Virus record (IMG/VR): IMGVR_UViG_3300009093_000035
Span: 184,580 to 248,579 of that record
DNA: 64,000 bases
Direction: 5' to 3' (one strand)
Shown: positions 1-64,000 of the stretch, in pieces
Position numbering within the stretch: the stretch's first letter is position 1
How the letters are laid out: each line of letters begins with the position of its first letter
Notes under the pieces: generated by a model
What the model was told of the DNA's origin: nothing
Databases searched by the model: none
The model's input: the letters and a program-made list of their open reading frames with translations, nothing else
Made by a program: the position numbers and the translations under genes

Positions 1-153
1 GACGTTCTTCCCGCGGAAGATGAAGTTGACGTAGCGTGACACCGTCTCCGGCCACGACTCCCTACGTCTCTCTTCCTCCAGCCACCTACTGTAGGTGCGC
101 GTGTAGACGAACTCACTCAGTAGATTCGGGAAAGAGAAACCCGCTTCGAGCAT
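1..153 (-). CDS. nrdJ: Class II (B12-dependent) ribonucleotide reductase, N-terminal fragment running off the window
   Basis: Manual translation MLEAGFSFPNLLSEFVYTRTYSRWLEEERRRESWPETVSRYVNF; RTYSR..RRE.W.ETV.R is the typical NrdJ N-terminus. Confidence 0.8.
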   Translation of the reverse strand, partial: MLEAGFSFPNLLSEFVYTRTYSRWLEEERRRESWPETVSRYVNFIFRGKNV

Positions 154-314
154 GTGTCAACCCCGTGGTTTGAAGAACGAAAAAAAGGGACGAGTCTGGG
201 GATCCCGTCCTTCTTGAGAATCAAGAGGCAGGTCCTCAGTCTACCAACTCCACACTCATCGAATGGAGGCGAAGTAGGTAAAGACCGAGGCACATTTACC
301 AAGAAACCGAGACA

Positions 315-1268
315 TCACCCCGCCAGCAGATTCAGCAACGCGGACTCTAGGTACGAGAAGGGGGAGATGGAACCCTGGAACACGAGTGTCTGAGATTCCG
401 CTACGACACGAATCAACTTCGCACACCCGGATACCTTCCACTGAAGAGCGCACGGGAGAATCTTGTTCTCCCAGTACCAGGGATTCGCCCCCACACTTCT
501 CGCCGCCGACTCGGGAGACATCTTCAGTTCGGAGAGGTGTGCTGCCTGTAGCCATCGAGTCAGCGCCGGGGTTAGAACCCTACCGCACAACTCGATCGTT
601 GAGTCACCACCGCGAGAATTTTTGTACTTGGTCATCTCCAACACGAAACGGCGACGATCTCTTGATCCGAGCGCGTCCGCGATCGCGTTCCCGTCCGTCT
701 CGGCGATTGGTGCCATCGTCTCTCGAAGATGAGCCGCTGTGATCGTCGCGGCGGAGCCCGCGAGTAGACTCGCCTTCTGGACTTCGAAGGAGATCATGCC
801 CAGGTCGATCCCGACTCTCTTCACCAGGGAGAGCGCGAGGTCGAAGTCCAGAGGGTTCCCTCGGGTCCGAGCTTCACTCACGGCGAAGTTCGCCGCGTAC
901 TCGTCCATCTTGTAGAAGGCAGGGAGGGTGAAGATCTTCGTCTTCGCCTTCGGCACGAGATCGAAGACCGGGCCGGAAGGCTTGTCTTCCTCCGAGACGA
1001 GAAGGAAAGTGATCGAGGGGTCTTCGGACGCGATGTGCTGGGTGAGCGTAGGTAGCGGGAGCTTCTCCGGACTCCTCACCACCACTAGGTTCTGAGAGGT
1101 GAACATCACCGACATGGAGAACACGGTCTCCAAGGCATCCTTGTCGCCCCCCTCTATCTCGGTGACCGCCCATCCCTCCGAGGCGCGAGTTGAGCTGATC
1201 TTCGAGATCAGTCTTCGCCTCTGGTACTCGTCGGACCCAGCCACCAGCAATACAGGTTCGGCTTTCAC
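315..1268 (-). CDS. holA: DNA polymerase III delta subunit-like clamp loader
   Basis: 317 aa; LLVAGSDEY N-terminus, SMSVMFTSQNLVVVR, LVKRVGIDLGMISFEVQKA, C-terminal LESALLNL; adjacent to delta'-like gene. Confidence 0.7.
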   Translation of the reverse strand: MKAEPVLLVAGSDEYQRRRLISKISSTRASEGWAVTEIEGGDKDALETVFSMSVMFTSQNLVVVRSPEKLPLPTLTQHIASEDPSITFLLVSEEDKPSGPVFDLVPKAKTKIFTLPAFYKMDEYAANFAVSEARTRGNPLDFDLALSLVKRVGIDLGMISFEVQKASLLAGSAATITAAHLRETMAPIAETDGNAIADALGSRDRRRFVLEMTKYKNSRGGDSTIELCGRVLTPALTRWLQAAHLSELKMSPESAARSVGANPWYWENKILPCALQWKVSGCAKLIRVVAESQTLVFQGSISPFSYLESALLNLLAG

Positions 1269-1897
1269 TAGACCCCCACCAAGAAAGCCGCGAGGACTCG
1301 GGCCGGGGTAAGGGCCGTCCGCCGCGTGTGTAGATCACGTACGGAGCCCCAGAGAGCTAGGAGGTCGTTCCGTAGGTTCGGATCCGAAAGACCCTCCTGG
1401 ATGGCTTCTACGAGCGCGAGGAGCACAAACTCCTCGTCCCCCTTCGACTCCTTCAGCTCGGAGACGATCTCGGACCAGTTCTTCCCCAGGTAGGCCTTCA
1501 GGAGCCGGTCGGCCTGGGTACGGCTAAGCGAGACCCGCTCGTCCACCCCCGGAACGAACGTGTGGAGGGTCCGAGACCGAAGAGTGGGGATCACCCCACC
1601 GAAGTCCCACGCCCAGAGGAAGGGTCGAATCTTCCCCGGTACGAACTCCTCGATCGTCTTGAGAAGGACGTCCCCCACCTCGGGAGTGATCTCGTCCAGA
1701 GGACCGACCACTACACCCCAAGGCTTCTCTCCGATCGGAGTCTGACTCAGAAGAGACACCAACTCTCGGGCGTCCCCCTTCTTCATAGCCTCCCCAGAAG
1801 TACCGAAAGGAAGAACTAGCCCATATTCCTTGGCCTCATTCTTCGCTGCGGCTTCTGACCCCGGGCCGTGATAGAGTGATACGGATCCGATCTCCAT
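1268..1897 (-). CDS. holB: DNA polymerase III delta'-like clamp loader subunit (degenerate)
   Basis: LYHGPG, DARELVSLL, DVLLKTIEE, VIPTLRSRT match the NALLKTLEEP / LPTIRSRC motifs. Confidence 0.65.
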   Translation of the reverse strand: MEIGSVSLYHGPGSEAAAKNEAKEYGLVLPFGTSGEAMKKGDARELVSLLSQTPIGEKPWGVVVGPLDEITPEVGDVLLKTIEEFVPGKIRPFLWAWDFGGVIPTLRSRTLHTFVPGVDERVSLSRTQADRLLKAYLGKNWSEIVSELKESKGDEEFVLLALVEAIQEGLSDPNLRNDLLALWGSVRDLHTRRTALTPARVLAAFLVGV

Positions 1898-1916
1898 GAG
1901 AACGGAACCTTACGCC

Positions 1917-3536
1917 CTAGAGCTTACCTTTCGACTCCAACGCCTGGTACACAGTCGGGTAGTTGGTCTTCATCTCCCCTCGACCAATACCACCAAGGTA
2001 CGAAGCGACCTGCTGAAAGCTTCTACCGTCCTCGACCATTTCCATGGCCTTGTCTTCCTGGTCTCGACGGAAGGAATCGAGCTTCCCCTTAGCACCGGCT
2101 TGCCTCGACGACTCCCAGACCCTCGTCCCCAGGCCGCTGCTGTTCAGGGTGGCGACCTCGATCTTCACCCCGTTCTTCGAAAGCTTGTAGTTGGCGCGAA
2201 ACCCGCCGTGTTCCACGTTGGCGTGGTCCATCTTCCAACCGGCCTTCTCCAAGGCGTCGGTCACGTCGGTGTCGTTCTTCTTCTTCGAGGTCCAGGCCAA
2301 GGCCCCCGCGACCGGAGGAGTGAGACGGATCCCCGCCTTCTTCAGATCCGCTACGAAGGCCGGAACATCGGCCGCCTCCTTCAAGACCGGAAGAAGCGTC
2401 GACCGGAGTTCAGGCTTCGAGTGAGCGAGACGAATCAGTTGGGAGCGGAGGGCCATACGAGGTTGAGTTGATAGGCTTCCTACTTTCGTAGGTTCCCACT
2501 TCACCGTCCCGCGAGTCTTCTCCAAGGCATCCTGATACTCCTGATCGGAGGGTTCCTTCTTGGTCATCCGGGCGGGCTTGAAGGTTTCGAACACGCGGAG
2601 GTTCGAGGCTGGGATACGACCTTCGTAGGCGACCGTCCCCTTCGCTCGAAGGGTCGAGAGCATCTTCTGTTCGAACTTCCGGGCGATCTCGTCCGCGTTC
2701 GGCTTACCCCTCCAGTTCCCCTTGAAGTGAACATCCTGTTGATCGGAGGGCATCTCTGGCATGACGCTACTCAGCCATCCGCCGTTGTCTTCGTCGAGAC
2801 GAAACTTCGTGAAGTCGTTCACCTCGACTTCGAGGACTACGGCGATCGACCTATCGATCGAAGCCGCCCGCGCCGCGTACTTCTCGGCTTCGGAGACCTT
2901 CGTGGTCAGATAGACCATGCGATCCGAATAGCCCTTGATCACGTCGTTGGAGTAGGCGTCCTCATCAATCCCTGTAGGACTCCCGGGACGCAGACCCTTG
3001 ATCTTGATCACCTTCCAACGGACCGCCGACGTTCCGTGATACATCTTCACGGAACCGAAGCTCTTCGAGGAGACCTCGTCGACCGTGTCGACTTCGCTCG
3101 ACCCGAGGATCTCTCCGACTGTCTTGTTCCTCCAGACAGGAGACTTGAAGATCCGGTAATCGCTCTGGACGAACCCGCCCTGTAGGAGCGCCTTCAGAAT
3201 CTTCCGAACCTTCCGAGGATCGTCCTCCAGCTCTGTGTCGGCGTGAGGGTACGCGTACGAGCCGTTCCCCTTGATCGCGGGATACCGAGACTGGGTCTTC
3301 GACTCAAACGGGCTGAGGTCGAGCGTTCCCGTGCTCGGGTCTACTCCGATGATCGGAGAGTAGTAGAACTTGTCGTCCTCTCGATACGAGAGACGGGCGC
3401 TGACGCCAGTTAGAAAGAGAACTCCGGTCGGGTTGTAGCTGTACGTCCCCGTCATTTCCGTCCGCGTCTGTTCCCAGACGAGAAACGGAGCCCCAGGGGA
3501 ATGCTTGTCCTGAATCCGGTAGGCGACTCGAAGCAT
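1917..3536 (-). CDS. Multidomain protein with an ADP-ribosyltransferase-fold (Tpt1/KptA-like) domain and a C-terminal LIRLAH-leader module; putative virion protein
   Basis: MYHGTS..IKIKGLRP..VYLTT..VVLEVEV..YEGRIPA; internal MALRSQLIRLAHSKPELR. Confidence 0.6.
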   Translation of the reverse strand: MLRVAYRIQDKHSPGAPFLVWEQTRTEMTGTYSYNPTGVLFLTGVSARLSYREDDKFYYSPIIGVDPSTGTLDLSPFESKTQSRYPAIKGNGSYAYPHADTELEDDPRKVRKILKALLQGGFVQSDYRIFKSPVWRNKTVGEILGSSEVDTVDEVSSKSFGSVKMYHGTSAVRWKVIKIKGLRPGSPTGIDEDAYSNDVIKGYSDRMVYLTTKVSEAEKYAARAASIDRSIAVVLEVEVNDFTKFRLDEDNGGWLSSVMPEMPSDQQDVHFKGNWRGKPNADEIARKFEQKMLSTLRAKGTVAYEGRIPASNLRVFETFKPARMTKKEPSDQEYQDALEKTRGTVKWEPTKVGSLSTQPRMALRSQLIRLAHSKPELRSTLLPVLKEAADVPAFVADLKKAGIRLTPPVAGALAWTSKKKNDTDVTDALEKAGWKMDHANVEHGGFRANYKLSKNGVKIEVATLNSSGLGTRVWESSRQAGAKGKLDSFRRDQEDKAMEMVEDGRSFQQVASYLGGIGRGEMKTNYPTVYQALESKGKL

Positions 3537-3540
3537 GGAC

Positions 3541-3843
3541 CTACGAGGCGCTTTCAGGGAAGTGCTTCTTGATCCACCCCTCTGGATCCTTCTTGTACTC
3601 TTCCTTCTCGCTCCTCACGTCGGCCCGCGCCCTATCCTTTGCGGCTCCTCCCTCATAGTCCCCGAAGTCAACCCGCTTGTGGTTGTAGAGAGCGAAGGAT
3701 ACCCAGCGCTTCCCGCCCAGGTACGACATGGCCTTGAACGTTGGGGTTTCCTCCGCCGTCAAGATGGGTAGAAGGTGTTCTCGAAGCTCGGGCTTCTCGT
3801 GAGCGAGTCGAATCAGCCTCGTACGCAGAGGAGTCATACCCAC
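3541..3843 (-). CDS. Small protein with LIRLAHxKPELR leader
   Basis: Leader shared with two other ORFs in the window. Confidence 0.6.
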   Translation of the reverse strand: MGMTPLRTRLIRLAHEKPELREHLLPILTAEETPTFKAMSYLGGKRWVSFALYNHKRVDFGDYEGGAAKDRARADVRSEKEEYKKDPEGWIKKHFPESAS

Positions 3844-3862
3844 AGAACGAGCGATAGCGAAA

Positions 3863-3933
3863 TTCTCGGCCGTGGGATCGAACCACGATTCGCGGATTCA
3901 AAGTCCGCTGTCCTGCCGTTGGACGAGCCGAGA
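3863..3933 (-). tRNA. tRNA-Gln(UUG)
   Basis: Cloverleaf; anticodon arm GCGGA-CTTTGAA-TCCGC. Confidence 0.9.
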
Positions 3934-3937
3934 TCAA

Positions 3938-4013
3938 TTCGGGAGGAAGGGGTCGAACCTTCTTCTGCGGATTCAAAGTCCGCGGTCCTAGCCAGCGCGT
4001 AGACGACTCCCGA
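3938..4013 (-). tRNA. tRNA-Gln(UUG)
   Basis: Cloverleaf; GCGGA-CTTTGAA-TCCGC. Confidence 0.85.
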
Positions 4014-4196
4014 TCAACGCTCGAAGGAGCGTCGTTGCAGGAGAGCCGGAAGCTGGCGCTTGAATTCGGGCCGCAAGATGGAGAACCTTCGCGAGAAGAT
4101 ACCCCACTCGGACGCGGACGTCTCCTCGAAAAGCGGGATGTACACATACCCGCCTTCAGTTCGGAGCCCGTCCTTCTTCGTCTCGCTCATCTTACA

Positions 4197-4268
4197 TGAC
4201 CCCACGGGGAATTGAACCCACGTTCCGGAGGGTGAAAATCTCCGATCCTAACCAATAGACGATGGGGC
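4197..4268 (-). tRNA. tRNA-Glu(UUC)
   Basis: Cloverleaf; loop TTTTCAC. Confidence 0.85.
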
Positions 4269-4289
4269 CAAGAGGAAACCAGAAACCAG

Positions 4290-4362
4290 AGCCCTCAGTC
4301 GGGATCGAACCGACGACATCCGCATTACAAGGGCGGTGCTCTTCCAACTGAGCTATGAGGGC
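4290..4362 (-). tRNA. tRNA-Thr(UGU)
   Basis: Cloverleaf; loop CTTGTAA. Confidence 0.9.
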
Positions 4363-4393
4363 GAAGGAAGGGGCGGCGAACCGCCCCTCTCAC

Positions 4394-6028
4394 TCACAGT
4401 GCCGCAGCCGCCTCCTGAGCGGCGACCGGGGCCGGGGCCTTCTCTTCGAGAGAGACGGCCTCGATCTTCTTCACCCAGTGATCCTTGCCCGAGCCCTTGA
4501 CGAACTCGGTCATGAGGGTGAAGACCTCGTCGGAGAAGCCGCCGACGTTGAGGATGTCCTCACGCGTCGGAGCCTGGCGAGAACCGTTCGGCGCGAGGTC
4601 GATGCAGACCATCTTCGCCTTCGGGTTCCGAGCGCGGAGAGCCTCCCACTCGACCATCGCCGCCGTCGGAGACGACGTGTGGCCAGAGGTGTAGGCGTTG
4701 TGGACGACCTTCGTGTCCATCCACGACTCGTTGTCCGAGGCGTAGGTGACGGCGTCCACCTTCTCCTTGTTGTGGTTGAGCGCCCTCATCGGCGCCGAGC
4801 AGTTCGTCCCGCCCGGCGGGCAAGACGCGATCTGGTTCGCGATCGTCATGATCGAGTCCCGCGGGTTGAACCGAAGGTTGATCACGTTCTCCGTGAACGG
4901 GAGAACGATCGCGTCCGGGTTCCGACGCATGAGCGTCGCAGCGATCAGGGCCGCCACGTCACGGCAGGTGACCTTCGTCGCCATCTCGCGCTTCCCCGTG
5001 ACCGGAGACGCCATCGACCCGGAGACGTCCGGGAAGACTGCGATTCGACCCTCGAAGGCCGGAACGTTCTTCGTCGCGATCTCCATCGCGTCCTGGAGAG
5101 CGTTCTGGACCTCCATCGGGACACCCGAGGTGTTCCGGTAGGCGATCAGGAGCTGGTACGGGAAGACCCGAGCCTTCGCGATCGACTCCTCGTCGCGGAG
5201 CTTCGCAGCGATGATCTTCACCATCGCCTTGTCCTCGAAGACGCCGTGGCGGAGGAACGTGTTGAGGTTCATCCGCACCGTCTGCCACGAGGCCGAACGT
5301 GCCAGCTCGATCCACTGGGCCTTCGTCAGCTTCGTGTTCGTGAGCATCAGGAACGGCACGTCCGGGATCGGACGCGACGGATCCTTCTTCCACGCCTCGA
5401 ACTCACGAAGCAGCGGGTCCGCCTTCTCCAGGTCGAACTTCTTCCCCACGAGCCACGCGTAGGTCTCCTTCCGAGCGTCCGTCGCCGGCTTCGGGTGGAC
5501 CATCTTGATCACGTCCGCGATCGACGGCTTGTCGCCCGTCGCCCGGATCAGCTGAGCATCGGTGCGCGCAGCGAACCACGCCTCGACCATCTTCTTCGGA
5601 GCCGTCCCGAGGGACTTCCGGCCGACCTTCCCGGAGCGGATGATCTGGACGAAGTTCCGGACCATCTTCGGGTTGTCGAGGATCCGCGAGAACGACGCCC
5701 GAAGGGCCGCGATACCTGCCGGTCCCCGAGTCGTGAGGTGAGCCGCGAGGAGCGCCGGAGCGTCCTTCATGAAGGCGGACTTCCGCCCGTAGACGGCCGT
5801 CTTCGCGACGAACTCCGGAGAGACCTCGGCCGCAAGCTTCAGGATCGCGTCCAGCTGCTCCTCGTCCGACGTGTAGAACGTCGACCCGAGACAGCCGGTT
5901 GCGGTGTACTGAGCGAGGGCCTCCTTCGGGCCCGCCTTGTAGGCGAGACCGCCGGCCGCGTTGAACATGTCGGCGATCGGCGCGACGCGACCCGCCGGAG
6001 CGGACTTGAAAAGCTTCTTGTTTGCCAC
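4394..6028 (-). CDS. rsr: Ro60/Rsr TROVE-domain RNA-binding protein with C-terminal vWA domain
   Basis: Likely GTG start at 6028 (MANKKLFKS, preceded by AAGGGG); N.AGG.AY, FVAKTAVYGR, MVRNF, VRMNL, ARVFPYQL, MIDAS DVSGSM, GGTNCS, SDNESW, GGFSD. Confidence 0.92.
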   Translation of the reverse strand: MANKKLFKSAPAGRVAPIADMFNAAGGLAYKAGPKEALAQYTATGCLGSTFYTSDEEQLDAILKLAAEVSPEFVAKTAVYGRKSAFMKDAPALLAAHLTTRGPAGIAALRASFSRILDNPKMVRNFVQIIRSGKVGRKSLGTAPKKMVEAWFAARTDAQLIRATGDKPSIADVIKMVHPKPATDARKETYAWLVGKKFDLEKADPLLREFEAWKKDPSRPIPDVPFLMLTNTKLTKAQWIELARSASWQTVRMNLNTFLRHGVFEDKAMVKIIAAKLRDEESIAKARVFPYQLLIAYRNTSGVPMEVQNALQDAMEIATKNVPAFEGRIAVFPDVSGSMASPVTGKREMATKVTCRDVAALIAATLMRRNPDAIVLPFTENVINLRFNPRDSIMTIANQIASCPPGGTNCSAPMRALNHNKEKVDAVTYASDNESWMDTKVVHNAYTSGHTSSPTAAMVEWEALRARNPKAKMVCIDLAPNGSRQAPTREDILNVGGFSDEVFTLMTEFVKGSGKDHWVKKIEAVSLEEKAPAPVAAQEAAAAL

Positions 6029-6055
6029 GGTAACACCCCTTCGAACAAAGGAGGG

Positions 6056-6085
6056 CTCTGGCAACTGGATAGGAGTTCCTTCAGG
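6056..6085. repeat. Arm 1 of a 30-nt long-range inverted repeat (partner 14426-14455)
   Basis: Reverse complement CCTGAAGGAACTCCTATCCAGTTGCCAGAG matches 14426-14455 at 28/30. Confidence 0.9.
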
Positions 6086-6229
6086 AAGATTGAACGTGAG
6101 GTCGTTGACGACGAACGCTTGCGTAGAGCGTTGTCCGCGGAGGTTCAGGAGGCTGATCAATTCCTCCCGTAGGCAAGCCTACTTAGCACCAACGTAGAGC
6201 GTCGCCGACAACTCGGCCTGACCTCACGA

Positions 6230-6301
6230 AGCGGGTGGTGGGAATCGAACCCACGATCTTCGCGTTGGCAACGCGCTGCTCTACCGCTGAGCTACACCCG
6301 C
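6230..6301 (-). tRNA. tRNA-Gly(GCC)
   Basis: Cloverleaf; loop TTGCCAA. Confidence 0.9.
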
Positions 6302-6367
6302 AAAAGAAACTGAGACCCATAGCGACCCGACGTCCCGCGATTACCTCCTCCCCAAGGAGAAACGACC

Positions 6368-6772
6368 ATGGGACTTGATATGCAGCAGCCGTCCGTTGTT
6401 ACCGTCGATGACACCAGCATCGACGCCCTCTACGATGGGATCCCCGAGGATTGCGTCGTGGGGTACGTTCTGAGGGTAATCGCCGCCTCGGACGCTGGAT
6501 ACGCCCACTGGGAGAAACGATTCCTCGCTCGTCGCGTGGGGGAAAGCGAAGTGATCATCGACGGGATCTGCGACGTCTTCCCGCCCATCCTGAACGCCGG
6601 AGCTTCAGCCTGGGCGGTCGAGGTATGCGTCGACAACGGATACGTCTGTGTAGACGTCCAAGGCTCGGCTGATACCCAGGTCTTCTGGTTGGTCGATCTC
6701 CACGGAGACGAGATCCCCACGGTCTCCAACGACCGCATGAACCTGAGGACCTCTCGGCGACTCGCGAGATAG
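6368..6772 (+). CDS. Hypothetical beta-rich protein, paralog of 36891-37298
   Basis: AAGGAG SD; colinear similarity with the 36891-37298 product. Confidence 0.7.
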   Translation: MGLDMQQPSVVTVDDTSIDALYDGIPEDCVVGYVLRVIAASDAGYAHWEKRFLARRVGESEVIIDGICDVFPPILNAGASAWAVEVCVDNGYVCVDVQGSADTQVFWLVDLHGDEIPTVSNDRMNLRTSRRLAR

Positions 6773-6786
6773 ACCCTCGAAGAATC

Positions 6787-6903
6787 TGTCGAGCGAAGCC
6801 GAGGTCTGGAATCGAACCAGAGGGTAGCTCCGCGGAAGCTGGGGACCACCCCACAACGGAATCGAACCGTCTCCCTGCCAATGTCTCCCGATCTCGCTCG
6901 ACA
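6787..6903 (-). ncRNA. Structured RNA with two T-loop arms in a closed stem
   Basis: 10-bp closing stem TGTCGAGCGA/TCGCTCGACA; ACGG-TTCGATT-CCGT and TCTGG-TTCGATT-CCAGA. Confidence 0.6.
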
Positions 6904-6988
6904 CGGAGAGTTGAGGTCCCGCCCCTCATGCCCTTACGGGCACCCATTGTTTAGCAAACAAGGCTGGTCCTCGACCAGGTAACCCTCC
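6904..6988 (-). tRNA. tRNA-Ser(GCU), non-canonical 8/4 fold
   Basis: 8-bp acceptor GGAGGGTT/AACTCTCC, G73, 6-bp D stem, loop TTGCTAA, long V arm, 4-bp T stem GAGG-GGCGGGA-CCTC. Confidence 0.8.
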
Positions 6989-7023
6989 AAACACGTTACT
7001 AACGGACGCTCACGCGAACCGGA

Positions 7024-7110
7024 CGGAGAGTGAGGGACTCGAACCCCCGAGGGCCTCTCGACCCATGCCGGTGTTCAAAGCCGGTGCCTTAGCCGCTAGG
7101 CTAACCCTCC
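7024..7110 (-). tRNA. tRNA-Ser(UGA)
   Basis: Canonical 7/5 cloverleaf, long V arm, loop TTTGAAC. Confidence 0.9.
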
Positions 7111-7191
7111 AGGAGTCTGAGAAACCCGCGCTAATCGAAGACGCCCTTGCCTCTTCGGAGGCATGCTCGCCAGAGCTAGGTTTCCCAGACA

Positions 7192-7276
7192 CGGAAGCTG
7201 GAGGTCCCGACCCTCAGAGCCTTTCGACTCCCAACCGCTTTCGAGACGGTGCCGATCCCTGATCGGTTCAACTTCC
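7192..7276 (-). tRNA. tRNA-Ser(CGA), non-canonical 8/4 fold
   Basis: Acceptor GGAAGTTG/CAGCTTCC, D stem CCGATC/GATCGG, loop CTCGAAA, T arm GAGG-GTCGGGA-CCTC. Confidence 0.8.
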
Positions 7277-7384
7277 AATTCTACGTTCTGGCCCCGCCAC
7301 GGAGCCTAGACGACCAGGCAAACTGGCGGGTCGATTGGATGGAGACCTTTGCGTCTCGGATCCGTCGCAGGCCAGAACCTAGAG

Positions 7385-7469
7385 CGGAAAGGAAGGGTCC
7401 CGACCCCCAGACCCTTTCGAGTCCCAACCGCTTTCCAAGCGGTGCCGGCCCCTGGCCAGTTCCCTTTCC
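7385..7469 (-). tRNA. tRNA-Ser(GGA), non-canonical 8/4 fold
   Basis: Acceptor GGAAAGGG/TCCTTTCC, D stem CTGGCC/GGCCGG, loop TTGGAAA, T arm GGGG-GTCGGGA-CCCT. Confidence 0.8.
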
Positions 7470-7473
7470 AAAC

Positions 7474-7634
7474 AGCTCGCTCGTCTCAGCGTGTATAGCC
7501 ATCACACTTCATCATCGTCGTCGCTACTCGGATTCGAACCGAGTCTCCTGGGCTCTACCATAGCGTGGCGCCAGCCACTCTCGCTCCGATTCTGATGCAC
7601 GGATTCGAACCGTGAACTCTGAGACTCACGAACC
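7474..7634 (-). ncRNA. Double tRNA-elbow RNA (permuted tRNA module enclosing a second T-arm module)
   Basis: Closing GTCTCAG/CTGAGAC; T arm CACGG-TTCGAAT-CCGTG; CATCA/TGATG; D-like GTGT-GATGGCTAT-ACAC; inner GCTA..CTCGG-TTCGAAT-CCGAG-TAGC. Confidence 0.6.
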
Positions 7635-7651
7635 TTCGGGCTGCAGCCCTA

Positions 7652-7772
7652 CCCGGAACGCGGGATTCGAACCCGCCTGAAGGGAAGGGTTGCTAGACCT
7701 CCCCACCGCCGCCTTTCCCTGTCCTCTAGCGAACAGGTACAGACAGCCGCTCACCATCTGGCGTACTTCCGA
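7652..7772 (-). ncRNA. tRNA-like RNA with elongated anticodon and variable arms
   Basis: CGGAA/TTCCG acceptor, AGATGGT D-loop, GCGGG-TTCGAAT-CCCGC T arm; two long hairpins with complementary loops GCTAGA/TCTAGC. Confidence 0.55.
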
Positions 7773-7844
7773 TCGGGGTGACAGGGATCGAACCTGCGAT
7801 TTCTCGACCCCCAGCCGAGCGCGATACCACTTCGCTACACCCCG
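7773..7844 (-). tRNA. tRNA-Pro(GGG)
   Basis: Cloverleaf; CTCGG-CTGGGGG-TCGAG. Confidence 0.9.
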
Positions 7845-7897
7845 AAGAAACTAGAAGACCGAGGTCCTGGAGCCTTTCAACTCCAGGACCGATCAGG

Positions 7898-8446
7898 TCA
7901 GGACCCCTCTTCGATCGGAGCATTCCAGTACACGTAGGAGGCCCACGCGTCCGGGATGTTCGTCAACGAAAACCGCATGGTGACTACCGGGAGATACGCG
8001 GGCTTCACGGGCTGCTTGCGCAGCTTCATCCCCGCGCGCTCCGGAGTCCGGTCGGCCTTCTTCTCGTTGCACGAGTAGCAGGCCATCACGATGTTCTCCC
8101 AGGTCGTCCTACCGCCGTGAGAGCGGGGGGTGACGTGGTCGTACGTGAGCTTCGAGAGCGGGAGCTTCCCGGTACCCGGAGGGCAGTACTGACAGGTGAA
8201 GTTGTCCCGCGTCGCTACGTTCACCCGAGAGAACTTCACGGCCTGCTTCTTGCCGCGGATCCTCCCGAGGAGACGAACGACGGCCGGCATCTTGAAGGAG
8301 AGGGTCACGTGGATTTCCTCGTTGTACTCCTCCACTACCTCGGCGACGTTGTCGAGGACCATACACACGGCCCTCTGCCAGTCCACGATCCTGTGGGGTA
8401 CCCACCCCTGATCCAATACGAGAGTTGTTTGCACGGCCTTACCCAC
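7898..8446 (-). CDS. HNH endonuclease (McrA-like)
   Basis: RDNFTCQYC, LTYDHVTPRSHGGRTTWENIVMACYSCNEKK; type often found in tRNA arrays. Confidence 0.92.
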   Translation of the reverse strand: MGKAVQTTLVLDQGWVPHRIVDWQRAVCMVLDNVAEVVEEYNEEIHVTLSFKMPAVVRLLGRIRGKKQAVKFSRVNVATRDNFTCQYCPPGTGKLPLSKLTYDHVTPRSHGGRTTWENIVMACYSCNEKKADRTPERAGMKLRKQPVKPAYLPVVTMRFSLTNIPDAWASYVYWNAPIEEGS

Positions 8447-8469
8447 CTTTCCTGAGCTGTTGTTTTGGT

Positions 8470-8552
8470 TGCGAGAGGAGGGAGTCGAACCCTCACGCCC
8501 CGAAGGGCACCGATTTTTGAGACCGGCGCGTCTGCCATTCCGCCACTCTCGC
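8470..8552 (-). tRNA. tRNA-Leu(CAA)
   Basis: Cloverleaf, V arm; loop CTCAAAA. Confidence 0.92.
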
Positions 8553-8578
8553 GTCTACTGAAACTTACTCGAAAGGGA

Positions 8579-8664
8579 TGCCCGGGGGGAGAGTCGAACT
8601 CCCACGACCGCTAGGATCGCCGCCTTCTGAGGACGGTGTGTCTACCAAGTTCCACCACCCGGGC
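8579..8664 (-). tRNA. tRNA-Leu(CAG)
   Basis: Loop CTCAGAA, V arm. Confidence 0.92.
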
Positions 8665-8680
8665 TCAAAAACCTACTCAC

Positions 8681-8762
8681 TGCGGAAGAGGGGACTTGAA
8701 CCCCTACGCCACAAGGACACTGGAACCTAAACCCAGCGCGTCTGCCATTCCGCCACTTCCGC
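8681..8762 (-). tRNA. tRNA-Leu(UAG)
   Basis: Loop TTTAGGT, V arm. Confidence 0.92.
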
Positions 8763-8768
8763 TCTACA

Positions 8769-8851
8769 TGGGGACGGGGGGACTTGAACCCCCACGTCAC
8801 GAAGGACACTAGCACCTCAAGCTAGCGCGTCTGCCTTTCCGCCACGTCCCC
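8769..8851 (-). tRNA. tRNA-Leu(GAG)
   Basis: Loop TTGAGGT, V arm. Confidence 0.92.
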
Positions 8852-8868
8852 ATTACGAATCGAACCAG

Positions 8869-8954
8869 TGCTCGGGGGGAGAGTCGAACTCCCATGACCG
8901 CGAAGGATCGTTGGATTCTTAGTCCAGTGTGTCTGCCAGTTCCACCACCCGAGC
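8869..8954 (-). tRNA. tRNA-Leu(AAG)
   Basis: Loop CTAAGAA, Leu-type D and V arms. Confidence 0.85.
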
Positions 8955-9030
8955 GTACGAACCGAAGATTGTCCAAGATCGAGAGGGGCCCTCCGAGGAA
9001 TCCCTCGGGGGCTGATCCTCCCGTCCGGTA

Positions 9031-9102
9031 TGCGCGAAGAGGGGATTGAACCCCCGACCGTCGCCGTGTAAAGGCGCTGCTCTTCCGCTGAGCTATCCGC
9101 GC
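9031..9102 (-). tRNA. tRNA-Val(UAC)
   Basis: Loop TTTACAC. Confidence 0.9.
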
Positions 9103-9107
9103 GTTGA

Positions 9108-9199
9108 TGGACCTACCTGGACTCGAACCAGGTCAATCGCCGCTCGACCACCCCAGGTTTTCCTTGCTGTGAGGCGATTACGTCACTGAGGTTAGGCCC
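9108..9199 (-). ncRNA. Mini-tmRNA-like RNA (tRNA-like domain only)
   Basis: Acceptor GGGCCTA/TAGGTCC with G3.U70 and A73, stemless D region, helix AATCGCC/GGCGATT, GA then CCTGG-TTCGAGT-CCAGG. Confidence 0.6.
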
Positions 9200-9302
9200 A
9201 TCGAATTGGTTCTCCATGCGCGCTATTCGGAGGAGAAGCCCGAAATGTACGGCGACCGGACTACGTGGCCCACACCACCCGTTATGTCGCTGCGCTTTGG
9301 TC

Positions 9303-9375
9303 TGCACGACCGGAGGATCGAACTCCGCTAGAACGGCTTGTGATACCGTCGCCCTCTCCAGATGGCTCGCCGTGC
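9303..9375 (-). tRNA. tRNA-Val(CAC), atypical D arm
   Basis: GACGGT-ATCACAA-GCCGTT; acceptor GCACGGC/GTCGTGC. Confidence 0.75.
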
Positions 9376-9521
9376 GTCAGGCTCGTCTCGACCCGCGGCC
9401 CCCGAGAGGGCGGAACCCCATCAGGACCATCACTACCGCCACCGGGGGCCAGAGGATGGACTCGACTGCGAGACGAACACGTACTTTGAAGGGCATCCCC
9501 TACCCTACTCGAAGAAACCAA

Positions 9522-9593
9522 TCGGGGTGACAGGGATCGAACCTGCGATCTCACCGTCCCGAACGGTGCGCGATACCACTTCGCTACACCCCG
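9522..9593 (-). tRNA. tRNA-Pro(CGG)
   Basis: CACCG-TTCGGGA-CGGTG. Confidence 0.92.
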
Positions 9594-9769
9594 ATAAATC
9601 GTACTTCGGCGGGTCTCTCACCCCGCATCCTTCCAGGTCCGGATTCCCGTCCGTCTACGCGGCCTTGTACCGCTCCCTCGCTGCTTGTCGTCAGCGGCCC
9701 TGTACGATCGTTCACGAGAAGGGTTCGCCCCGACGCTGCAGACGCCGAGACTACTTTTCCGACTCGCTA

Positions 9770-9838
9770 TCCCTCCCGACGGAATCGAACCGCCTCGTAC
9801 GCCCGTATGAAAGGCATCGCCTCGCCAGAAAGAGAGGG
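9770..9838 (-). tRNA. tRNA(CAU) (Met or Ile2) lacking a D stem
   Basis: Acceptor CCCTCTC/GGGAGGG, loop TTCATAC, T arm GGCGG-TTCGATT-CCGTC. Confidence 0.6.
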
Positions 9839-9845
9839 GTGGACA

Positions 9846-9918
9846 CGTCTCCAGTAGGATTCGAACCTACAATGGACCCTTCGGAGGGGTCAGTGATATC
9901 CAGTTTCACCATGGAGAC
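9846..9918 (-). tRNA. tRNA-Arg(CCG)
   Basis: GACCC-CTCCGAA-GGGTC. Confidence 0.88.
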
Positions 9919-9941
9919 ATTGGCCTTCTACCAAACCAGAG

Positions 9942-10013
9942 CGTCTTCGGAAGGATTCGAACCTTCAATAAGCGGTTCGTAGCCGCTCGTGATATCCATT
10001 TCACCACGAAGAC
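9942..10013 (-). tRNA. tRNA-Arg(ACG)
   Basis: AGCGG-CTACGAA-CCGCT. Confidence 0.9.
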
Positions 10014-10031
10014 ATGAGTCAGAAACAGGAG

Positions 10032-10103
10032 CGTCCACGGAGGGAGTTGAACCCACGACCTGTCGCTTCGTAGGCGACCGCTCTTCCTCTGAGCTACGCG
10101 GAC
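10032..10103 (-). tRNA. tRNA-Arg(ACG)
   Basis: GTCGC-CTACGAA-GCGAC. Confidence 0.9.
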
Positions 10104-10115
10104 ATGAACCGAGAG

Positions 10116-10187
10116 CGTCCCCGGAGGGATTCGAACCCCCGACCGACCGCTTAGAAGGCGATCGCTCTTCCTCTGAGCTACGAGGAC
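10116..10187 (-). tRNA. tRNA-Arg(UCU)
   Basis: Loop CTTCTAA. Confidence 0.9.
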
Positions 10188-10214
10188 ATTGGCTTGCACG
10201 GAAACCCCTACGAA

Positions 10215-10286
10215 AGGTGCGGGTGAGAATCGAACTCACCTCAACCAGGGTTGCAATCTGATGCCCTCAGCCAGAGGGACCGCACC
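10215..10286 (-). tRNA. tRNA-Cys(GCA)
   Basis: Loop TTGCAAC, U73. Confidence 0.8.
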
Positions 10287-10299
10287 AAAGAGAACTAGA

Positions 10300-10363
10300 G
10301 GCCGACAAGTAGCGCCGAGAGGGGGTTACCGTGCAAAGGTGTACTCCCGGCAAGTATTCGGCC
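10300..10363 (-). ncRNA. Y RNA-like #1 (minimal)
   Basis: 5' GGCCGAAU..GGAGUACA / 3' CUUGUCGGCC stem shared with five other copies. Confidence 0.7.
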
Positions 10364-10365
10364 AG

Positions 10366-10437
10366 AGCGGGTGGCGGGGATCGAACCCGCGACGTCCTGG
10401 ATGGGAACCAAGCGCTCTACCGCTGAGCCACACCCGC
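10366..10437 (-). tRNA. tRNA-Gly(CCC)
   Basis: Loop TTCCCAT. Confidence 0.9.
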
Positions 10438-10523
10438 TTGTATTAGATCGAAGTTACGGAAGTTACCAGACCTTATCGAACCTCATGGTAACTCTCGGCT
10501 ACATGGACGGAACCAGAAACCAG

Positions 10524-10594
10524 AGCGGGCAGCGAGAATCGAACTCGCGTCTTCGGCTTGGAAGGCCGAGGCCAAGCCACTTGACCATGCCCGC
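10524..10594 (-). tRNA. tRNA-Gly(UCC)
   Basis: TCGGC-CTTCCAA-GCCGA. Confidence 0.88.
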
Positions 10595-10606
10595 ATACGA
10601 ACCGGA

Positions 10607-11012
10607 TGGACTCGTCCGGAATTGAACCGGAGTCCACGAAGTCTACTACGATCGAGTACCACGCGCGTCTTCAACTCTTACGCCTGTCTTTCTAACGAGG
10701 AAGGCGCGAGGCTTGACAACCTCTCTTTCGGAACTCCCCGCGAAGTCTGCTCGGTTCCCCGCCTCGACTTCGATCGTCCCTCAGATCGCCTTTCGGCTCC
10801 CGCTGAGGTACAGCCGGGATTCCCCTAGCTCGATTACGCCAACGAGGAGAGTGCTAGGGACTCTCCTCGCCGACGGATCAGGCCGCCTGAGCGAGCTGAT
10901 CGTAGCTGCTGTCGTTCGCAGTTACTGTTGGTTGGCTTGATAACCCGGCCTGCCTACCACCCGGAGCGCGCACTCTCTCGTTTCGAACCCCATGTCGAAA
11001 CCTGTCGAGCCC
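10607..11012 (-). ncRNA. ssrA: tmRNA; tag ANDSSYDQLAQAA* at 10878-10919
   Basis: 5' GGGCTCGACAGGTTTCGAC, 3' GGACTCCGGTTCAATTCCGGACGAGTCCA, G3.U70, resume context TAACT-GCG AAC GAC. Confidence 0.95.
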
Positions 11013-11028
11013 GAAGACACTAGACCAG

Positions 11029-11101
11029 AGCCATCGGCGGGAGTTGAACCCGCGACCTCTCGCATACCAAGCGAGCGCTCTTCCAACTGAGCTACGAAGG
11101 C
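11029..11101 (-). tRNA. tRNA-Thr(GGU)
   Basis: Loop TTGGTAT. Confidence 0.9.
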
Positions 11102-11106
11102 AAAAG

Positions 11107-11179
11107 AGCCGGCAGGGGCGCTCGAATCCCCCATCTCCCGCTTACGAAACGGGCGCATCGCCATCTATGCTTTACCGGC
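11107..11179 (-). tRNA. tRNA-Thr(CGU)
   Basis: Loop TTCGTAA. Confidence 0.8.
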
Positions 11180-11276
11180 AAGTTCCCAAGGTGTCCCGAG
11201 AGGACCACTCTCGTTCTTCCGAGGGCGCTTGGACGTTTTTCAAGGGTTGCTGGTTAGGCTCCTCTCACCGTCCTAG

Positions 11277-11348
11277 TGGATCCTACAGGGATTGAACCTG
11301 CGGCCTCTCGGGTGCAAACCGAGCGCTCTCCCGCTGAGCTAAGGACCC
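11277..11348 (-). tRNA. tRNA-Ala(UGC)
   Basis: Loop TTTGCAC, G3.U70. Confidence 0.92.
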
Positions 11349-11352
11349 AAAG

Positions 11353-11420
11353 TGGACCGAGCGGATTCGAACCGCTTCCTTCCGTGTTCCACGGACGCTC
11401 TTCCTTTTGAGCTACGATCC
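11353..11420 (-). pseudogene. tRNA-like element with collapsed anticodon loop
   Basis: Normal D and T arms, but anticodon arm TCCGTG-GAA-CACGGA and 6-bp acceptor. Confidence 0.6.
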
Positions 11421-11478
11421 TCTGTCTCGCCCCGGAAGCGAAACAGTTCGTCAATCGTCCGCGCGAACGACCAACTAG

Positions 11479-11551
11479 TGGACAAGAGGGGGATCGAACC
11501 CCTGACCTACGCCATGCCATGGCGTCGCTCTCCCAGCTGAGCTACTCGCCC
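11479..11551 (-). tRNA. tRNA-Ala(GGC)
   Basis: Loop ATGGCAT, G3.U70. Confidence 0.92.
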
Positions 11552-11820
11552 AAAACGACCCTCGGTAATACAGGCCGCCAACGAAGGAACAAGGCTACTC
11601 TCGTCCGACTCCCGAAGGAATCGTTCTCGTACGTGTCTCCGACCCGGGGCTCCTAGAAGCGCGGAACCGGAACCGACGCGAGATGATCCTCACCGACAAG
11701 GATCGACAGGTACTGCACGGTCTGCTTGCGCCTACCGTTTCCCTCCTTGAGTTTGGAGCCGGACCCGCCTAGGGTTTCTCGCCACCACAGCGTCCTAGGT
11801 CGGGTTGGTGTCCGGCGTGA

Positions 11821-11890
11821 TCGCGGCCCCAAGAGTTGAACTTGGCATCCCTGGGTTATGAGCCCTGGGCAGCGTCCCCGCTGCACCGCA
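11821..11890 (-). tRNA. Atypical initiator-like tRNA(CAU) with miniature D arm
   Basis: GGG-CTCATAA-CCC; D arm CAGCG-GGGA-CGCTG. Confidence 0.6.
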
Positions 11891-11897
11891 TCTACAA

Positions 11898-11971
11898 GAG
11901 CGCGAGAAGGATTTGAACCTCCGACCTACGGGTTATGAGCCCGTCGAGCTGCCAGACTGCTCCACCGCGCA
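11898..11971 (-). tRNA. tRNA-fMet(CAU)
   Basis: Three G-C pairs in the anticodon stem, 1-72 mismatch. Confidence 0.85.
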
Positions 11972-12043
11972 TCGTCCAGGTGGGGATCGAACCCACGACC
12001 TTCCGCGTGTCGAGCGGATGCTCTTCCTCTGAGCCACTGGACG
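11972..12043 (-). tRNA. tRNA-Val(GAC)
   Basis: TCCGC-TCGACAC-GCGGA. Confidence 0.88.
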
Positions 12044-12061
12044 GTCTCGATCTAAGAACCA

Positions 12062-12134
12062 TGGAGCAGATGGGATTCGAACCCAACGCACCTCGTGTAT
12101 CAGACGAAGTAGTGCGACCAGCAACTTCCGCTCC
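12062..12134 (-). tRNA. tRNA-Ile(GAU)
   Basis: Loop CTGATAC. Confidence 0.75.
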
Positions 12135-12154
12135 GTTTTCGAGCCAGACACTAG

Positions 12155-12228
12155 GGTGATCGGGGGGAGTTGAACCCACCGTACCTCGGGTCACAGCCGA
12201 GTGCCTTAACCGTTAGGCTACGACCACC
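12155..12228 (-). tRNA. tRNA-His(GUG) with encoded G-1
   Basis: CTCGG-CTGTGAC-CCGAG; G-1:C73. Confidence 0.9.
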
Positions 12229-12239
12229 ATGAAGAGATT

Positions 12240-12371
12240 CGGGTGACAAGAGCGGAGAAGACGTTTTTTGGACTGCCGCTCTACCATCTGAGCTACCACC
12301 CCCTTTCGGAGACGGGCGGGACTCGAACCCGCGACCCGCAGTGTTGTTGTAGTCCTATTCCAATTCACCCG
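12240..12371 (-). ncRNA. Y RNA-like #2 (YrlA-type, permuted tRNA module)
   Basis: CGGGUGAAU..GACUACA / CUUGUCACCCG; T arm GCGGG-TTCGAGT-CCCGC, GAAA-capped acceptor, then D arm TAGCTCAGATGGTAGAGC. Confidence 0.85.
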
Positions 12372-12372
12372 A

Positions 12373-12445
12373 CGTTCCCGGGAGGACTCGAACCTCCGAC
12401 CTGCCGTTTAGGAAACGGCCCCTCTATCCACTGAGGTACGGGAAC
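12373..12445 (-). tRNA. tRNA-Arg(CCU)
   Basis: GCCGT-TTCCTAA-ACGGC. Confidence 0.9.
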
Positions 12446-12449
12446 ACGA

Positions 12450-12588
12450 TTGCGAGAGAGGGACTTGAACCCCCACGAGCGCTTCCGTTACTTCCCTGGG
12501 AAGCGCTTCCCGTACGGGTTTCACGGATGGGCCTAGGACCCTGTCTCTCCGAGTCGCCTCGGCGCGTCTGCCATTTCGCCATCTCGCA
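12450..12588 (-). ncRNA. Anticodon-less oversized tRNA-Leu mimic A
   Basis: Acceptor TGCGAGA/TCTCGCA, Leu D arm GGCGAAATGGCAGACGC, anticodon arm capped by GCGA, three hairpins in the variable region, normal T arm. Confidence 0.7.
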
Positions 12589-12596
12589 TCGAACAC

Positions 12597-12748
12597 TAGG
12601 GAGAAGGGGAATCGAACCCCCACCGGGCTCTACAGGACTCTCCGCGGTTCGCGACCCTCGGATCCTCCCGTTGGCTCGGGGTGCGCACCCCTTACCGTCC
12701 CTGCCGGAACTTTCATCCCGGTGCGTCTACCAGTTCCGCCATCTCCCG
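12597..12748 (-). ncRNA. Anticodon-less oversized tRNA-Leu mimic B
   Basis: Leu D arm GGCGGAACTGGTAGACGC, CCGGGAT-GAAA-GTTCCGG, ~80-nt structured variable region, normal T arm. Confidence 0.7.
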
Positions 12749-12770
12749 TCAACGAACGGAAGGAAAAGTT

Positions 12771-12903
12771 TGGGCGACAAGTGTTGGCGAAGATCTTTTC
12801 GTCGCTCTACCAACTGAGCTACCGCCCCGTGAAAGTGGGGCGGGCTGGACTCGAACCAGCGGCCTCCGGCTTGAAATGCTGTAATCCTCTCCGAATTCAC
12901 CCA
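12771..12903 (-). ncRNA. Y RNA-like #3 (YrlA-type)
   Basis: UGGGUGAAU..GAUUACA / CUUGUCGCCCA; GCTGG-TTCGAGT-CCAGC, closed acceptor CCGCCCC/GGGGCGG, D arm TAGCTCAGTTGGTAGAGC. Confidence 0.85.
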
Positions 12904-12904
12904 A

Positions 12905-12977
12905 CGTTCCCGGAGGGGATCGAACCCCCGACCTGCGGTTTCGAAGACCGCCGCTCTTCCGGCTGAGCTACGAGAAC
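12905..12977 (-). tRNA. tRNA-Arg(UCG)
   Basis: GCGGT-CTTCGAA-ACCGC. Confidence 0.9.
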
Positions 12978-13019
12978 CCTCGATTTATGGCTTCGAGGTA
13001 CCTTTGCGCGCGAAGGAAG

Positions 13020-13094
13020 CGTCCCGTGGGGGATTTGAACCCGCCGTCGCCAGATTGAGAGTCTAGCATCCTAGGCCAACTAGAAGAACGGGAC
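13020..13094 (-). tRNA. tRNA-Glu(CUC)
   Basis: Loop CTCTCAA. Confidence 0.88.
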
Positions 13095-13099
13095 ATAGA

Positions 13100-13175
13100 G
13101 GCGAGACAAGAGAGACCGAGACGAGGGGCTTTCGCCCCACATTACCCAAAATGTAGTCCCGATCGAATTCTCACC
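13100..13175 (-). ncRNA. Y RNA-like #4 (minimal)
   Basis: GGUGAGAAU..GACUACA / CUUGUCUCGCC; GGGGC-GAAA-GCCCC hairpin. Confidence 0.72.
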
Positions 13176-13176
13176 A

Positions 13177-13249
13177 TGGACAGGAGGGGGATTGAACCCC
13201 TGACCTCTGCATTGCGAACGCAGCGCTCTCCCAGCTGAGCTACCCGCCC
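13177..13249 (-). tRNA. tRNA-Ala(CGC)
   Basis: Loop TTCGCAA, G3.U70. Confidence 0.92.
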
Positions 13250-13390
13250 AAACGAAAACCAGGTTCTCGAATCGGACTCGGGTAGGTCGATTCCCTTTCG
13301 GGAGGTGGCCTACCCTATCCCTAGCTCCTCGGGCCTGGCGCTACCGAGAAGATCCGAGCCAGCGAGGACCGAGGTCCCCGCGAAGATAGC

Positions 13391-13514
13391 CGTGCGACAA
13401 GAGTGACAGCGACGTTTTCTAGGCCCGAGCCTCGCTCCCTTTCGGGAACGACCAGGATTCGAACCTGGCTCGATTGTTGTTCATACAATGTAGTCCCCAT
13501 CGAGTATTCGCACG
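13391..13514 (-). ncRNA. Y RNA-like #5 (T arm plus GAAA-closed acceptor, degenerate D arm)
   Basis: CGUGCGAAU..GACUACA / CUUGUCGCACG; CCAGG-TTCGAAT-CCTGG; TCGTTCCC-GAAA-GGGAGCGA. Confidence 0.8.
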
Positions 13515-13516
13515 AG

Positions 13517-13589
13517 TCGGGATGACCGGATTCGAACCGACGTCTCCTGCGCCCAAGGCAGGTGCTAAACCAGGCTCAGCTACATCCCG
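13517..13589 (-). tRNA. tRNA-Pro(UGG)
   Basis: CCTGC-CTTGGGC-GCAGG. Confidence 0.9.
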
Positions 13590-13600
13590 AACAGAAACCA

Positions 13601-13676
13601 TGCAGCGAACTGGAGTTGAACCAGTGCCTCCCGGGTTTCAACCGAGCGCTCTACCTATGGGCTGAGCTATCGCTGC
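13601..13676 (-). tRNA. tRNA-Phe(GAA)
   Basis: Loop TTGAAAC. Confidence 0.85.
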
Positions 13677-13679
13677 GTA

Positions 13680-13752
13680 TGCTACGGGTCGGAATTGAAC
13701 CGACGACACCCCGCTCTTCAGGCGAGTGCTCTACCAACTGAGCTACCGTAGC
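13680..13752 (-). tRNA. tRNA-Phe(GAA)
   Basis: Loop CTGAAGA. Confidence 0.9.
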
Positions 13753-13758
13753 AAGACA

Positions 13759-13832
13759 CGCCCCCGAAGAGAATCGAACTCTCCTCGACCCTGCTTGACA
13801 AGCAGGCGTCTTCACCAGAGGACTACGAGGGC
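13759..13832 (-). tRNA. tRNA-Asp(GUC)
   Basis: CCTGC-TTGTCAA-GCAGG. Confidence 0.88.
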
Positions 13833-13850
13833 AGGAACCAGGAAATTTAA

Positions 13851-13939
13851 GGCGACAAAGATCCCGAAGACACAGAGCGAGCCTTTCGGCCCTCTCTTCT
13901 GGTTTTGGTAGAAGAATGTAGTCTTCAGAGCATTCGCCC
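13851..13939 (-). ncRNA. Y RNA-like #6 (minimal)
   Basis: GGGCGAAU..GACUACA / UUUGUCGCC; GAAA-capped hairpin. Confidence 0.7.
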
Positions 13940-13940
13940 A

Positions 13941-14008
13941 CGGGCTGTTAGGGACTCGAACCCAGCGCGGTCGGTTTTGGAGGCCAACCTGTGCCCTGCA
14001 CCCAGCCC
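13941..14008 (-). tRNA. tRNA-Trp(CCA) with miniature D arm
   Basis: Loop CTCCAAA; D arm GTGC-AGG-GCAC. Confidence 0.7.
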
Positions 14009-14157
14009 AATAGCTGAGACCGTCCGGCCTACGGGCCCGCACGATCTCGTACCTCCTCCTACACATGGCAGGTGAGATCTAAGAATAGCGACCGGCGCTC
14101 GCCCCGAGTGCTCGTCCTCCCTACCGGAGGCTGCGTTCTCGAAGTGCTTTCGGTCTA

Positions 14158-14229
14158 CTCCTGGGGCAGGAGTCGAACCTGCGGTAGGCGAGTTAACAGC
14201 TCGCTGCCTTACCACTTGGCTACCCAGGA
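14158..14229 (-). tRNA. tRNA-Asn(GUU)
   Basis: GCGAG-CTGTTAA-CTCGC. Confidence 0.92.
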
Positions 14230-14269
14230 AGGATCTCAACGGACCCCATCGGAAGAAACGAAGGAGGAA

Positions 14270-14341
14270 CTCCGGCAGTAGGGGTCGAACCTACGACATC
14301 CTGGTTAACAGCCAGGCGCTCTTCCACTGAGCTATACCGGA
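14270..14341 (-). tRNA. tRNA-Asn(GUU)
   Basis: CCTGG-CTGTTAA-CCAGG. Confidence 0.92.
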
Positions 14342-14425
14342 ATGTGAGGGAGGCCCTCCCGTACCCGAGCCCTTGCGAGGCGATTCGAGTACGAGAGTCC
14401 CCTCTCCGCGCCCTTGGGGAGGGCG

Positions 14426-14455
14426 CCTGAAGGAACTCCTATTCAGTTGTCAGAG
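14426..14455. repeat. Arm 2 of the long-range inverted repeat; boxA-like on the minus strand
   Basis: Minus strand CTCTGACAACTGAATAGGAGTTCCTTCAGG. Confidence 0.85.
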
Positions 14456-14516
14456 ACCTCGGAACACAGAGAGCCGTAGTTCACTACGTACTCCAGCCAC
14501 AGGGTGGCTTTTTCAA

Positions 14517-14587
14517 TTCCCAGTCGAGGATTCGAACCTCAGTTGTCCGAGTCAGATTCGGAAGTCCTGCCGCTAGACGAACCGGGA
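14517..14587 (-). tRNA. tRNA-Gln(CUG)
   Basis: TCCGA-ATCTGAC-TCGGA. Confidence 0.88.
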
Positions 14588-14659
14588 TGGGACACCGGGG
14601 ACTCAAACCCCGTTCTTCCGATTAAGAGTCGGATGCTTCATCACTAAAGCTTGTGTCCC
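14588..14659 (-). tRNA. tRNA-Lys(CUU)
   Basis: TCCGA-CTCTTAA-TCGGA. Confidence 0.85.
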
Positions 14660-14677
14660 GAACTGGAACCGAGGAAC

Positions 14678-14749
14678 TGGGACCGGTGGGGATCGAACCC
14701 ACGACCGTCGGGTTAAAAGCCCGCTGTTCTACCGCTGAACTACGGTCCC
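14678..14749 (-). tRNA. tRNA-Lys(UUU)
   Basis: Loop CTTTTAA. Confidence 0.9.
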
Positions 14750-14796
14750 GAGAGGGGAACCGCAGGGTTTGAGGTTGACGTACATCTTTCGAACCA

Positions 14797-14879
14797 TGGA
14801 GACGCCAGGAATCGAACCTGATTTCCTCCGAAGAGGGGCGGGGTTACAGTCCGCCTACGAGGCCACTCGTATCATCTCC
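14797..14879 (-). tRNA. tRNA-Tyr(GUA)
   Basis: Loop CTGTAAC, V arm. Confidence 0.8.
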
Positions 14880-14890
14880 AAAAGGAACCA

Positions 14891-14974
14891 TGGAGTGTGA
14901 GGGATTCGAACCCTCAATGTCCGAAGACTCCTGATTTACAGTCAGGTGGGGCTACCAATGCCCACGTACACTCC
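14891..14974 (-). tRNA. tRNA-Tyr(GUA)
   Basis: CCTGA-CTGTAAA-TCAGG, V arm. Confidence 0.82.
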
Positions 14975-15041
14975 GCGAGAGAAACCGAGCCGAACCGAAG
15001 TCGAGGAACCGAACGAGAGGACCGAGGGAAACCAGGACCCT

Positions 15042-15082
15042 AAAACGACTTCAGGCCGCCCGGGTTTCCCTGGGCGGCCTGA
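15042..15082 (-). terminator. Intrinsic terminator / attenuator hairpin upstream of the RNA operon
   Basis: TCAGGCCGCCCAGGG-AAA-CCCGGGCGGCCTGA followed by AGTCGTTTT. Confidence 0.65.
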
Positions 15083-15112
15083 CATCATCCCTTTGGGGGG
15101 TAGAGAGTCAGG

Positions 15113-15253
15113 TCACCCGGGGGTACCCTGGAGGTGGCGCGCGATCAGATCCGAGGCTACCGCGACCGTTCCTTCCAAGGCGCACCACGCCGTATTCGGC
15201 TCGGAGGCCGGATACATGCTTGAAGGCTTGGAGGTAAAGGTTTTGGAAGACAT
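15113..15253 (-). CDS. Putative 46-aa leader peptide (uORF) of an attenuator
   Basis: MSSKTFTSKPSSMYPASEPNTAWCALEGTVAVASDLIARHLQGTPG*; stop overlaps an antiterminator strand. Confidence 0.5.
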   Translation of the reverse strand: MSSKTFTSKPSSMYPASEPNTAWCALEGTVAVASDLIARHLQGTPG

Positions 15254-16608
15254 GATCGCCGGTTACAGGTTGACTTTTCGAAGCTAGTACAGGCCGAAGA
15301 GGGAGTCTAGGGAAATCGACTCGGGTGAGTCACTTTCTTTTTCGTCGCCTTCTCGCCGGACTGTTACGCCGTCCCGATCCAGTTCGGTGAATCTTTTTCC
15401 GCTAACTGGAAAAGTCCACTTTATTCGCCCAGGTAGACGAAGCGATCTTCGCTCTCAAGGAGGCGTCGATCGTAGCAACAGAGGTCGGATTGGCCCACCC
15501 TCCCTCACACTGAGGCGTCATCGGAGCCAACTCGATCAGAACTGGAGCGACTACGTCCTCCCAGAAGGACCACCAGTATCCAGCGTTCTCTTCGAAGTTC
15601 GGGAAGACGTACACCACCGGAGAAGGAGCCGCTCTACTTCCCCGAGGGAAGACCGGCTTCCTCTTCTCCGAAAGGATCCCCCAGCAGTCGTTCAGAAGAC
15701 GCTTGTAGGAGACGTTCGAACGGTAGGGAGACGTCACAGAGGAACCTCTTCTTCCCGACTCCCCATAGAGAAGATACACGTCCGCCCGAGGATCTCGCGA
15801 TCCCCAAGTAGAGGAGACGGATCTCTCCGCTCCTGTCACCCCTTCGAGCTTCTCGGGACTCTTCGCTCTCTCGCTACCCTAACAAGGACTACAACGACAA
15901 CGTCTACAATCACCTACAGCAGAAGGACTAGAACCAGAACTACACATTGGGTTTGTATCAGTTGGAGTAGAAGCTCAACTACACAGTTGATTGAAGATCA
16001 CACAATCAATCTATCCCTCTAATCCCCTAACTACTTCTCTGGATCTCCCTTACGGGAAGTTCCTTGTTCCACCTAGCTCGGGATCCTTCTCCGAGGAGAA
16101 GGCGAGACTACCAACTGGAACGGGGGAGGTGATGATCGAGGAGGTCTGTTCTTACCGTAACTACCTCTGAGAGCCTCGTACGTAGGCTAACTTGCGGTGG
16201 GAGTCTTTCCATCGGGAAGGAGGTCTGGGGAACTCTCTCCGTAGGGGTTCGTCCGATAGCGCCCACATAGCTCTATGACCCTTTCGAGTCTGAGACCCCG
16301 TAAGTAACTCCTGTTGGAGGAGGAACTCTCTGTCCCCAAGGTCGGACCGAGTATCCCTTGTGGGGAGGAACTCGGAAGACAGTGGGAGGGAATCTCACGG
16401 TCGAGATCTCCGAAGAGATCCCGAGGACGAACCAGGGTGGGGTTATACGGGAGCTTTTTTCTTGAGTCTACCCACGACCGTAGACACACTGCGGAGACGC
16501 CAGGAAGACCTGTAGGAACCCTTGGGGTGTCGGGGAGGAAGATCCGGGTGTCCGAGGAGATCGACAGCTCCTCGGGGCTCCTAGGGGTAAGTGTTGGCCG
16601 ACCGGAGA

Positions 16609-16637
16609 GGTGTAGAACCTCTTGGCTCGTCCGTTAC
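16609..16637 (+). promoter_or_regulatory. Bipartite phage promoter motif upstream of the CCA enzyme
   Basis: GGTGTA-N13-CGTCCGTTAC. Confidence 0.7.
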
Positions 16638-16646
16638 AGGTAGAAC

Positions 16647-17855
16647 ATGACCCAGATCACCAGCTCGAAGTCGGTCGCCCTCATGAAGTTCCTCTCGGCC
16701 CTCGCCCGAAAGCTCGGGGTAGGGGCTCACGTCTACGTCGTGGGTGGGGCCGTCCGGAACTTCCTCATGGGACAGCCGGTGAAGGACCTCGACGTCGTGA
16801 TCGACTCGATCGCCCTCGGAGAAGGTCGAGACAGCGCCTGGTTCGCGTCCAACGTTCTGGAGGCGATCCCCGAGTGGTCCAACCTCACGACGAACCAGTA
16901 CGGGGTCGCGATCCTCACGGTGAAGGGACCCTGGGTCCTCGACGGCTTCTCCATGGAGGGGGAAGTGATCGAGATCGCCAACGCTCGGAAGGAGTCCTAC
17001 GGGTCCTCGGGCGGGAAAGGGAAGGGCTACAAGCCCACCGACGTCCAGCCCTCCACGATCGAGGAGGACATCTACCGGCGCGAGTTCACGTTCAACACCT
17101 TGCTGTGGCGCCTCGAAGACGTTGCGGAAGGACCGGAAGGGGCTCCGGTGATCGACATCACGGGGCTCGGCCTCACCCACCTCAAAGAGAAGCTGATCCA
17201 AACGCCTCTCGATCCGGACCGGACGTTCTCCGACGACCCGACGAGGATGCTCCGGGCGATCAAGTTCCTCATGCGCTACGACCTCCGCCTCTCCGAAGAG
17301 GTCGAGCGGTCGATCATGAAGAACGCCTCGAAGATGACCCAGATGCCTTGGGAGGCGGTCGCTACGATCCTCGTCCGTGACATCCTCTCGCTCCCCAGCG
17401 CGAAGGAAGCTCTCTTCCGGATGATGGGGCTCGGGCTCGTTCGAGTTCTGAAGGGGATGGTCCAGGACCAGCCTCCCTTCGCCTCGTACATGGCGGGTCA
17501 GTTCGGCTCGGGCGAGGCGGACCTGAAGCTTCTCGTCCTCATGGATGACCTCGGGCTCGGAGGACGCGCGTTCAGCTTCCTCTCCCCGGCCCAGAAGGTT
17601 CGCTTCAAGGCTCTGGTCGTCGGGGCCGAGGACGAGTGGGTCCGGAAGCTCTACACGCTTCTCCAGAAGCCCCCGATCCGATCTCTGGCTCTGTTCGCGG
17701 ACTTCGGCCTCGAAGGGAAGGCGCGGTCAGCCCCCGCGATCTTCGCCCGAGAGGCGATCCTCGAAGACCTCTCGTTGGTCGAAGAGCCGGAACGGATCGA
17801 AGCGGTCGTACGGGAGATGCTCGGGGGGATTCCGCCGGCCCCTCCCGCCCCCTAG
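16647..17855 (+). CDS. cca: Class II CCA-adding tRNA nucleotidyltransferase / poly(A) polymerase family
   Basis: YVVGGAVRN..DLDVV, IEIANARKESY, EDIYRREFTFN, FSDDPTRMLRAIKF; tRNAs here lack encoded CCA. Confidence 0.85.
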   Translation: MTQITSSKSVALMKFLSALARKLGVGAHVYVVGGAVRNFLMGQPVKDLDVVIDSIALGEGRDSAWFASNVLEAIPEWSNLTTNQYGVAILTVKGPWVLDGFSMEGEVIEIANARKESYGSSGGKGKGYKPTDVQPSTIEEDIYRREFTFNTLLWRLEDVAEGPEGAPVIDITGLGLTHLKEKLIQTPLDPDRTFSDDPTRMLRAIKFLMRYDLRLSEEVERSIMKNASKMTQMPWEAVATILVRDILSLPSAKEALFRMMGLGLVRVLKGMVQDQPPFASYMAGQFGSGEADLKLLVLMDDLGLGGRAFSFLSPAQKVRFKALVVGAEDEWVRKLYTLLQKPPIRSLALFADFGLEGKARSAPAIFAREAILEDLSLVEEPERIEAVVREMLGGIPPAPPAP

Positions 17856-18040
17856 GACGCCCGCTCGGGCGGGAGCCCCATCGCTGTGCGGAACGCTCGG
17901 CGACGGCTCCTAGCCTCGTCTACGGTCCCCGGCGGTGGTCGAGGAGGCTCCAGCGGGTCGAGCCTCGGGATGTACCACCCGACGCCGAGCCGGTAGACCC
18001 ATCCCTGAGGCGGGGTGGGGATTCGAGTCGCCATGACGCG

Positions 18041-19597
18041 TCAGACGGCCGGGAGCTGCTTCTTCATCCATTCAGCGAAGACATCGAGTGCGTCGTTCGC
18101 GGAACCGACCTCGTGAGACCCGGGGAGCTTCTTCCCATCCGGTCCGCAGACCGTGAATCGCTTCACGTTCGTATGGCCGTACGAATAGTTCTTGTTCGGC
18201 ACCATCAGAGGGATCTGCTTGTTCAGTTGGCGAACCCAACCCACGACCCCTTCCGAGGAAACGATCGCCGAGATCTTCGAATCGGCGCTCTGGAACAAGT
18301 CGATCGTCTTCGGCATCCCCGCCAGATCCTTCGGGCTCGTCGAAAGACGAAGTCCGCGTTCGGCCTTCTGGATCCGCTGACGGAGACGTTCGACGCGACC
18401 TCCCATGTCCTTCCGGTACTGCTTGATGACGTCTGTCTTCTTGTTCGACTTGTACATCTCGTCCAAGGTCTGGTCGAACTGAGCCTTCAGCTCTTCGTAG
18501 CCCAAGCCGGACTCAGGGTCGACGATCTGGACGGGAGCCTTCCCCGCGAGCCGAGACATGTAGATCGAGGCGACCTGTTCAGCAAGGTCGATCCGCGCTT
18601 CGCGAGCCTTCGCTTCCCGAAGCCGAGCGAGGTAGCGGCCCGCGACACGATTGCGAAGATTCGCCATCCGACCCGAGAGAAGACTCTGGACCTGGGTCGG
18701 GTTCTTCTGGAACAGGTTGAGGATCTTCGCCTGCTCGTCGGGGTGAGAGGAGATGTACTGCTCCAGGACGTTCATGAACTCGATCTTCGCCCCGGAGAAC
18801 TGAGAGAGGGTCGCTCCGATCGCCGCCGCGGACTCGCTGTCGCTCAGACCGCGCTGACCGGAGCGGAGGAGATCGAGGTACTGCTTGATGCGTTCCCCGC
18901 GCTTCGCTCGGATCGTGATCTTCGGGAGCTTCTCGTAGAGCCAGTCGAAGAACTGCTTCGCGAGAGGATGGTCCGGGTGGGTGAAGAGGGCGTCGATCAC
19001 GGCCGACCACGAGTCGGGCTCGTCCGAGTCCGGCTTCGTGACCATCTCCTCCTCGTTGGTCCACGTCTCGTTGTAGCGAGCGCGAGTCTTCTCGGACTTG
19101 ATCACGTCGAGTGCGCGCCGGAAGACAAAGGTGATGGCCTGGCGCGAGGCTTCGTCGGGCGTGTACCCCTCGGCCATGACCTTGCTGTTCTTCTGAGCAG
19201 CGTACCGACCGGCTGCCCAGAACGGGGACTTCCCGCCCATGGCGAGGTTGTTCCCCTCTTCGTCGGTTCCCCAGCCCTGGAGCCCCATCAGGGACTGCAT
19301 CAGGTCGGCCGCCTCGGTCGTCCGCTCGACGTTCTGGGAGCGGATGATCTTGTTGACGTTCATGAAGGCCTTCCGGTAGAGACCGGTGTCCCCCTTCGAG
19401 AGCCACTCCGGAGAGACGCCGCCGATCTCCTTCGCCATGTCCCCGATCTTCCCGAGAAGTTGGGTCTTCCCGGTGAGGCCGCGGATCCGAGTGAAGGGGG
19501 CCGCGCCGAGGAAGCCTTCCAGGAACTGGGCTCGCGCGAGCACGTCCATCTCGTCGAAGATGCCGGCCGTCTTGAGGAAATTGGATAGCAGCAACAT
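18041..19597 (-). CDS. Sigma-factor-like domain (regions 2 and 4) within a larger protein carrying KTA/RVA motifs
   Basis: EAADLMQSL, ITFVFRRALDVIKSEKTRARY, HTH-like GLSDSESAAAIGATLSQFSGAK. Confidence 0.4.
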   Translation of the reverse strand: MLLLSNFLKTAGIFDEMDVLARAQFLEGFLGAAPFTRIRGLTGKTQLLGKIGDMAKEIGGVSPEWLSKGDTGLYRKAFMNVNKIIRSQNVERTTEAADLMQSLMGLQGWGTDEEGNNLAMGGKSPFWAAGRYAAQKNSKVMAEGYTPDEASRQAITFVFRRALDVIKSEKTRARYNETWTNEEEMVTKPDSDEPDSWSAVIDALFTHPDHPLAKQFFDWLYEKLPKITIRAKRGERIKQYLDLLRSGQRGLSDSESAAAIGATLSQFSGAKIEFMNVLEQYISSHPDEQAKILNLFQKNPTQVQSLLSGRMANLRNRVAGRYLARLREAKAREARIDLAEQVASIYMSRLAGKAPVQIVDPESGLGYEELKAQFDQTLDEMYKSNKKTDVIKQYRKDMGGRVERLRQRIQKAERGLRLSTSPKDLAGMPKTIDLFQSADSKISAIVSSEGVVGWVRQLNKQIPLMVPNKNYSYGHTNVKRFTVCGPDGKKLPGSHEVGSANDALDVFAEWMKKQLPAV

Positions 19598-19661
19598 GCG
19601 TGAGTCTCTCCGGCGCCAACGTTGGGGCCTTCCCCCAGAAGCTCATCGTTTCGTTACCGGG

Positions 19662-19690
19662 AGTGGAAAGAAGCCGGCCTCGTTCGTTAC
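19662..19690 (+). promoter_or_regulatory. Bipartite promoter upstream of the ECF-like sigma gene
   Basis: AGTGGA-N13-CGTTCGTTAC. Confidence 0.65.
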
Positions 19691-19904
19691 CTCTTCGAGG
19701 GGATCTCGTACCCCTCCGAAGGCGGTGTATACACTACCGATAGTGCCATCGAAAATTCGACCCTGACACCTGGGTTTTTTCTTTACGAGGCCCCACCCGT
19801 TCGGTATATGTACCTCGACCTAGCGTGACCTCGCGTCCGTTCAGGTTCCATTAAACGCCCGAAAGTCACTGACTTCAGGGCCGATTCGGAGAGTCCCCCT
19901 ACCA

Positions 19905-20702
19905 ATGTCTATCCTCCTCGGGTTCGACCCGACGCTCCCCTGTCCAGTTTCGGAAGAAGACCGCTACAAGTTCCTCACGAACTACAGCGACCACCTTTCG
20001 GCCCAGACTCGCCCTTCCCTGTCCGGTCGAGACACCCTCACCGGCAAGTGGATGGAGAAGTACGGAGCCGAGACGCGGGCGATGCTCGTGGAGCACCTCA
20101 GCCACAAGCTTCCGACGTCGCGTCGGGTGAAGGTGGTCGAGGACCACGTTCAGACGTTCCTCGTCCGTCTCGTCGAGCGAGACACGCTCGCTCCGAAGAT
20201 CCTCGAAGCGAAGGGCTCCCGCGGGAACCCGATCAACCCCAGCGTCCTCCGCGTGTGGTGCTTCCAGAGCGCCTGTACCGAGATGCGTGGGTGGGGTGTG
20301 GACGCTTCGCTCCGGAAGTCTCTCGGCGCGAAGACGAATCGCGACCGGATGGCCGATCAGGGGAAGCTCCCGACGGTGGTCGTTCAGTCGACCGAGGCCG
20401 TGATCGAGCGTCGCTACGAGGTCGAGAACGGGGAGGTGGTATCCGACATCCACAACCCGAACGAGGTCTCGATCGAGAGGTCGATGATCTCGTCCGAGAC
20501 CTGCGCTCGGATCCGTTCGCTCGTTCAGCGGAAGGTCGGCTCTTCGGATCCGAGCCTCGTGGGTCTCGTCTCTCTCCTCATGGAGAGCGGAGACCATCGT
20601 GAAGCGGCGGCCGAGATGGGCATCTCCCGTACGAAGATGAAGTCGGCGATGTCTCTGATCCGAGAGGCGCTCGAAGGCGAAGATCTTCTCGCGGTCGACT
20701 AG
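19905..20702 (+). CDS. ECF-like RNA polymerase sigma factor
   Basis: Region 2-like VEDHVQTFLVRL..LRVWCFQSACTEMR; region 4 HTH DHREAAAEMGISRTKMKSAMSLIREAL. Confidence 0.6.
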   Translation: MSILLGFDPTLPCPVSEEDRYKFLTNYSDHLSAQTRPSLSGRDTLTGKWMEKYGAETRAMLVEHLSHKLPTSRRVKVVEDHVQTFLVRLVERDTLAPKILEAKGSRGNPINPSVLRVWCFQSACTEMRGWGVDASLRKSLGAKTNRDRMADQGKLPTVVVQSTEAVIERRYEVENGEVVSDIHNPNEVSIERSMISSETCARIRSLVQRKVGSSDPSLVGLVSLLMESGDHREAAAEMGISRTKMKSAMSLIREALEGEDLLAVD

Positions 20703-21295
20703 AGGTCGCCCGGACCCTGTCCGATCTCCTTCAGCGCGTTCTCGATCATCATCTCGATCCCGGTCTTCGTCCGCCCCAGAAGGTCCGAAAGGTCCTTCAT
20801 CTCTCGGAGCGGACGAAGCATCAGGGACGGAGCTTCGGTTCGTCCGACGCCCATCGACTTGTGCTTCGCGAGAACGCGCGCGGCGTCCTTGAACTCGCCC
20901 TCGACCTTCGCCGCCATGGCGTTGAGGTCGGCGACCCTCCGGTTCAGCACCTTCGTGACTTCACCAGCCGCTCCGCCAAGGATCAGCTTCTCGGCCTTCT
21001 CCCACTGCTCGGGGGTATTCGCCCTCTTCGAGAGCGCGCGACCCGCTACGCGAGCCGGAGAGGCCTTCTTGCTGGCCTTCTCGTAGTCATCGGCGACGTT
21101 CTGGGCGAGGTCCCAAACCCAGTGGGTCTCGTCGTCGAGCCAGCCACCGAGGTCCTTCTTGTCGAACTCGCTGGCCGCCGCCTCGGCCAGCTCGGTCATG
21201 TTGACCTCGCCGGTCTTCGGGTCGACGTAGTCCTCGACCATCTTCTTCATCCACGTCTTCACAGACGCCTTTGAAGGATCTGCTGCGGTTCTCAT
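20699..21295 (-). CDS. Hypothetical, putative virion protein
   Basis: Strong GC3 bias; RTA/RVA/KRA motifs. Confidence 0.65.
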   Translation of the reverse strand: MRTAADPSKASVKTWMKKMVEDYVDPKTGEVNMTELAEAAASEFDKKDLGGWLDDETHWVWDLAQNVADDYEKASKKASPARVAGRALSKRANTPEQWEKAEKLILGGAAGEVTKVLNRRVADLNAMAAKVEGEFKDAARVLAKHKSMGVGRTEAPSLMLRPLREMKDLSDLLGRTKTGIEMMIENALKEIGQGPGDL

Positions 21296-21296
21296 C

Positions 21297-21968
21297 TCAG
21301 TGTCCTCCGAAGCCTGAGGTCTGATACAGCGGCTTCCCGTCCCACTTGTAGGCGGTCTGGGAGTCGGTGACCTTCACGTACATCCGATTTCCGCCGGACG
21401 TCTGAGGGATCTTCTTGATCTCGGGTCCGGAGAAGTGGTTGGGCTGGGCCACGACGTAGTCCGCCCCGCGCTCCTCGCGAACGACCTTCCCATCGACTGG
21501 TCGGATACCGACCTGCTTCCCCTTCAGAGAAGTGACCTGGTAGAAATTGATGTTCGTCTGGTCATAGCCCCAAGACGAGTACAGCAGATCTCCGACCTGG
21601 AGTCCATGCTGGAAGTTCTTCTTCTCTTCGAGGCGCTTTCGCTTCTCGGCGACCTGGGCCTCGTAGCTGATGACCTGGTCCACGATCGATCGGGAACGAG
21701 CGGCGTCGTCTCGGAAGCGTCGGTACCAGAGGGGCTTGTCGGCCTTCCCCGCCCAAGCCGCTGCCATGATCGCGCCTTCCATCTCCCAGGACCAGATCTC
21801 CAGCCCTTCCGGAGTATCCTCCCGCTTCAGCGTCGGGTTGTCCTTCGGGATGAAGCTCGCGCGTGGGAACGTGAAGCTTGCGGCTTCCTTCAAGAGCGGA
21901 AGGAGCGCCGACCGAAGCTCGGGCTTCGAGTGGGCGAGGCGGATGAGAGATCGGCGGAGAGTGTTCAT
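21297..21968 (-). CDS. Hypothetical with LIRLAHSKPELR leader
   Basis: Shared leader; LQVGDLLYSSWGYDQTNINFYQV resembles a common small phage domain. Confidence 0.7.
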   Translation of the reverse strand: MNTLRRSLIRLAHSKPELRSALLPLLKEAASFTFPRASFIPKDNPTLKREDTPEGLEIWSWEMEGAIMAAAWAGKADKPLWYRRFRDDAARSRSIVDQVISYEAQVAEKRKRLEEKKNFQHGLQVGDLLYSSWGYDQTNINFYQVTSLKGKQVGIRPVDGKVVREERGADYVVAQPNHFSGPEIKKIPQTSGGNRMYVKVTDSQTAYKWDGKPLYQTSGFGGH

Positions 21969-22022
21969 GTCGCTCTTCGTGGGTAGCTCTCATTGCGGGC
22001 GTATAGGTCCCGAAACGACGAG

Positions 22023-22051
22023 AGTGTAAGAGTCAGGCCTTCGCCCGTTAC
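22023..22051 (+). promoter_or_regulatory. Bipartite promoter
   Basis: AGTGTA-N13-CGCCCGTTAC, ending 6 nt before ATG 22058. Confidence 0.7.
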
Positions 22052-22057
22052 TAGGTC

Positions 22058-22480
22058 ATGGACACGGCCCTCGCTCCACGTCGACCCCTTCGCCGTTCTT
22101 TCCTCTCGCGGGAGAAAGTGAAGGAGATCCAAGATCTTACGTTGAAGATCGCGGGAGAGGTCCTTCCGAGCGGGGTCGTTCCGCTCGTTCGCTGGAACTA
22201 CTCGCGGGAGTCGTTGGGCCTCGCCTTCACGAGCTTCCTGTGCTTCCGAGATCCTCGGATCACCTACTCGCGCCGTCTCATGAAGTACGCCTCGGAGGCG
22301 GAACAGATCGAAACCGTCTACCACGAGATCTCCCACCTCATCGTCTTCTACGATCTCTCGGCGAACCATGACACAAGCGGGGTCTGGGAGGCGATGCGAG
22401 CGGAAGGAGACCACGGACCCCTCTTCCGCGCTGCGATGGCAAAGTTCGGATACCCGAACCCGACGGGTTGCGGCCGCTAG
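22058..22480 (+). CDS. SprT-like zinc metalloprotease
   Basis: TVYHEISH..DHGPLF. Confidence 0.75.
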   Translation: MDTALAPRRPLRRSFLSREKVKEIQDLTLKIAGEVLPSGVVPLVRWNYSRESLGLAFTSFLCFRDPRITYSRRLMKYASEAEQIETVYHEISHLIVFYDLSANHDTSGVWEAMRAEGDHGPLFRAAMAKFGYPNPTGCGR

Positions 22481-22968
22481 AGCGTAAGTCAGGGATGAGC
22501 CGATTCGCTTCAGAAGGAGAAGCGCGTTACCCTCGCCAGGGAATGAGTCAACGCGTCCACTCTTCGAGATTCAACCCCGATCAGACCGAGAGGGTCATCC
22601 TCAACATCCGAGACGAGAAAGACCCGAAGAAGAAGCTCATGGAGCTGGATCTTCCTTCTCGTCTCTCGGTTCCGTTTGGCTGGTGGCTGAAGACTCGGGG
22701 AATCCTGAAGACGTGATGGAGACGTACTCCAACGGGGACGTCACCACCGAACACGGAGTGGATCCGTCGACCGGGAAGTACCGTCTCCGCCAGAGCGTTC
22801 GTGGAACCCTCGTCCTCGACGTCTCGGCCCCCACGAAAGAGGAAGTCCTCTCGGCGGGTCGGATCTTCGTACTACACGAACTCGTTCGGCGCGACGACCT
22901 GAGGGCCACCGGGGTCCACGAACCGTGCGAAGGGTGCGAGTTCGAAGATTCGTTCCCGAAGCCCTAGG

Positions 22969-25059
22969 TCAGGCCTTCTTCGAAGCGGTCTCGACGACTT
23001 CCTCGTCCTCGTCGTCCTCATCGGCCGCCAAGAACGTACTCGCGACGCGAGAAGCGCTCTTCCCGCCGTCCCAAGCGAGGATCTCCGAGACCGACGGGCT
23101 CGCCGAGGCGATGATGGGAGCCGGCAGAGGCGGGTAGGCCTCCTGGATCATCTCGCTCCACCCGCACTTCGCTTTCTTCGCGTGCTTCGAGAGGAAGCCC
23201 GTGATCACGTCGTGCTTCGAGCCCATGCGGGCGTTGAGGTCGCAGGCGATCACGCCCGCCTCGTGGTCGACGTCCGAGCAAGCCTGGAGGGCGAGCTTCG
23301 AGGTCTTCCCCGAGAAGCCGTAGCGGCCCCCCTCGCGCTTCCCGGCCGTCTTCTCAGGCTTCCCCGGTCCGATGTCCGCCATGCAGGCCCGGAGCATCCT
23401 CGCGCTGCGGGAGCCCGTCCGCTTCTGGTGCTCTTCGAGGAAGCCCGGGGTCTCCGAGTCCTTCTCGTAGATCGCCTTCGCGAGCTTCTGGGTGAACTTC
23501 TGGAGGCGGTTCGTCGCCGATCCGCAGACGCGCTCCGCTTCCTTCGTGTACCCATAGAGGCCCGAGGCCGCGGTCTTGTCGGAAGCCGTCTTGTCCTCGT
23601 CTTCGGAGACGGGAGCGAGGTCCATGAGGAGAGCGCTGTCCTCTCCGCAGGCGTCCTTTTCGGAGGCGCCCTTCTCCAGCTTGTTCTTCAGCTTCTCGAC
23701 GGCCGGAGGCGGGTTCTCGACGTTCTCCTTGAACTCGGGGCCGACGACCTTCGAGACCTGCTCGGGGGTCATCGACTTCCCCTTCTCGAACTTCGACTCC
23801 TTCAGGCCCTCTTCGTAGTCGTCCGCCGAGAGTTCCCCCGCCTGCTTCTTCAGGTAGTCGGAAGTCGGCTTCTGACACGAGGGGGAACCGGGGTTCTTGT
23901 TCTTGCAGTAGATCGACCAGGCCGTAGCCCATGCCTGATCGTCGGAGTAGTCCGGGTTTCCCTCGGAGACCTCCTTGAAGTAGCGGTCCACGTCCTTCGG
24001 GACGTCGACTGCGTAGTGTTCGACGCTGGCGCGCTTCGACTCGAAGCGGACCTCGATGATGTCCCCCCACTTTTCGACCATCTTGTCGTACCACGTGTCG
24101 AAGGCCTTTTGGCTCTTGAAGGACTTCTCCTTCCAGCTTTCGCCTCGGACTTGGTACATGATGCTGTTGGGCCAGTCCCCGTCCCCTTCAGCAGCGGACT
24201 TGAACTCATCCTTGTGTTCGTCCTTCTGCTCGTTCCATTCCTTCTTGTCCGCCGGGTCCATGTTCTTCGTCGGGTCAGCGGGCTTCCCCTTCTCGAACTT
24301 GGCATCCTTCAGCTCTGCTTCGTAGTCGGCGACCCGAAGAGAGACGACCTCGAACGAACCTTCCTTCGAGGTGGACTTCAGCTTCTTCTGAGCCTTCTGG
24401 GCTTCCATCTGAGCCGTTCCGCTGGAGGTGTACTCACCGAGGAGCTTCGGCTGCTTCGCCTTTTGGGAAAAGGACCCCTTCTGGACTTGCCAGATCACGA
24501 TCTCTCCCTTGTCCTGGCGAACTTGCCAGACGCTCCCCTCGTCGAACTTGTCTCCCGGATATGAGTCGGCAGCGGACTTGAACTCGTCCTCGTGCTCGTC
24601 TTTCTGCTTCTTCCATTCCTTCGCATCCGCGTCGGACATGTTCTTCGTCGGGTCGGCCGGCTTCCCCTTCTCGAACTTCGAATCCTTCAGGGCTTCAGCG
24701 AACGCGTCCGTGGAAAGCTTCATGTCCTCGTCTCCTGAAGGAACCTGTTCGATGTCCGTTACCGTCGTGTCCGCATCCGGACCCGACAGATAGATAGTGA
24801 GCTTCTTGTCCCGAGCCGGGTCGAGGACGTAGAGAGTGTCCTTACTGACGCGGACGATCTCGTACTCCCGAGAGGGCTTCCCCTTGTAGGAGACTTCGAC
24901 GACGTCCCCCTTCTTCAGACCTGAGGGGATCTTCACCGTCATCGGGGCGGCCTTCTTCGGGAGGTAGGATCCACCAGCAGTGACCGGAACGGAGCTATCC
25001 GCAGCCGCGCCGCCGTAGTCCCGACGTGTTCGTAGAGGTTGGGTCACGATCACATCCAC
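22969..25059 (-). CDS. Large acidic/Lys-rich protein with internal repeats, putative virion protein
   Basis: KFEKGKPADPTKNM..EW..QKDEH.DEFKSAA twice plus a third KFEKGK; duplicated C-terminal YG(Y/F) helical unit. Confidence 0.7.
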   Translation of the reverse strand: MDVIVTQPLRTRRDYGGAAADSSVPVTAGGSYLPKKAAPMTVKIPSGLKKGDVVEVSYKGKPSREYEIVRVSKDTLYVLDPARDKKLTIYLSGPDADTTVTDIEQVPSGDEDMKLSTDAFAEALKDSKFEKGKPADPTKNMSDADAKEWKKQKDEHEDEFKSAADSYPGDKFDEGSVWQVRQDKGEIVIWQVQKGSFSQKAKQPKLLGEYTSSGTAQMEAQKAQKKLKSTSKEGSFEVVSLRVADYEAELKDAKFEKGKPADPTKNMDPADKKEWNEQKDEHKDEFKSAAEGDGDWPNSIMYQVRGESWKEKSFKSQKAFDTWYDKMVEKWGDIIEVRFESKRASVEHYAVDVPKDVDRYFKEVSEGNPDYSDDQAWATAWSIYCKNKNPGSPSCQKPTSDYLKKQAGELSADDYEEGLKESKFEKGKSMTPEQVSKVVGPEFKENVENPPPAVEKLKNKLEKGASEKDACGEDSALLMDLAPVSEDEDKTASDKTAASGLYGYTKEAERVCGSATNRLQKFTQKLAKAIYEKDSETPGFLEEHQKRTGSRSARMLRACMADIGPGKPEKTAGKREGGRYGFSGKTSKLALQACSDVDHEAGVIACDLNARMGSKHDVITGFLSKHAKKAKCGWSEMIQEAYPPLPAPIIASASPSVSEILAWDGGKSASRVASTFLAADEDDEDEEVVETASKKA

Positions 25060-25949
25060 TTGAACATCGGGGTGAGGGTACCCCGGTTCTTGAAATTGTA
25101 GGCGACGTACTTCAGCCGCTTGTATCCGTCGCGCTGGTAGCGAAGAGTCTGGGTGTCTTGGGCGATCGCCTCGTCACCCTGAAGATTCGTGAAGTACGCC
25201 TTGACCCCTTCCGGGAAGGAGATGAAGGAGACGTGGGTGAAGACCTTGCCATCCTTTCGGAACCCGTCAGGGAACCGGTCCGTGATCTCGAAGTCCACGA
25301 TCAACGGAGGGCCGTCCTCGAAGTCCTCGGCACCCGCGAAAGTAGACCAATCCCCGCTGTCGAACGGACGGATCTTGCCTTCCATCGCCTTCTTCAGGAA
25401 GCGAGCGGCAACCCGTGTTGCCATAACGACTCGACCCGCTTGAACCTGGCGACCGTCCATGGTGATCTCTCTTTCGACAGCTAGGGCGGGTCGACGGACG
25501 AGGTAGTCCGGCCACGCCTCGAACCACTTCTTCAAGAACTCTTCCCTCGGGAGAGTTCGAACAGTTTGCTCCGGATCGGGGATGTTCGGATCCGCGACGG
25601 ACACCTCGGTGTCGGTTACGTCGAACACGACCGAGGCGTGAGACCAATCCCGACCTTCCGGGTTCCAGGCGATCATCACGGCGACTCCGCGATCCGTCCA
25701 CTCCCTCAGCTGCTTCATGGAGCAGGGAGTGATCAGGGTCGCGCGCATCCCGAAGTGCTGACAAGCCGCGAGGGCCTGTTCCCAGGAAGCTCCCTTCATG
25801 GGCTTCGCGCCCATGACCTTGTTGACGGTGTCCTCGTCGTGGAAGGACCCCTGGGCCCCGAGCGCCATGCTGAGCGACGCCGCCATACAGCTGTACTGAG
25901 TACGCTGACGAATCGGAACGATGTCCGCTTTGGCTGACTTCGACGTCAT
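25050..25949 (-). CDS. Peptidase C39-like cysteine protease
   Basis: QRTQYSCMAASL, WSHASVV, VADPN catalytic C/H/D. Confidence 0.8.
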   Translation of the reverse strand: MTSKSAKADIVPIRQRTQYSCMAASLSMALGAQGSFHDEDTVNKVMGAKPMKGASWEQALAACQHFGMRATLITPCSMKQLREWTDRGVAVMIAWNPEGRDWSHASVVFDVTDTEVSVADPNIPDPEQTVRTLPREEFLKKWFEAWPDYLVRRPALAVEREITMDGRQVQAGRVVMATRVAARFLKKAMEGKIRPFDSGDWSTFAGAEDFEDGPPLIVDFEITDRFPDGFRKDGKVFTHVSFISFPEGVKAYFTNLQGDEAIAQDTQTLRYQRDGYKRLKYVAYNFKNRGTLTPMFKWM

Positions 25950-25989
25950 GAGGGTCGTCCAAGAGAACGGAATAGGCTTTCCAAAAGGC

Positions 25990-27663
25990 TCACGGCTTTC
26001 CTAGCGAGGACGCTACGAACTTCGCGGCCAGGCGGTCGAGCGCTTCGAACACCGTTGTAGGAGCGGGAGACGTCCAGTCCGAGGCGTTCCCGGGGATGTA
26101 GACGGGATTCTCCAACTGGCGGATCAGCGTCCCGAAGACGTAGAACTGATCCAGGTACACGCTGCTGGAGTCCTGGACTAGAGTGAGGGTCGTTCCGATC
26201 GCCGACGAGAAGCTGTTGAGCGCGACCGTCGTCCCGTCGTAGAGACGGACCGTACAGGCCGGAGCGGACGGCTGCATGTCGAACATGAGCTGGGTCGTCG
26301 GGAAGACGGCCATGTGGCGGAACGTGACGCCCATCGCCGAGGTGACTGTGCGGATGAACGGCTGGGCGCCTCCGCTCATGATCACTGCGCAGTCGTTGAA
26401 CTCGATCGTCTCGGGGAAGTTCCCGAATGGAACGGTAGTGACGTTCAACTCGATGAAGTTGATCCTCGACCATCTCCAGACGTTCCGGAAGCGCGACTCG
26501 TTCAAGGTGACGTCGGTGAGAGGTCCTACGGGAGATCCGATGAACTCGACCGGAGGAGTGAACGTCCAGAGACCCGGGTCGACCGAGAGCGCCCCGTAGC
26601 TCGAATCGAGGAAGACGTGCTTCGAACCGGGAGCCGCTTGGATCCAGGCGAAGAGGGACGCCCACGTGTTGAAGATCCCCGGGGCCGTAGGCGCTCCTAC
26701 GCCACGCCAGATCGCTGCCGACCCACCCCCAGAGACCACGAGTCCCTTCAAGGCATCGAGGGCCGCCTGCACGTCCGTAGCGTTCAGGGGAGGGGTTACC
26801 GCGCTGTCGTTGTAGGCGAGGTAGGCGGCCTGTCCTACGAGCGTCTTCGTAACCGTCCCGGCGAACCCGGGATTCGAAAGGGAGATCGCCTGTACGTTCG
26901 GAGAGGCGATCGCGTAACCCGCGACCGAGCCCGGGTCCGAGCCCTTCAAGATCTGAGCGCTGATCCCGCCGAATCCTTCGACAGTGATCGAGAGAACCGA
27001 TCCCGCCCCTAGGCCGAACACGGGATGGGAGTTCCCGCCAAGGTGACCACTCATGAACAGTGCGAGAGTGGAGCCGTTCGCGATCTGGAAGAGGGGGAAG
27101 GTACCGCCAGAGGTGAGCTGGCACGATTGATCGATGATCACTTCATCGATCGTCGCCGAGACCGAAAGCGGGGAAGGACCAACCAAACCCTGGGCCGCCA
27201 GGTTGAGGCTCGAACCGATGTAGGAGATCCCTACCTGACCGGAAGGCCCGACGAGAAAGAACCCGTCGTCCAAGACAACAGTCGTAGAGGTTCCGAGGTG
27301 CTTACCCTCCCACCTCATCGCATAGGAGACGGTCCAGGGGAGAGTGAGGTGAATGGGAGAGACGAACGAGTCGTCGAACAGAATCGTGAGAGGACCCGCG
27401 AAAGCGGCTACTGCAGCCTGGAGATCCGCCTCAGTCGTTACGACCCCAAACGTCGGGGTCCCTCCCGGTCGATAGATCAGGCCCCCGTTTTCCCCGAGCC
27501 CGAGACCGGGCATCGGCACCCAGGCCGATCCGTCCCACGTCAGTACATCGCCTAGGGTAGGCGGCGGACCACCCAGGAGATCGGGGCCGATCGCAAGGAT
27601 CTGCTCCCGAGCGCTTTCCTGGGTAGCGCCGATCGCGGCGAAGAGGGGTCTAGGTCCGGACAT
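25990..27663 (-). CDS. Tail fibre / receptor-binding-like protein
   Basis: GDVLTWDGSAWVP, ATDVQAALDAL, TVFEALDRLA; Gly/Ser/Thr-rich beta repeats. Confidence 0.6.
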   Translation of the reverse strand: MSGPRPLFAAIGATQESAREQILAIGPDLLGGPPPTLGDVLTWDGSAWVPMPGLGLGENGGLIYRPGGTPTFGVVTTEADLQAAVAAFAGPLTILFDDSFVSPIHLTLPWTVSYAMRWEGKHLGTSTTVVLDDGFFLVGPSGQVGISYIGSSLNLAAQGLVGPSPLSVSATIDEVIIDQSCQLTSGGTFPLFQIANGSTLALFMSGHLGGNSHPVFGLGAGSVLSITVEGFGGISAQILKGSDPGSVAGYAIASPNVQAISLSNPGFAGTVTKTLVGQAAYLAYNDSAVTPPLNATDVQAALDALKGLVVSGGGSAAIWRGVGAPTAPGIFNTWASLFAWIQAAPGSKHVFLDSSYGALSVDPGLWTFTPPVEFIGSPVGPLTDVTLNESRFRNVWRWSRINFIELNVTTVPFGNFPETIEFNDCAVIMSGGAQPFIRTVTSAMGVTFRHMAVFPTTQLMFDMQPSAPACTVRLYDGTTVALNSFSSAIGTTLTLVQDSSSVYLDQFYVFGTLIRQLENPVYIPGNASDWTSPAPTTVFEALDRLAAKFVASSLGKP

Positions 27664-27711
27664 GGTTCTCCCCTATGGGAGCCCATTGTCTCCTCAACGG
27701 GGGACCTCCGA

Positions 27712-28347
27712 TCAGCGCCTTCGGACGGCGCGCTTCGGCTTCTCGGGGACGGGGGCCACCTCCGGCTCGGAGGCCGCCGCCTTCAGCGCCGCGTGGACCT
27801 CTTCGGTCACACGAGCGAGCATCTGGTCGTAGGGTTCGCTCGTGAGAGCCTCGTACTCGGCGACCTGAACTTCGGCGCGCTGGCGATTCTCGTGGACGCT
27901 GATCTTCACGGTCTCGACGTGACGATCCACGTACGCGATCTGATCTTCGAGCGCGGCCTTCTCAGACTTCGAACCCTTGAAGCCTTTCAGCTTCTTTTTC
28001 AGCTCCTCCTTCGCTTCCTCGTGAGAGGCCCCGAAGAGACGAAGAGCTTCGTCCGAGAGGACCTGACTCTCGTGATCCTTCGTAGGAACCGAGAGGATCT
28101 GCTGAGCCTTCTCCAGTTGGAGGGCTCGATCCTGAAGAGTCAACTGGATGTTCTGATCGATCCAGAACTTCACCCAGCTCGTCATCTTGTACCCGGGGCC
28201 CGGGGGGTTCCCCGGAGAAGTCTCCGGGTCGACCATCTGATGAGCACGACCTTCCTTCAAGGCGAGGAGGTCGAGTTCGTAGCGCTGTCGGATAGCCGAG
28301 GCCCACGTCTCGTGGTTGAGGATCTGAGAAGCTGTTCGTACCTTCAT
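27712..28347 (-). CDS. Hypothetical coiled-coil protein
   Basis: Codon bias; helical composition. Confidence 0.6.
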   Translation of the reverse strand: MKVRTASQILNHETWASAIRQRYELDLLALKEGRAHQMVDPETSPGNPPGPGYKMTSWVKFWIDQNIQLTLQDRALQLEKAQQILSVPTKDHESQVLSDEALRLFGASHEEAKEELKKKLKGFKGSKSEKAALEDQIAYVDRHVETVKISVHENRQRAEVQVAEYEALTSEPYDQMLARVTEEVHAALKAAASEPEVAPVPEKPKRAVRRR

Positions 28348-28356
28348 GATGTAACC

Positions 28357-29652
28357 CTATCCCTCCAACCACTCTACAATTACGTTCAATTCCGTTACTG
28401 TGATGGCTGTCGTTGCTGAACCGTTTGTGATCCACACCTCAACGAAATCGGTACCCGAATCGGTAAGCTGGACTATCGCCTGGACTTTCATGTTCTCGCT
28501 TCTACCCGCGCTACTGGTGGTAGTTTGAGATTCGCTGGAGGCTAGGGTGACGCCGTTCACCGCCACGCGAGCCAGAACGAGCTGGTTGTTTCCGCTGTTT
28601 AGCGAGAGGGTGACCGAGACCTTGAAGAAACCAGTCCTCGCGCCGATGTAGGTTGCTCTGTTGTTAGAGAGCGAGAAGCGCTCTACGAAAGGTCCGCTCG
28701 TCGTAGTTCCCAAGACTTTTACGAAGGTGCTTTGTACCGACACCGGCGTAGAAGTAACGTTGTTGGTCGTGTAGTACTGAGCGATTACCGTCGAGTTTGG
28801 AATCCCTCTACAATCCGTAAATTGGGACTTGTTGTCCGTAGAAAGAACTCCGGTCAGGTAAGTCCCGCCGCCCAAGAAGGCCACGCTCTGTAGGACGTAC
28901 CCCTCCTCGGGGATTGTAGCGCCTACATTTACGTTGATTCCGGTTTGTCCAGGGAGAACCACCAAAGCCGCCTCGGTGATTCGAAACCTCCCTGAGAAAG
29001 ACGAAGGAAGAACCAACAACGTACCTCCTGCCTGGGCGGTAAATTGACACTGGTTCAACCCCACGGATTGGATGGTTCCGTCGAAGGTCAGAGCGTTCGA
29101 GTTCCGTAGCTCCGAGTTGGTTAGAAGAACCGTCTCATAGTCAGCTATTCTGCCCACTGTTTGGCAGTTGATGAAGCGAACATCGATCCAATTTAGGTCC
29201 TGAGTTCCGTCCCCGTCCAAGCTCAAAGCCACGTTCGCTTCAAGAGAAACGAAGTTGAGGTTGAGAGTTAGGGCGGAGGTGATGAGAGCGGTCCCTACCA
29301 GACCCGTGCTTTTGATTCGGCTGATGTCACTCCCGTAACCAAAGATAGAGGAGTTGACTCCGCCTACGATTCGATTCCCTACCAGATCCACTGTCGTCGG
29401 GAAAATGTATGTCGTGGAATCGGCGAGCGTGTGAACTCCGCCTACTGGGGTTGGGAGATCCGAAGCGCTGTTAACCACTACTACGTGAGGGGAGGACGAG
29501 GGAGCGGATCCTGGCACCCAAGCAGCCCCATCCCAAACAAGAGTTTGTCCGATGGACGGCGCTAGAGAAGAGCTGGGCCCTACTGCGTCGATTTGAGCCC
29601 GCGCGTTTTCCTTGGTGGACGAAATAGCCGCCACCAAGTTTCGAGTCTTCAT
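28357..29652 (-). CDS. Tail fibre / beta-helix-like protein
   Basis: GQTLVWDGAAWVP, VVVNSASDLP; lower GC than flanks. Confidence 0.6.
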   Translation of the reverse strand: MKTRNLVAAISSTKENARAQIDAVGPSSSLAPSIGQTLVWDGAAWVPGSAPSSSPHVVVVNSASDLPTPVGGVHTLADSTTYIFPTTVDLVGNRIVGGVNSSIFGYGSDISRIKSTGLVGTALITSALTLNLNFVSLEANVALSLDGDGTQDLNWIDVRFINCQTVGRIADYETVLLTNSELRNSNALTFDGTIQSVGLNQCQFTAQAGGTLLVLPSSFSGRFRITEAALVVLPGQTGINVNVGATIPEEGYVLQSVAFLGGGTYLTGVLSTDNKSQFTDCRGIPNSTVIAQYYTTNNVTSTPVSVQSTFVKVLGTTTSGPFVERFSLSNNRATYIGARTGFFKVSVTLSLNSGNNQLVLARVAVNGVTLASSESQTTTSSAGRSENMKVQAIVQLTDSGTDFVEVWITNGSATTAITVTELNVIVEWLEG

Positions 29653-29884
29653 CGCTCGTCTACCAGAGCTTCACAACCCTCTGGAACCGTCACGACCGGT
29701 AGCCCAGAGCATCCGCGACCCATGGAAGGATCTCTCGGAGCGCACCGCTCGCACCACACGCAAGCCCGAGTCGACGTACACACGCCGCACTCGTTGTGGA
29801 CGTCGTCGAGGCAGGCTCGCCCCGTCTCTACCTAAGGCGGTGGGCATCCAGGAAGGAGAAAGAACGCGAGTAGCAGAAGACGCT

Positions 29885-30859
29885 TCATGGCTTCGCTCCG
29901 GGCTTCGTGATCCACGGGTACATCTCTCTCCCGAGGTGGGCGAAGAGGGGCGTCAGAGGACCCAGGTCGGGGAAGGGGACTCCGGACGCTTCGGCGATCG
30001 CCGCTACTCGACACGCCGCCTGAAGGGTCAGGGTAGCCGGGAAGACGTTCACGGCGAAGGCCTCAGGGACGAGGGAGTAGGCGATGTCGACCCTCATGTG
30101 GGGTTCGGACTTCGGGTCGTTCAGTACTTCGACGGTCAGGGTCGAAGGGTCTGCGCCCTGGAGCTTCACGAGGCCGCGGTAGTAGAAGCTCGCCTCGGAG
30201 AATGGAGTGGGGTGGTAGTGACTTCGACGAAGGATCGGATTCACGAAGTCCGGTCCGAAGTAGAGGACCCGACTCTCCCCCGTCGCCATTCCCGCTTCGA
30301 GAACGTAGGCGAAGGGGATTCGCTCGTGGTGAGCGAAGAAGAGGTAGACGCCGATCGCTCCGAAGCGAGAGCCTCCGGATCGAACGGGCGAGATGACATG
30401 GACCCGGTCGAGGGCCGGGAACTTCATGTTCAGCGTCGTCGCCATGTCTGCGAGGTACTCGCGAGCGAGCGTCATCGAGTAGAGCTTGTGGTCTCCCGCG
30501 TACATCGTTCCGATCGGAGTCTCGATCGGGGAAGTCTCCCACCCGTCGAGAACCGAGACGCGAGCGAAGTAGAGCTGAACCGGGAAGCGAGACTCGATCG
30601 GGGAAGTTCGGTGGTGGGTTCCCGTTCCGACCCAGTAGTCCACGATCCGCGGATCCGCGCGCGGATCGCGCGGCGGAGGAGCCGGATCGGTCGCGTGGAA
30701 CGAATCGATCCCGTGGCCCTGGAAGAGCTGGGGGTGCTTCGCCGCCGCGTCCTGGAGACAACGGAGACTCGCCTCGACGGCCTCGGGGGTGATGATCACT
30801 TCAGGGTCCGGGAACGCGGTCCGAAGAAGCGAGGACACGGTCTGGTTGAGGTCAGTCAT
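29885..30859 (-). CDS. Hypothetical, possibly DUF1365-like
   Basis: Start MTDLNQ; VYLFF..YVLEAGMATGESRVLY and HPTPF resemble DUF1365 motifs. Confidence 0.4.
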   Translation of the reverse strand: MTDLNQTVSSLLRTAFPDPEVIITPEAVEASLRCLQDAAAKHPQLFQGHGIDSFHATDPAPPPRDPRADPRIVDYWVGTGTHHRTSPIESRFPVQLYFARVSVLDGWETSPIETPIGTMYAGDHKLYSMTLAREYLADMATTLNMKFPALDRVHVISPVRSGGSRFGAIGVYLFFAHHERIPFAYVLEAGMATGESRVLYFGPDFVNPILRRSHYHPTPFSEASFYYRGLVKLQGADPSTLTVEVLNDPKSEPHMRVDIAYSLVPEAFAVNVFPATLTLQAACRVAAIAEASGVPFPDLGPLTPLFAHLGREMYPWITKPGAKP

Positions 30860-32424
30860 CGTCTCACCTTGGCGATAAGGACTCCACCGCAAAGTGCGAT
30901 CTGGCAAGCGACCGAAACCGCATTCCGAACTGACGATCGGACCACTTCTGTAGGGTCGACGATCTTCGGAGCTTTTCGGAGGTCCCTCCAGTTCTTCTTC
31001 ACGAGGTCGTACCCGAGCCAACCGGTGGTATCTTTCGAGAGACGAGCTTCAGCCTGACCTATCAGGACCGGGGCTTCTTCCCCCGCTCTCTTCGCGAGAG
31101 ACCCGAAAATCGAGCGAAGTCCGGACCTCAAGATCGAAGCTCCGACCGTCTCCGGGAGGTCGAAGGAAGCCGCGAAGTACGTCCGACCCGCCCCGGGGAC
31201 GATTCCACCTCGTAGGGCCGTCTCCGCAGCCCGTAGGGCATCCTCCACCCGAGACCGACGGTCCTGTGCCTCTTGCTTCGTAAGGCCGCCTACGCGAAGC
31301 GTAGCCAGGCCCCCGTCCAAGGTGCTCGCTCGTTCGGTGAGCTGGTCGCGTTCGAACGGGTACTCGGAGGATTCCGCCCGGGCTCGAAGGGAGGAGACTC
31401 GGCGATCGATCGCGGACAAGATCTCCTCGTCCATGTACGAGACGAGGAGGGTTCGGTCTTTCGAGATCGTAGCTCGTCGGGCGTACCCCAACCAGGAACC
31501 TTTGAACTGATCTGCGGGACGACCGGCGTCAGGATCTACAAGCGTCGAGTTCGTGACGGTCGTGAGATCCTCCAACCAGTCGAGAAGATCTCCAGGAGAC
31601 CCGCTGTAGTCCACCGCGACGCAAGAGAGGACCCCCTTCTTGTCGTTCACGAGGATCGTAGCGAGGGCCTCCCCGGAAACGCTCGGGGCGAAGATCAGAA
31701 GACCGCGTCCGGGCCATTGGGTGGCCGCCTCCATCGCAGCGGCTACGTCCTCGGACTTCCGAAGCGGCCGGCGGAAGACCGCGACGAGAGGCCCGTCCAT
31801 CTCTCGTTCGTTCGCTCCTTCCGGAGCCATCGCGTACGAGACCCAACCCGAACGAAGAAGGAGCCCCTCCTTCTGTTCGAGGACGATGCCGGTCCCCTCG
31901 TGGGCGGCGATCACAACGGAGCCTTGTTCCCCAACTCCTAGGACGGCTTCCACGACCTTCTCCGCTACGAGCGGGTCCTCGTGGGACGCCATGTGGGCGA
32001 TCCGCGAAAGACTTTCCTCGTCCGGGGGCGCCGAGAGCTTCGAGATCGAGGCGTCCGCGATTTCCGCGGCTGATCGGATCTCTTGAACCACTCGAACGGG
32101 ATCCCAATCTGGAGCTACGGCGAGCTTTCCGATCTCTCGAAGTAGAGCGCTCGTCAGAAGAACCGTCGTCGAAGTCCCGTCCCCTACTTCAGCCTCGGTC
32201 TTCAGGGCCGCCGTTCGAACCAACGTCGCCCCCAGACGTCGCTTCCCTCCGAGTTGGCTTTCTCGGGTGAGGGCGGCCCCGTCGGTCGTGACGAGAACGG
32301 ATCCGTTCTTCGCGACCATGACCTTCCCGCCCGCGGGCCCGTAGGTCTTCTCCACCACACGTGCGACTTCGTGGACCCCCTCGGAGAGCAGGACCCACAC
32401 CTTCCGTTGATCCAAGACCGGCAC
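30856..32424 (-). CDS. groEL: GroEL-like group I chaperonin (divergent)
   Basis: TYGPAG, VTTDGA, GDGTSTT, RVEDALRA, GGIVPGAG, IVDPTEV; probable GTG start 32424. Confidence 0.85.
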   Translation of the reverse strand: MPVLDQRKVWVLLSEGVHEVARVVEKTYGPAGGKVMVAKNGSVLVTTDGAALTRESQLGGKRRLGATLVRTAALKTEAEVGDGTSTTVLLTSALLREIGKLAVAPDWDPVRVVQEIRSAAEIADASISKLSAPPDEESLSRIAHMASHEDPLVAEKVVEAVLGVGEQGSVVIAAHEGTGIVLEQKEGLLLRSGWVSYAMAPEGANEREMDGPLVAVFRRPLRKSEDVAAAMEAATQWPGRGLLIFAPSVSGEALATILVNDKKGVLSCVAVDYSGSPGDLLDWLEDLTTVTNSTLVDPDAGRPADQFKGSWLGYARRATISKDRTLLVSYMDEEILSAIDRRVSSLRARAESSEYPFERDQLTERASTLDGGLATLRVGGLTKQEAQDRRSRVEDALRAAETALRGGIVPGAGRTYFAASFDLPETVGASILRSGLRSIFGSLAKRAGEEAPVLIGQAEARLSKDTTGWLGYDLVKKNWRDLRKAPKIVDPTEVVRSSVRNAVSVACQIALCGGVLIAKVRR

Positions 32425-32451
32425 TGACGACTCTACGCGTAACGTCTGAAG

Positions 32452-33084
32452 ATGACGAAGAAGAACCAGTCCAAGAAGGCGGGGATCCGCGCGAAGAAAG
32501 CCGGAGAGAAAGCCAAGGCTCGCCAGACCGAGAAGATCCGAAAGGCGACCCTCTTCAAGAAGAAGCTCGCCACCTCTCTGGAGAACTTCTCCTCGAACCT
32601 CGGTCCGGGAGGATACGAGTACTGGCTCCTTCACGGAATGAACTTCATCCTGTCCTCCTACGAGGAAGGGATCTGGCAGCCGATCTTCCCCGAGGTCTAC
32701 GAAGGGAAGGCGATCACTCGAACTGATCTGTTCGCGCGGATCATGGACAAGCAGTTCGACGGGAAGGACCTCACCCCAGCCGGTTCGAAGGCCGTGATCT
32801 GGGCGTCGCTGAAGCCGAAGGAGATGTTCGCTCTCGTGACCCGAGCGCGTCAGTTCTCCTGGGCTGTGCAGAAGGATCCGCTCTCGCCTGGAGCCCCGGA
32901 GGTTTGGGGCTTCATCCACGAAGTGATGAACAAGTTCGTCGAGAAGCTCGACGACGACCAGAAGACCTCGGACGGGAAGATCAACCTACCGGCCGATCAG
33001 TACGGGAAGATCTTGCCCTCGGCCGTCGCCCAGACCGTCGCGATGCTCTCGGGAGTCGAGGACCCTTCGGTCCAGACCTCCTAA
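32452..33084 (+). CDS. Hypothetical protein
   Basis: Codon bias, 210 aa. Confidence 0.65.
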   Translation: MTKKNQSKKAGIRAKKAGEKAKARQTEKIRKATLFKKKLATSLENFSSNLGPGGYEYWLLHGMNFILSSYEEGIWQPIFPEVYEGKAITRTDLFARIMDKQFDGKDLTPAGSKAVIWASLKPKEMFALVTRARQFSWAVQKDPLSPGAPEVWGFIHEVMNKFVEKLDDDQKTSDGKINLPADQYGKILPSAVAQTVAMLSGVEDPSVQTS

Positions 33085-33887
33085 GCGCTGAGGTGGTCGA
33101 CCGCGTCCGCGAGTAGCTTCTTCGAGACCGACTCGTAGTCCTTCCCGCGGAAGGTCGAGATCATGCCGTAGGGGGCGTCTCCCTGTACGTATCCGGAGGC
33201 CTCGGCGCCTTCCTTCACGCTGATTGATACGGCGATTCGAACGGGGTTCGTTCCCATCGCGACCTCGACGAGCGTGTAGAGGGAGTAGTCCCACCCGGGG
33301 ACAGATCCCGGAACCGACTTCACGAGCGTCACTGACGCCGGCTTCGGCTTGATCTTCTTCAGCCCGGACACCCAAGCGGTTCCGGCTTTCTTCGCCGCCT
33401 TCTTCAGATCGTCGTAGGTGAGCGAAGCGACACGACCCGGACGAAGCCTCTGGCGAAGGAGGTACTGGTGGGTCTCGTGGGTGTTGGCGATCGACATGAT
33501 GTAGTCGTCGAGCCCGAGGGTCATCTCGTCCATGCCCTTCAGCGTCTCGTAGACCTTCTTCGCCGCGTTCTGGAAGTGGGTCTCCATGAGGAGGGCGCGC
33601 TTGTAGACGTCGGTCGTTTCGTCATAGAGCGCGAGGAAGTCCTCGGAGAACTCCATGCTCGGGAGAGCGGAGACGGCTTCCGCTCCGTAGTACGAGACGA
33701 TCTTCTCCGCGAGCGCGTCGATCTCATCCGTGATCGCGGTGTAGAGACGCTCGAAGAGGAGGTGGTCCCCGTAAGAGGTATCGCCTCGAACCTGCCAGTG
33801 AGAGGTCCAGTGGCTCCAGTGAAGAGCGCGGAGGATCCCCAACAGCTGTTTAAGGAGGACCTTGTTGTCGGGGTTGGCGGGTTCCAT
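33081..33887 (-). CDS. Dps/ferritin-like protein with C-terminal extension
   Basis: HWTSHWQVRG..YGDHLLFERLY..DEIDALAEK. Confidence 0.8.
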   Translation of the reverse strand: MEPANPDNKVLLKQLLGILRALHWSHWTSHWQVRGDTSYGDHLLFERLYTAITDEIDALAEKIVSYYGAEAVSALPSMEFSEDFLALYDETTDVYKRALLMETHFQNAAKKVYETLKGMDEMTLGLDDYIMSIANTHETHQYLLRQRLRPGRVASLTYDDLKKAAKKAGTAWVSGLKKIKPKPASVTLVKSVPGSVPGWDYSLYTLVEVAMGTNPVRIAVSISVKEGAEASGYVQGDAPYGMISTFRGKDYESVSKKLLADAVDHLSA

Positions 33888-33911
33888 CGTCTCCCCGTCT
33901 CTATAGCCGCG

Positions 33912-34295
33912 CTACCCGGGCTTTCGATACGAAGTCCGAGACTCGTCCTCGACACCGCGCCAGGGCTCGGCTTCTAGGAGGTTCCCCTCCAGATCGAAGA
34001 CGCCCCATTGGTTGTAGCGCCTTCCGTGAAGGAAGAGCGTCCAGACGGGTCCGAAGGGAAGGCTCACTCGATGGGGGACGTCCCCTTTCAGAAGGTTCAG
34101 CCCTACCTTCCATCGCGGGGCCTTTCCGACTTTCGTCTCCTGGTAAGCCCCGAAGATCAGACTCACCCCGTCCCACGGGTGGGAGTGTAGTGTGTCTTCA
34201 GGATCGGCCTTCTTGATACGGTGAAGAAAGAGACCGAACCCTCTGAAGGAGAGGAGGTAGTACCGGTCCAGAGACTCTCTACGCGAGACCCTCAT
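33912..34295 (-). CDS. Cupin-like protein
   Basis: LHSHPW..GAYQE..HRV..WTLF. Confidence 0.65.
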   Translation of the reverse strand: MRVSRRESLDRYYLLSFRGFGLFLHRIKKADPEDTLHSHPWDGVSLIFGAYQETKVGKAPRWKVGLNLLKGDVPHRVSLPFGPVWTLFLHGRRYNQWGVFDLEGNLLEAEPWRGVEDESRTSYRKPG

Positions 34296-34783
34296 ACCTT
34301 CCGGATGACAGCCTTCTTGTAGTTCCAGGTCAGCTCTTCGTTCGCGCGGATATCCCGAAGCGCTCGGAACTCGATCGCGGAGATCCCCCTTCGAAGGACA
34401 CACTCAGTGTTCGGCGCGCGCTTCGTAGACTCCAACGAGTCCATGTTGTAGAGGAGCCCGTCCCCCGAGATGATTGCCCTCATTCCGTTGACCCACGGGA
34501 AGAGGTAGCGATTGATCGTGGGGATCGTGAGGGTCGCCTTCGACTCGTCGGGAGGGATCGGCATCACCCAGCACCGCTCGACGGTCTCCCCCTTGAGAAT
34601 GTCTCGGATGGCGAAGACCCCCCGCCCTCGGTTGTCGCTCACCCACCTAGGTTCCGTGGGCCACCCTTCCGGAGGACGCGGCGGAGTCTTCTTGAGACAT
34701 GACTTGCACACGAAGGGAGCGTTCTGCTCCGAGACGTTCTTCGGATCCTTGTAGATCAGACCGCAGTCGGGGCAGGCTCTCAC
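34292..34783 (-). CDS. SET-domain protein with N-terminal Zn finger
   Basis: GRGVFAIRDILKGE, LLYN, FRALRDIRANEELTWNY. Confidence 0.8.
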   Translation of the reverse strand: MRACPDCGLIYKDPKNVSEQNAPFVCKSCLKKTPPRPPEGWPTEPRWVSDNRGRGVFAIRDILKGETVERCWVMPIPPDESKATLTIPTINRYLFPWVNGMRAIISGDGLLYNMDSLESTKRAPNTECVLRRGISAIEFRALRDIRANEELTWNYKKAVIRKV

Positions 34784-34935
34784 TGGTCGCCTTCTTCCAT
34801 CGGAGGTGCCGTCACCTCATGAAGCCAATCCCCGGCTCGTTCCGCTCCCAAAGCCCAAAGCACTCCGCACACAGGATGTACGAAGACATTGTGGAGGAAG
34901 AACACGAAGCGCGAACGGCGGGTCACGGCTCTTGA

Positions 34936-35376
34936 CTATACCGGGAGGCCCTTCCGAGCGACGAAGGCTCTCCATGGCGTGTAGGTTCGGGTCTTCGGGT
35001 CCAGAAAGAACCAACTGTTCGTCTCAGGACCCGCAATGAACAACGTCCACGCCTCTCCTTCGAGGAGGTCAACTCGGTGATAGTCGATGTCGCGGATGAA
35101 GTTGAACGACCCCGGGCGCAGGGTCCGCGTCACGAGAGTCGAAGTGGAGTCGGTCTCAGGCTTCTCGCGGAACTCGATGTAGCCGCCCTTCAGCACGATC
35201 GAGAGCGCCCACTTCCAGGGATGGGAGTGGAGTTCCTCGTCCTCGTCGGAGCGGTGGAACTGGTGGATGTAGATCCGAACGAACTTCTTCCCCAGATTGA
35301 GGAGTCGGTACTTCGTGAGGTAGGGGCCGTCGAGACCGGAGATCGTTCGGTGGAAGAGGAAGTCGAGAAGTCTCAC
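34936..35376 (-). CDS. Cupin-like protein
   Basis: LHSHPW..GGYIE..YHRV..WTLF. Confidence 0.7.
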   Translation of the reverse strand: MRLLDFLFHRTISGLDGPYLTKYRLLNLGKKFVRIYIHQFHRSDEDEELHSHPWKWALSIVLKGGYIEFREKPETDSTSTLVTRTLRPGSFNFIRDIDYHRVDLLEGEAWTLFIAGPETNSWFFLDPKTRTYTPWRAFVARKGLPV

Positions 35377-35892
35377 GGGCCCTCCGGAGGATACTCGGCG
35401 AGGCCTGCCCTCACAGCCACCTCGGCTACAGCCTCATCCATGAACGTCTCGATCGTGTGAGTCGCGTCCCCGTCCGAAACCCGGACGAGAAGACCGCAAG
35501 TATCACAGACCCCGGAGAAGTTCGGGGGGATGGTCACGGAGGCCGCGGTTCCCGATACAGAACCCGTACAACGAAGACGGACGGCTACCATATCGATTCC
35601 ACTTGTCCCTTCAGGACGGTTCGATACTGGTTGAGCTTCCACTCGAAGTCGGCTCGGAATTCGGCGATCTCCTCGCTGACCGTCTTCCCCTCTCGGATCT
35701 CCCCGAAGTCTCGAAGGGCGTGCCACCACGTATGGCGGTACCCGCCCCAGGGGTACTTCTGGGCTTCCTCCATACAAAGGAAGTACCAGTTGCCGTTCTC
35801 GTCGGTTCCGCGGGGAACGAAGAGGAACATGAAGAAGAGAGCCAGCTCACAACCGATACGAACACGCTCCTCGGTCAGAGGTTCGGTTCCGT

Positions 35893-36249
35893 TCAGGTAG
35901 AGGCGGCGTCGGCGGGCTTCACCCATTCGTACAATCCTTCGGTCTCTGTTACGGCGAACCCGTTCTTGACGTAGAACCGGGCTTGGGATTCTGGGTCTTC
36001 GTCGTATCCCCCCGGAGTCACTAGGACGCGTCGGGCTCCCTGATCCGCCGCTACCTTCAGCGCTGCCTGAAGAAGTCGGGAGCCCAGCCCCTGGCTCCTC
36101 GTATTGGGTCCCTGGACCAGAGCGCGATTCACCCACCACACTCCCGGCTCGTGGGTTGAAAGGTCGACGGTTCCTCGGCGAAGAAGATTGCTGGGATCTC
36201 TCCAAGAGACCGTGATGCACCCGAAGGAGGCTTGAATCGAGAGGTCCAA
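35893..36249 (-). CDS. GNAT acetyltransferase
   Basis: RSQGLGSRLL, ARFYVKNGF. Confidence 0.75.
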   Translation of the reverse strand: MDLSIQASFGCITVSWRDPSNLLRRGTVDLSTHEPGVWWVNRALVQGPNTRSQGLGSRLLQAALKVAADQGARRVLVTPGGYDEDPESQARFYVKNGFAVTETEGLYEWVKPADAAST

Positions 36250-36533
36250 AGATCAGCGCTTCCCGAGTTCTTCGGTGAGCCGCTCGACCTCGGAGATCAG
36301 CCAGGCGAGATCTTGGGGGGCGTTCGCGATCAGGTCCGCGTTCGCCCTCACCGGCAAGCAACACGTCCACACCGTGGCGATCTCCTCGGAGTTCGACGGA
36401 CTTCGGATCGTGAGTGGAGGAGTCCCGTCTGGATGATTCTTCTGCCCCATGCGGAGATAGAAAGGAGTAGGTCCTGCCCACCAAGGCTGAGGGGTAGCGG
36501 CCTTCAATCGAGACTTGATCTCGTCGATTCTAC

Positions 36534-36872
36534 TCATTGAGAGCTTACGCCTTGGCGGAGCTTCGCTTGAAGCTCGCGGTACCGGAGAAGCCCCACCACA
36601 TCGACCGGGCCAATACGACCCTCCAAGCACGAGGCGGAGAACTCGGGGATCGTGTAGGGGAGGTAGAGCTGGTCCCACTTCGGATCACGGGTTTCCACAT
36701 TCACCGCGATCAAGGCGTAGCCTTCCCCGTCCTGGGTCTCTACCTCGACCGCCGAAGCTCCCTTCCGAAGAGCCGCGTCGCAAGCGTCTCGAAGAGCTAC
36801 CAGCCCCTCGGCGTCGGCCACGATGTAGGCGTCATCGTGATGGGCCCCTTGGGCGTAGAGGTGGATCTTCAT
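36534..36872 (-). CDS. Hypothetical protein
   Basis: Codon bias, operonic. Confidence 0.6.
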   Translation of the reverse strand: MKIHLYAQGAHHDDAYIVADAEGLVALRDACDAALRKGASAVEVETQDGEGYALIAVNVETRDPKWDQLYLPYTIPEFSASCLEGRIGPVDVVGLLRYRELQAKLRQGVSSQ

Positions 36873-36890
36873 CCGAAACCGTACCGGGGT

Positions 36891-37298
36891 TCACTCCCCG
36901 AGGTCGATCACGGTGGTTTGGGTCTGGACCCCGAAGACGTTGACGAGCCAGTTCACGGTGACCCCGTCCGCTCCCGTCACGATCACGAGAAGGTTCCCCT
37001 CCCCATCGAAGTCGAAGGAGACGTCCCAGAGGGAGGCCGCCGTGTTCTTCATCGGGGCGTAGACGTCGATCGACGAGATCAGGTCAGGCAGCCCATCCGA
37101 CTCGCGACGAAGAAACACGCGCTTCTGAACGTGGTAGGCACCGTTGTTCGAGGAAGACCCCGCGACCACTTCCACGTCGAACGCGGTGACCGTGGAGTGA
37201 TCCACGGTATCCCGGGTCGCCATCGTAGGCACGCTGTCCGTAGTGACCACCGTCGGAGATCGAGCGTCTACACCCATGATGAGAACCCTCCTGATCAC
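36891..37298 (-). CDS. Hypothetical, paralog of 6368-6772
   Basis: Colinear similarity. Confidence 0.7.
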   Translation of the reverse strand: MIRRVLIMGVDARSPTVVTTDSVPTMATRDTVDHSTVTAFDVEVVAGSSSNNGAYHVQKRVFLRRESDGLPDLISSIDVYAPMKNTAASLWDVSFDFDGEGNLLVIVTGADGVTVNWLVNVFGVQTQTTVIDLGE

Positions 37299-38287
37299 CC
37301 ATTACTCCTTCGCCAGAAGGACTCTTGGACTTGGACGCAGAGATCGTTGATCTTGGCGTAGTTCGGATCCTTCGGGAGCGGAGCCGTAACCTTCTTGGCT
37401 TCGGCCTGAAGCTTCGTCGCCTGTTCCATGAGGTGATCGTAGGACCACTCGCCCCGGCGGATCGCGAGAAGCTCCTCCGCGTCGTCGCGATAGACGAGCA
37501 CCCCCTTCCCGGAGCAGATCTCCAGGCACATTCTCATGAGACGAACGAGGTGCATCGCGTGCTTCGTGTCGTAGCCGTACTTCGCTTCGAGCGCGGCACG
37601 CTTCTCGTTCCGATTCTTCTGCCAGTCCAGGAACTGGTTCCAGTGCTTCAGATCGGTGCGGTAGCGCTTCTCCGCCGCGAGAAGCTCCATGACGTTCGGG
37701 TCGACCTCGATCTCCCCTCCGCTCTCTCGGGTCTTCTCGATCGTGGCCTCGTAGGCTCCGATCATCTCGGGGGAGATCTTCACCTTCTCCAGTCCGTAGT
37801 CCTTCCGGTCGGGCTGAACCTTCGGCGGGTTGAGGAGCCACTTGCGGTGGGTCTCGATCCGTCCGAGCTGGGAGTAGGCGTACCCCGAGAACGTCGCGCG
37901 GATCGCCTGGGAGAGGAAGATCTCCCGAGCCTCCCGGAGCATCCCTCCCTCCTCCGACATGAAGAGGACGTCCGCGTCCCGGACGAAGAGGACCTCGATG
38001 ATGTTGGGGTTGCAAGCCGCCGCGAGGAGGCAGAACTTCCGGACGTCGAAGAGGACGCGATCGATCACATCCTCAGGCTTCGTTCCTGGAGGTGCGTCCT
38101 CGGGCTTGATCTCGAACTGTTCGAACTCGTAGGCGAATCCGAGGACGATCTCCTTCGGAGCCACCACGATCCCCTTCGTGTCGACGTCCGAGTCCGGAAG
38201 GTTCGTCCCGTAGGCGTGACTTCCGTGGTTCGCGAGGAAGATCGTGTGGGCCGCGTAGTTGAAGGGAGGATGGAGGTTCTTGGACAT
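37295..38287 (-). CDS. Pol-beta-superfamily nucleotidyltransferase (RlaP/YcgL-like, RNA repair associated)
   Basis: GSHAYGTNLPDSDVDTKG, CNPNIIEVLF, GYDTKHAMHLVRL, LLAIRRG. Confidence 0.8.
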   Translation of the reverse strand: MSKNLHPPFNYAAHTIFLANHGSHAYGTNLPDSDVDTKGIVVAPKEIVLGFAYEFEQFEIKPEDAPPGTKPEDVIDRVLFDVRKFCLLAAACNPNIIEVLFVRDADVLFMSEEGGMLREAREIFLSQAIRATFSGYAYSQLGRIETHRKWLLNPPKVQPDRKDYGLEKVKISPEMIGAYEATIEKTRESGGEIEVDPNVMELLAAEKRYRTDLKHWNQFLDWQKNRNEKRAALEAKYGYDTKHAMHLVRLMRMCLEICSGKGVLVYRDDAEELLAIRRGEWSYDHLMEQATKLQAEAKKVTAPLPKDPNYAKINDLCVQVQESFWRRSNG

Positions 38288-38296
38288 AGCCGACCT

Positions 38297-38325
38297 GTAA
38301 CGAAGGAGAGACGGGTACTTACACC
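38297..38325 (-). promoter_or_regulatory. Bipartite promoter
   Basis: GGTGTA-N13-CCTTCGTTAC. Confidence 0.65.
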
Positions 38326-38395
38326 TCGGAAAGGCGAACGCCTTCGCCGGTGGTTGGCCGGGAAGGCGTTCGGGGAACTTCGAGGTCTGGAGGAA

Positions 38396-39199
38396 TCAGG
38401 CCGCCTGGGCCACCGGAGCCGTCGGGGGCACGAGTCGGAGATTCGGACGGGTCCGAGGCTGGGAGGCGTTCGCGAGCCTCAGGAGCGACTCCTCGTCGAA
38501 GCGAAGCATCAGCGCCTGGGCCAGCATCGTGTCAGCATCCGGAACGTCATCGCGAGGATGGACGCAAAGACTCTTGAGAGCCTTCCCGGTCTCGTCGATG
38601 AGGTCGATGTTCCCGGCGCGACCGCGGAAGATCCGGTACTTCTTCCCCGACTTCGAGACGATGAGAAACCAGTCCTCGCGAGCGAGCTGTTCCTGTTGGT
38701 CGGGGGTGAGGTGGGCTCGAAGAAGGGCTTCGGCCTTCGCGTCGGCTTCCTTCCGAGTAGCGAGACGAGCGAGGCGCTCTTCTTCTTGGACTCGGCGTTG
38801 CTCGGCGTACCGGGCCTCTCGCGCGATCCTCTGGTCGGGCGTCTCCACCGGAGCAACGACGCAGTTCCGATTGTAAATCGTCGCGGTTCCCGCGTTCCAG
38901 TTCGCCCACGTGTTGTCGATCGTGTAGACCGAACCAGACGCAGTGACAGCCAGGGTGCTGTTGTTCCAGGCGGACCACGTAGCCGAGTTCGTCGTGTAGG
39001 ACGTAATCGAGCTTGCGGTCGCGTTCAACCACGTCTGATCCGTGTTCCAACGGACCCAGATGTTGTTCATGGCCGCCATGTTGGCCTGAGTCGCGGGGAG
39101 CCCCACGAACCTCTGGAGATCTCTTTCGAGGCTCGGAGCCTCGGTAGCCGTTGAGGTGACGACCTCCGAAGCCACCGAAAGCGCAGACCCAACGGGCAT
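38396..39199 (-). CDS. Hypothetical protein
   Basis: Codon bias. Confidence 0.65.
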   Translation of the reverse strand: MPVGSALSVASEVVTSTATEAPSLERDLQRFVGLPATQANMAAMNNIWVRWNTDQTWLNATASSITSYTTNSATWSAWNNSTLAVTASGSVYTIDNTWANWNAGTATIYNRNCVVAPVETPDQRIAREARYAEQRRVQEEERLARLATRKEADAKAEALLRAHLTPDQQEQLAREDWFLIVSKSGKKYRIFRGRAGNIDLIDETGKALKSLCVHPRDDVPDADTMLAQALMLRFDEESLLRLANASQPRTRPNLRLVPPTAPVAQAA

Positions 39200-39203
39200 C
39201 GAC

Positions 39204-39524
39204 TCAGCCCCCGACCATCGGGGAGATGAAGATCACTCGACCCGCCTTCGGATCGAACTCCTTCATCTGGTCCCCCTGATCGCCCTTCTCGTTCGAGCAG
39301 TGGAAGGCCTTGTAGCCCTTCTTCGTGAGGTCCTCGAACGAACGGCGAGCATCGTCGACCTCGACGGCCTTCGCCGGGTCCCAGATCTTCTTCACGTCGC
39401 CGCTTCGGTCCATGATCTCGAAGAGGAGCTTCCCTCCGCGGACCTGAGTCCGAAGATCGGCCTCCGTGAGCTTCTCGACCGAACCATCGTGGCGCTTCAC
39501 GTCGAACTGGGAGGCGATTTCCAT
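39204..39524 (-). CDS. Hypothetical, C-terminal GG
   Basis: Ends SPMVGG. Confidence 0.6.
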   Translation of the reverse strand: MEIASQFDVKRHDGSVEKLTEADLRTQVRGGKLLFEIMDRSGDVKKIWDPAKAVEVDDARRSFEDLTKKGYKAFHCSNEKGDQGDQMKEFDPKAGRVIFISPMVGG

Positions 39525-39757
39525 GAGTCTGTATCTCCGACCGGGACTTGGGCGTAGGCGTCCGGAAGCCTGCGGACCTTACGCCTTCGCCCGGTCAGGG
39601 CTTCTTCAGATTCTTCATGGCCCGCTCGCTGAACTGAATCCCCTTCGCTTCGGAGTCGTTCGTACGACGCCACCGACCGAGGAAGAAACCGCAGGCGAAG
39701 ACCGCCCAGAACAAGAAGAAGTTTCCGATCACGAGCCGGTTACGCCGGGAGATCGAT

Positions 39758-39833
39758 TGGGTCCGACCGGATTCGAACCGGTACATGTCCGTTTATGAGA
39801 CGGGGGTTCTGGAACCTGTTGAACTACGGACCC
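39758..39833 (-). tRNA. Solitary tRNA(CAU), Ile2 or elongator Met
   Basis: Acceptor GGGTCCG/CGGACCC, loop CTCATAA, T arm ACCGG-TTCGAAT-CCGGT. Confidence 0.85.
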
Positions 39834-39982
39834 GGTAGGACTTACGATCCGGGGACGAGGAAATAGAACCTCCTCTCGATTGCCGCTTTGCGCCAGGGGT
39901 TTTGGCGGGACACATCGGGAGGAGGCAATCCTCTGCGTTTATAGGTCGCGAAATAGCCTTTACGGAACCGGGGGTCCCGAGG

Positions 39983-40306
39983 CTACTGAGAGTCCCCGCA
40001 CGTGTCGAACTTCCCGCCCCGTATGAAGCCGTGCCACTGACAGCTATCCTCCCCTCCGAGGATGTGGATAGAGGGGCTGACGGTGATGTTGGGAAGGTCT
40101 CCAAAGTGGTCCCAGGCTTGCTTCCCGTTCAACCAACTCGCCGGAGGTCCTCCATCGAGAGGTCTCAGGAAGGGAACGGCCAAGCGACAGTTGTCGTGGA
40201 TCGGACAGTCGAAAGAGAATCCGATTCCCTGACGACCGTCCATGCTCACCAGCTCAGGATCGGCCTCTGAGAGGAAGACGAGGTCCTTCAGTCGACGGGG
40301 CTTCAT
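39983..40306 (-). CDS. Hypothetical Zn-binding protein
   Basis: CP.H..C, TVSPSI, C.WHGFI. Confidence 0.55.
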   Translation of the reverse strand: MKPRRLKDLVFLSEADPELVSMDGRQGIGFSFDCPIHDNCRLAVPFLRPLDGGPPASWLNGKQAWDHFGDLPNITVSPSIHILGGEDSCQWHGFIRGGKFDTCGDSQ

Positions 40307-40983
40307 TCGACCACCCGACTGGCTGCGTAGGCTCGGACGAGCCTCAAGTAGTCGGAGTTGGGGGCTCCTGCGGGAGTAGCGCTCGCTACGATCTTCAAGG
40401 CCTCCTCGACGTCGACTCCGGATCGAATCAGTAGGCCGGCATGGAGCGCTCCGGTTCGATCCGCGCCCAGCATACAGTGGACGTAGTAGACCGTGGCGGG
40501 TTCCTTCAGATTGAGGTAGAGCCCGTGGATGTACTCCACGACTCCCGCGAAGTCCCAGCCGGGGGAGTGGAGGAAGACCTTCGGGTCGTCATTCGGCGCC
40601 ATCCCTTCAAAGGGCCACCAGATCATGTGGGACTTCGGACGAACGAGACTTCCGTAGACGAGATGGCCGTTCCCCAAGAGCTTCTTCGGGTCCCAGCCAG
40701 GCTGGCGAACGTATGGGGGCCAGCTGTCGGCGGGGAAGTTTCCCGGATCTTCTCCGAACGCCTTCAGTTCATCCGACCAGGACGAGCGTTCACCGGTGTT
40801 GTCGATGAAGGAGATACTGACGAAGCGATCAGCCGAGAAGTCGAGGGAGAGAGCCGACTCGATCTCGGGATAGGCGAAGTCCTTTCCGACGAGAGGCATG
40901 TTCCCTCGAACGAGAAGGTGGTGAGACCTCGTTCGAGGAAGATCGATCACGGCTACCCGCTTGGGATCGAAGGTCGTGCTCAC
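40303..40983 (-). CDS. Protein tyrosine / dual-specificity phosphatase family
   Basis: HCMLGADRTG (CX5R). Confidence 0.8.
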   Translation of the reverse strand: MSTTFDPKRVAVIDLPRTRSHHLLVRGNMPLVGKDFAYPEIESALSLDFSADRFVSISFIDNTGERSSWSDELKAFGEDPGNFPADSWPPYVRQPGWDPKKLLGNGHLVYGSLVRPKSHMIWWPFEGMAPNDDPKVFLHSPGWDFAGVVEYIHGLYLNLKEPATVYYVHCMLGADRTGALHAGLLIRSGVDVEEALKIVASATPAGAPNSDYLRLVRAYAASRVVE

Positions 40984-41937
40984 GTCTTCACTCCTCGGAC
41001 TCGTTCTCTCGGTCGTTGTATCGAATCACCTCTCGGGTCGAGAGAAGCTCGAAGCTGAGAGGGATACAGAGACTCTCGAACTGAGAGACTTTCGTGGTCT
41101 TCAACCAAACAATCGCTTTCCACTTCTTCACCGAGAAGCGGTCCACATGAGAGACGCGAGCGTCGGCTCGGAAAACAGCGTTCCCGAACCGTCCCAACGG
41201 TACCGCGTTAGGCGATACCGTAACTTGGTACGCGACGCGTCCTTCAGTAGAGAAAGCGAGACCCATGTTACTCCCGTCGGGGGAGATAGCCGAGTCACCC
41301 ATCTACAAAGGTGTCAAATGAAAACGACCGCGTTTCTCACGCGGTCGTTTGGTCGGCAGAGACTCGGATCTCTATCGGCGGAGGGGGAGTCTCTGGTCCA
41401 GGGCGATCAGGTACGCGACGCGAATCGCGCGGATCGTACGGTTCAGGTCCTTCGAGTTTTCGCGGCAACGCTTCTCGGCGCCGACCGCGAACTCGACTCC
41501 GCTCGTGTAGTCGGGGCCTTCGGATCCCCAACGCGCGATCAGGGTCGGCCCTCCGATCACCTTGTCGCAGAAGTAGAGGTCGTGACGCTCGAAGGTGCCG
41601 AGGAACAGGCAGCTTCCACAGTCGTGCTTGTGGATGGGGCTCTCGACGCCCGCGATCTTCGCGTTCTGGTTCATGCTTCGCTCTCTTCCTTGTACTGACG
41701 GGCCGGGGGGTCGATCGGGGGGGCCAGGATGGCCATCCCCTGGAAGCGTTCCGCAATCTCGACCGCCTTCTCTTCGGTGTACGGGATCGCGAGGTACTGC
41801 TGCTTCGTCCAGCCTCCGCCGCGCTTCGTCGTGTCGTTGAGGAACTCGCAACGCCCCGTCGCGTCCCCTCGGACGACGATGTGGGTGTGGGTCTTCAATC
41901 GCTCCCGAAGGGTCTCTCGTCGGTTGGTCACGCTCTA

Positions 41938-41966
41938 GTAACGAACGAGACCGCGACGTCTACACT
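41938..41966 (-). promoter_or_regulatory. Bipartite promoter
   Basis: AGTGTA-N13-CGTTCGTTAC. Confidence 0.75.
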
Positions 41967-41971
41967 CCGAT

Positions 41972-42154
41972 CTAGTAGCCGTCCTTCGCCCAGCCGCCGC
42001 CCTTCAGAACGAAGGCCGAACCCCCAGAAATCAGGCGCTTTACCTTCCCCTTGCACTTCTTCTTCGTGCAGTTCTCCAGAGGAGGGTCGGACATCTTCTG
42101 CTCCGCCTCGAAGGTCTTCCCGCACTTCTCGCACTTGTACTCGTACGTCGCCAC
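41972..42154 (-). CDS. FmdB-family zinc ribbon protein
   Basis: TYEYKCEKCG..RLIS..FVLKGGGWAKDGY. Confidence 0.85.
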   Translation of the reverse strand: MATYEYKCEKCGKTFEAEQKMSDPPLENCTKKKCKGKVKRLISGGSAFVLKGGGWAKDGY

Positions 42155-42450
42155 GAGGGAACTCTACTTTCCGAGAAGCTCCTTCGCTTCCCTTTCGACC
42201 CATTCCTCGACGGTCATGCGAGCCTCGGCGTCCGAAACACCATTCGCGGCCCAGGGGAGGCTCTCCCTCTCCTCCGTCGAGAGCGTGGAGGTAACTTTGA
42301 GGGGGAAGGCGAAGACTTCCGCCACCGGTTCCCCTGACCACGTTGAGACATGGTCTTCCACCCAACGCTCGGCCTCCTGATCGTCGAAGGCGGAGACCAG
42401 GAGCTTGTGGGTAACCAAGACCTCGAAGACCCGACGCCTTTTCTCCTTCA

Positions 42451-43917
42451 TCAGGCCTTCTCCTCGATCGTCTGAGTCCCTCGGCGCAACGTCCAGGAGT
42501 CCTCGTCCATGTCGACGTGGAGAGTGATGTCGGGGAAGTTCGCCTTGAAGGTTCGGATCTCCTCGTGGGTGACGGCGCGGAGAGTCGGGTGAACGGTCTT
42601 CGAGGATCGAAGTTCCAAGCGGTAGACGAACGCCGGAAGGGACTGAGTGATTCGGCAGGGGACTCGGAATCCCATGGAGACGTAGTTCTGAGCGACGACG
42701 GGATCCGCGTTCAGGTTCGCGATGGCCCATCTCTGTACGTTGATCAGCCCCACCGCCTCAATCACGAGTTCGGGCGGGATCGCCTCCAGGTACCACGGAT
42801 GGAACCCTAGCCCTGTGGTGAGCAAGGGCATCCTCATCGTACCAGCCCGATGACGCTGGAGATCGCGGAAGCTCCCGAAGTCGAGGTGGAACTGGGTCTG
42901 GATCGTTCCGATCTCCGAGAGCCAGTAGGGAAGCTCGACGCCTCTCGGCCGGTCTCGCAAGATCCCCTCGCACCGAGAAAGGGCCGCCTTGTCGAGAAGA
43001 GAACGGAAATCCGAGGGGCCGACGAAGTCCTCCGATTCCAGGAAGTAGTCGTGGAGCATGGAGGCGCTCCGATAGGTGATGTACTCGTCCTTGTCTTCCT
43101 TGAAGGAACTCTTGTACTTCGCGCTCAATGCGGAACGGATGTCAGAGCCCATGGCCGAGATACTCGGATCAGGATGACACGCGAGCCAGTTCAACTTGTC
43201 CCCTGCCTGACGGAGGTTCGTCGTCCACGAGAGGTTCGTGTGAGCGCCCGCGGGAAGAAACGCACGAAGAATGTCGAAAGCTCGGGCCGAGATCGCCCTC
43301 TGGTGAGTCTTCGCGTCGTCCCCTTCCTTTCGAGGGTACTTTTTCGCGAGGAAGTCCTTCACCACAGGCATCGACTTCATGTAGAAGCTCCGCCACCTCT
43401 CTTGGATCGCCTCTCCTTCGGGGGTGCCGAGGGGGTTCTCGAAGATGGACGTGGAGAAGTCCATGTACCTCGTACTCGCCTCTTGGCCAGAGTAGAGGGG
43501 CCAATCCTGGATCGCCTTCGCCGCGAGCATCGAGACCCCCTCGACGAAGACCGTGGTTGTCCCGCAGTCTCCGATCGAGGCGTGTCCGTATCCTCGGAAG
43601 TACTGATCGATGAACTTCCCGGAGCCTACCTGGCGAACCTTCTCCAAGTGGGAAGCGACGAGCGCGGGGCTCCGACTGTAGAGCGCCTGGATCATCGCCA
43701 GGTCTTCCGGAGACATCGAGTTCCGCGAGACGGCCTCGTTGATGATCTGCCTCCAGGCTTCGATGACCGAAGCTTGGATGTCCGGCTCGATACCCTCCCA
43801 GGACCCTTTGAGGCCTCGACGATCCGATAGATCTTCGACGATCTTCTGAGCCGCTTCCGCCCCGACGTTGGTGAGAGACTCCAAACCGTCGAGGATCGTA
43901 ATGCTGGCTCTGGTCAT
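42451..43917 (-). CDS. thyX: FAD-dependent thymidylate synthase (tandem ThyX type)
   Basis: GYGHASI, QEASTRY, FDILRAFLP, FRDLQRHR. Confidence 0.8.
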   Translation of the reverse strand: MTRASITILDGLESLTNVGAEAAQKIVEDLSDRRGLKGSWEGIEPDIQASVIEAWRQIINEAVSRNSMSPEDLAMIQALYSRSPALVASHLEKVRQVGSGKFIDQYFRGYGHASIGDCGTTTVFVEGVSMLAAKAIQDWPLYSGQEASTRYMDFSTSIFENPLGTPEGEAIQERWRSFYMKSMPVVKDFLAKKYPRKEGDDAKTHQRAISARAFDILRAFLPAGAHTNLSWTTNLRQAGDKLNWLACHPDPSISAMGSDIRSALSAKYKSSFKEDKDEYITYRSASMLHDYFLESEDFVGPSDFRSLLDKAALSRCEGILRDRPRGVELPYWLSEIGTIQTQFHLDFGSFRDLQRHRAGTMRMPLLTTGLGFHPWYLEAIPPELVIEAVGLINVQRWAIANLNADPVVAQNYVSMGFRVPCRITQSLPAFVYRLELRSSKTVHPTLRAVTHEEIRTFKANFPDITLHVDMDEDSWTLRRGTQTIEEKA

Positions 43918-45355
43918 GGCGAGACGTTACCCCCTTAGGGTGTCTCGTAGACGGGGCTAGCTTTCGATCTCCGGGAGCGGGAGGTTCCCGTACCGGGAGT
44001 AGTGATCGAGGAGGGGAATCAGCTCTTGGGTGAACTCCGGGGCGAGAACGATGGACTTCTCGTCTCCTCGTCGGAAGGACAACGACCCCTCGGCTTCTTC
44101 GAGGGAGAGCTTCTCGCCTTCGTCGTTCTCCAGGTCGTAAGCGCGGAGACCGCGCTCAGTACGAAACGTCCGACGGATCGTCATGGTGGATACACTTCGC
44201 CTTCCGGTCAGCGTCTCTCCCCAACGATAGCGCGACAACGACTTTGATACGAGCCCTCGCGGCTTCCGCGTAGACGGGAGGCCAATTCATGATCATGTCG
44301 ACCAGAGTGGCCTCGTTCGCTTCCTCCGCGATCTCGAAGGCGTGGATCCGGTACGCTTCGAAGGAAACGGCCGGGGTTCGGTACGGGGACACCTCGATTA
44401 CTCTTGGGTGGCTCCGCGAACGAGAGCGAGAACGGACTCTCGGAGGTACATGAACTCGCCGTGGGTTCGGACGACGTCTCCCTTCGATCCGTAGATCACG
44501 ACGGGGTTCCGGTTCGAAACTCGGATCGCCTCCACGCCTCCGGATTGACCGTGGAGGCGGATCTCCAGATCTTCGTCCGCGTAGACCTGTCCGTAGACGG
44601 AGCTGGGCTTCCCGTAGACTTCGAGGACGAACTCGAAAAGGCGCCGCCACGCGCTCATGTTCGTCTTCTTCCACTCCGGTACGCCCTCGACCGACTCGAA
44701 GTGTCGATCGACGATCTGATCGAGGTCGACTCGACCGACGACGTCCTCCGGACGCTCCTCATGGAGGGGGGCGACGACCACCGCGACCCTGCAGGACTCC
44801 CGGACGTCTTCGGCCAGACTGTGCAACGAGGCGCGACTCGACATTCTCAACTCCTCACGGGTGGAAGAACCCGTATGCGATCAAGAGCATTACGCCCCAG
44901 ATCAAAATCGAGGGGATCCCGTCCCCCGAAGCCCGATGGAAGGAAGGGCCCCTTCGAGGTCCCTTCCTTCGCGAGCGTCGCTCAGAAATCGAAGTCGCTG
45001 GCCCCACCGTAGTCCTCGTCCGTTCCGAAGCCCGCCGAGGCGAGCGCCGACTCCGCGTCCCCGTCCATCGAATCGTCGATGTCGTCGGACTCGAACTCGT
45101 CCGGGCCGTCGCTGAAGTCCGGGTCCTGGCCGTCGTCCTCGATCTCGAAGAGGTCGGAATCCGGGACGATCTCTTCCCCGCGACAGACCTCACACTCCTC
45201 CAAGATCTCTTCGGAGGGGCGACCGCCGTCGTGGTTCGTGTACGACGGGGCGGTACAGCCAACCGTGACACTACCGAAGCCCTTACAGCCGGGGCAGAGC
45301 TGGAAACCATTGGGGATTTTCCGGGTCGAGTTCGTCATCGTCGTTCTCCGCCTGT

Positions 45356-45425
45356 GTAACGAACGAGGTCCGGATCTTTACACTCCGATCTTCGGAAGTG
45401 TAAACGAGACCCCGTCGCTCGTTAC
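45356..45425. promoter_or_regulatory. Divergent pair of bipartite promoters (45356-45384 minus; 45397-45425 plus)
   Basis: Back-to-back AGTGTA-N13-CG(T/C)TCGTTAC between divergent ORFs. Confidence 0.8.
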
Positions 45426-45441
45426 ATAGGCGGAGAGAACG

Positions 45442-46119
45442 ATGGCTACTTCGAAAGGTACCTGTGGGGCGTGTTTCCGGCCGGTCAGCCTCAACAAGGA
45501 GGGGCTACTCGTTCGCCACGGATGGTCTGAGGCCGGCGGGCAGCGCCAGGTCGGAACCTACGGGAACGTCTACCACGACGGCGCGTGCTTCGGGGTCGGA
45601 TGGAAGCCTTACGAGGTTTCCTCGGATTGCACGAAGGCCTTCTTGGCGGAGGTCTTGTTTCCGATGGGTCTGTCGACCCAGGGCGACCTCGAACGCCTCG
45701 CGACCTTCCCGGACCACATCTTCTCCGGGAAGACCCGGTTGACCCGACAGACCACCAACGAGTGGGACGGGTACGCCTATTGGCAGGCGCTCCTTCGCCA
45801 CGGAGATATGTACTCGATGGACGTCCCGAGCTACGAGACCTACCACTCGATGATCGTGTCCAAGACTCAGACGAGGTGGACCGAGATTCTTACGGACGCC
45901 CTCTATTGCTGCAAGATGATCCAGGAGTGGGCCCCGTCGGAGGTGAAGACCGTCGCGAAGAAGGCCCCTCTGGTTCACTTCCGGAGTCCGCACATCACGT
46001 ACTCCCCGTGGTGCCGCATGTCTCGGTGGGGGAACAACGGCGGATACCACCTCACCGATCAGAAGGGTGAAGTGACCTGCGCGAAGTGCCAGAAGCTCCT
46101 CGCGCGAGCGGAGCCCTAG
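45442..46119 (+). CDS. Hypothetical Cys/His-rich protein
   Basis: GTCGACFR..HG; VTCAKC; downstream of promoter. Confidence 0.65.
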   Translation: MATSKGTCGACFRPVSLNKEGLLVRHGWSEAGGQRQVGTYGNVYHDGACFGVGWKPYEVSSDCTKAFLAEVLFPMGLSTQGDLERLATFPDHIFSGKTRLTRQTTNEWDGYAYWQALLRHGDMYSMDVPSYETYHSMIVSKTQTRWTEILTDALYCCKMIQEWAPSEVKTVAKKAPLVHFRSPHITYSPWCRMSRWGNNGGYHLTDQKGEVTCAKCQKLLARAEP

Positions 46120-46762
46120 TCTATCCCGAAGTGAATGAAAATCACTTGGCCGGCGATCAGGGCGAGCGCCGCGATCAAAGCGACTCCCGAGACTTCGAGG
46201 GCGAGGTACGCGAACTCGGGGACGAGAGCGCCGACGACCATGACCCCGGAGAAGAGAAACGCCACGCTCGAAGCGACCGTCAGGGCGCAGCCCATGCCGG
46301 TGGAGCGGATCTCCCTCACCTTCATACGACCGCTTCAGCTTCGAGGCGTGCGCAGATGTGGCAGAGGTATTCTCCGGGTCGGCCGATGTAGACCGACCCG
46401 TCGGGTCGCTTGCCATCCGCCGGGATACGCTGACCTCGGTAATGGCAGTCGCTCAACTCCGCGTTGAGTCGCTCACGTTCCGGAGTCATGAGTCGCTCGT
46501 TCACTTCTTCGGATCCTTCTCTTCCTTCGACATGTCGAGGAAGGCCGCCCCGAGATTCTCCAGTCCGTCGAGGACTCCGTTGATGTCTCTCCGAGCGACA
46601 CCGGTCTCCTCGTGAAGGAGGACGACCAGCGCCTTCCGGTTCAAGCCGGACTCGACGAGGGTCTTCACCGCCTTGTCGATCTTCCGGATCGCTTCGGCGA
46701 GGGACTTCGCGTCGTTGGGTGTGATCTCGGGGAGTTGGGCTTCCGTCTTTGCCATGGTGACC

Positions 46763-47245
46763 TCAGGCGAAACGTTCGGGCCGACGTCCCATGAGGTTCA
46801 TCGGTCGGGGGAAGGTACGTTGAAGCTTCTGGAGGAGGAGGTTGTCCACGACGACGATGTCGGGATCGTCCATGAGAGAGTCCGCGACGTCAGCGACCTC
46901 CCTCTCGGAGAGGGCCGCGTCGGGATCCGCCGCCTGAATGATCCGAGCCCGTTCTTGGGCCCAGTCCATCGCGCGACCTCGCGTCATGTCGACGAAGATT
47001 CGATCTCCGACCTTCAGTCCGACGTGAGGCCAGTAGGGCTCGTATCGGTCCGAACCGAAGTCGATGTGAGACAGTTCCGTTCGAGCCCACCGATCTCCCA
47101 GCGTGGGGTTCGCGAGGATCCCGAACGGTGTCACGCCGTCGCGGCTGTTCCAGACGTACTCGATCAGAGGGTCCGGACCGGTCCCTGCCCTCGAAGCGTA
47201 CTTCATGAGGGCGAAGGCCTCGGCGTGAACGTACTGAGGCTTCAA
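46763..47245 (-). CDS. Hypothetical protein
   Basis: WNSRDGVTPF motif; operonic with dcd. Confidence 0.6.
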   Translation of the reverse strand: MKPQYVHAEAFALMKYASRAGTGPDPLIEYVWNSRDGVTPFGILANPTLGDRWARTELSHIDFGSDRYEPYWPHVGLKVGDRIFVDMTRGRAMDWAQERARIIQAADPDAALSEREVADVADSLMDDPDIVVVDNLLLQKLQRTFPRPMNLMGRRPERFA

Positions 47246-47811
47246 GGGGCCTCCTCCCCGGACCGAGAAGCCGTCACCCCGGTCTGGTTCTGGTACTTCG
47301 AGCCCTTCGACCCGTAGGGGTACTTCGCGGGCCCGAGGAGCTTCTGGAAGCTGACCTGACAGATCGAGTCTCCCTCGCGAAGCTCGACCGGCGGGCCGGC
47401 GACGTCCAGCTCCAAGGTGATGTACCCGGAAAAGCCCGGGTCGAGGAAGCCGGCCGTCGCATGACAGCGAAGCCCGACCCGAGCCCAGGACGACCGGCCG
47501 TCGAGGCGAGCCAGGAGGTCGTCAGGGACGGCGATCTTCTCCCTCGTGCTGAGGAGGTAGAGAATCCCCGGACGGAGAACCCATCTCACGCCCGAGGCGT
47601 CCCCGGAGATCGGCGCGACCTCTCTCATCTCGGAGGTCCCCGGTCGAATCGGCTCGGCTCCGAAGCCCGGAGCCGAGACCTGCATCAACGGCCCCTGGAC
47701 GTGAAGATCCACGGAGGCGGGCTGGACCTTCCCCTTCTCGCGAAGCTCCTGCCAGTGGTCGGGGAAGAGCTTCTTCAACTCGTGGTTGATCAAGACGTCG
47801 TTGAGCATCAT
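47242..47811 (-). CDS. dcd: dCTP deaminase
   Basis: QPASVDL, GRSSWARVGL, AGFLDPGFSGYITLEL, KYQNQTG. Confidence 0.92.
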   Translation of the reverse strand: MMLNDVLINHELKKLFPDHWQELREKGKVQPASVDLHVQGPLMQVSAPGFGAEPIRPGTSEMREVAPISGDASGVRWVLRPGILYLLSTREKIAVPDDLLARLDGRSSWARVGLRCHATAGFLDPGFSGYITLELDVAGPPVELREGDSICQVSFQKLLGPAKYPYGSKGSKYQNQTGVTASRSGEEAP

Positions 47812-48330
47812 TCGAACGGTACCTCCGAAGAGGGACCCTTACGCCGCCGAGGATTCCTTGTCGGTGAGCTTCAGAGGAATTCCTCGGCGGAATAGCTCGT
47901 TGAGAGCCGCTTGAGGGATGGCGAGCGCGATGTCCCGCTTCTTCGGATCGGAGAAGAACCCATGGAGGCGACCCTTCGCAAACTCCTGGAGGTCATCCGA
48001 GTGGCGTTGCCTACACCACATGAGGGCCCAGATCTCGTGGACGTCGTTATCGTCGTCCTCGTTCTTCGCCGACGTCCGGTAAGGGCCGTCTTGGATCGTC
48101 TCCGGGTCCTCTTGAACCGTCGGCGGAGCTTCCTCTTGGGTCGTCTCCGGGTCCTCGCAGCAGGTCGAGTGGTCGTGGGTCGGAACGGTCTTCCCGAAGT
48201 ACGCGAAAACGGCTCGCTTCGCGGCTTGGTATCGACTTCGAGCCCAGATCAACCCGACCCCCAAGAAGGGGACCACGCTCATGATCGCAATCAACTCGTC
48301 CTGACAGAAGTGCATATCGTCTCCCCTCCT

Positions 48331-48359
48331 GTAACGAACGGGGTCCCGGTCTTTACACT
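48331..48359 (-). promoter_or_regulatory. Bipartite promoter
   Basis: AGTGTA-N13-CGTTCGTTAC. Confidence 0.75.
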
Positions 48360-48376
48360 CTCGGCACCCCTTAGGT

Positions 48377-48886
48377 ATGACCTCGATTTTCCTCGCCGGA
48401 GACAGCCAGTCCGTGAACCCGGGCGGAGCCGCCGAGCGGGCTCTGAGGGGGTTCGGGTACGCGACGAGCCGAGTCTCGAACATCGGCATGGGACCCTACG
48501 ACTACGTTCGGATCTCCGACCTCTGGAGACAGTACACGAACGGAGTCGCGAAGGCGAAGCCGGCTCTGATCGTTCTGATCTTCGGGACGAACGACGCTCC
48601 GAACCAGCACCTCGAAGACGCACTCGCGAAGCTGAAGAACTCCGTGAAGCCGAAAGTGATCCTCTCCGGACCCCCTCAGTACCCGAACGCTGAGCATCAG
48701 GTCCTGGGGGCTTCAATCAAAGCCGTCTACGCGAAGGTCTTCGGCGTCGACTACTTCGACAGCTACCCCTTCACCGATCCCTCGCTCCCCCGAGCCGCCG
48801 ACGGGCTCCACCTCACCGTGAGCGGAGCGACTCCATGGGGGAATGCTATCGCGGCGGAAGTGGTTCGGCGGGTCCCTCCACGTTGA
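48377..48886 (+). CDS. SGNH/GDSL hydrolase
   Basis: GDS, GTND, DGLH. Confidence 0.8.
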   Translation: MTSIFLAGDSQSVNPGGAAERALRGFGYATSRVSNIGMGPYDYVRISDLWRQYTNGVAKAKPALIVLIFGTNDAPNQHLEDALAKLKNSVKPKVILSGPPQYPNAEHQVLGASIKAVYAKVFGVDYFDSYPFTDPSLPRAADGLHLTVSGATPWGNAIAAEVVRRVPPR

Positions 48887-48901
48887 GGAACATCCCTTCT
48901 C

Positions 48902-49537
48902 TTACCCTCCGAGGAGATCGAGGATGTCGATCTCCTCGGCCTCTTCGATCCCCTTCTTCTCGAAGGTTTGGATCGGACGGTGATGGGGGGTCAACCCGTA
49001 CTTCTTGATCGCCTCGCGGTGGACCTTGGATCCGCCGTACCCCGCGTTCACTTCCCACTCGTAGTGAGGGAAGTCTTTTGCGAGCGCGATCATGTCGTTG
49101 TTCCGATACGTCTTCGCAACGATCGAGGCAGCCATGACCGACGGGTACTTGTCGTCCGCCTTCTTCTCCCAAGTCACCGAGAGGTTCGAGGGGACGACCA
49201 CTTTCCGGTCACACGGGCCGTCGATGAAGACGTCGGGTAGCTCCTTCCAGAAATGACGGAGGGTTGCGGAGATCCCTTCTCTCCACGTCTCCCTCATCCC
49301 GATCGTTCGGATCGCGTCCACAGTTCCGACGAACCGGAAGACCCCTAGGGCGTGTTTCTCGATCAGGACCAGGGCCGCCCGTCGCTTCCCGTCTGAAAGC
49401 TTCTTCGAGTCGCGTAGGAGCCCCTCGCACTTTTTCGCGAAGTCCTCCTCGTCTTCGACCAGGACGCCTGCGACGTAGAAGGGACCGGCCCAAGCTCCGG
49501 TCCCGCTCTCGTCGATCCCTAGGATTCGATCTGCCAT
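48902..49537 (-). CDS. rnhB: Ribonuclease HII
   Basis: GIDESGTGAWAGP, RDSKKL, IDG, AASIVAK. Confidence 0.9.
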   Translation of the reverse strand: MADRILGIDESGTGAWAGPFYVAGVLVEDEEDFAKKCEGLLRDSKKLSDGKRRAALVLIEKHALGVFRFVGTVDAIRTIGMRETWREGISATLRHFWKELPDVFIDGPCDRKVVVPSNLSVTWEKKADDKYPSVMAASIVAKTYRNNDMIALAKDFPHYEWEVNAGYGGSKVHREAIKKYGLTPHHRPIQTFEKKGIEEAEEIDILDLLGG

Positions 49538-50262
49538 CTCAGGCTCTACGACGCTTCACGAACCTTCGGCCGCTTTTCGCGCGATCGCCCGACGCGTTAC
49601 CTCGGAGAGCATGACGCGTCGTCTCTCGTCTCGCTCCTCTTTCGTACCGGTGTTGTCGGTAGCCGACAACAGGGCCTGGTCGTCCCACTCGGTGTTGTCG
49701 CGTACGTCGACCTGGAGCGAGTCGTGACCTGCGTTCAAGTCGAAGCCGTACTTCCTCTGAAGCTCGGCGACTTCCTGTAGAAAGGCCGCGACTCGCTCTG
49801 TGTGGACTTCTCCCGTTTTCTCGTTGATCAGATACTTCATGGCTTCCTCCTAGATTCGGACTCCGCCTCATGCCGGGGAGGTCGACCATGCTCTTCTTCG
49901 AACTTCTTCGCCGCGTACTCCGAGCGGGTAGCGCGGCGTTCTTTCCATCCTTCGATCCGTTCCTTGCGGCGGATCTTTCGCTTCACCCGACTCATCCTCA
50001 AGAAGCAGTTACGCCCCGAGGAGGAAATCGAGCGCCCGATCGTACTGATCGAAAGTCTCGACGGTCTTGCTCTTGTTGGAGCTGTCGTACCGCGTCGCGC
50101 GGAACTTGACCTTCGGCGTCTCGGTGAGATTCGAGATCAGAGCGTCGACTCCGCCGACGTTCGTCTGGTAGAAGAGGGTCGTCTCGGAGACGTAGTCCTT
50201 CGTACCTTCGAGCACTTCTTCCTTCGTGGGCTTCCTCATTGTTCGAGATCCTTTCGATCCTG

Positions 50263-50291
50263 GTAACGGGCGAGGAGAGCTTCTCTACACT
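50263..50291 (-). promoter_or_regulatory. Bipartite promoter
   Basis: AGTGTA-N13-CGCCCGTTAC. Confidence 0.7.
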
Positions 50292-50627
50292 CGCTTCTTG
50301 CGCTGAGGCTTCTTCTTGGGGAAGAGGCCGCGAGGAACCAACGGCGGAGGCGGGATCGAGGACGGGAGAGGAGCGAGGGCGACCGGGCTCAGGCAGGCGT
50401 TCTCGTGGACCCACTCCTTCCCCGAACCCCACCCCATCGACCGGAAGACGAAACCCTTCGGAGGGTTGACGATCCGAAGAGTATGACCTGTCGTGGAGAA
50501 GGTTTGCTCCCCGTCGTCCCAACTCGGACGTTCGTGCTCGACCTCGACCCGTGACCAGAACTCCACCGTCTGGTCGCACAGACCACAAGTCACTCGAAGA
50601 TGGAAGTCGACATTCTCATACATGACG

Positions 50628-51443
50628 TCAGGTCACGTTCTCGGGGACGATCCCGAAGAGAGCCTCCACACGCTCCGGAGTCGACATGTCGTGAAGCGGC
50701 TTCGGATGGAAGGGCCGAAGCTCGTTGCGGACGTACCGGAGGGTCCCCCCGTTTCGACCGTGATGCTTCGGGGGAAGTTGTTCGGCTTCCTCGGGCGTGT
50801 ACTTCCGTTCGACCTCGACCTCGACCCGAGTGACGAAGGCTCCGCGCCGGAAGTGTTCCGGGTAGGCGTCGAAGTCGACCCCGACGCTCCGGAGCATCTC
50901 TCGCTTCTCCTCGCTCGTTTTGTTGAGAAGTTCCTTGTGATGGAAGCACGTCGAGGCCGCCATCGTGTAGGAGTTCTTCCGCGCATCCAGCTCGCGCCAG
51001 AGCAGCGTAGCTGCCGCGTCCGCGATCGTCGGGACCGACCACGCCCGCGAATCGAAGAGAGGAGACTGGCCCGCCTTCTCCGGGATCCGAGCGTCGAGAT
51101 TCCGAGCGAACCACGACGAGGCGAAGGCCGCCGTCATGGACGCGATCTTCTGAGCCCGAAGTCCGAAGTAGCCGTCCGAGTCTTCGTTCGGCTGAAGCAG
51201 CACGAGGGAGATCTCGTCCGACTGAGTGTAGCCGACGCGAGCCCCGGTCTCGGCGACGAGCGCGCAGGTCAGATCGTACATCATCGACGACAATCGGACG
51301 TCGTACGGACGTTCGAGGTCGCGGGTGAACGCGGAGAACGCGCGCCCGTCGAGACGGATGCAGATCGGGTACGTCAGGCGCCGAGCGCTCTCGACGCCTT
51401 CAAGCTGCTTCATGTGATCGCCCAGAGTGTCCATCATTCCCAT
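50628..51443 (-). CDS. Thg1-like 3'-5' polymerase (tRNAHis guanylyltransferase family)
   Basis: RLDGRAFSAFT, YTQSDEISL, FDSR, WRELDARKNS. Confidence 0.9.
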   Translation of the reverse strand: MGMMDTLGDHMKQLEGVESARRLTYPICIRLDGRAFSAFTRDLERPYDVRLSSMMYDLTCALVAETGARVGYTQSDEISLVLLQPNEDSDGYFGLRAQKIASMTAAFASSWFARNLDARIPEKAGQSPLFDSRAWSVPTIADAAATLLWRELDARKNSYTMAASTCFHHKELLNKTSEEKREMLRSVGVDFDAYPEHFRRGAFVTRVEVEVERKYTPEEAEQLPPKHHGRNGGTLRYVRNELRPFHPKPLHDMSTPERVEALFGIVPENVT

Positions 51444-51698
51444 CTTACTCTCCGCTCTTGAAGTTCAGAGGATCCGGGTAGACCAGGAGCGTCACCGGGA
51501 AGACGAAGAGATCCTCAGGACGACGACCCGACGCCAGAAGACGATCGCGGTGCCAGTTGACGTCCCCCATGTCCTCCATGAAGGTCGCCCCCTCGATCAT
51601 GGGTACCTCGCCCGGGGTCGCCTCCGCGTCGGAGAAGCGGTACCAAGACGAATCCGGCTCGGAGCCGAGTCGGATCGCGTAGACCGTCGGCATGCTCA

Positions 51699-53168
51699 TC
51701 AGCACTCCAGCTTGAAGAACCCGGGCTCTTCGAGGGCGACGCGCGCGAGCCGAGCGCCGAGCCTGCAGATCGCCTCGTGGAACTCGCTACTGAGATGGTC
51801 CGCCGCGTAGTGGTGGGCGAACTCATGGAGGAGGAGGCGGTTGATCGCTTCGAGGTTCGGCTTCTCGAACCAGTCACGCCCGAGACGCCCCATGTTGAGG
51901 GTCAGCTCGTAGCCTCCGAAGGTCGCCGCGAAAGGCCAGGTCGCTTCGCTCGCGATCGTGATGTGGAGACGTCCGGCGCCGAGGAGTGCTCCCGCGAGGC
52001 GTTCGGCGTAGCTCACGACGGCCCGCATCCCTTTCGTGTAGTCCTCGGGCTTCACGATCTTCAGGTCTCGACCGTCCTCCGAGTAGGGCTTCGGGCTCGG
52101 GGTGACCTTCCCGCTCGGGAGCGCGGCCCCCGAAGAGCGGATGTTGTCCCAGACCGCGCGCGAGAACGTCCCGGCCTCGATCACGGCGTAGCCCTGAGAA
52201 ACGGCGATCTTCGTGCTCTCCGGATCGCTCGGGTCGCGGATCACGCGCTTGTCGCCGTACCGATGGGTGAGGATCGTGTTCACGACCTCGGGGGCGACCT
52301 TGTCGTCCGAGAGGACGTCGTTCGTCCAGGACGCTCGCGCTTCCTCGGGAGTGATCTGGTCGACGCAGGCGTTCAGGACCTCGGTCCGGATCTTCCGGAG
52401 GTAGCTCGGGGTGACGTTGTCGCGGTCCGTGTTGAGGGGGACCTTCTGGAGGACGTTGATGTGCCAGGCGTCATCGGTCTCGACGACGGGGATCCCCATC
52501 TCGTAGAGCGTCGCCTTCTCACCCTCCCGCGGCTTGTAGACTTCGATCGTCGTCTTCCGCGCCGTCGGACGGAGGTAGCCCTCTTCGTCAGCGATCTCGG
52601 TCGGGAGCGTCGCTTCGAAGCTCTTCATCATCTCCCTCGCCCCGATCAGCGCGAAGGGCTCTTCTCCGACCTGGAGAGTGAGGCGGATCGACGGAGGGAC
52701 GATCAGTGAGTGGATCGCCGCGATCATTCGCTCCACATCGGCGCGACTCATCTTCAGCAGTGTCTCGACCCGAGTCCCTTCGACGCGCTGGTACCCCGCG
52801 TTGCGTCGACCGTTCTTGTTGAAGACGATCGTGCCGGTGGTCGTGGAGATCGTCGTCTCCTTCGAGAGAGCGATCACGAGCTTCTCGCCGAGGTTGAAGC
52901 GACCGCGTTTCTCGGCGTTTCCCTTCTTCTTCGACTCGGCGAAGAGGGTGTACGCGTGGGAGAGATCCGCGAAGCCCTCGGGGTTGTCGTCCTCGACGAG
53001 GAGCGTCCAGTAGCCCCCCGAACTCGGTTCGAGATGGACGCTGACGGTTCGGACGTTCTCGTCGAGAGCGTTCTGGATCAGCTCCAGCGCCGCGAACTCG
53101 ATCCCGCGTCGGGCGAGGAGCTTCGCGAGCCCCTCCTTGTCCACGTCGAACATCTGGGTCTTGGTCAT
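51699..53168 (-). CDS. GHKL-type ATPase with C-terminal HExxH domain
   Basis: ELIQNALDE, VEDDNPEG, RGRFNLGEK, GT; LLHEFAH. Confidence 0.7.
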   Translation of the reverse strand: MTKTQMFDVDKEGLAKLLARRGIEFAALELIQNALDENVRTVSVHLEPSSGGYWTLLVEDDNPEGFADLSHAYTLFAESKKKGNAEKRGRFNLGEKLVIALSKETTISTTTGTIVFNKNGRRNAGYQRVEGTRVETLLKMSRADVERMIAAIHSLIVPPSIRLTLQVGEEPFALIGAREMMKSFEATLPTEIADEEGYLRPTARKTTIEVYKPREGEKATLYEMGIPVVETDDAWHINVLQKVPLNTDRDNVTPSYLRKIRTEVLNACVDQITPEEARASWTNDVLSDDKVAPEVVNTILTHRYGDKRVIRDPSDPESTKIAVSQGYAVIEAGTFSRAVWDNIRSSGAALPSGKVTPSPKPYSEDGRDLKIVKPEDYTKGMRAVVSYAERLAGALLGAGRLHITIASEATWPFAATFGGYELTLNMGRLGRDWFEKPNLEAINRLLLHEFAHHYAADHLSSEFHEAICRLGARLARVALEEPGFFKLEC

Positions 53169-53640
53169 CAGAAAACTCCGAGGTAGTGGAGGGTGAGAGC
53201 GACAACGGTTGCCGCGAAGATCCAAGGCAGGGCCCAGATCAGAATGAAGCAGCCGATCCCGAAGGCGCCCGCCCCGAGGAGAGATCCCGTCGCGAAGACG
53301 GTGAAGAGGGCATCAGCGATGCCCGCAAGCCATCGCTGGACTCGACCCTTCTTCCCCAAGGCTCGGAGGTTCCGGCGGATCTTCTCGTCGCGCTCGCGCT
53401 CTGCCGTTGACTTGATCACAGACCCGCCGTCTTTCTGAGAGCGCGTAGCGCCTCGACTTGCATACGAATCGTCTGACGTTCGAACTTCCGGAGGTCGATC
53501 GCGTCCCGCTTCCGCTGAGAGCGAGTCCCTCGACAGTCGCGGAATTCCTTCCGGAAGCGGAAGCCGTGGTTCACTTCGAGTTCGAAGTGCTCGATCGCGT
53601 TTCGGCGTTTGTCAGAGATAGCCATCTCGTCCTCCCCTGT

Positions 53641-53669
53641 GTAACGAACGAGGCGCGCTCCGCTACACT
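53641..53669 (-). promoter_or_regulatory. Bipartite promoter
   Basis: AGTGTA-N13-CGTTCGTTAC. Confidence 0.75.
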
Positions 53670-54533
53670 CTATTTTTCACAGGGACGGGATCAGGATGAC
53701 CTGCTACCACCAGCGTCGAAGGGGACGCCCGTTGATGTCGTAGCCGAGCGAAGCGAGCTGGGCTTCGTGGCGCCAGTTGCTCAACTCCATCTCCCGACGG
53801 TACTCGTTGATCTCGTCGGGGTCCATCTGGATCTTCTCGCCGAGCGCGCGGAGGAAGTCGTTCCTCATGATGCGCGTCTCGCGAAGATCGGCCTGAGGAT
53901 CCGAGCGTTGGGAGGTCATGAGACCCGCCATGAGAACGAACCCGTCTGCGATCTGACCGCGTTCCGGATTCCGATCCACGTGGATGTTCGAGGGAGTCGG
54001 GCTGGCGTTGTAGACGTACCCCCTCGCGTCGAGTTCGTAGAGGGCGAGGAGGAACGTCGTCGCGGCGAGGCTCCGAAGTCCCTTCACCATCTTCACGAAG
54101 GACTTCGCGGCGTCTTCGCCGAAGGACTCCTGGATCCCCTTGTGGATGGCGAGAAGGCGCTCGGACCCCACGTCATTCCGATTCGCTCCGTAGCCGCTGT
54201 AGTATTCAGCGGTGGAGGCCATGCCGGTGGAAGAGATGATTTCGCGGAGAGTACGGGGTCGGGTCACTTTCGGTTGATTCCTTTCTCGATGAGCTTGTGG
54301 ACCATGACAGCGAGCTTCTCCCAGTCCCGAGGGTCGAGATCTCCCGCGCACTCCTCGATCGCTTCGACGAGAGGAGTCGTAAGCTCCCCCACCGCGTGAT
54401 CGTAGGCCTCGCGGGCTTGCTCCTTCTCGAAGCCGCGATTCTGAGCGATACAAGACCGCGCCTGCTCCGCGAGGTCGATCGCCTCGCGGAGCTTACCCAG
54501 GGTCACTCTGATCATTCGAGTCCTTCCAAGTCC

Positions 54534-54562
54534 GTAACGAACGCCGCGCCTGACTTTACACT
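54534..54562 (-). promoter_or_regulatory. Bipartite promoter
   Basis: AGTGTA-N13-CGTTCGTTAC. Confidence 0.75.
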
Positions 54563-56646
54563 CATTCGTTCGAGACTGTCTTTCCGCGGCGAGTCGTTCC
54601 GAATTGGGAGACCATCCACTCCAATTTCTTCACGAGGAGCTTCGGCATGTCCTTCAGTTCCGAGGCGTAGACATGATCCTCGAAGAGCGTCTGAACGGAC
54701 TTGGATCCCTCCCCCAAGCCGACGCCCACGAGATGAATCCCGGCTTCCTTCGCTCGACGGATCTGACCCTTGATGACCTCTTCGTGTTCCGGGTCTGGTT
54801 CCCCGTCAGTGACGATGAAAAGGGTTCGGTGTCCCTCCTTCCGGGTCGAAAGAGCTTTCAACCCGAACTCGATCCCGTCCGCCATCGGCGTCCCACCCTG
54901 GGCGACCAGGTTCCCCAGCCTCCAGGCCACGTCCTGGTATCTCTCCTCGAAACCCTTGAAGACGTCGTAGGTGATGGGATAAACGCGGTGGTACTTCGCT
55001 GCCTCGGACCAAGATATGGTTTTCACCAAATCCTTCCAAGATTCCATGTCAACTCGGAACCCCGCGATCGCGAACTTCGCGCCGATCGAAGAGAGACCGT
55101 CGCTCAAGATGTAGAGGGCCCGTTTGGTGTTGATCGGCTTCGTCCCCTCTTTCATTGAACTGGACTCGTCCAGTACGATGATGGCGGAGAGGGAGGTGTC
55201 GATCACTTCGGTCTCTTCGATGAACGCGCGGCTCGGCTCTCGCCCCCCGAGGACCGTGACATACGAGTCCACCAGGTAGCGCTCGCTGAGGCGAGTTCCT
55301 TTTCGAACACCGTGGATGTGGTCGCCGTTCTCTAGGGCTCGGAACATGTTGCGGAGCTTCGAACGAAGGTACGACGTCTCGGACTTCGTAGAGGCGACGA
55401 TCTCCTTCAGGACTCGACGGGCTTCCTTCTCGTTCCCTCCGACCATGACAACCCGGTCGTCGGTCGTGGAGTAGGGTCGGTAGGGCTTCTCCCCCTCTTC
55501 CATCTTCGAGTCTTCGTCCTCGAAGGTCTGACTGAGGACGCTCTCCAAGGCGCTCGCGTAGTCCTTCAACCCGCTCGGGTCGGAGGTGATGATCTCGGCC
55601 GCCGCCTTCTTCTCGTCCTGAGGCTTCGAAGGTTCGGGCTTCGCCGGTTCCGGAGCCCAAGCCAGTTCATGTAGAACGCTCAGGAGTCGAAACGCTAGTT
55701 CGGTGCTGATTCCGAACTGGAGCTTCGCTATTCGGATCTCTCGTTCGGAGCCTACGTTGGGGATGGCGTCCTTCAGAAGAGGGGCGAGTGCTCCAGTTCG
55801 GATCATCTCCACGACCTCGGGACAAACGCTCTTGTAGTGGGCGAGGGCCTCTCGCGTCTTCTCCGTGGAGTATCCGAGCCCAACTTCGCGGAAGACCGCG
55901 AGAGCGATTCGAGCTGGAGAGGGAGGGATCTTCCGGTCTCGTTCGCGGGTCGGTTCTTCCTGGTCCAAGATGAAGTCGGCCAGGTCGGCCATCTTCGTGT
56001 ACACCCCAGGAAACTCGGCGCACCCTATCCGCTCGATGCGAATGTCTTCGAAGATGTTCTGGCTCTCCATCAGAAGCGAGAGCGTCTCCGGGTCGGAGTA
56101 CGGGATCCGCGAGTTGTAGTAGGGGGCGATCGCCTTTTCGAGGTCGTTCCCTCGGATCGGACACTGGCCCGAGTAGAGGCGGTGGAACCCTTCGTGGTTC
56201 GCTCCGCCGATCAGGGCCATGAACGTTCGGACGTTGATGTTGTCGTCGGTCGCCGCGATCTGAATCGTAGGCTTCACCCGACCCTGGTTGAACTCGTCCG
56301 CCCACTCTCGATAGTTCTCTCGGGTTGGGGCACGATCCGCCCCGTCGGCGATCTTCGAGAAGTGAGCGACCTTCTCGATCGCAGAGCGATACGGGAAGCT
56401 GCCGATCATGAAGAAGCGCCTCCCGGCGCTCCGGATCGGAACCATGTAGCGTTCCCCGAGAATCCCGAAGAGCGTCGCACGATGTCCGGCGCGGACGCGT
56501 CCTCCATGGAGGGATCCCTCCATGGACTTCTTCGCCTTCACCTCGTGGTGAGTCGGCTTCGGCTTCGAAGGAGGCTCGGAGGTCTCGGACACTACGAGAG
56601 ACTTACTCCCAAATCCCTCGCCGGTAGCCGATCCGTTCCGCCCCAT
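54562..56646 (-). CDS. vWA (CobT/NorD-like) protein with N-terminal HExxH
   Basis: HEGFH, NIFEDIRIE, DESSSM, GGTP, VTDGEP; true start probably downstream of 56646. Confidence 0.75.
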   Translation of the reverse strand: MGRNGSATGEGFGSKSLVVSETSEPPSKPKPTHHEVKAKKSMEGSLHGGRVRAGHRATLFGILGERYMVPIRSAGRRFFMIGSFPYRSAIEKVAHFSKIADGADRAPTRENYREWADEFNQGRVKPTIQIAATDDNINVRTFMALIGGANHEGFHRLYSGQCPIRGNDLEKAIAPYYNSRIPYSDPETLSLLMESQNIFEDIRIERIGCAEFPGVYTKMADLADFILDQEEPTRERDRKIPPSPARIALAVFREVGLGYSTEKTREALAHYKSVCPEVVEMIRTGALAPLLKDAIPNVGSEREIRIAKLQFGISTELAFRLLSVLHELAWAPEPAKPEPSKPQDEKKAAAEIITSDPSGLKDYASALESVLSQTFEDEDSKMEEGEKPYRPYSTTDDRVVMVGGNEKEARRVLKEIVASTKSETSYLRSKLRNMFRALENGDHIHGVRKGTRLSERYLVDSYVTVLGGREPSRAFIEETEVIDTSLSAIIVLDESSSMKEGTKPINTKRALYILSDGLSSIGAKFAIAGFRVDMESWKDLVKTISWSEAAKYHRVYPITYDVFKGFEERYQDVAWRLGNLVAQGGTPMADGIEFGLKALSTRKEGHRTLFIVTDGEPDPEHEEVIKGQIRRAKEAGIHLVGVGLGEGSKSVQTLFEDHVYASELKDMPKLLVKKLEWMVSQFGTTRRGKTVSNE

Positions 56647-57093
56647 CGTGGCACTCGATGTGGAGCGTCGAGAGATCCGAGACCGCCCCGATCTTCAGCT
56701 CATCGAGACCGCTGAGCGGGAGGTAGTCGCGCCCGGGGAACTTCTCCTTCCAGTCGCTCAGGAACTTCGGGACCGCGAGCACCAGCTCGTACTGGAGACG
56801 ACGGAAGAAGTCCGCGTCGTACATGTCCGCGAAATCGGGGGCGAAGTCCCGCATCGCCGCCTCGGCGGCCAGACTCGCCTCGACCATCTCGATCGGATCC
56901 TTCCGCTCGTAGTCGGCCGGGGTCCGAGGGCGACGGTAGGCGAACTGATCTTCGGCCTCGTTGTGGAGGCGTTGACGATCGAGGGCCTCGATGAACCCAG
57001 GGTAGGTGAGGAGGAACAAGCGCTCTTCGTCGGAGCCGCTGTGTTCGGACGACCAACCGCCCCCGTAGCAGGGGCTGTAGAGGATTGCGACGC

Positions 57094-57477
57094 TCATGCT
57101 GCCTTCTTCGAGCCCTCGTACCGGGCCCTCTCGTTATCACGGGCGGTCGCCCACTCCGCGCAGTCGTCTTCGTAGGAGCGGAGTTTCTCCGGACTCTCCC
57201 ACCAAACCTTCAACTCGACGCCGCCCTGACGAGGGCACGTCCAGAGGACCGGGATCTCTCGAAGGAGACCCTCCGCCCGACAACGGGCGACGTGGGCCTT
57301 CACCTTCGCTCGGTTCGGCTTCGCGACGGGGAACGCGATCGAGCCGGCCCACACGCGAGGGTCGTCCTGCTGGAGGACGACGCCCTGGAGCGGCTTCTGC
57401 CAGCAGTCGGGATGGGCCGCCTGGTACGGCCATCGCTTCGAACCCACCACATCGCCCGGCTGGAACGTCTTCGTCAT
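57094..57477 (-). CDS. Hypothetical protein
   Basis: Immediately downstream of promoter 57484-57512. Confidence 0.6.
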   Translation of the reverse strand: MTKTFQPGDVVGSKRWPYQAAHPDCWQKPLQGVVLQQDDPRVWAGSIAFPVAKPNRAKVKAHVARCRAEGLLREIPVLWTCPRQGGVELKVWWESPEKLRSYEDDCAEWATARDNERARYEGSKKAA

Positions 57478-57483
57478 GACCTA

Positions 57484-57512
57484 GTAACGAACGAGACCTC
57501 GAAGGCTACACC
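57484..57512 (-). promoter_or_regulatory. Bipartite promoter
   Basis: GGTGTA-N13-CGTTCGTTAC. Confidence 0.75.
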
Positions 57513-58000
57513 TTCGATTTCCGTTTCCGTTCCTGAAGGAATCTCATGAGGGCGACCTGGCAGTGCGGAGCGTTCGAGAGGATCTCCATCGTCATCCGGT
57601 TCGTCGCCCACCGAGAGTCGTCGAGCGCGACCCTGTCCCAGGTCTTCCCTCGAACCTTCCATCTTTTCTCGGACATTCCTTCAGGTAGGTCCGTGTTGTT
57701 CCAGTAGGCGTAGTCCTGGATCCATCGAGGGAGACGACCGATCTTCTCGATCAGACGCGGAAGTCCGTAGGGGATCACGTAGACATACTTCGTGTATCCG
57801 CGGTCCGGATCGACGAAGACATGGAGCCCCGCGTCTCCGTAGGCCCTCACGAAGTTCTCGCTCCCGGTCACTGAGTCCACGAAGTCGTACTCGGAAGCGA
57901 GCTTCATGACGCCGTTCCAGATCCGAGAACGGAGGAACTCGACGCCGCGAGAGAAGTCCTGGAACCGGAATCGGAACCCGTAGTAGATCTTCGTACTCAT
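57506..58000 (-). CDS. Hypothetical protein
   Basis: MSTKIYYG..YWNNTD.PE phage-like motif. Confidence 0.6.
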   Translation of the reverse strand: MSTKIYYGFRFRFQDFSRGVEFLRSRIWNGVMKLASEYDFVDSVTGSENFVRAYGDAGLHVFVDPDRGYTKYVYVIPYGLPRLIEKIGRLPRWIQDYAYWNNTDLPEGMSEKRWKVRGKTWDRVALDDSRWATNRMTMEILSNAPHCQVALMRFLQERKRKSKV

Positions 58001-58480
58001 GGATCACTTACCCTCCGAGAAGGTTCCGATGAAGCCGAGGCGCTCTCGACCTTTCCCGGGACAGTCATGACACGGCGTCTCGACGTAGGGGTGGAGCGGG
58101 CCCGGCTCTGGGAGAGAGGGAAGGCGGGCCTTCACGCACCGCTTCCAGAAGCACCCCGTCGCGTCCGGATAGGCGTCCTGGAACTCGCAGTAGCGTCGAG
58201 CGGCCTCGACCTGGTCTGGGGTGGCGGAAGGGCTCCCGGGGCCTCCTAGGCAGCCGGAAAGACCCTCCTCAGGAGTCTTCCTCACCGACCAGCTCCAGGA
58301 TCCCTCGGGCCAGCTCCCGAGCCGTCTCGCGGTCGATCTTGAGGAACGAGGTTACTCGTCCCGGGGTTCCGCTGGGACGGGTGAGGAGAACGTCTCCCGT
58401 CCCCGTGATCATCACACCCACCGTCCGCGAAGAGTCGTCTTCGACGAAGAGGTAGCCCTTGGTCTTGTTGATCTCGATCA

Positions 58481-58948
58481 TCATCGCTGGAAGTTCCTCG
58501 TCTGTCCATACTCCTTCGTCACCGTCACGGACGAGGGGGAGACATCGATGGTCAGCCCACCGCAGCCGCCTTCGAGGACGAAGTCGAGCGCCTGCTGATA
58601 GGTCGGGAGGGGCTCCCGACGAAGCCAATCGGTCTTCTGATGCCAGAGGTCCCCGACCGTCGAGAGGTACTTCGCGAGGGCTTCCGCCGTCGGGAAGACG
58701 GGAGTGACCGGAGAGCCCTCGCTCACTTTCTCCCAGACCTGCCATCCTTCCCCGGAGGGCGGATCGACGTCGACTAGGCCGTACCCGAAGCACTCCTGGC
58801 AGTCCTCTCTCCGAACGAAGTTGGAACCGGCCTTCGGTCGGGCGCGGCACTTCGCGCACTTCGCCATTCCCGAATCGAGGAACCCGGGCCAGGTCTCTTC
58901 GAGCGGATGGTTGAAGTCGAGGGGGACGCGGTAGATCTGTCGGCTCAT
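58481..58948 (-). CDS. Hypothetical protein
   Basis: RVPLDF..GWQVWEKVSEGSPVTPVF phage-like motif. Confidence 0.6.
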   Translation of the reverse strand: MSRQIYRVPLDFNHPLEETWPGFLDSGMAKCAKCRARPKAGSNFVRREDCQECFGYGLVDVDPPSGEGWQVWEKVSEGSPVTPVFPTAEALAKYLSTVGDLWHQKTDWLRREPLPTYQQALDFVLEGGCGGLTIDVSPSSVTVTKEYGQTRNFQR

Positions 58949-60208
58949 GTTGCGGGCTCCACGTTCTGGACGCAGGCGGCGACCAGATGGTCACACATCT
59001 GTTCGTAGCCGAAGGTCTCGTTCAGATCTTCGCGCGAGATCTCGTTCCAGCCACAGTGACCGACGAGGGGTTGCTCGGCCGCGACCGATCCGCACTTCTC
59101 GCACTTCACCCTCGGCATGATCGCCGGTCGGGTCTGCATAACGAAGACCCTCATGGCGTCGACCTCGTTCCGAAGTCGACGACGAGTTCCGTCTCGGTGA
59201 AGACGCGCCAGACCTTGAACTCGTGAGAGACCTTCCGCGCTTCCACCAGCGCGAGTTCCGAGGTCCCGAACAAGAAGGCTTCCTCGCGCTTCGAGGTCGT
59301 CCCCGAATAGGGAGCCTCGGGATTCTTCCCAGAGTAGGTGAGGTAGAGGGGTCCGGGACTTCCGACCGCGTCCACGGCGACGTTGTTGAGGGACACGACG
59401 TAGTAGATGGCTGAAGCCTTCATGTTCAACCTCCCACCACGAAGGCCGGAGCTGGCTTTTCGCCGGGGCTCGCGTTCTCCGGGCCCGCCCATTCGGCGAA
59501 GCTCTCGCGACCGCGATTCTGTGAGACCGCGACGGTGGTGACACCGGAGCCGGTCATCGTTCGGTACGAGTGATCCGGGCCTCCCGCCACGAGGACGGGG
59601 AGATCGTCGGACGCGCCTTCGAGCGCCTTCCGGAGCGCCCCCACGGTGAGGTACCGACGGATCACCGGGGTACCGCTCCGATCCCGAGGTCGACCGCATC
59701 GCGCTCGACCTTCACGGGCGGATCCTGGATCCGAATCCCGAGTCGAGGGCCGTGGGTGCGGACGAGACGGCCGATCGCCTCGTCCGAGGTCTTCCCACAG
59801 TCCCACATCTCTCGCTTCCCCTCGATGTAGGCCATCGTGTCGGTCGCCCGCTTCTCCAGAATGATCGTCGTCATGAGTTCCTCGCTCTAGCCACTCTCTC
59901 GGCGTGAGCGGCGCGAGCCGCTTCCCGAACCCGACCGTAGAGCGACCGTCGCTCTTCGACCGGAAGATCCCGAGCCTTCACGCATCGGACTCGCTCGCAC
60001 AGGAAGAACCCGGGGCCGTCCGTCGCGCCGCAGACTTCATCGTCCGTGTAGTAGGCCGTTCCGATCGGCTTCCCGCACGCGTCGCACGGAGTGCTTTCCC
60101 GAAAGCGTCCCGAGCCGGTGTGTCGATCGGTGTAGGCGAAACGGCGGAGCACGTTGCTCACGACGAGACCCTCACGAACCGGCGCTGACGAATCGTTCCC
60201 ATACACGC

Positions 60209-60237
60209 CTAACGAACGAGGAAGCTCCCGTTACACT
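60209..60237 (-). promoter_or_regulatory. Bipartite promoter
   Basis: AGTGTA-N13-CGTTCGTTAG. Confidence 0.7.
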
Positions 60238-61153
60238 GTTCGGAAAGCGAACGTGGGGATCGGATTCTCCGAGACTCGGCCTCCGTCGTCCGCCCACCGA
60301 TCGAGCGCCAGAGCCTCTTCGGAATACCCACGCGATTTCAGGATCTTCAGAACGAAGTTCTGCGGGTCCCGACTCTGGGGAATCTTGAGGAAGATCCGAA
60401 CGACAGGATCGTACTTCATGGAGGCCCCTCCCGCCGGACTCTCCGGCCGGAGATTCTCCCGGGTGCGGCGAAGAATGAGATCCGGGTCGAGGTTCGTCCT
60501 CCGAACGAGGTCCTTCACTTCTTGGATGAGATCCTTCATCGCTTCTCTCCTACCTTCGGGAAGACCCGTAGAAGCACTGGGTGCAGTTGTAGTTCACCGG
60601 AGCCGAGAGGAAGATCGCCTTGTAGGTCTTCCCGCACTTCGGGCACACGTAGGACTCCTCGGGGAGCGAGGGACCTACGAAGAGAGGGGTGGCCTCCTCG
60701 GGGGGCGTAGCGGGCTCGGATGGAGCCGGGGAGGGCTCCTTCGGGGGCTCAGGCTCCGCAGCCCCGAGAAGCGCGAGGATGTCGTTCATGACTTCTTCAT
60801 TCGCTCGCGAAACAGGACGAAGGCCTTCTCGACGGCTCTGAGAACGCGAATGAGGTTTCGGTCCTTCCGCTTCGAGAGGGCGTCGTAGAGAACCTGGTCC
60901 ATCCCGTAGAGCCGACCGTAACAACTAGCCGTTCGGAGAAGGATGTCAGAGGCGAATTTCCGAACCTCCTCAGCGAGGTAGATCTCATTCTCCCACGCGA
61001 TGCGAGTGCGGTTGAACTCGCCCAGCTTCCGAAGTTCGACGTCTCGTGGCTCCCACTTCAGGATGACCCGACGTTCGTACTCGACCGCGAGCCGATAAGC
61101 GCGAAACGCTGCTTCCAGGGTTTCCGAATCGGGCTCGGGGATCTTGTAGAGGC

Positions 61154-61891
61154 TCATCCCTCTTCCTCGTCCGGAGCGACGATCCCCGGAAGGGCCGGAA
61201 CGGAGGGTCCGCTCCCGAGACGGTTCTGGAGCGACTCGACGCCGAGCTTGTGGAGGGAGAGGGCCATGAAGGCTTCAATCTCCGCCTTCACGGTCGCCGA
61301 GACCTTCTCCGAAGCCTCCTGGAACGACTCCAGAACGAAGGGGGCGTTCGACTGGATCTCCTGGAGAGCCTTCTCCACGGCCCAGATGATCTCCTTCTTG
61401 TCGTCCTTCGAGAGCGTCTTCTTGTCGAGGAGCGTCCGCGTCGTCTCGACCTTCTCCTTCAGGAACCCCACGAGGGTCTTCATCTTCAGACGGAAGGTCT
61501 TCTGGATCTTCTCCGCCTCGGTACGCTCACCGGGAGGCGGGTCCTCCATCCTCTCGTGAAGGATGGAGTTGATCGTGCAGGGGACTCCTCCGCCCATGTT
61601 GAGGCTCGTGATCATCTCTGCGAACTGGGCCGGCGAGAGATCGATCTCGATCAGCGTCTTCAGGTTCCCGTGGTACCAGTCCCGGCTGAGGCTGTGCTTC
61701 ACGGAGGCCTGGGTGATCGAGAGCCGGAAGAACGTCCCGTGTTGCTCGATGCTCGAACCGAAGAGGTGGCGACCTCCCTGGATTCGTCCGATCGAGACCA
61801 TCCCGAAGGACTCGTGCTCCTCCTCGAACTCGGTGTCGAGGGACGAGTTCACGGTCTCGGTGCGCTTGTAGGGGCGGCGGAAGTCGAACAT
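61154..61891 (-). CDS. Conserved phage hypothetical protein
   Basis: H.SFGMV..R, LFGS, LSPAQFAEMITSLN.G.GVPCT. Confidence 0.7.
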   Translation of the reverse strand: MFDFRRPYKRTETVNSSLDTEFEEEHESFGMVSIGRIQGGRHLFGSSIEQHGTFFRLSITQASVKHSLSRDWYHGNLKTLIEIDLSPAQFAEMITSLNMGGGVPCTINSILHERMEDPPPGERTEAEKIQKTFRLKMKTLVGFLKEKVETTRTLLDKKTLSKDDKKEIIWAVEKALQEIQSNAPFVLESFQEASEKVSATVKAEIEAFMALSLHKLGVESLQNRLGSGPSVPALPGIVAPDEEEG

Positions 61892-61929
61892 GGGGGACGC
61901 CTTTCTTGACGCGAAGGTCTCGCATTCAA

Positions 61930-61958
61930 GTAACGAACGGGGCGCCTCCCTTTACACT
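61930..61958 (-). promoter_or_regulatory. Bipartite promoter
   Basis: AGTGTA-N13-CGTTCGTTAC. Confidence 0.75.
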
Positions 61959-62552
61959 CCAGGCTCGCACTTACAATCTTCCGGATGCTTCCCACATCCG
62001 CGGCAGACGATCCGGTTCACGCACGAGCTACAGATGTAGTGACCGTCCGACTCGCATTCGCCCGCCGGTTTCCCCCTCTTGAAGTCTGGGCAGGGGAACT
62101 TCGGGTCTCGGACCCCGTCCATCCACATCCCCTCGCCCGTCAATTGGGCGAGGCGGATCTTCTTCTTGGACAGTTCCTTCTCAGTGGATTCGATCTCGTC
62201 TCGAAGAGACCGGACCTCTTCCAAGAACTCGGCGCTCATGCCCTACTTCGTTCGGGCGCGGAGGAGCTTCTCGATCCGGGCCTCCTCGGCGAACGCTTCC
62301 CGAAGGTAGTTCATGAGGTGGGGCTCGGGGCCGTCCCCCGGCGGGGGAAGGTCGATACGTCCCAGGGTCCGACTCTCCCAGACCCGAGGGCCTAGAATTT
62401 TCCGGACTTGGGTGATTTCCACGGGCGCTTCTCTCGGCTCGTGCATTTGCTTTGTCCCTACCCTAGGCCGGCGAATAGTCGGATCCTTCACCCTCCCTTT
62501 ACGCTCTTTCGTTCTTGATACTAGCCCAAAAATCCCTGGGGATCTTGGACGG

Positions 62553-62723
62553 TCAAGCGAGGGGCTCGGGGAGGATTTTCTTGCGGTGTCTCTCGATCAC
62601 CAAGTCCATTCCCTCGCGAACGTAAATCGCTACCGGGACCCGAGTCTTCTCGGAGAGGAGCTTCAGGGCGTCGTACTGATCTTGGTGGAGGTAGACCGTG
62701 GTGCTGATCTTTTTTCGGGACAC
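62553..62723 (-). CDS. Ribbon-helix-helix DNA-binding protein (56 aa, not in ORF track)
   Basis: Manual translation MSRKKISTTVYLHQDQYDALKLLSEKTRVPVAIYVREGMDLVIERHRKKILPEPLA. Confidence 0.75.
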   Translation of the reverse strand: MSRKKISTTVYLHQDQYDALKLLSEKTRVPVAIYVREGMDLVIERHRKKILPEPLA

Positions 62724-62732
62724 GAGCGACTC

Positions 62733-63314
62733 CTAAGTCCGACGAGAATTGGATAGACCTTCGGCGACCTTCAGGCTGAGGCCGAGACACTCTACGTAGA
62801 GATGGGCTTCTTCTATCTCGCTCATGCCCTCCGCCGTCTCGATCACTCTCGCGTTCGGAGGGATCGTTCGACCCCACGCGCTTCGAAGGCGGATACAGTC
62901 GAGGAGGAGCCTGGCCCTCTCGTTCCGAATGAACCCGACGGATAGGGTTCGAGGCGCCAGGAGCCTTCTCACTGCGGAGAGAGTCCGACGTCGTAGGGCT
63001 TTCGTCGCGAGAGGGATGTCGAGGGTCTCCTTCCGAGGAACGGACGTAGTGATTCCGATCCCATGAGAAGCGGCATGAACCCCTAGCTCGGTCTCGTGGA
63101 TGTAGTAGGGGTGGACGAGGATCACCTGTACGGGACTCTTCGTTGAGTCGTGGAGGATCTTCTGGACGTCGGTCGTGACGCAGAGGAAGTCCCAGTCGCT
63201 GTCCGGACGAGCGCAACCCGAGGCGCGACTTCCGATCAGGATGATCCGATCGTTCAGAGAGCGCCCCTTCGACTCCAAGGCGTCCCTCAGACACGAGTAG
63301 GGGTTCTCAACCAT
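62733..63314 (-). CDS. Minimal nucleotidyltransferase-like protein
   Basis: LIGSRASG.ARPDSDWDFL. Confidence 0.6.
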   Translation of the reverse strand: MVENPYSCLRDALESKGRSLNDRIILIGSRASGCARPDSDWDFLCVTTDVQKILHDSTKSPVQVILVHPYYIHETELGVHAASHGIGITTSVPRKETLDIPLATKALRRRTLSAVRRLLAPRTLSVGFIRNERARLLLDCIRLRSAWGRTIPPNARVIETAEGMSEIEEAHLYVECLGLSLKVAEGLSNSRRT

Positions 63315-63879
63315 CCAGCCTCTTGTCCGGGGAGGAGACGATGTTCAGATTCGAGTAGATCACCATCCCTCGAACGTTGTGGACAACCTCTCCGTAGATC
63401 CAGTACTCGGCGACCTGAGGGAATCCCTTAAATCCCTTCGGGTTTCGAAGATAGGTCCAGCTGTCGCGAGGTCCGTGAAGGTACCCGCCGGAGGCGAGGA
63501 CTCCCTTTCGGATCGTCTCAGACCGAACCTTCGCCGGGATCTTCAACCATTCTTCAAGAGCCCGAGGATTCGAGAGTTTCGGGTCCGGGGCTCCTCGAAC
63601 CAGGTTGCGGATCTCGGCCTCCATGAGGTCGAACATGCGGATCTTCCTTCCGCACTTCCCACACTCCGCGTCGTAGCCGAAGTGATCCACTCCGGTGACG
63701 TACATCTCGAACCCAAAGACCCATCGCTTCGACACGTACCACGAGTGACCTTTCGTCACGCATTCGCGCTCGCGGTACCTCGTGTAGGCTTCTTCAGCGA
63801 GGGTTCGGACCCGTCGGAAGCGATCTCTCAGGGTGTACTTCCTCGGGGCTCCGCGAGCGTTCTTCCGATACGGGCTCAC
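63307..63879 (-). CDS. Hypothetical protein
   Basis: Operonic, 190 aa. Confidence 0.5.
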   Translation of the reverse strand: MSPYRKNARGAPRKYTLRDRFRRVRTLAEEAYTRYRERECVTKGHSWYVSKRWVFGFEMYVTGVDHFGYDAECGKCGRKIRMFDLMEAEIRNLVRGAPDPKLSNPRALEEWLKIPAKVRSETIRKGVLASGGYLHGPRDSWTYLRNPKGFKGFPQVAEYWIYGEVVHNVRGMVIYSNLNIVSSPDKRLDG

Positions 63880-64000
63880 TGAGGCCTCCGGTTCGAGAGA
63901 TGGGTCTCGATCGTCCGGAAGATCTTCTGCGCGAGGTCCTTGTCGTCGACCGAGATGCGCCCGATCGACTCCTTGACCACTACACGCTTCGAGGCCTCGA

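What the first reader, a model, noticed from the sequence alone, without database searches (positions are those of the whole stretch)
15042..15310. Leader-peptide attenuator gating the whole tRNA/Y-RNA/Ro60 operon
Seen (minus strand): possible sigma70 promoter TAGACT-N17-TAGCTT, a 46-codon uORF and a GC-rich terminator. The uORF stop region CCCGGGTGACCTGAC can pair with the terminator 5' arm GTCAGGCCGCCCAGGG as an antiterminator. A ribosome at the stop would favour termination; stalling upstream would favour read-through. Inference: the operon is induced when host defences impair translation.
Basis: partly seen in the sequence, partly recalled or inferred. Interest (0 to 1): 0.7.

Follow-up and report, generated by a model that had tools for sequence, protein, structure and literature searches.

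The report
Translated leader switch before phage tRNAs
At the head of a huge soil phage's block of about 45 tRNA genes sits a conserved short reading frame whose stop codon lies inside an RNA strand that competes with a strong terminator-like hairpin, which looks like a ribosome-sensing on/off switch for the phage's own translation-support genes, though no experiment has tested it.

Summary

The module recurs in six diverged relatives, always at the head of the tRNA array.
- The hairpin covaries significantly.
- The ORF keeps its ATG, frame and length. At least 7 indel events are multiples of three.
- The UGA stop always falls inside the strand that pairs with the hairpin's 5' arm.
- That alternative helix is the predicted fold of the nascent RNA in 6/6, and it matches the hairpin in energy.

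The peptide itself is barely constrained. Its "conserved" residues coincide with RNA helices inside the ORF.

Two soil metatranscriptomes hold contigs of close variants that cover only the leader and stop at or before the hairpin.

Weak points:
- There is no Shine-Dalgarno.
- The U-tract is short and displaced.
- Covariation of the antiterminator is not significant.
- The promoter is non-canonical.

Gating of the whole operon and induction by host defence remain untested.

Verdict: probably a ribosome-mediated transcription attenuator, a known mechanism in a new setting (confidence about 0.5).

The parts
15402..15737 (-). Upstream conserved 111-aa gene of unknown function. It anchors the synteny.
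   Evidence: Homologues of 49-57% identity lie beside the leader in relatives. No Pfam hit.
15313..15347 (-). A-run, small hairpin (GACUC-ACCC-GAGUC, 15331-15318) and U-run. This terminator-like element closes the upstream unit.
   Evidence: The scan called it on the + strand. It is conserved in A4, with GACUC/GAGUC in the window against GACCG/CGGUC in L003. Mean pairwise identity is 0.58.
15281..15309 (-). Promoter-like motif TAGACT-N17-TAGCTT
   Evidence: T(A/G)GAC and the first two bases (TA) of the second hexamer are conserved in 6/6 at a fixed spacing, while the spacer is not conserved (0.86 against 0.28 identity). The motif is unique in the genome. No transcription start is known.
15113..15253 (-). 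Leader ORF of 46 codons plus UGA
   Evidence: ATG, frame and a length of 42-49 codons are kept in six lineages, and two more called peptides of 49 and 44 aa exist. All indels upstream of the stop region are multiples of three. It is the only frame open in 6/6.
15193..15214 (-). Hairpin A inside the ORF (UAUCCGGC / GCCGAAUA), spanning codons YPA..PNT
   Evidence: RNAalifold predicts it. 88% of cells pair, and covariation exceeds the shuffles (4-5 of 1000 reach it).
15136..15191 (-). Helix P2 inside the ORF (15191-15181 with 15143-15136), enclosing the variable middle of the ORF
   Evidence: Predicted. 90% of cells pair, 4 pairs change on both sides, and only 1-12 of 1000 shuffles reach the observed values.
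15107..15123 (-). 5' strand of the antiterminator, containing the UGA stop (15115-15113)
   Evidence: It pairs with 15083-15066 in the predicted fold of the nascent RNA in 6/6 homologues. It is the best partner of the 5' arm in 6/6. 87% of cells pair and the register is specific, but covariation is not significant.
15089..15100 (-). Small apical hairpin (CCC..GGG) between the two strands of the antiterminator
   Evidence: Present in all six predicted folds. L005 has CCUCG/CGAGG in its place.
15051..15083 (-). Terminator-like hairpin: 5' arm 15083-15068, loop 15067-15065, 3' arm 15064-15051
   Evidence: 98.6% of cells pair, 4 pairs change on both sides, and 0 of 500 shuffles reach the observed score. 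Energy is -25 to -30 kcal/mol in all six. It is unique in the genome.
15037..15050 (-). Conserved tail AGUCGUUUUAGGGU with a short, displaced U-run
   Evidence: Mean pairwise identity is 0.69, against 0.15 for the spacer that follows. Each homologue has 3-5 U in the first 10 nt.
3863..14974 (-). Downstream co-directional array: 45 tRNAs called by ARAGORN, tmRNA (11012-10607), YrlA-like RNAs (12903-12768 and 12371-12252), Ro60 (6160-4394) and an HNH endonuclease (8446-7898)
   Evidence: That it is one transcription unit is inferred from the shared strand only.

Best explanation
This is a ribosome-mediated transcription attenuator at the head of the phage's tRNA/tmRNA/Y-RNA/Ro60 array.

**Proposed mechanism**
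1. Transcription starts at a conserved promoter-like motif and runs into a structured leader of about 230 nt that carries a short ORF.
2. The leader can fold in two mutually exclusive ways of about equal stability.
   - In the first, the strand that holds the ORF's UGA stop pairs with the 5' arm of the hairpin. This is the antiterminator, and it permits read-through into the tRNA genes.
   - In the second, the 5' arm pairs with the 3' arm. This is the terminator, and the transcript ends.
3. The antiterminator strands are transcribed first, so read-through is the default.
4. A ribosome that has translated the leader and sits on the UGA covers the antiterminator strand and lets the terminator form. 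The UGA is followed by C in 5 of 6 homologues, which is a slow termination context in E. coli.
5. Fast, healthy translation therefore shuts the array. Slow, stalled or absent translation opens it.

**Shown here**: the sequence elements, their conservation, and the predicted folds and energies.

**Inferred**: the transcription start, translation of the ORF, termination at the hairpin, the direction of the switch, and its physiological trigger.
For: **Conservation of the module**
- It is present in six diverged homologues (51% mean column identity), each lying directly upstream of the first tRNA of an array.

**Terminator hairpin**
- 98.6% of cells pair, four pairs show compensatory changes, and 0 of 500 shuffles reach the observed score.
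- It is among the strongest hairpins in 248 kb.

**Antiterminator**
- It is the predicted fold of the nascent RNA in 6/6.
- Its energy is -25 to -35 kcal/mol, against -25 to -30 for the terminator.
- The stop-codon window is the best partner of the 5' arm in 6/6, within the top 0.03-2% of genome windows.
- The register is specific: 87% of cells pair, against 19-55% when the partner is slid.

**The ORF is maintained, but the peptide is not**
- ATG and frame are kept, and at least 7 indel events upstream of the stop region are multiples of three.
- A further 3-nt insertion appears in a variant.
- The stop is always UGA inside GGGYG(G)ACYUGA, which supplies a stop in two frames, so frame changes near the end still terminate there.
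- dN/dS is 0.34-1.1, and the three codon positions are equally variable (20/17/21).
- The conserved residues coincide with RNA hairpin A and helix P2, both of which covary.

**RNA data**
- Contigs from two soil metatranscriptome runs cover only the leader of close variants and stop at or before the hairpin.
- DNA contigs run through into tRNA-Tyr.
Against: - There is no conserved Shine-Dalgarno before the ATG, although 27 of 40 called genes of this phage group have one.
- The U-run is short (3-5 U) and separated from the stem by about 5 nt. The consensus scan did not call a terminator here.
- Antiterminator covariation is not above the shuffles (356-514 of 1000 reach it). In L005 one hairpin change is compensated in the 3' arm but not in the antiterminator strand, leaving an A.C mismatch.
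- There are no runs of regulatory codons, and no conserved region-1 partner for the antiterminator strand.
- The second promoter hexamer ends in T in only 3 of 6 homologues.
- The RNA runs were found by searching with the leader itself, so they are biased towards it. Contigs also give no true transcript ends, and one RNA contig (X1) extends upstream of the proposed promoter.
- Only six homologues were available, and there is no cultured host.
Confidence: 0.5

Rival explanations
1. It is an ordinary small gene with its own promoter and a strong terminator. On this reading the 46-aa product acts in trans, the hairpin simply ends or stabilises its mRNA, and the tRNA array is transcribed by leak-through or from unrecognised promoters. 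The complementarity at the stop codon would be incidental, or would serve mRNA stability.
For: - The ORF is conserved in 8 lineages, and gene callers called three of them.
- A core Y-P-A-x-x-P-N-T-x-W-C-A-L persists in the distant members P0128 and P0132.
- RNA contigs cover the ORF as a discrete unit.
- Antiterminator covariation is not significant.
Against: - dN/dS is near 0.5-1, with no excess of third-position changes.
- The residue before P-N-T varies (E/K, and M in P0128). In the five homologues with that core whose DNA is known, its codon always ends in G, as hairpin A requires.
- The stop position is kept inside the pairing strand even when the frame differs.
- No Pfam hit, and no convincing atlas relative.
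- It always sits at the head of the tRNA array.
Confidence: 0.17
2. It is a riboswitch-like or factor-controlled leader. On this reading the structured 5' domain (hairpin A and P2) binds a ligand, protein or RNA such as a tRNA and sets the terminator/antiterminator choice, and translation of the ORF is irrelevant.
For: - Hairpin A and P2 covary, and they account for most of the sequence conservation inside the ORF.
- There is no Shine-Dalgarno.
- The layout of a structured domain followed by an antiterminator/terminator platform resembles that of riboswitches.
Against: - All indels in the 'aptamer' part are multiples of three. The ATG is invariant and the frame is open in every lineage, which a non-coding RNA has no reason to keep.
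- No Rfam family matches 15040-15310, T-box included, even at E up to 1.
- The antiterminator strand is not part of P2, so no structural link from the domain to the switch is visible.
Confidence: 0.15
3. It is a processing or stability element, not a terminator. On this reading the hairpin is an RNase III/E or exonuclease-blocking site that separates a leader RNA from the tRNA precursor, and the alternative fold modulates cleavage.
For: - The U-run is weak and displaced.
- The tail motif UUYUAGGG is conserved beyond what termination needs.
- tRNA precursors are heavily processed, and the RNA contigs end near the hairpin.
Against: - Other strong hairpins of this genome carry tails of the same style, for example UUUUCGUUUCUAG at G000 145396-145439. 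That fits phage or host terminators of this style.
- Nothing here identifies a nuclease site.
Confidence: 0.13

Closest known systems
Classical leader-peptide attenuators of amino-acid operons (trpL, hisL, pheL, thrL, leuL, ilvL; Yanofsky model, from established knowledge)
   Same: A short ORF lies upstream of a hairpin terminator. An antiterminator shares the terminator's 5' arm. The stop codon is placed so that a terminating ribosome masks the antiterminator strand. There are structured elements inside the leader.
   Different: There are no tandem regulatory codons and no conserved 1:2 anti-antiterminator. The ORF is long at 46 codons. The downstream genes are tRNAs, tmRNA, Y RNAs and Ro60 rather than biosynthetic enzymes. 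The setting is a phage. No Rfam leader family matches.
Stall-responsive leader ORF attenuators of resistance genes (ermK, vmlR, lmo0919, bmrCD type; ribosome-mediated attenuation found by Term-seq, from established knowledge)
   Same: They sense the general state of translation rather than one amino acid. A ribosome stalled in the leader favours the antiterminator and read-through, while unhindered translation favours termination.
   Different: Those leaders are usually much shorter and respond to specific antibiotics through defined arrest contexts. No arrest motif was identified here, and the host and trigger are unknown.
pyrBI leader (pyrL, 44 codons) of E. coli
   Same: The leader ORF is of similar length, and the coupling between ribosome and polymerase decides termination.
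   Different: In pyrBI the ORF runs through the terminator, and a closely following ribosome prevents the hairpin from forming. Here the ORF ends about 30 nt before the hairpin, and the predicted polarity is the opposite.
T-box riboswitches
   Same: There is a terminator/antiterminator choice in a leader that is linked to tRNA biology.
   Different: There is no Stem I, specifier or T-box motif, and no RF00230 hit at E up to 1. The ORF is under frame selection.

Membership tests
Leader-peptide (ribosome-mediated) transcription attenuator | A short ORF with a start codon lies in the leader, upstream of the regulated genes | tested here: met
   The ORF has 46 codons at 15253-15113. ATG and frame are kept in six lineages, and indels are multiples of three.
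Leader-peptide (ribosome-mediated) transcription attenuator | An intrinsic terminator (stable hairpin plus U-tract) lies between the leader ORF and the first gene | tested here: inconclusive
   The hairpin is strong and covaries. The U-run has only 3-5 U and starts about 5 nt after the stem, and the consensus scan did not call it.
Leader-peptide (ribosome-mediated) transcription attenuator | A mutually exclusive antiterminator uses the terminator's 5' arm | tested here: met
   It is the predicted fold of the nascent RNA in 6/6, its energy equals the terminator's, and it is the best partner in 6/6. Caveat: covariation is not significant.
Leader-peptide (ribosome-mediated) transcription attenuator | Ribosome position on the ORF decides which fold forms, meaning the stop or stall site overlaps the antiterminator strand | tested here: met
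   The UGA lies inside the pairing strand in 6/6, even where the frame differs. This is geometry only; function was not tested.
Leader-peptide (ribosome-mediated) transcription attenuator | The ORF is actually translated, and translation changes read-through | not testable with these tools
   There is no conserved Shine-Dalgarno. RNA contigs show only that the leader is present in RNA libraries.
Classical amino-acid attenuators (trp/his/leu/thr/phe/ilv type) | Tandem codons for the regulating amino acid occur in the leader peptide | tested here: not met
   None of the eight peptides has a run of one residue.
Classical amino-acid attenuators (trp/his/leu/thr/phe/ilv type) | A 1:2 pairing sequesters the antiterminator strand when there is no translation | tested here: not met
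   The best upstream partners differ in position between homologues and are no better than 2-13% of random windows.
T-box riboswitch | A match to the T-box covariance model (Stem I, specifier loop and T-box sequence) | tested here: not met
   No Rfam match lies in 15040-15310 at E up to 1.
Sigma-70-type promoter | -35 and -10 hexamers close to consensus at 16-18 nt spacing | tested here: inconclusive
   TAGACT-N17-TAGCTT matches 7 of 12 positions. T(A/G)GAC and the TA of the second hexamer are conserved in 6/6, but the final T in only 3/6. The scan did not call it, and no transcription start is known.

The most novel reading that the evidence does not exclude
A huge phage carries a feedback sensor of host translation performance. 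A translated, structured leader reads how fast ribosomes reach and clear a UGA stop. It opens transcription of the phage's own ~45 tRNAs, tmRNA, Y RNAs and Ro60 only when translation falters, for example after tRNA depletion or cleavage by host defence or shut-off. This would be the first attenuator known to control tRNA genes, and the first known in a virus's translation-support module.
Probability: 0.3. Interest if true: 0.8.

Novelty: new variant of a known kind. Interest (0 to 1): 0.62.

Why it matters
Large phages carry big tRNA arrays, and how they time or dose that expression is unknown. A leader that couples array transcription to ribosome performance would give a simple homeostatic rule: make tRNAs, tmRNA and RNA-repair factors when translation is failing. 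It would extend leader-peptide attenuation, until now tied to biosynthetic and resistance genes, to stable-RNA genes and to viruses. It also supplies a compact element of about 270 nt that can be tested in vitro without a cultured host.

Tried and rejected
- **Repeated element?** No. The hairpin and the switch model R1 are unique in the 248.6-kb record.
- **Recurrent phage promoter motif?** No. GATTTnnnTAGAC and TAGAC-N18-TAnnnT occur once.
- **Known RNA family?** None at E up to 1 in 15040-15310.
- **Known protein family for the peptide or the 111-aa neighbour?** No Pfam hit. The atlas search gave low recognition and no family.
- **Close phage relatives in GenBank or IMG/VR?**
  - GenBank phages gave only tRNA-Tyr hits to mycobacteriophages.
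  - Three scans of viral contigs were empty.
  - A degenerate pattern scan of JGI metagenomes returned only the phage's own contigs and chance matches.
- **CCA-enzyme relatives outside the nearest clade** (L004, L019-L021) lack the tRNA array and the leader.
- **Classical four-region scheme with a 1:2 helix:** not conserved.
- **The antisense 113-aa ORF** (14946-15287, +) that a gene caller chose in the phage's own record overlaps tRNA-Tyr and is interrupted in relatives, so it is spurious.
- **TAGGGT after the hairpin as a second promoter:** there is no -35 partner, and it is not kept in 3 of 6 homologues.

Full report
**Setting**

The window is the last 64 kb of a 248.6-kb IMG/VR virus record that CheckV rates 56% complete. 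The same CCA-adding enzyme also occurs on a 472,929-bp contig, so this is a huge phage. The samples that hold it are rhizosphere, soil and peat metagenomes.

On the minus strand, 45 tRNA genes called by ARAGORN, plus a few further tRNA-like matches from Rfam, lie between 14974 and 3863. The same stretch holds:
- a tmRNA (11012-10607);
- two YrlA-like RNAs, both below Rfam's gathering score;
- a Ro60 homologue (6160-4394, with TROVE and vWA_Ro60 domains);
- an HNH endonuclease.

A CCA-adding enzyme is encoded divergently at 16647-17855. The finding sits at the upstream end of the array.

**Observation**

- TAGACT is at 15309-15304, followed by 17 nt and TAGCTT at 15286-15281.
- The ORF runs from ATG 15253 to UGA 15115-15113, 46 codons.
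- The hairpin pairs U15082 with A15051: 14 bp, one bulged A and an AAA loop. The tail is AAGUCGUUUUAGGG.
- CCCGGGUGACCUGAC (15121-15107) is complementary to the hairpin's 5' arm.

The hairpin folds at -29 to -33 kcal/mol, with z = -4.2 against shuffles. It is among the roughly four strongest local hairpins of the whole record and is not a repeated element.

The strand at the stop codon is a two-mismatch direct copy of the 3' arm. With nine other such copies in 497 kb of both strands, one lying within 100 nt is unlikely by chance, at about 0.002.

**Relatives**

GenBank phages and IMG/VR gave nothing useful. I therefore worked through the two neighbouring proteins, the CCA enzyme and a conserved 111-aa protein at 15737-15402. 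This recovered five independent homologous loci from metagenome assemblies: L003, L005 (L006 is the same over this region), L022, L023 and L024.

In each locus the homologous leader lies directly upstream of the first tRNA of an array. In L003 a thaumatin-like gene has been inserted upstream of the leader, and the leader has stayed with the array.

An exhaustive profile search found two more called peptides, P0128 (49 aa) and P0132 (44 aa).

**What is conserved**

Conservation along the six-way alignment is patchy in an informative way.

| Segment | Mean pairwise identity |
|---|---|
| -35-like hexamer | 0.86 |
| Promoter spacer | 0.28 |
| 5' UTR | 0.20 |
| ORF codons 14-27 | 0.69 |
| Two arms of the hairpin | 0.76-0.77 |
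| Tail | 0.69 |
| Spacer to the first tRNA | 0.15 |

Upstream of the promoter-like motif there is a conserved A-run, small hairpin and U-run (15347-13). It looks like the terminator of the preceding unit, so the leader probably starts its own transcript. This is an inference.

The second hexamer keeps TA in 6/6 but its last T in only 3/6. The motif occurs once in the genome. I therefore treat the promoter as plausible but unproven.

**The hairpin**

The stem pairs in 98.6% of cells. Four pairs show compensatory changes: G-C to A-U in three lineages, and two pairs at the base of the stem in L005. No shuffle out of 500 reaches the observed score, and sliding the partner destroys the pairing. It is a selected RNA structure.

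**The alternative fold**

I cut the RNA just before the 3' arm, to mimic the nascent transcript. In all six homologues the minimum-energy fold then pairs the stop-codon strand with the 5' arm, around a small apical hairpin.

- The energy is -25 to -35 kcal/mol, against -25 to -30 for the terminator.
- In three homologues the alternative even wins in the full-length fold.
- The stop-codon window is the best partner of the 5' arm within the leader in 6/6, with duplex energies in the top 0.03-2% of random genome windows.
- In an alignment that places the one-base indel correctly, 87% of cells pair. The register is specific, at 19-55% when slid.
- Covariation is no better than shuffled columns.
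- One position shows G.U, G-C, A-U, G.U and A-U, but A.C in L005. There the hairpin's change was compensated in the 3' arm only.

The alternative pairing is therefore real and kept, but its support is conservation and energetics, not covariation statistics.

**The ORF**

The ATG is invariant and the length is 42-49 codons. It is the only one of six frames open in all six homologues.

All indels upstream of the stop region are multiples of three, which makes at least seven events. By my own arithmetic, that has a chance of about 5e-4 if frame did not matter. A close variant in an RNA run adds another 3-nt insertion.

The stop is always UGA and always lies inside GGGYG(G)ACYUGA. This motif offers a UGA in two frames. 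L003, L005 and L022 reach it in a different frame and still stop inside the pairing strand. Five of the six stops are followed by C.

The peptide, by contrast, is hardly constrained.
- dN/dS is 0.34-1.1.
- The three codon positions vary equally, at 20, 17 and 21 of 38 columns.
- The residues that look conserved (Y-P-A, P-N-T, W-C-A-L) coincide with hairpin A (15214-15193) and helix P2 (15191-15181 with 15143-15136). Both covary above the shuffles.
- The residue before P-N-T varies (E/K, and M in P0128). In the five homologues with that core whose DNA is known, its codon ends in G, as the hairpin needs.

What selection keeps is a translatable frame that ends at a fixed place in a structured RNA. 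That is the signature of a cis-acting leader ORF, not of a small protein.

**RNA data**

Two soil metatranscriptome runs of one study hold contigs of close variants, each differing from the window at 7-9 bases.
- The first contig covers 15292-15097 plus 53 upstream letters that do not match the window.
- The second starts at 15258 and ends five bases into the 3' arm.
- Nothing else in 13000-17000 is covered by this phage in the first run, nor in 14850-15450 in the second.
- DNA contigs from peat run straight through the hairpin into tRNA-Tyr.

This fits an abundant leader RNA that ends near the hairpin. However, the runs were found by searching with the leader itself, contigs do not give true ends, and DNA carry-over cannot be excluded.

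**Mechanism**

The simplest reading is a three-strand attenuator. The antiterminator forms first, so read-through is the default. A ribosome that reaches the UGA covers 15123-15107 and hands the 5' arm to the 3' arm, which causes termination. Slow, stalled or absent translation therefore opens the array.

I found no conserved fourth strand that would impose termination without translation, and no codon runs. It therefore works like the stall-sensing leaders of resistance genes rather than like trp or his.

Hairpin A and P2 may be pause or timing structures. That is speculation.

**Weak points**
- There is no conserved Shine-Dalgarno, although two thirds of called genes in this phage group have one.
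- The U-run is short and displaced.
- Canonical promoters and terminators are not enriched in this genome at all, so consensus rules may fit its host badly.
- Whether this single site gates all 13 kb down to Ro60 is untested, and so is the idea that host defences trigger it.

**Verdict**

- The mechanism class is known. Its use in front of a viral tRNA/tmRNA/Ro60 array appears to be new: two full-text searches found no such case.
- I put about 0.5 on a ribosome-mediated attenuator. The remainder is split between a plain small gene with a terminator, a factor-controlled leader, and a processing element.

Noticed in passing
window 15738-16646: About 900 nt between the 111-aa gene and the divergent CCA-enzyme gene has no called gene. 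Even so, it aligns at 67% identity with L003 3060-3811 and gives no Rfam hit. It may hold an undescribed RNA or regulatory region.
   Followed up: no
window 14798-14879 (-): A tRNA-like gene lies between tRNA-Tyr and tRNA-Lys. ARAGORN does not call it, and Rfam scores it only with the tRNA-Sec model (37.5 bits, below gathering). By eye it looks like a second Tyr-type tRNA with an enlarged anticodon loop. L005 and L023 also carry tRNAs with odd anticodon loops.
   Followed up: partly
window 15313-15347 (-): A conserved A-run, 5-bp hairpin and U-run lie just upstream of the promoter-like motif. The window has GACUC/GAGUC where L003 has GACCG/CGGUC. It looks like a bidirectional terminator, and its U-run is better on the + strand.
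   Followed up: partly
L003 1927-2880 (-): In one relative a 317-aa secreted-looking protein with a thaumatin domain is inserted between the 112-aa gene and the leader.
   Followed up: no
window 14946-15287 (+): The gene call in the phage's own metagenome record is the antisense 109-113-aa ORF, which overlaps tRNA-Tyr and the leader. It is interrupted in relatives and is almost certainly spurious.
   Followed up: yes
window 7898-8446 (-) and 4394-6160 (-): An HNH endonuclease and the Ro60 homologue (TROVE plus vWA_Ro60) are embedded inside the tRNA array. The 539-aa ORF at 1917-3536 that follows has no Pfam hit.
   Followed up: partly
L005 about 4745-4810 (-): One relative has an insertion of about 66 nt, with its own small hairpin (CCCCCAGAAGGGG), between the promoter-like motif and the leader ATG. 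The length of the 5' UTR is therefore not constrained.
   Followed up: no
G000:C1 60432-60476, 97420-97463, 167040-167084: These are the few other hairpins as strong as the leader's (-32 to -35 kcal/mol). They are near-perfect palindromes that fold on both strands and may be bidirectional terminators of this phage.
   Followed up: no

What the first reader, a model, noticed from the sequence alone, without database searches (positions are those of the whole stretch)
16609..61958. 14-copy bipartite promoter RGTGTA-N13-CGTTCGTTAC with invariant spacing
Seen at 16609+, 19662+, 22023+, 38297-, 41938-, 45356-, 45397+, 48331-, 50263-, 53641-, 54534-, 57484-, 60209-, 61930-. Every copy points into a downstream gene, most within ~5-40 nt of the start, including a back-to-back pair between divergent ORFs. 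Established: ECF sigmas recognise CGT-containing -10 elements with rigid spacing and often autoregulate. One copy precedes the ECF-like gene at 19905. The regulon includes the CCA enzyme and the RlaP-like nucleotidyltransferase.
Basis: partly seen in the sequence, partly recalled or inferred. Interest (0 to 1): 0.65.

Follow-up and report, generated by a model that had tools for sequence, protein, structure and literature searches.

The report
Megaphage sigma-factor promoter set
A two-part, 29-base promoter signal repeated at least 29 times in an uncultivated soil phage of about 473 kb most likely marks the genes switched on by the phage's own very divergent ECF-type sigma factor, which makes it a new example of a well-known viral strategy.

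Summary
All 14 copies sit at the stated coordinates (expected by chance 0.02). There are 20 copies in the 248.6-kb contig and 9 more in a second contig that is probably part of the same ~473-kb rhizosphere megaphage. The core GTGTA-N17-CGTTA is by far the most over-represented spaced dyad (28 seen, 0.08 expected), and its spacing never varies.

Every copy lies at a gene boundary and points into the next gene. The start codon follows after exactly 6 nt in 7 sites (leaderless) or after 15-24 nt with a GGAG-type ribosome site in 15 sites.

The gene at 19905-20702 matches no Pfam sigma model at threshold. Its predicted fold is nonetheless sigma2 plus sigma4: the top 18 hits in an unbiased search of 48,161 chains are all sigma factors.

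Three related megaphages carry orthologues of this gene. Each has its own variant of the same architecture as its top dyad: GTGTAAT/CGTTAC, GGGTAAA/CGTTAC and GTG[T/A]AAA/CGCTT. Some orthologous genes (RlaP, a kinase) keep a copy.

No RNA polymerase gene was found in any of the five records. Most likely the host core polymerase plus this phage sigma reads these promoters, driving a non-structural regulon (tRNA repair, NAD salvage). Start sites and the sigma-promoter pairing are inferred, not measured.

The parts
16609..16637 (+). Motif copy 1 (1 mismatch). The ATG of the CCA/poly(A)-polymerase-family gene follows 9 nt after GTTAC.
   Evidence: Relatives L047 and L048 keep a copy before the orthologous gene.
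19662..19690 (+). Motif copy 2 (-35 box GTGGA, perfect -10 half), 214 nt upstream of the sigma gene. Candidate autoregulatory promoter.
   Evidence: Degenerate copies sit at the same place in L047 and L048.
19781..19810 (+). Sigma-A-like promoter candidate for the sigma gene: CTTTAC, an 18-nt spacer, then TATATG, preceded by a T run. It is conserved in position before the sigma orthologues.
   Evidence: CTTTAC and the GTATA region align in 5-6 of 7 loci. Inference only.
19857..19881 (+). Conserved hairpin in the sigma-gene leader, just upstream of the GGAG ribosome site (19888-19891).
   Evidence: 9 pairs, 4 of them with compensatory changes across 7 loci. No Rfam family matches.
19905..20702 (+). 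P0001, 265 aa: a divergent two-domain sigma factor of ECF (group 4) type, with sigma2 at about residues 42-142 and sigma4 at about residues 192-265.
   Evidence: AF2 model pLDDT 80.9. Foldseek top hits are sigmaE and SigL. VIA Z 7.2-8.3. In the unbiased search the top 18 hits are all sigma factors. Only a weak Sigma70_r4_2 hit by sequence.
22023..22051 (+). Motif copy 3 (2 mismatches). The ATG of the SprT-like gene follows exactly 6 nt after GTTAC (leaderless class).
38297..38325 (-). Motif copy 4. The ATG of the RlaP-family nucleotidyltransferase gene follows after 9 nt.
   Evidence: The orthologue in G002 keeps that phage's own variant copy.
41938..41966 (-). Motif copy 5 (exact). The GTG of an 86-aa ORF follows after 6 nt (leaderless class).
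45356..45384 (-). Motif copy 6 (exact), half of the back-to-back pair. ATG after 17 nt, with a GGAG ribosome site.
   Evidence: Back-to-back pairs recur in G002, G003 and G004.
45397..45425 (+). Motif copy 7, the other half of the back-to-back pair. ATG after 16 nt, with a GGAG ribosome site.
48331..48359 (-). Motif copy 8 (exact). ATG after 15 nt (158-aa ORF, 47839-48315).
50263..50291 (-). Motif copy 9 (2 mismatches). ATG after 23 nt. The TAG of its -35 box is the stop codon of the preceding ORF.
53641..53669 (-). Motif copy 10 (exact). ATG after 15 nt (69-aa ORF). It heads the unit that contains the Thg1-like gene.
54534..54562 (-). Motif copy 11 (exact). ATG after 18 nt.
57484..57512 (-). 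Motif copy 12 (exact). ATG after 6 nt (leaderless class). The TAG of its -35 box is the stop of the preceding ORF, so the whole intergenic spacer is the promoter. The VWA-domain gene lies downstream.
60209..60237 (-). Motif copy 13 (ends in GTTAG). The downstream start is uncertain: a 14-codon ORF at 6 nt, or a GTG with a GAGGG ribosome site at about 47 nt.
61930..61958 (-). Motif copy 14 (exact). ATG after 38 nt (245-aa ORF).
16647..17855 (+). Regulon gene: tRNA nucleotidyltransferase / poly(A) polymerase family, next to the 45-tRNA array.
   Evidence: PF01743, E 1.5e-14
22058..22480 (+). Regulon gene: SprT-like.
   Evidence: PF10263, E 1.5e-7
37295..38287 (-). Regulon gene: RlaP family (RNA-repair-pathway nucleotidyltransferase).
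   Evidence: PF10127, E 1.5e-17
50628..51443 (-). Gene in the unit headed by copy 10: Thg1-like tRNA-His guanylyltransferase.
   Evidence: PF04446, E 1.8e-25. Unit membership is inferred from gene order.

Best explanation
The 29-bp element is a promoter of the sigma-70-family bipartite type. It has a -35 box (A/G)GTGTA(A/G) and a -10 box CGTTAC, extended upstream to TCGTTCGTTAC in this phage, separated by a rigid 17-bp spacer.

It is most likely read by the host's core RNA polymerase carrying the phage-encoded sigma factor P0001 (window 19905-20702). P0001 is a highly divergent two-domain (sigma2-sigma4) ECF-type protein.

The proposed order of events is inferred. The sigma gene is first transcribed from a conserved sigma-A-like promoter that lies in front of a structured leader. 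The new sigma then switches on at least 29 units across the ~473-kb genome, and possibly boosts its own gene through the copy at 19662.

These units are non-structural. They include tRNA repair and maturation genes (CCA-type enzyme, RlaP, Thg1-like), NAD salvage (NUDIX plus NAMPT), an AAA_33 kinase, a SprT-like gene and many small ORFs.

Transcription probably starts at the seventh base after GTTAC. This would give leaderless mRNAs where the start codon sits exactly there. Elsewhere it would give very short leaders that begin with the ribosome-binding site.

Shown: the motif, its statistics, its positions, its conservation across genomes, and the predicted fold of P0001. Inferred: the start site, which polymerase is used, the sigma-motif pairing, and the timing.
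For: Statistics: 14 sites in the window against 0.02 expected. GTGTA-N17-CGTTA occurs 28 times against 0.08 expected and is the top dyad of the genome. Spacing is strictly N17.

Anatomy: every site is co-oriented with the next gene. The start codon follows at exactly 6 nt in 7 sites, at 9-10 nt in 4 sites, and at 15-24 nt with a GGAG or GAGG ribosome site in 15 sites. In four window sites the stop codon of the preceding ORF lies inside the -35 box, so the promoter fills the whole spacer. Sigma-70-type promoters and terminators are not enriched in window 44-64 kb. The portal and terminase genes have no copy within more than 20 kb.

Sigma: the P0001 model has pLDDT 80.9. Residues 42-142 superpose on sigmaE/RpoE region 2 (Z 7.2-7.6, rmsd 3.0-3.3 A over 80-85 residues). 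Residues 192-265 superpose on region 4 (Z 6.5-7.7). The whole chain superposes on M. tuberculosis SigH in holoenzyme (Z 8.3). The top 18 of 48,161 representative chains are all sigma factors.

Comparative: G002, G003 and G004 share 90-100 of 235 ORFs with this phage and carry sigma orthologues at 44-49% identity. De novo, each has the same architecture as its top dyad but in a genome-exclusive variant (19, 8 and 23 copies). RlaP, the AAA_33 kinase and a 263-aa protein keep a copy in both this phage and G002 (3 in both, 7 in this phage only, 0 in the relative only, 251 in neither).

The other HTH candidate is a tandem sigma4-like protein. Its recognition helices are identical across the four phages although the motifs differ.

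No RNA polymerase domains were found in about 1.02 Mb of these phages. The sigma family was not found in 185,579 species genomes.
Against: No transcript data exist for this phage, so no start site is measured.

P0001 does not reach any curated sigma threshold by sequence. No family member hits Sigma70_r2 and only 4 of 33 give sub-threshold r4_2 hits. The structural Z-scores (8.3 or below) are in the range the tool calls middling.

The sigma4 recognition helix does not track the -35 variants in a simple way. P0007 and P0017 have nearly the same helix but different -35 boxes.

A motif copy upstream of the sigma gene is not conserved in G002-G004.

About 127 kb of the genome was not seen, so a phage polymerase or another sigma cannot be excluded.

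The complex test with the beta-prime clamp helices could not be run.
Confidence: 0.7

Rival explanations
1. The motif is a promoter but is read by a host sigma factor (for instance a host ECF sigma). P0001 would then do something else.
For: The -10 half contains CGT, as many bacterial ECF promoters do (established knowledge). The host is unknown. The pairing with P0001 is only inferred, and the sigma4 helix does not co-vary simply with the -35 box.
Against: Each of four related phages has its own exclusive variant, which would need four hosts with matching sigma variants. Each phage carries its own diverged P0001 orthologue. This phage has a copy before the sigma gene.
Confidence: 0.12
2. The motif is a promoter served by another phage factor. 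Candidates are a sigma-appropriation pair of the T4 MotA/AsiA kind, the tandem sigma4-like HTH protein (contig 164373-164984), or a phage polymerase encoded in the ~127 kb not seen.
For: A 203-aa protein with two sigma4-like HTH repeats exists next to a NusG-like gene. Two HTH domains could in principle read two boxes. Part of the genome is unseen.
Against: That protein is 79-83% identical across the four phages and its recognition helices are invariant, although the motifs differ. The -10 half does not resemble a sigma-A -10 box, as sigma appropriation would need. No polymerase domains were found in five records. Single-subunit polymerase promoters are continuous rather than bipartite (established knowledge).
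Confidence: 0.08
3. The motif is not a promoter. It would be an oriented protein-binding site such as a stoperator-like repressor site, or a recombination or cassette boundary.
For: Repeated, asymmetric, intergenic and co-oriented sites also describe the stoperators of cluster A mycobacteriophages (established knowledge).
Against: The motif is bipartite with a non-conserved 13-bp middle and strict spacing. Its distance to start codons is tightly fixed, with 7 sites at exactly 6 nt. Back-to-back divergent pairs occur. It is absent from structural modules. No repeat extends beyond the motif.
Confidence: 0.05

Closest known systems
Phage phiEco32 gp36 sigma and its middle/late promoters
   Same: A phage-encoded distant homologue of sigma factors joins the host core polymerase. 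Early genes use the host primary sigma, and later classes use the phage sigma (PMC12276001). The P0001 model superposes on gp36 in the open complex 9m7y chain F (Z 7.0, 149 residues).
   Different: gp36 promoters are described by one AATGTA element centred at -11.5 and are activated by gp79 (PMC12276001). Here there are two boxes with a rigid 17-bp spacer. No gp79-like partner was sought. The phage is about six times larger and unrelated in sequence.
Bacterial ECF (group 4) sigma factors and their promoters (E. coli sigmaE; M. tuberculosis SigH and SigL; B. subtilis sigmaW)
   Same: The protein has the two-domain sigma2-sigma4 architecture. The promoter has -35 and -10 boxes, a fixed spacing of about 17 bp and CGT in the -10 box. 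In this phage a copy lies upstream of the sigma's own gene.
   Different: P0001 fails Pfam and NCBIfam sigma models. The -35 box GTGTA lacks the usual AAC. There is no adjacent co-transcribed anti-sigma gene, since the flanking genes are on the other strand. The protein has a long inter-domain segment with an invariant WGVDASLR...GAKT.R block and a predicted beta-hairpin. The family was found only on phage-like metagenomic contigs.
Sigma cascades of SPO1 (gp28, gp33/34) and T4 (gp55)
   Same: Temporal classes are set by phage sigma proteins on the host core polymerase (PMC13401047 for SPO1; T4 from established knowledge).
   Different: There is no detectable sequence relation. T4 late promoters have a single -10-like box. 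Timing was not measured here.
Stoperators of cluster A mycobacteriophages (L5 gp71 sites)
   Same: Many asymmetric sites lie in short intergenic spaces and are oriented with transcription (established knowledge).
   Different: Those are single 13-bp repressor sites without a fixed distance to start codons. This motif is bipartite, with promoter-like geometry.

Membership tests
Sigma-70 family, group 4 (ECF) sigma factor (for P0001) | Sequence match to region 2 (Pfam Sigma70_r2 / TIGR02937) at the curated threshold | tested here: not met
   No r2 hit in P0001 or in any of the 33 family members. No NCBIfam hit for P0001.
Sigma-70 family, group 4 (ECF) sigma factor (for P0001) | Sequence match to region 4 (Sigma70_r4 or r4_2) at the curated threshold | tested here: not met
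   14.8-16.8 bits against a cut-off of 25.7. Only 4 of 33 members give sub-threshold hits. A PDB profile search gives sigma-H at E 0.066 and FliA at E 0.081.
Sigma-70 family, group 4 (ECF) sigma factor (for P0001) | Two-domain fold with sigma2 followed by sigma4, and no regions 1.1 or 3 | tested here: met
   Residues 42-142 match sigma2 (Z 7.2-7.6, rmsd about 3 A over 80-85 residues). Residues 192-265 match sigma4 (Z 6.5-7.7). The top 18 of 48,161 chains are all sigma factors. The Z values are moderate.
Sigma-70 family, group 4 (ECF) sigma factor (for P0001) | Binds core RNA polymerase (beta-prime clamp helices, beta flap) and directs initiation | not testable with these tools
This needs biochemistry.
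ECF-type promoter | Conserved -35 and -10 boxes with a fixed spacer of about 16-17 bp | tested here: met
   GTGTA-N17-CGTTA occurs 28 times, always at N17.
ECF-type promoter | A CGT-containing -10 box | tested here: met
   CGTTA(C) is near-invariant in this phage, G003 and G004. G002 has CGCTT instead.
ECF-type promoter | An AAC-containing -35 box | tested here: not met
   The -35 box is (A/G)GTGTA(A/G). The variants are GTGTAAT, GGGTAAA and GTG[T/A]AAA.
ECF-type promoter | Transcription start about 6-8 nt downstream of the -10 box | not testable with these tools
   No RNA runs hold this sequence. Indirect support: the start codon is exactly 6 nt after GTTAC in 7 sites.
ECF sigma regulatory module | Autoregulation and a co-transcribed anti-sigma factor | tested here: inconclusive
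   A copy lies 214 nt upstream of the sigma gene, but it is not conserved in G002-G004. The sigma gene is monocistronic between genes on the opposite strand. No anti-sigma was identified.
phiEco32 gp36-type phage sigma system | A single AATGTA-like element near -11.5 and dependence on a gp79-like co-factor | tested here: not met
   The motif is bipartite and lacks AATGTA. A gp79 homologue was not searched for.
Stoperator-type repressor sites | A single short asymmetric site with no fixed relation to start codons, in a temperate phage with a repressor | tested here: not met
   The motif is bipartite with a non-conserved centre and has fixed distances to start codons. Lysogeny genes were not examined.

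The most novel reading that the evidence does not exclude
P0001 and its roughly 35 metagenomic relatives would form a phage-only branch of the sigma-70 family that current profile models do not recognise. Its promoter specificity would have diverged among soil megaphages into mutually exclusive variants (GTGTA/CGTTA, GGGTA/CGTTA, GTG[T/A]A/CGCTT) that all keep the same 17-bp spacing, giving natural orthogonal sigma-promoter pairs. The regulon would be a dedicated tRNA-repair and NAD-salvage programme, transcribed as leaderless or near-leaderless mRNAs from promoters that fill 28-35-nt intergenic spacers.
Probability: 0.45. Interest if true: 0.65.

Novelty: new member of a known kind. Interest (0 to 1): 0.55.

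Why it matters
Uncultivated megaphages are known almost only as gene lists, and how they schedule hundreds of genes is open. Here the sequence alone gives a testable regulatory circuit:
- a sigma gene that annotation pipelines miss;
- its probable promoter;
- a defined regulon of at least 29 units enriched in tRNA repair and NAD salvage. These functions are thought to counter host anticodon nucleases and NAD-depleting defences.

Related phages carry diverged sigma orthologues together with diverged versions of the same promoter. That offers a natural series for studying how sigma and promoter specificity change together. It is also a possible source of orthogonal expression parts. The promoter also improves gene calling in these genomes, for example at leaderless starts and internal start codons.

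Tried and rejected
- Megablast of 8 kb of the window against 50,697 phage records found no match.
- A single-protein scan of viral contigs with P0001 found nothing. The alignment-based scan worked.
- An exact-pattern scan of IMG/VR for the long motif found only one other contig. That contig comes from the same sample and is probably part of the same genome. Contigs of 249,771 and 223,499 bp from another sample sum to about the 472,929-bp single contig. I therefore do not count it as independent support.
- Loci from the look-up of encoding contigs could not be used as genome handles.
- PHROGs matched only one of the six largest ORFs (a DNA helicase) and nothing for the other five.
- Rfam has no family for the sigma-gene leader.
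It gave no verdict.
- Dyad analysis on single 20-kb loci of the more distant relatives (L043, L055-L058) was uninformative.
- A strict search for more CTTTAC-N16-19-TATA promoters found only the one before the sigma gene.
- I looked for one-to-one co-variation between the sigma4 helix or the sigma2 loops and the box variants. None was convincing.
- The large representative-protein search was not run, because the fold result had already settled the question of the protein's kind.
Full report
OBSERVATION

Seven are exact, five have one mismatch and two have two. Shuffled sequence gives 0.02 matches on average.

The window is the last 64 kb of a 248,579-bp IMG/VR contig. The contig holds 20 copies, and the reversed control pattern finds none. 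A weight matrix built from these sites scores them at 26-43. The next best position in the contig scores 17, and shuffles reach 20.5 at most.

Conservation stops at the edges of the 29 bases, apart from a weak AGG a few bases downstream. The repeat is therefore the motif itself and not a longer duplicated block.

I counted every pair of 5-mers separated by 12-20 bases in this contig plus contig G001 (introduced in the next section). GTGTA-N17-CGTTA stands far above everything else, with 28 copies against 0.08 expected. None of the 28 has any spacing other than 17.

WHAT GENOME THIS IS

The window carries 45 tRNA genes and a one-piece tmRNA at 3863-14974. G+C is about 61%.

The sigma-like protein of the window is also found on a 472,929-bp contig. 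In another sample it sits on a 249,771-bp contig.

The only other IMG/VR contig with the long motif is G001 (97,639 bp), which comes from the same sample as the window. A G001 protein lies on a 223,499-bp contig in that other sample. The lengths 249,771 and 223,499 add up to about 473 kb. G001 is thus very probably another piece of the same ~473-kb phage from rhizosphere metagenomes. It adds 9 copies, making 29 in all, but it is not independent evidence.

The portal and large terminase genes lie at contig 153-158 kb. Pfam models of the catalytic domains of multisubunit polymerases and of T7-type polymerase find nothing in the contig. The T7-type model rang in no control genome, so that particular blank is weak. 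The multisubunit models also find nothing in G001-G004.

ANATOMY OF THE SITES

All 29 copies lie at gene boundaries and point into the next gene. The distance from the C of GTTAC to the start codon falls into classes:
- exactly 6 nt in seven sites (window 22023, 41938, 57484; contig 109284; G001 22491, 77512, 78388);
- 9-10 nt in four sites (window 16609, 38297; contig 108815, 129485);
- 15-24 nt with a GGAG or GAGG ribosome site in fifteen sites;
- three outliers in the window: 38 nt (61930), about 47 nt or unclear (60209) and 214 nt (19662, before the sigma gene).

Genes at 6-10 nt have no room for a ribosome site. If CGTTAC is taken as positions -12 to -7, as in sigma-70-family promoters, the seventh base after it is +1. 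That base is the A or G of the start codon in the 6-nt class. The transcripts would then be leaderless.

In the leadered class the same rule puts +1 at the first G of the ribosome site. Relatives G002 and G003 show the same picture, with a conserved GGTGAGGA just after the -10 box. This start-site assignment is inference.

In four window sites (50263, 57484, 60209, 61930) the TAA or TAG inside GTGTAA/GTGTAG is the stop codon of the preceding ORF. At 54534 the stop overlaps the first base of the motif. At 57484 the whole 28-nt spacer between two genes is therefore promoter.

Window 44-64 kb holds ten copies. Sigma-70-type promoters there number 1 against 1.8 expected, and terminator-like hairpins 15 against 15.6 expected, so neither is enriched.

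WHAT IS DOWNSTREAM

The first genes after copies include:
- a CCA-type/poly(A) polymerase-family enzyme, a SprT-like protein and an RlaP nucleotidyltransferase;
- an AAA_33 kinase, and a NUDIX protein that is followed by a nicotinamide phosphoribosyltransferase;
- many small ORFs without family.

Further down the same units lie a Thg1-like enzyme, a VWA protein and perhaps ThyX. RtcB lies near the G001 copies. The head and packaging genes have no copy within more than 20 kb. The motif therefore marks a non-structural class rich in tRNA repair and nucleotide functions.

THE SIGMA-LIKE GENE

Window 19905-20702 encodes P0001 (265 aa). By sequence it gives only a sub-threshold Sigma70_r4_2 hit at its C-terminus and no NCBIfam hit. 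Of 33 aligned relatives, none hits Sigma70_r2 and four give weak r4_2 hits.

The 35 relatives are all unnamed metagenomic proteins, many on contigs of 130-260 kb. A pattern-based scan of 185,579 species genomes found no relative.

An AlphaFold2 model built from the family alignment has a mean pLDDT of 80.9.
- Foldseek ranks E. coli sigmaE and M. tuberculosis SigL first, and nearly all of its top 45 hits are sigma factors. E-values are weak (5e-3) because the two domains are posed differently.
- Domain by domain, residues 42-142 superpose on sigmaE/RpoE region 2 (Z 7.2-7.6, rmsd 3.0-3.3 A, 80-85 residues). Residues 192-265 superpose on region 4 (Z 6.5-7.7).
- The whole chain superposes on SigH in the holoenzyme (Z 8.3).
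- In the search that does not depend on Foldseek, the top 18 of 48,161 representative chains are all sigma factors. phiEco32 gp36 is among them (9m7y_F, Z 7.0).

The Z values are moderate, but the consistency, the domain order and the coverage make a two-domain sigma the best reading. The conserved EDHVQTFL.RL and LR.W.YQSA.TE stretches resemble regions 2.2 and 2.3-2.4. That resemblance rests on my own knowledge and was not tested.

COMPARATIVE EVIDENCE

Three IMG/VR contigs carry orthologues of the sigma:

| Contig | Length | Sigma orthologue identity |
|---|---|---|
| G002 | 199 kb | 49% |
| G003 | 252 kb | 45% |
| G004 | 222 kb | 44% |

Each shares 90-100 of my 235 crude ORFs with the window's contig.

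I ran the same blind dyad count on each of them. The top dyad is again a -35-like box, 17 bases, then a -10-like box, but in a variant of its own:
- G003: AATCGTGTAAT...CGTTAC, 19 exact copies against 0.11 expected;
- G004: GGGGGTAAA...CGTTAC, 8 copies against 0.03 expected;
- G002: ATCGTG[T/A]AAA...CGCTT, 23 copies against about 0.5 expected.

The variants are almost exclusive to their genomes, and N17 dominates everywhere. Back-to-back divergent pairs recur in all of them.

Closer relatives known only from 20-kb loci (L047, L048) keep a GTGTAAGA...CGTTAC copy before the orthologous CCA-type gene. They also keep a degenerate copy before the sigma gene.

Between this phage and G002, RlaP, the AAA_33 kinase and a 263-aa protein each keep a copy of their own phage's variant. 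The tally is 3 genes with a copy in both phages, 7 in this phage only, 0 in the relative only and 251 in neither.

This pattern is what is expected if the factor that reads the motif is encoded by the phage and diverges with it.

A second HTH candidate is a 203-aa protein with two sigma4-like repeats at contig 164373-164984. It is 79-83% identical in the four phages and its recognition helices are unchanged. It is therefore a poor candidate for the variable specificity.

I could not find a simple residue-to-base correspondence in the P0001 family.

THE SIGMA GENE'S OWN CONTROL REGION

The 307-nt divergent spacer before the sigma gene holds three elements:
- the motif copy at 19662;
- CTTTAC-N18-TATATG at 19781-19810, a sigma-A-like pair of hexamers preceded by a T run, whose position is conserved in most of the seven aligned loci;
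- a hairpin at 19857-19881, just before the ribosome site, that is kept by compensatory changes in 4 of 9 pairs and is not in Rfam.

I read this as follows. The host's primary sigma makes the first sigma mRNA, the structured leader controls it, and in this phage the upstream motif copy adds positive feedback. All three steps are inferred.

COMPARISON WITH KNOWN SYSTEMS

It works like phage sigma cascades. The closest described case is phiEco32 gp36, a distant sigma homologue that takes over the host core polymerase for middle and late genes (PMC12276001). The promoter geometry resembles bacterial ECF promoters.

It is not a member of any curated sigma family by sequence. Its -35 box lacks AAC. 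No anti-sigma partner is evident. Unlike gp36 promoters, it has two boxes.

No paper in the library holds the motif string in a phage context. The survey of huge phages mentions phage sigma-70 genes but not this system (PMC7162821).

VERDICT

Start sites and the sigma-promoter pairing remain to be measured.

This is a new member of a known kind: a phage-encoded sigma factor with a dedicated promoter set. Interest is moderate to good because the sigma family is invisible to standard annotation, the promoter variants diverge in step among megaphages, and the circuit is directly testable.

Noticed in passing
window 3863-14974 (minus strand); also 39758-39833 and 11107-11179: An array of 45 tRNA genes plus a one-piece tmRNA (tag ANDSSYDQLAQAA). 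A lone tRNA-Met sits inside the motif-rich region. Rfam calls one extra tRNA that ARAGORN missed. No motif copy faces the array, so its promoter is unknown.
   Followed up: partly
window 19857-19881 (hairpin) and 19781-19810 (hexamer pair): The leader of the sigma gene has a sequence-conserved hairpin with compensatory changes, just before the ribosome site, and a conserved sigma-A-like promoter. Neither is in Rfam. This is a possible translational or stability control of the sigma.
   Followed up: partly
L010:1174-1785 (-) = contig 164373-164984; neighbour L010:1816-2424 (-): A 203-aa protein with two tandem sigma4-like HTH repeats lies next to a weak NusG/KOW-like protein. Both are far better conserved among the four megaphages (79-83% and 68-69% identity) than the ECF-like sigma (44-49%). 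They may be late-transcription factors.
   Followed up: partly
window 3541-3843 (-), 21297-21968 (-), internal in 1917-3536 (-); at least 9 more ORFs elsewhere in the contig and in G001: A 27-residue peptide of the form LR..LIRLAH..PELR..LLPLL recurs at the N-terminus (sometimes inside) of at least 12 otherwise unrelated ORFs. It may be a targeting, packaging or cleavage signal.
   Followed up: no
window 50263, 57484, 60209, 61930 (and 54534): The stop codon of the preceding ORF is the TAA or TAG inside the -35 box (a one-base overlap at 54534). With a 6-nt leaderless start downstream, a promoter fills a spacer of only about 28 nt.
   Followed up: yes
whole contig, e.g. contig 139004, 142864, 143078, 186495 (the last = window 1916): The heptamer GGCGTAA occurs about as often as chance predicts (31 copies). 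However, 28 copies are on the coding strand and 25 are at gene boundaries, often 7-25 nt before an ATG. This could be a second single-box promoter class or a stop-codon context.
   Followed up: partly
G004 (L072-L083): A second strongly over-represented dyad, AGCCT-N14-TAGAT (17 copies against 0.1 expected), is found only in this relative.
   Followed up: no
contig 135540-135884, 33066-33361, 133547-133622, 8468-8538; G001 75036-75380: Segments of about 70-345 bp at 75-85% identity are shared by several loci and by G001. They belong to a multi-copy gene family around a 494-aa ORF (contig 135562-137046) of unknown function.
   Followed up: no
window 18041-19597 (-): A 518-aa ORF without family lies divergent from the sigma gene. 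This arrangement is conserved in every related locus examined.
   Followed up: no

What the first reader, a model, noticed from the sequence alone, without database searches (positions are those of the whole stretch)
18041..20702. Divergent pair of sigma-like genes, one possibly virion-packaged
Seen: 19905-20702 has ECF-like regions 2 and 4. 18041-19597 also shows region-2-like and HTH segments, but carries KTA/RVA motifs found in the putative virion proteins here. Inference: an injected sigma could fire the bipartite promoters, including that of the second sigma, forming a transcription cascade.
Basis: inference. Interest (0 to 1): 0.6.

Follow-up and report, generated by a model that had tools for sequence, protein, structure and literature searches.

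The report
Paired sigma-like genes, huge soil phage
A huge soil phage carries two back-to-back genes for very divergent sigma-type transcription factors that probably redirect the host's RNA polymerase to phage promoters, but nothing shows that either protein travels inside the virus particle.

Summary
Both ORFs are real and conserved: A is 18041-19597(-), 518 aa; B is 19905-20702(+), 265 aa. The window is the end of a 248-kb fragment of a huge rhizosphere phage. An A-family gene lies divergently next to the B homolog in all 7 related loci examined.

B is a divergent ECF-type sigma, with separate sigma2 and sigma4 fold matches and sub-threshold sigma70-ECF profile hits.

A has a sigma-like N-terminal ~300 aa. 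A broad family profile hits FliA/sigma28 (E 1.5e-4). Residues 210-294 match sigma4. A predicted complex puts its region-2.2-like helix on the beta' clamp helices (0.68; best control 0.00). A disordered linker with an RVAGRYL motif and a private C-terminal domain follow.

The bipartite promoters are real: -35 GAGTGTAA, -10 TCGTTAC, 20 sites against 0 in shuffles. One lies 215 nt upstream of B, but inside an insertion absent from relatives and ahead of a terminator-like hairpin. None precedes A.

The RVA and KTA-containing ("RLAH") motifs are strongly enriched short motifs. Their identifiable carriers are enzymes, not structural proteins.

Sigma-likeness is supported and a cascade is plausible. 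Virion packaging of A has no support. I file this as a new variant of a known kind.

The parts
18041..19597 (-). ORF A, 518 aa: sigma-like N-terminal module, then a linker with a short motif, then a C-terminal domain
   Evidence: ORF list; coding signature; family alignments A2 and A4; AF2 model pLDDT 77
19058..19561 (-). ORF A residues ~13-180: sigma2-like region, including the region-2.2-like helix AADLMQSLMGL (D98, Q101, M104 invariant; G105 nearly invariant)
   Evidence: A4 profile aligns to FliA region 2.2-2.3. The predicted complex with E. coli beta' 267-298 uses residues 13-23, 35-47 and 92-108: score 0.68, best control 0.00. Two-domain VIA alignments to sigmaA, sigmaS and sigmaL
18716..18970 (-). 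ORF A residues 210-294: sigma4-like HTH domain
   Evidence: VIA Z 5.2-5.8, rmsd 2.9-4.2 A, 62-80 residues, 25-27% identity to M. tuberculosis SigD region 4; collinear hhalign with the sigma4 of B
18629..18649 (-). RVAGRYL short linear motif (aa 317-323) in a low-confidence linker (pLDDT <50 over 310-354)
   Evidence: Motif conserved in the A family. Enriched 8 vs 0.1 in the proteome. Replaced by the RLAH motif at the same position in the LR745208.1 homolog
18041..18535 (-). ORF A residues 355-518: helical hairpin plus beta-sheet domain, shared by only about 5 close homologs; function unknown
   Evidence: AF2 secondary structure; alignment A2; only generic helical-hairpin fold matches
19905..20702 (+). 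ORF B, 265 aa: divergent ECF-type sigma factor
20028..20342 (+). ORF B residues 42-146: sigma2 domain, with EDHVQTFL (region-2.2-like) and LRVWxxQSAxTEMRGWG (region-2.3/2.4-like)
   Evidence: VIA Z 6.0-7.5 to sigma2 of RpoE/NepR, SigR, SigK, SigC and SigE; invariant columns in A1
20472..20699 (+). ORF B residues 190-265: sigma4 domain with HTH
   Evidence: VIA Z 5.7-7.9 to sigma4 of sigmaH, SigA, CnrH, SigD, SigR and sigmaE; Pfam Sigma70_r4_2 E 0.023; PDB profile hit to FliA E 0.015
19660..19691 (+). Bipartite promoter copy GGAGTGGAAAGAAGCCGGCCTCGTTCGTTACC, with one mismatch in the -35, 215 nt upstream of ORF B. A second TCGTTAC without a -35 lies at 19651-19657
   Evidence: PWM score 34.4; lies in a window-specific insertion relative to 5 relatives
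19759..19786 (+). Terminator-like hairpin plus T-run between that promoter and ORF B
   Evidence: The region held 3 such sites against 3.0 expected, so this site is weak on its own
19782..19809 (.). Element conserved across relatives: TTTAC-N18-TATAT on the plus strand, or TATAC-N16-GTAAAG read on the minus strand. Probably the ancestral promoter of B or A
   Evidence: Alignment A3; the only occurrence in the 248-kb record
19857..19881 (+). Conserved stem-loop in the leader of ORF B, just upstream of the Shine-Dalgarno GGAGAG (19888-19893)
   Evidence: RNAalifold: 9 pairs, 4 with compensatory changes, none broken, in 6 phages

Best explanation
The locus is a conserved divergent cassette of two phage-encoded sigma70-family factors that reprogram the host's core RNA polymerase.

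ORF B is a minimal ECF-type sigma: sigma2, a ~45-aa linker with a beta-hairpin, then sigma4. It most likely reads the lineage-specific promoters -35 GAGTGTAA / -10 TCGTTAC. These have a fixed spacing, and many drive short-leader or leaderless genes. In this phage B also has a copy upstream of itself, which would give ECF-style positive autoregulation.

ORF A is a larger sigma28-like protein. Its region-2.2-like helix is predicted to dock on the beta' clamp helices. It probably reads a different, still undefined promoter class. It carries a short linear motif (RVAxRYL here, the RLAH motif in most relatives) that tethers it to an unknown partner also used by about 20 other phage proteins.

Shown here: the sigma-like folds and profiles, the synteny, the promoter family, and the motif enrichment. 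Inferred: which sigma reads which promoter, the order of expression, and what the motif binds.
For: ORF B:
- Foldseek's top PDB hits are sigmaE, sigmaL and sigmaB.
- VIA gives separate sigma2 (res 42-146, Z 6-7.5) and sigma4 (res 190-265, Z 5.7-7.9) matches.
- Family members hit TIGR02937 sigma70-ECF over positions 22-160 of 165 at E 1.6e-5, 4e-3 and 6e-3.

ORF A:
- The profile of 88 diverse family members hits FliA at E 1.5e-4 to 1e-3, sigmaF at 6e-3 and WhiG at 1e-2, collinear from region 2.2 to 4.2.
- Residues 210-294 match sigma4 at Z 5.2-5.8.
- hhalign of the A family against the B family gives E 7.6e-4 over 199 collinear columns.
- The predicted complex with E. coli beta' 215-345 scores 0.68 against a best control of 0.00. 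That mark was reached by 58 of 80 solved complexes and 2 of 110 mismatched pairs. Runs agree in at least 69% of contacts and the partner pLDDT is at least 73. The interface is beta' 267-298 against the invariant D98/Q101 helix.

Synteny: an A-family gene is the divergent neighbour of the B homolog in 7 of 7 loci.

Promoters:
- 20 sites against 0 in shuffles, almost all intergenic and 7-90 nt upstream of same-strand starts.
- An orthologous site precedes the CCA-enzyme gene in a relative.
- ECF sigmas need near-consensus bipartite promoters with 16-18-bp spacers, and about half autoregulate (PMC7776599).

Polymerase: no RNAP beta, beta' or T7-type family was found in the held record, and no beta family in the complete 485-kb relative. 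Jumbo phages without an RNAP typically encode sigma factors (PMC7824862).
Against: - Neither protein reaches any curated sigma-family threshold.
- Fold Z-scores of 5-8 lie in the range the tool says is common for helical proteins.
- The complex pass may only reflect likeness to solved sigma-beta' complexes, and it used E. coli beta' because the host is unknown.
- No expression data exist.
- The promoter copy upstream of B is not conserved in relatives and is followed by a terminator-like hairpin.
- The held genome is about 56% complete, so a phage RNAP cannot be excluded for this phage.
- Very divergent phiKZ-like RNAP subunits could escape Pfam models.
Confidence: 0.72

Rival explanations
1. 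ORF A is packaged in the capsid through the RVA/RLAH motif acting as a targeting peptide, is injected with the DNA, and fires the bipartite promoters, including the one before ORF B. This gives an injected-sigma cascade.
For: - The motifs are real, enriched and conserved across related phages. They sit at termini or in linkers, as targeting peptides do.
- ORF A lacks the bipartite promoter, so it belongs to another expression class.
- The bipartite promoters do not resemble a housekeeping consensus, and the sigma-70 pattern scan found no site in 17800-21400.
- A weak Atlas lead points to a polyvalent-protein domain, LPD38, at score 0.90.
Against: - There are no virion data.
- Carriers with recognisable domains are nucleic-acid or other enzymes, not structural proteins.
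- LPD38 was not recovered by Pfam scans of 16 + 88 family members.
- The promoter looks ECF-like, which fits B.
- B's copy of the promoter is absent in five relatives that keep the gene pair.
Confidence: 0.1
2. The sigma-promoter assignment is swapped. ORF A is made early by the host holoenzyme and reads the GAGTGTAA/TCGTTAC promoters. ORF B is a downstream (middle or late) sigma with a different promoter class.
For: - A copy of the promoter lies upstream of B but not of A.
- A has both sigma2-like and sigma4-like domains, so it could read a bipartite promoter.
- A second enriched upstream motif, GCGTAA(A/G)G, is available for the other sigma.
Against: - The strict spacing and CGT-containing -10 are typical of ECF promoters (own knowledge, plus PMC7776599 for spacer and stringency).
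- The copy upstream of B is not conserved.
Confidence: 0.2
3. ORF A is not an initiation factor. It would be a sigma-fold regulator, such as a decoy or anti-sigma-like RNAP binder or a DNA-binding scaffold, tethered through its motif to a replication or transcription hub. The analogy is T4 gp33 and gp55 binding the sliding clamp.
For: - Sigma evidence for A is all sub-threshold.
- The motif is shared with topoisomerase IB, RNA-repair, WGR and pyrophosphatase-like proteins, which suggests a nucleic-acid-machinery hub.
- A carries a large non-sigma C-terminal domain.
Against: - The alignment to FliA is collinear from region 2.2 to 4.2.
- The predicted canonical beta' clamp-helix interface uses the invariant residues.
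Confidence: 0.12

Closest known systems
ECF (group 4) sigma70-family factors, e.g. E. coli sigmaE and M. tuberculosis SigL (PDB 6jbq, 6dv9)
   Same: ORF B has a two-domain sigma2 + sigma4 architecture with region-2.2-like and 4.2-like sequence motifs. A candidate cognate promoter has strict spacing, a CGT-containing -10, and a copy upstream of its own gene.
   Different: Below every curated HMM cut-off. It has a long, strongly conserved linker (TEMRGWGVDASLRxSRGAKTNRDR) with a predicted beta-hairpin. No anti-sigma gene was recognised next to it. It is encoded by a huge phage and always paired with a second sigma-like gene.
Group 3 sigma28/FliA-type factors (PDB 1rp3, 9wsf)
   Same: These are the best sequence-profile match of the ORF A family, collinear from region 2.2 through region 4.2. 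The predicted docking on the beta' clamp helices is canonical.
   Different: E-values reach only 1e-4 to 1e-3. ORF A has an insertion between regions 2.2 and 2.3, no clear sigma3, a conserved N-terminal LKxAG-FDEMDVLARAQF segment, a C-terminal short-motif tail (RLAH or RVA), and in this phage a further 165-aa domain.
Phage sigma cascades that use host RNAP: SPO1 gp28 then gp33/34, and T4 gp55/gp33 (own knowledge); sigma factors of 'group 2' jumbo phages that lack an RNAP (PMC7824862)
   Same: Phage-encoded sigma-like proteins redirect host core polymerase to phage-specific promoter classes. No phage RNAP was detected.
   Different: Both proteins belong to new, very divergent families. They form a fixed divergent gene pair with a conserved leader hairpin. 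One carries a motif shared with about 20 unrelated phage proteins.
T4 capsid-targeting sequences and packaged, injected proteins (internal proteins, Alt; own knowledge)
   Same: Short terminal peptides are shared by diverse proteins. Several RLAH motifs end in L-K-E followed by A, which resembles the T4 prohead-protease L/I-x-E site.
   Different: The motifs also occur internally and at C-termini. Many lack the Glu. No protease link, structural-gene link or proteomic evidence exists.

Membership tests
sigma70 family, group 4 (ECF): ORF B | sigma2 domain fold (regions 2.1-2.4) | tested here: met
   Residues 42-146 at pLDDT ~87-96. VIA Z 6.0-7.5 (rmsd 2.9-4.5 A, 72-87 aligned) to sigma2 of RpoE, SigR, SigK, SigC and SigE
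sigma70 family, group 4 (ECF): ORF B | sigma4 domain with region 4.2 HTH | tested here: met
   Residues 190-265. VIA Z 5.7-7.9 to sigma4 of sigmaH, SigA, CnrH, SigD, SigR and sigmaE; Pfam r4_2 E 0.023
sigma70 family, group 4 (ECF): ORF B | No sigma1.1 or sigma3 domains | tested here: met
   The model shows only two helical domains joined by a ~45-residue linker with a beta-hairpin
sigma70 family, group 4 (ECF): ORF B | Score above the curated family thresholds (Pfam Sigma70_r2 / r4_2, TIGR02937) | tested here: not met
   Best in the family is TIGR02937 at 24.6 bits against a cut-off of 42.9. The window protein itself has no NCBIfam hit, and Pfam r4_2 scores 14.8 against 25.7
sigma70 family, group 4 (ECF): ORF B | Cognate bipartite promoter with a 16-18-bp spacer, often upstream of its own gene | tested here: inconclusive
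   The promoter family exists and one copy lies 215 nt upstream of B. That copy is not conserved in relatives, and the sigma-promoter assignment is untested
sigma70 family, group 4 (ECF): ORF B | Binds core RNAP and directs initiation | not testable with these tools
sigma70 family, group 3 (sigma28-like): ORF A | Sequence-profile relationship to sigma factors across regions 2 and 4 | tested here: met
   A4 profile against PDB: FliA 1.5e-4, 9e-4 and 1e-3; sigmaF 6e-3; WhiG 1e-2. Alignment query 90-279 to FliA 43-247
sigma70 family, group 3 (sigma28-like): ORF A | Region 2.2 helix docking on the beta' clamp helices | tested here: met
   In silico only. Score 0.68 against best control 0.00 (mark reached by 58/80 solved and 2/110 mismatched pairs). 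At least 69% contact agreement and partner pLDDT at least 73. Interface beta' 267-298 with ORF A 13-23, 35-47 and 92-108
sigma70 family, group 3 (sigma28-like): ORF A | sigma4 HTH domain | tested here: met
   Residues 210-294. VIA Z 5.2-5.8, with 25-27% identity to SigD region 4
sigma70 family, group 3 (sigma28-like): ORF A | sigma3 domain | tested here: inconclusive
   Residues 147-206 are helical, but part is low-confidence (179-195, pLDDT <50). No separate sigma3 match was seen
sigma70 family, group 3 (sigma28-like): ORF A | Score above curated Pfam / NCBIfam thresholds | tested here: not met
   No sigma family hit for the window protein. Among 88 members, one weak Sigma70_r2 hit (0.037) and one r4 hit (0.036)
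Virion-packaged (capsid-targeted, injected) phage proteins | Presence in purified virions | not testable with these tools
   Uncultured phage. Only DNA metagenome runs hold it
Virion-packaged (capsid-targeted, injected) phage proteins | Targeting peptide shared with known structural or ejected proteins | tested here: not met
   Carriers with domains are TopoIB/HAD-SAK, C39 peptidase, InPase-like, 2H-SAK and WGR. No carrier matched a structural family
Virion-packaged (capsid-targeted, injected) phage proteins | Prohead-protease cleavage site next to the peptide | tested here: inconclusive
   Some RLAH motifs end in L-K-E/A, but many do not. No protease gene was identified

The most novel reading that the evidence does not exclude
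The RLAH and RVA peptides would be a proteome-wide sorting signal of this huge-phage lineage. It would load about 20 or more proteins into the capsid for co-injection, including a sigma-like factor, a topoisomerase, RNA-repair enzymes and a peptidase. ORF A would then be the first virion-delivered sigma factor, capturing host RNA polymerase at the moment of infection.
Probability: 0.1. Interest if true: 0.85.

Novelty: new variant of a known kind. Interest (0 to 1): 0.5.

Why it matters
Huge phages without their own RNA polymerase must capture the host enzyme. This locus offers a concrete, testable circuit for doing so.

- It holds two new and very divergent sigma families, invisible to curated models.
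- They sit in a fixed divergent pair, with a sharply defined promoter class that often drives leaderless genes.
- The leader of ORF B carries a conserved hairpin.

It also exposes two short peptide motifs shared by a sigma-like factor and about 20 unrelated enzymes. Their partner is unknown and could be a capsid, a clamp, the polymerase or a compartment. Finding that partner would say how these phages organise their proteins.

The sigma families and promoters could also improve annotation of soil megaphages and supply orthogonal sigma-promoter pairs.

Tried and rejected
- Nucleotide search of the phage collection found no match. Pattern scans of viral contigs for both proteins found nothing.
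- Direct Pfam and PHROG scans of A and B gave only noise-level hits.
- The narrow A2 profile against PDB gave nothing useful. The signal appeared only with the broad A4 profile.
- VIA-wide on the full ORF A model was swamped by the 355-415 helical hairpin and says nothing about the N-terminus.
- BFVD gave only weak phage-sigma rows.
- The Atlas feature hit to an LPD38-containing cluster (0.90) was not corroborated by Pfam scans, so I treat it as chance.
- No RNA sequencing run holds the locus.
- Rfam found nothing in the intergenic region.
- The conserved TTTAC-N18-TATAT element is not a general promoter class; it occurs once in the record.
- The bipartite motif is absent from the distant relative LR745208.1.
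- RNAP families were not found. The PF00940 control rang nowhere, so that negative result is uninformative.
- A PHROG scan of ten large proteins found helicases but no structural module.
- CGTAAAG / GCGTAA(A/G)G as a second promoter class remains only a lead.
Full report
**Context.** The window is the last 64 kb of a 248,579-bp IMG/VR virus record that CheckV rates about 56% complete.
- A protein identical to ORF B is also seen on a 472,929-bp contig.
- The window holds 45 tRNA genes and a tmRNA and is about 60% G+C.
- Only rhizosphere and peat DNA metagenomes hold the sequence.
- The only relative in the phage collection is LR745208.1, an unannotated 485-kb uncultured phage.
- This is therefore an uncultured huge phage from soil with an unknown host.

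**The observation.**
- ORF A (18041-19597, minus, 518 aa) and ORF B (19905-20702, plus, 265 aa) are divergent and 307 bp apart.
- Both have the genome's coding signature, with GC3 of 0.84 and 0.82.
- Both have homologs only on phage-like metagenomic contigs of up to hundreds of kb: 36 for B and 17 for A by word search.
- A full profile scan found 122 representatives of the A family at 50% clustering.
- In all seven related loci examined, an A-family gene is the divergent neighbour of the B homolog, 170-252 bp away where DNA was read (307 bp in the window). Profile comparison gave E 3e-38 to 5e-122 for three of those neighbours.
- The pair is a conserved unit.

**ORF B is an ECF-type sigma.**
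- Direct family scans gave only Sigma70_r4_2 at E 0.023.
- The AF2 model from 35 homologs has pLDDT 79, and above 87 in the two helical domains.
- Foldseek's best PDB rows are almost all sigma factors, led by sigmaE and SigL at E 6e-3 to 4e-2. Global superposition is poor, as expected for two mobile domains.
- The search independent of Foldseek resolved the domains. Residues 42-146 match sigma2 of RpoE, SigR, SigK, SigC and SigE (Z 6.0-7.5). Residues 190-265 match sigma4 of sigmaH, SigA, CnrH, SigD, SigR and sigmaE (Z 5.7-7.9).
- Three family members hit the NCBIfam sigma70-ECF model over nearly its full length, at E 1.6e-5, 4e-3 and 6e-3, all below the cut-off.
- The invariant residues lie in EDHVQTF (region-2.2-like) and LRxW..QSA.TE.R.WGVDA (region 2.3/2.4 and the start of the linker).
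- I file B as ECF-like. It fails curated thresholds, so it is a new divergent family rather than an annotated member.

**ORF A has a sigma-like N-terminal 300 residues.** No single line is strong, but five independent lines agree.
1. Foldseek's top PDB rows are Thermus and mycobacterial sigmaA, with E from 0.03.
2. A second-look alignment places residues 210-294 on region 4 of sigmaA and of SigD (Z 5.2-5.8, 25-27% identity to SigD4). Residues 5-294 fall on two-domain sigmas.
3. A profile of 88 diverse family members hits FliA (E 1.5e-4, 9e-4, 1e-3), sigmaF (6e-3) and WhiG (1e-2). The alignment runs collinearly from aeDilQ..mGl (region 2.2) through sFy.aG (2.3) to the 4.2 HTH.
4. hhalign of the A family against the B family gives E 7.6e-4 over 199 collinear columns.
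5. A predicted complex of ORF A 1-185 with E. coli beta' 215-345 scored 0.68 against a best control of 0.00. That mark was reached by 58 of 80 solved complexes and 2 of 110 mismatched pairs. Runs agree in at least 69% of contacts and the partner pLDDT is at least 73. The interface is beta' 267-298, the clamp helices, against ORF A 13-23, 35-47 and 92-108, which contain the family's invariant D18, R22, D98, Q101 and M104. As the tool warns, this shows likeness to solved sigma-beta' complexes, not binding.

After residue ~300 comes a low-confidence linker (310-354) and then a helical hairpin plus beta-sheet domain (355-518). Only the closest homologs share that domain.

**The motifs.**
- Both recur in related phages.
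- Most members of the wider A family end with the RLAH motif. Positions 307-340 of the A4 profile pick out the 12 RLAH proteins of this genome.
- The LR745208.1 homolog has RLAH exactly where ORF A has RVAGRYL. The two motifs therefore look interchangeable.
- Carriers with recognisable domains are enzymes: a TopoIB/HAD-SAK fusion, a C39 peptidase, a pyrophosphatase-like protein, and in a relative a 2H-SAK RNA-repair protein and a WGR protein.
- None matched a structural family, and a scan of ten large proteins found helicases only.
- The motifs are real and interesting, but calling their carriers 'virion proteins' has no basis in the sequence. A hub-binding peptide (clamp, polymerase or compartment) is at least as likely as a capsid-targeting signal.

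**The promoters.**
- Intergenic k-mer enrichment led to GGAGTGTA(A/G)-N-CCTCGTTCGTTAC(A).
- A PWM finds 20 sites at 14 bits or more, against none in five shuffles. Of these, 14 are in the window, nearly all intergenic and 7-90 nt upstream of a same-strand start codon.
- Where the distance is 7-10 nt, counting back puts TCGTTAC at about -14 to -8 and GAGTGTAA at about -37 to -30. This is a classical -35/-10 promoter giving leaderless or short-leader mRNAs.
- Variants of the motif precede genes in relatives, including the orthologous CCA-enzyme gene. The distant LR745208.1 has none.
- The fixed spacing, near-consensus sites and CGT-containing -10 fit ECF promoters (PMC7776599; the CGT point is my own knowledge).

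**The spacer between A and B.**
- One site (19660-19691, one -35 mismatch, 34.4 bits) lies 215 nt upstream of ORF B. None lies upstream of ORF A.
- That site sits in a ~90-nt stretch missing from five relatives. A terminator-like hairpin with a T-run (19759-19786) lies between it and B.
- Two elements are conserved in the spacer of all relatives. One is TTTAC-N18-TATAT (19782-19809), unique in this record. The other is a stem-loop (19857-19881) just before B's Shine-Dalgarno, with 4 of 9 pairs showing compensatory changes and none broken.

**Interpretation.** The best-supported reading is a sigma cassette that redirects host core RNAP.
- No RNAP family was found in the held record, nor a beta subunit in the complete relative.
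- Jumbo phages without an RNAP typically encode sigma factors.
- B most likely reads the bipartite promoters and, in this phage, reinforces its own expression.
- A probably serves another class. GCGTAA(A/G)G is enriched upstream of genes, 11 against 1.4 expected, and remains an unproven candidate.

**Novelty.** Phage sigma factors and sigma cascades are known. Four things are new here:
- both families are invisible to curated models;
- the divergent pairing is fixed, with a structured leader;
- the promoter is sharply defined;
- a sigma-like protein shares a peptide motif with about 20 unrelated enzymes.

Noticed in passing
window 3863-14974 (minus strand), plus 39758-39833: A dense array of 45 tRNA genes with a tmRNA (10604-11012, tag ANDSSYDQLAQAA). 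Rfam adds three weaker tRNA-like hits at 3942-4010, 4197-4269 and 11107-11179.
   Followed up: partly
window sites ending at 16637+, 19690+, 22051+, 38297-, 41938-, 45356-, 45425+, 48331-, 50263-, 53641-, 54534-, 57484-, 60209-, 61930-: A family of near-identical bipartite promoters (-35 GAGTGTAA, -10 TCGTTAC). Several lie only 7-10 nt from the start codon, implying leaderless mRNAs. One pair, 45356(-) and 45425(+), is divergent.
   Followed up: yes
window 1917-3536, 3541-3843, 21297-21968; G000 83.6, 100.2-102.5, 110.8, 124.5-126.4 and 140.9 kb: A ~30-aa motif, LRxxxIRLAHxKPELRxxLLPLLK(E/T)A, sits at the N-terminus (sometimes internally) of 12 otherwise unrelated proteins. It also sits at the C-terminus of most ORF A family members in other phages. 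Its partner is unknown.
   Followed up: partly
window 20699-21295 (aa 82), 25050-25949 (aa 179); G000 16184-17731, 111441-112502, 121339-122094 (two copies), 149738-152974: The RVAxR(F/Y)x motif occurs in linkers and at termini of a C39 peptidase, a TopoIB/HAD-SAK fusion, a pyrophosphatase-like protein and others. This is 8 occurrences against 0.1 expected.
   Followed up: partly
window 19857-19881: A conserved stem-loop in the leader of the ECF-like sigma gene, with compensatory changes across six phages. It could be a translational or stability operator. No Rfam family matches.
   Followed up: partly
window 62497(-), 39958(-), 19781(-); G000 3461, 16159, 100165, 171727, 178681 and others: GCGTAA(A/G)G / CGTAAAG is enriched just upstream of start codons: 11 upstream regions against 1.4 expected, and 11 of 14 CGTAAAG copies are intergenic. 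It may be a second promoter class.
   Followed up: partly
G000 8010, 8516, 33124(-), 133595, 135608(-) (loci L002, L003, L008): An ~80-nt repeated element, gcgctctg..ccgatagcctgaAAGAGTTTtcgagggg..ccatacccc, occurs five times outside the window. Its nature is unknown.
   Followed up: no
window 22969-25059 (minus): A 696-aa protein with internal repeats (DxKFEKGKPADPTKNM...KEW..QKDEH.DEFKSAA) and no family match.
   Followed up: no
window 16647-17855, 22058-22480, 25050-25949: A CCA-adding / poly(A)-polymerase-family nucleotidyltransferase (PF01743, E 1.5e-14), a SprT-like metalloprotease (E 1.5e-7) and a C39-family peptidase (E 1.9e-7). The first two have bipartite promoters.
   Followed up: partly
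window 15000-16640: About 1.6 kb between the tRNA array and the CCA-enzyme gene has no ORF with the coding signature and no Rfam match.
   Followed up: no
protein P0052: A 293-aa protein on a 2.2-kb ENA contig is 93% identical to about a fifth of ORF A and carries a Mur-ligase C-terminal domain hit. It may be a chimeric gene call.
   Followed up: no
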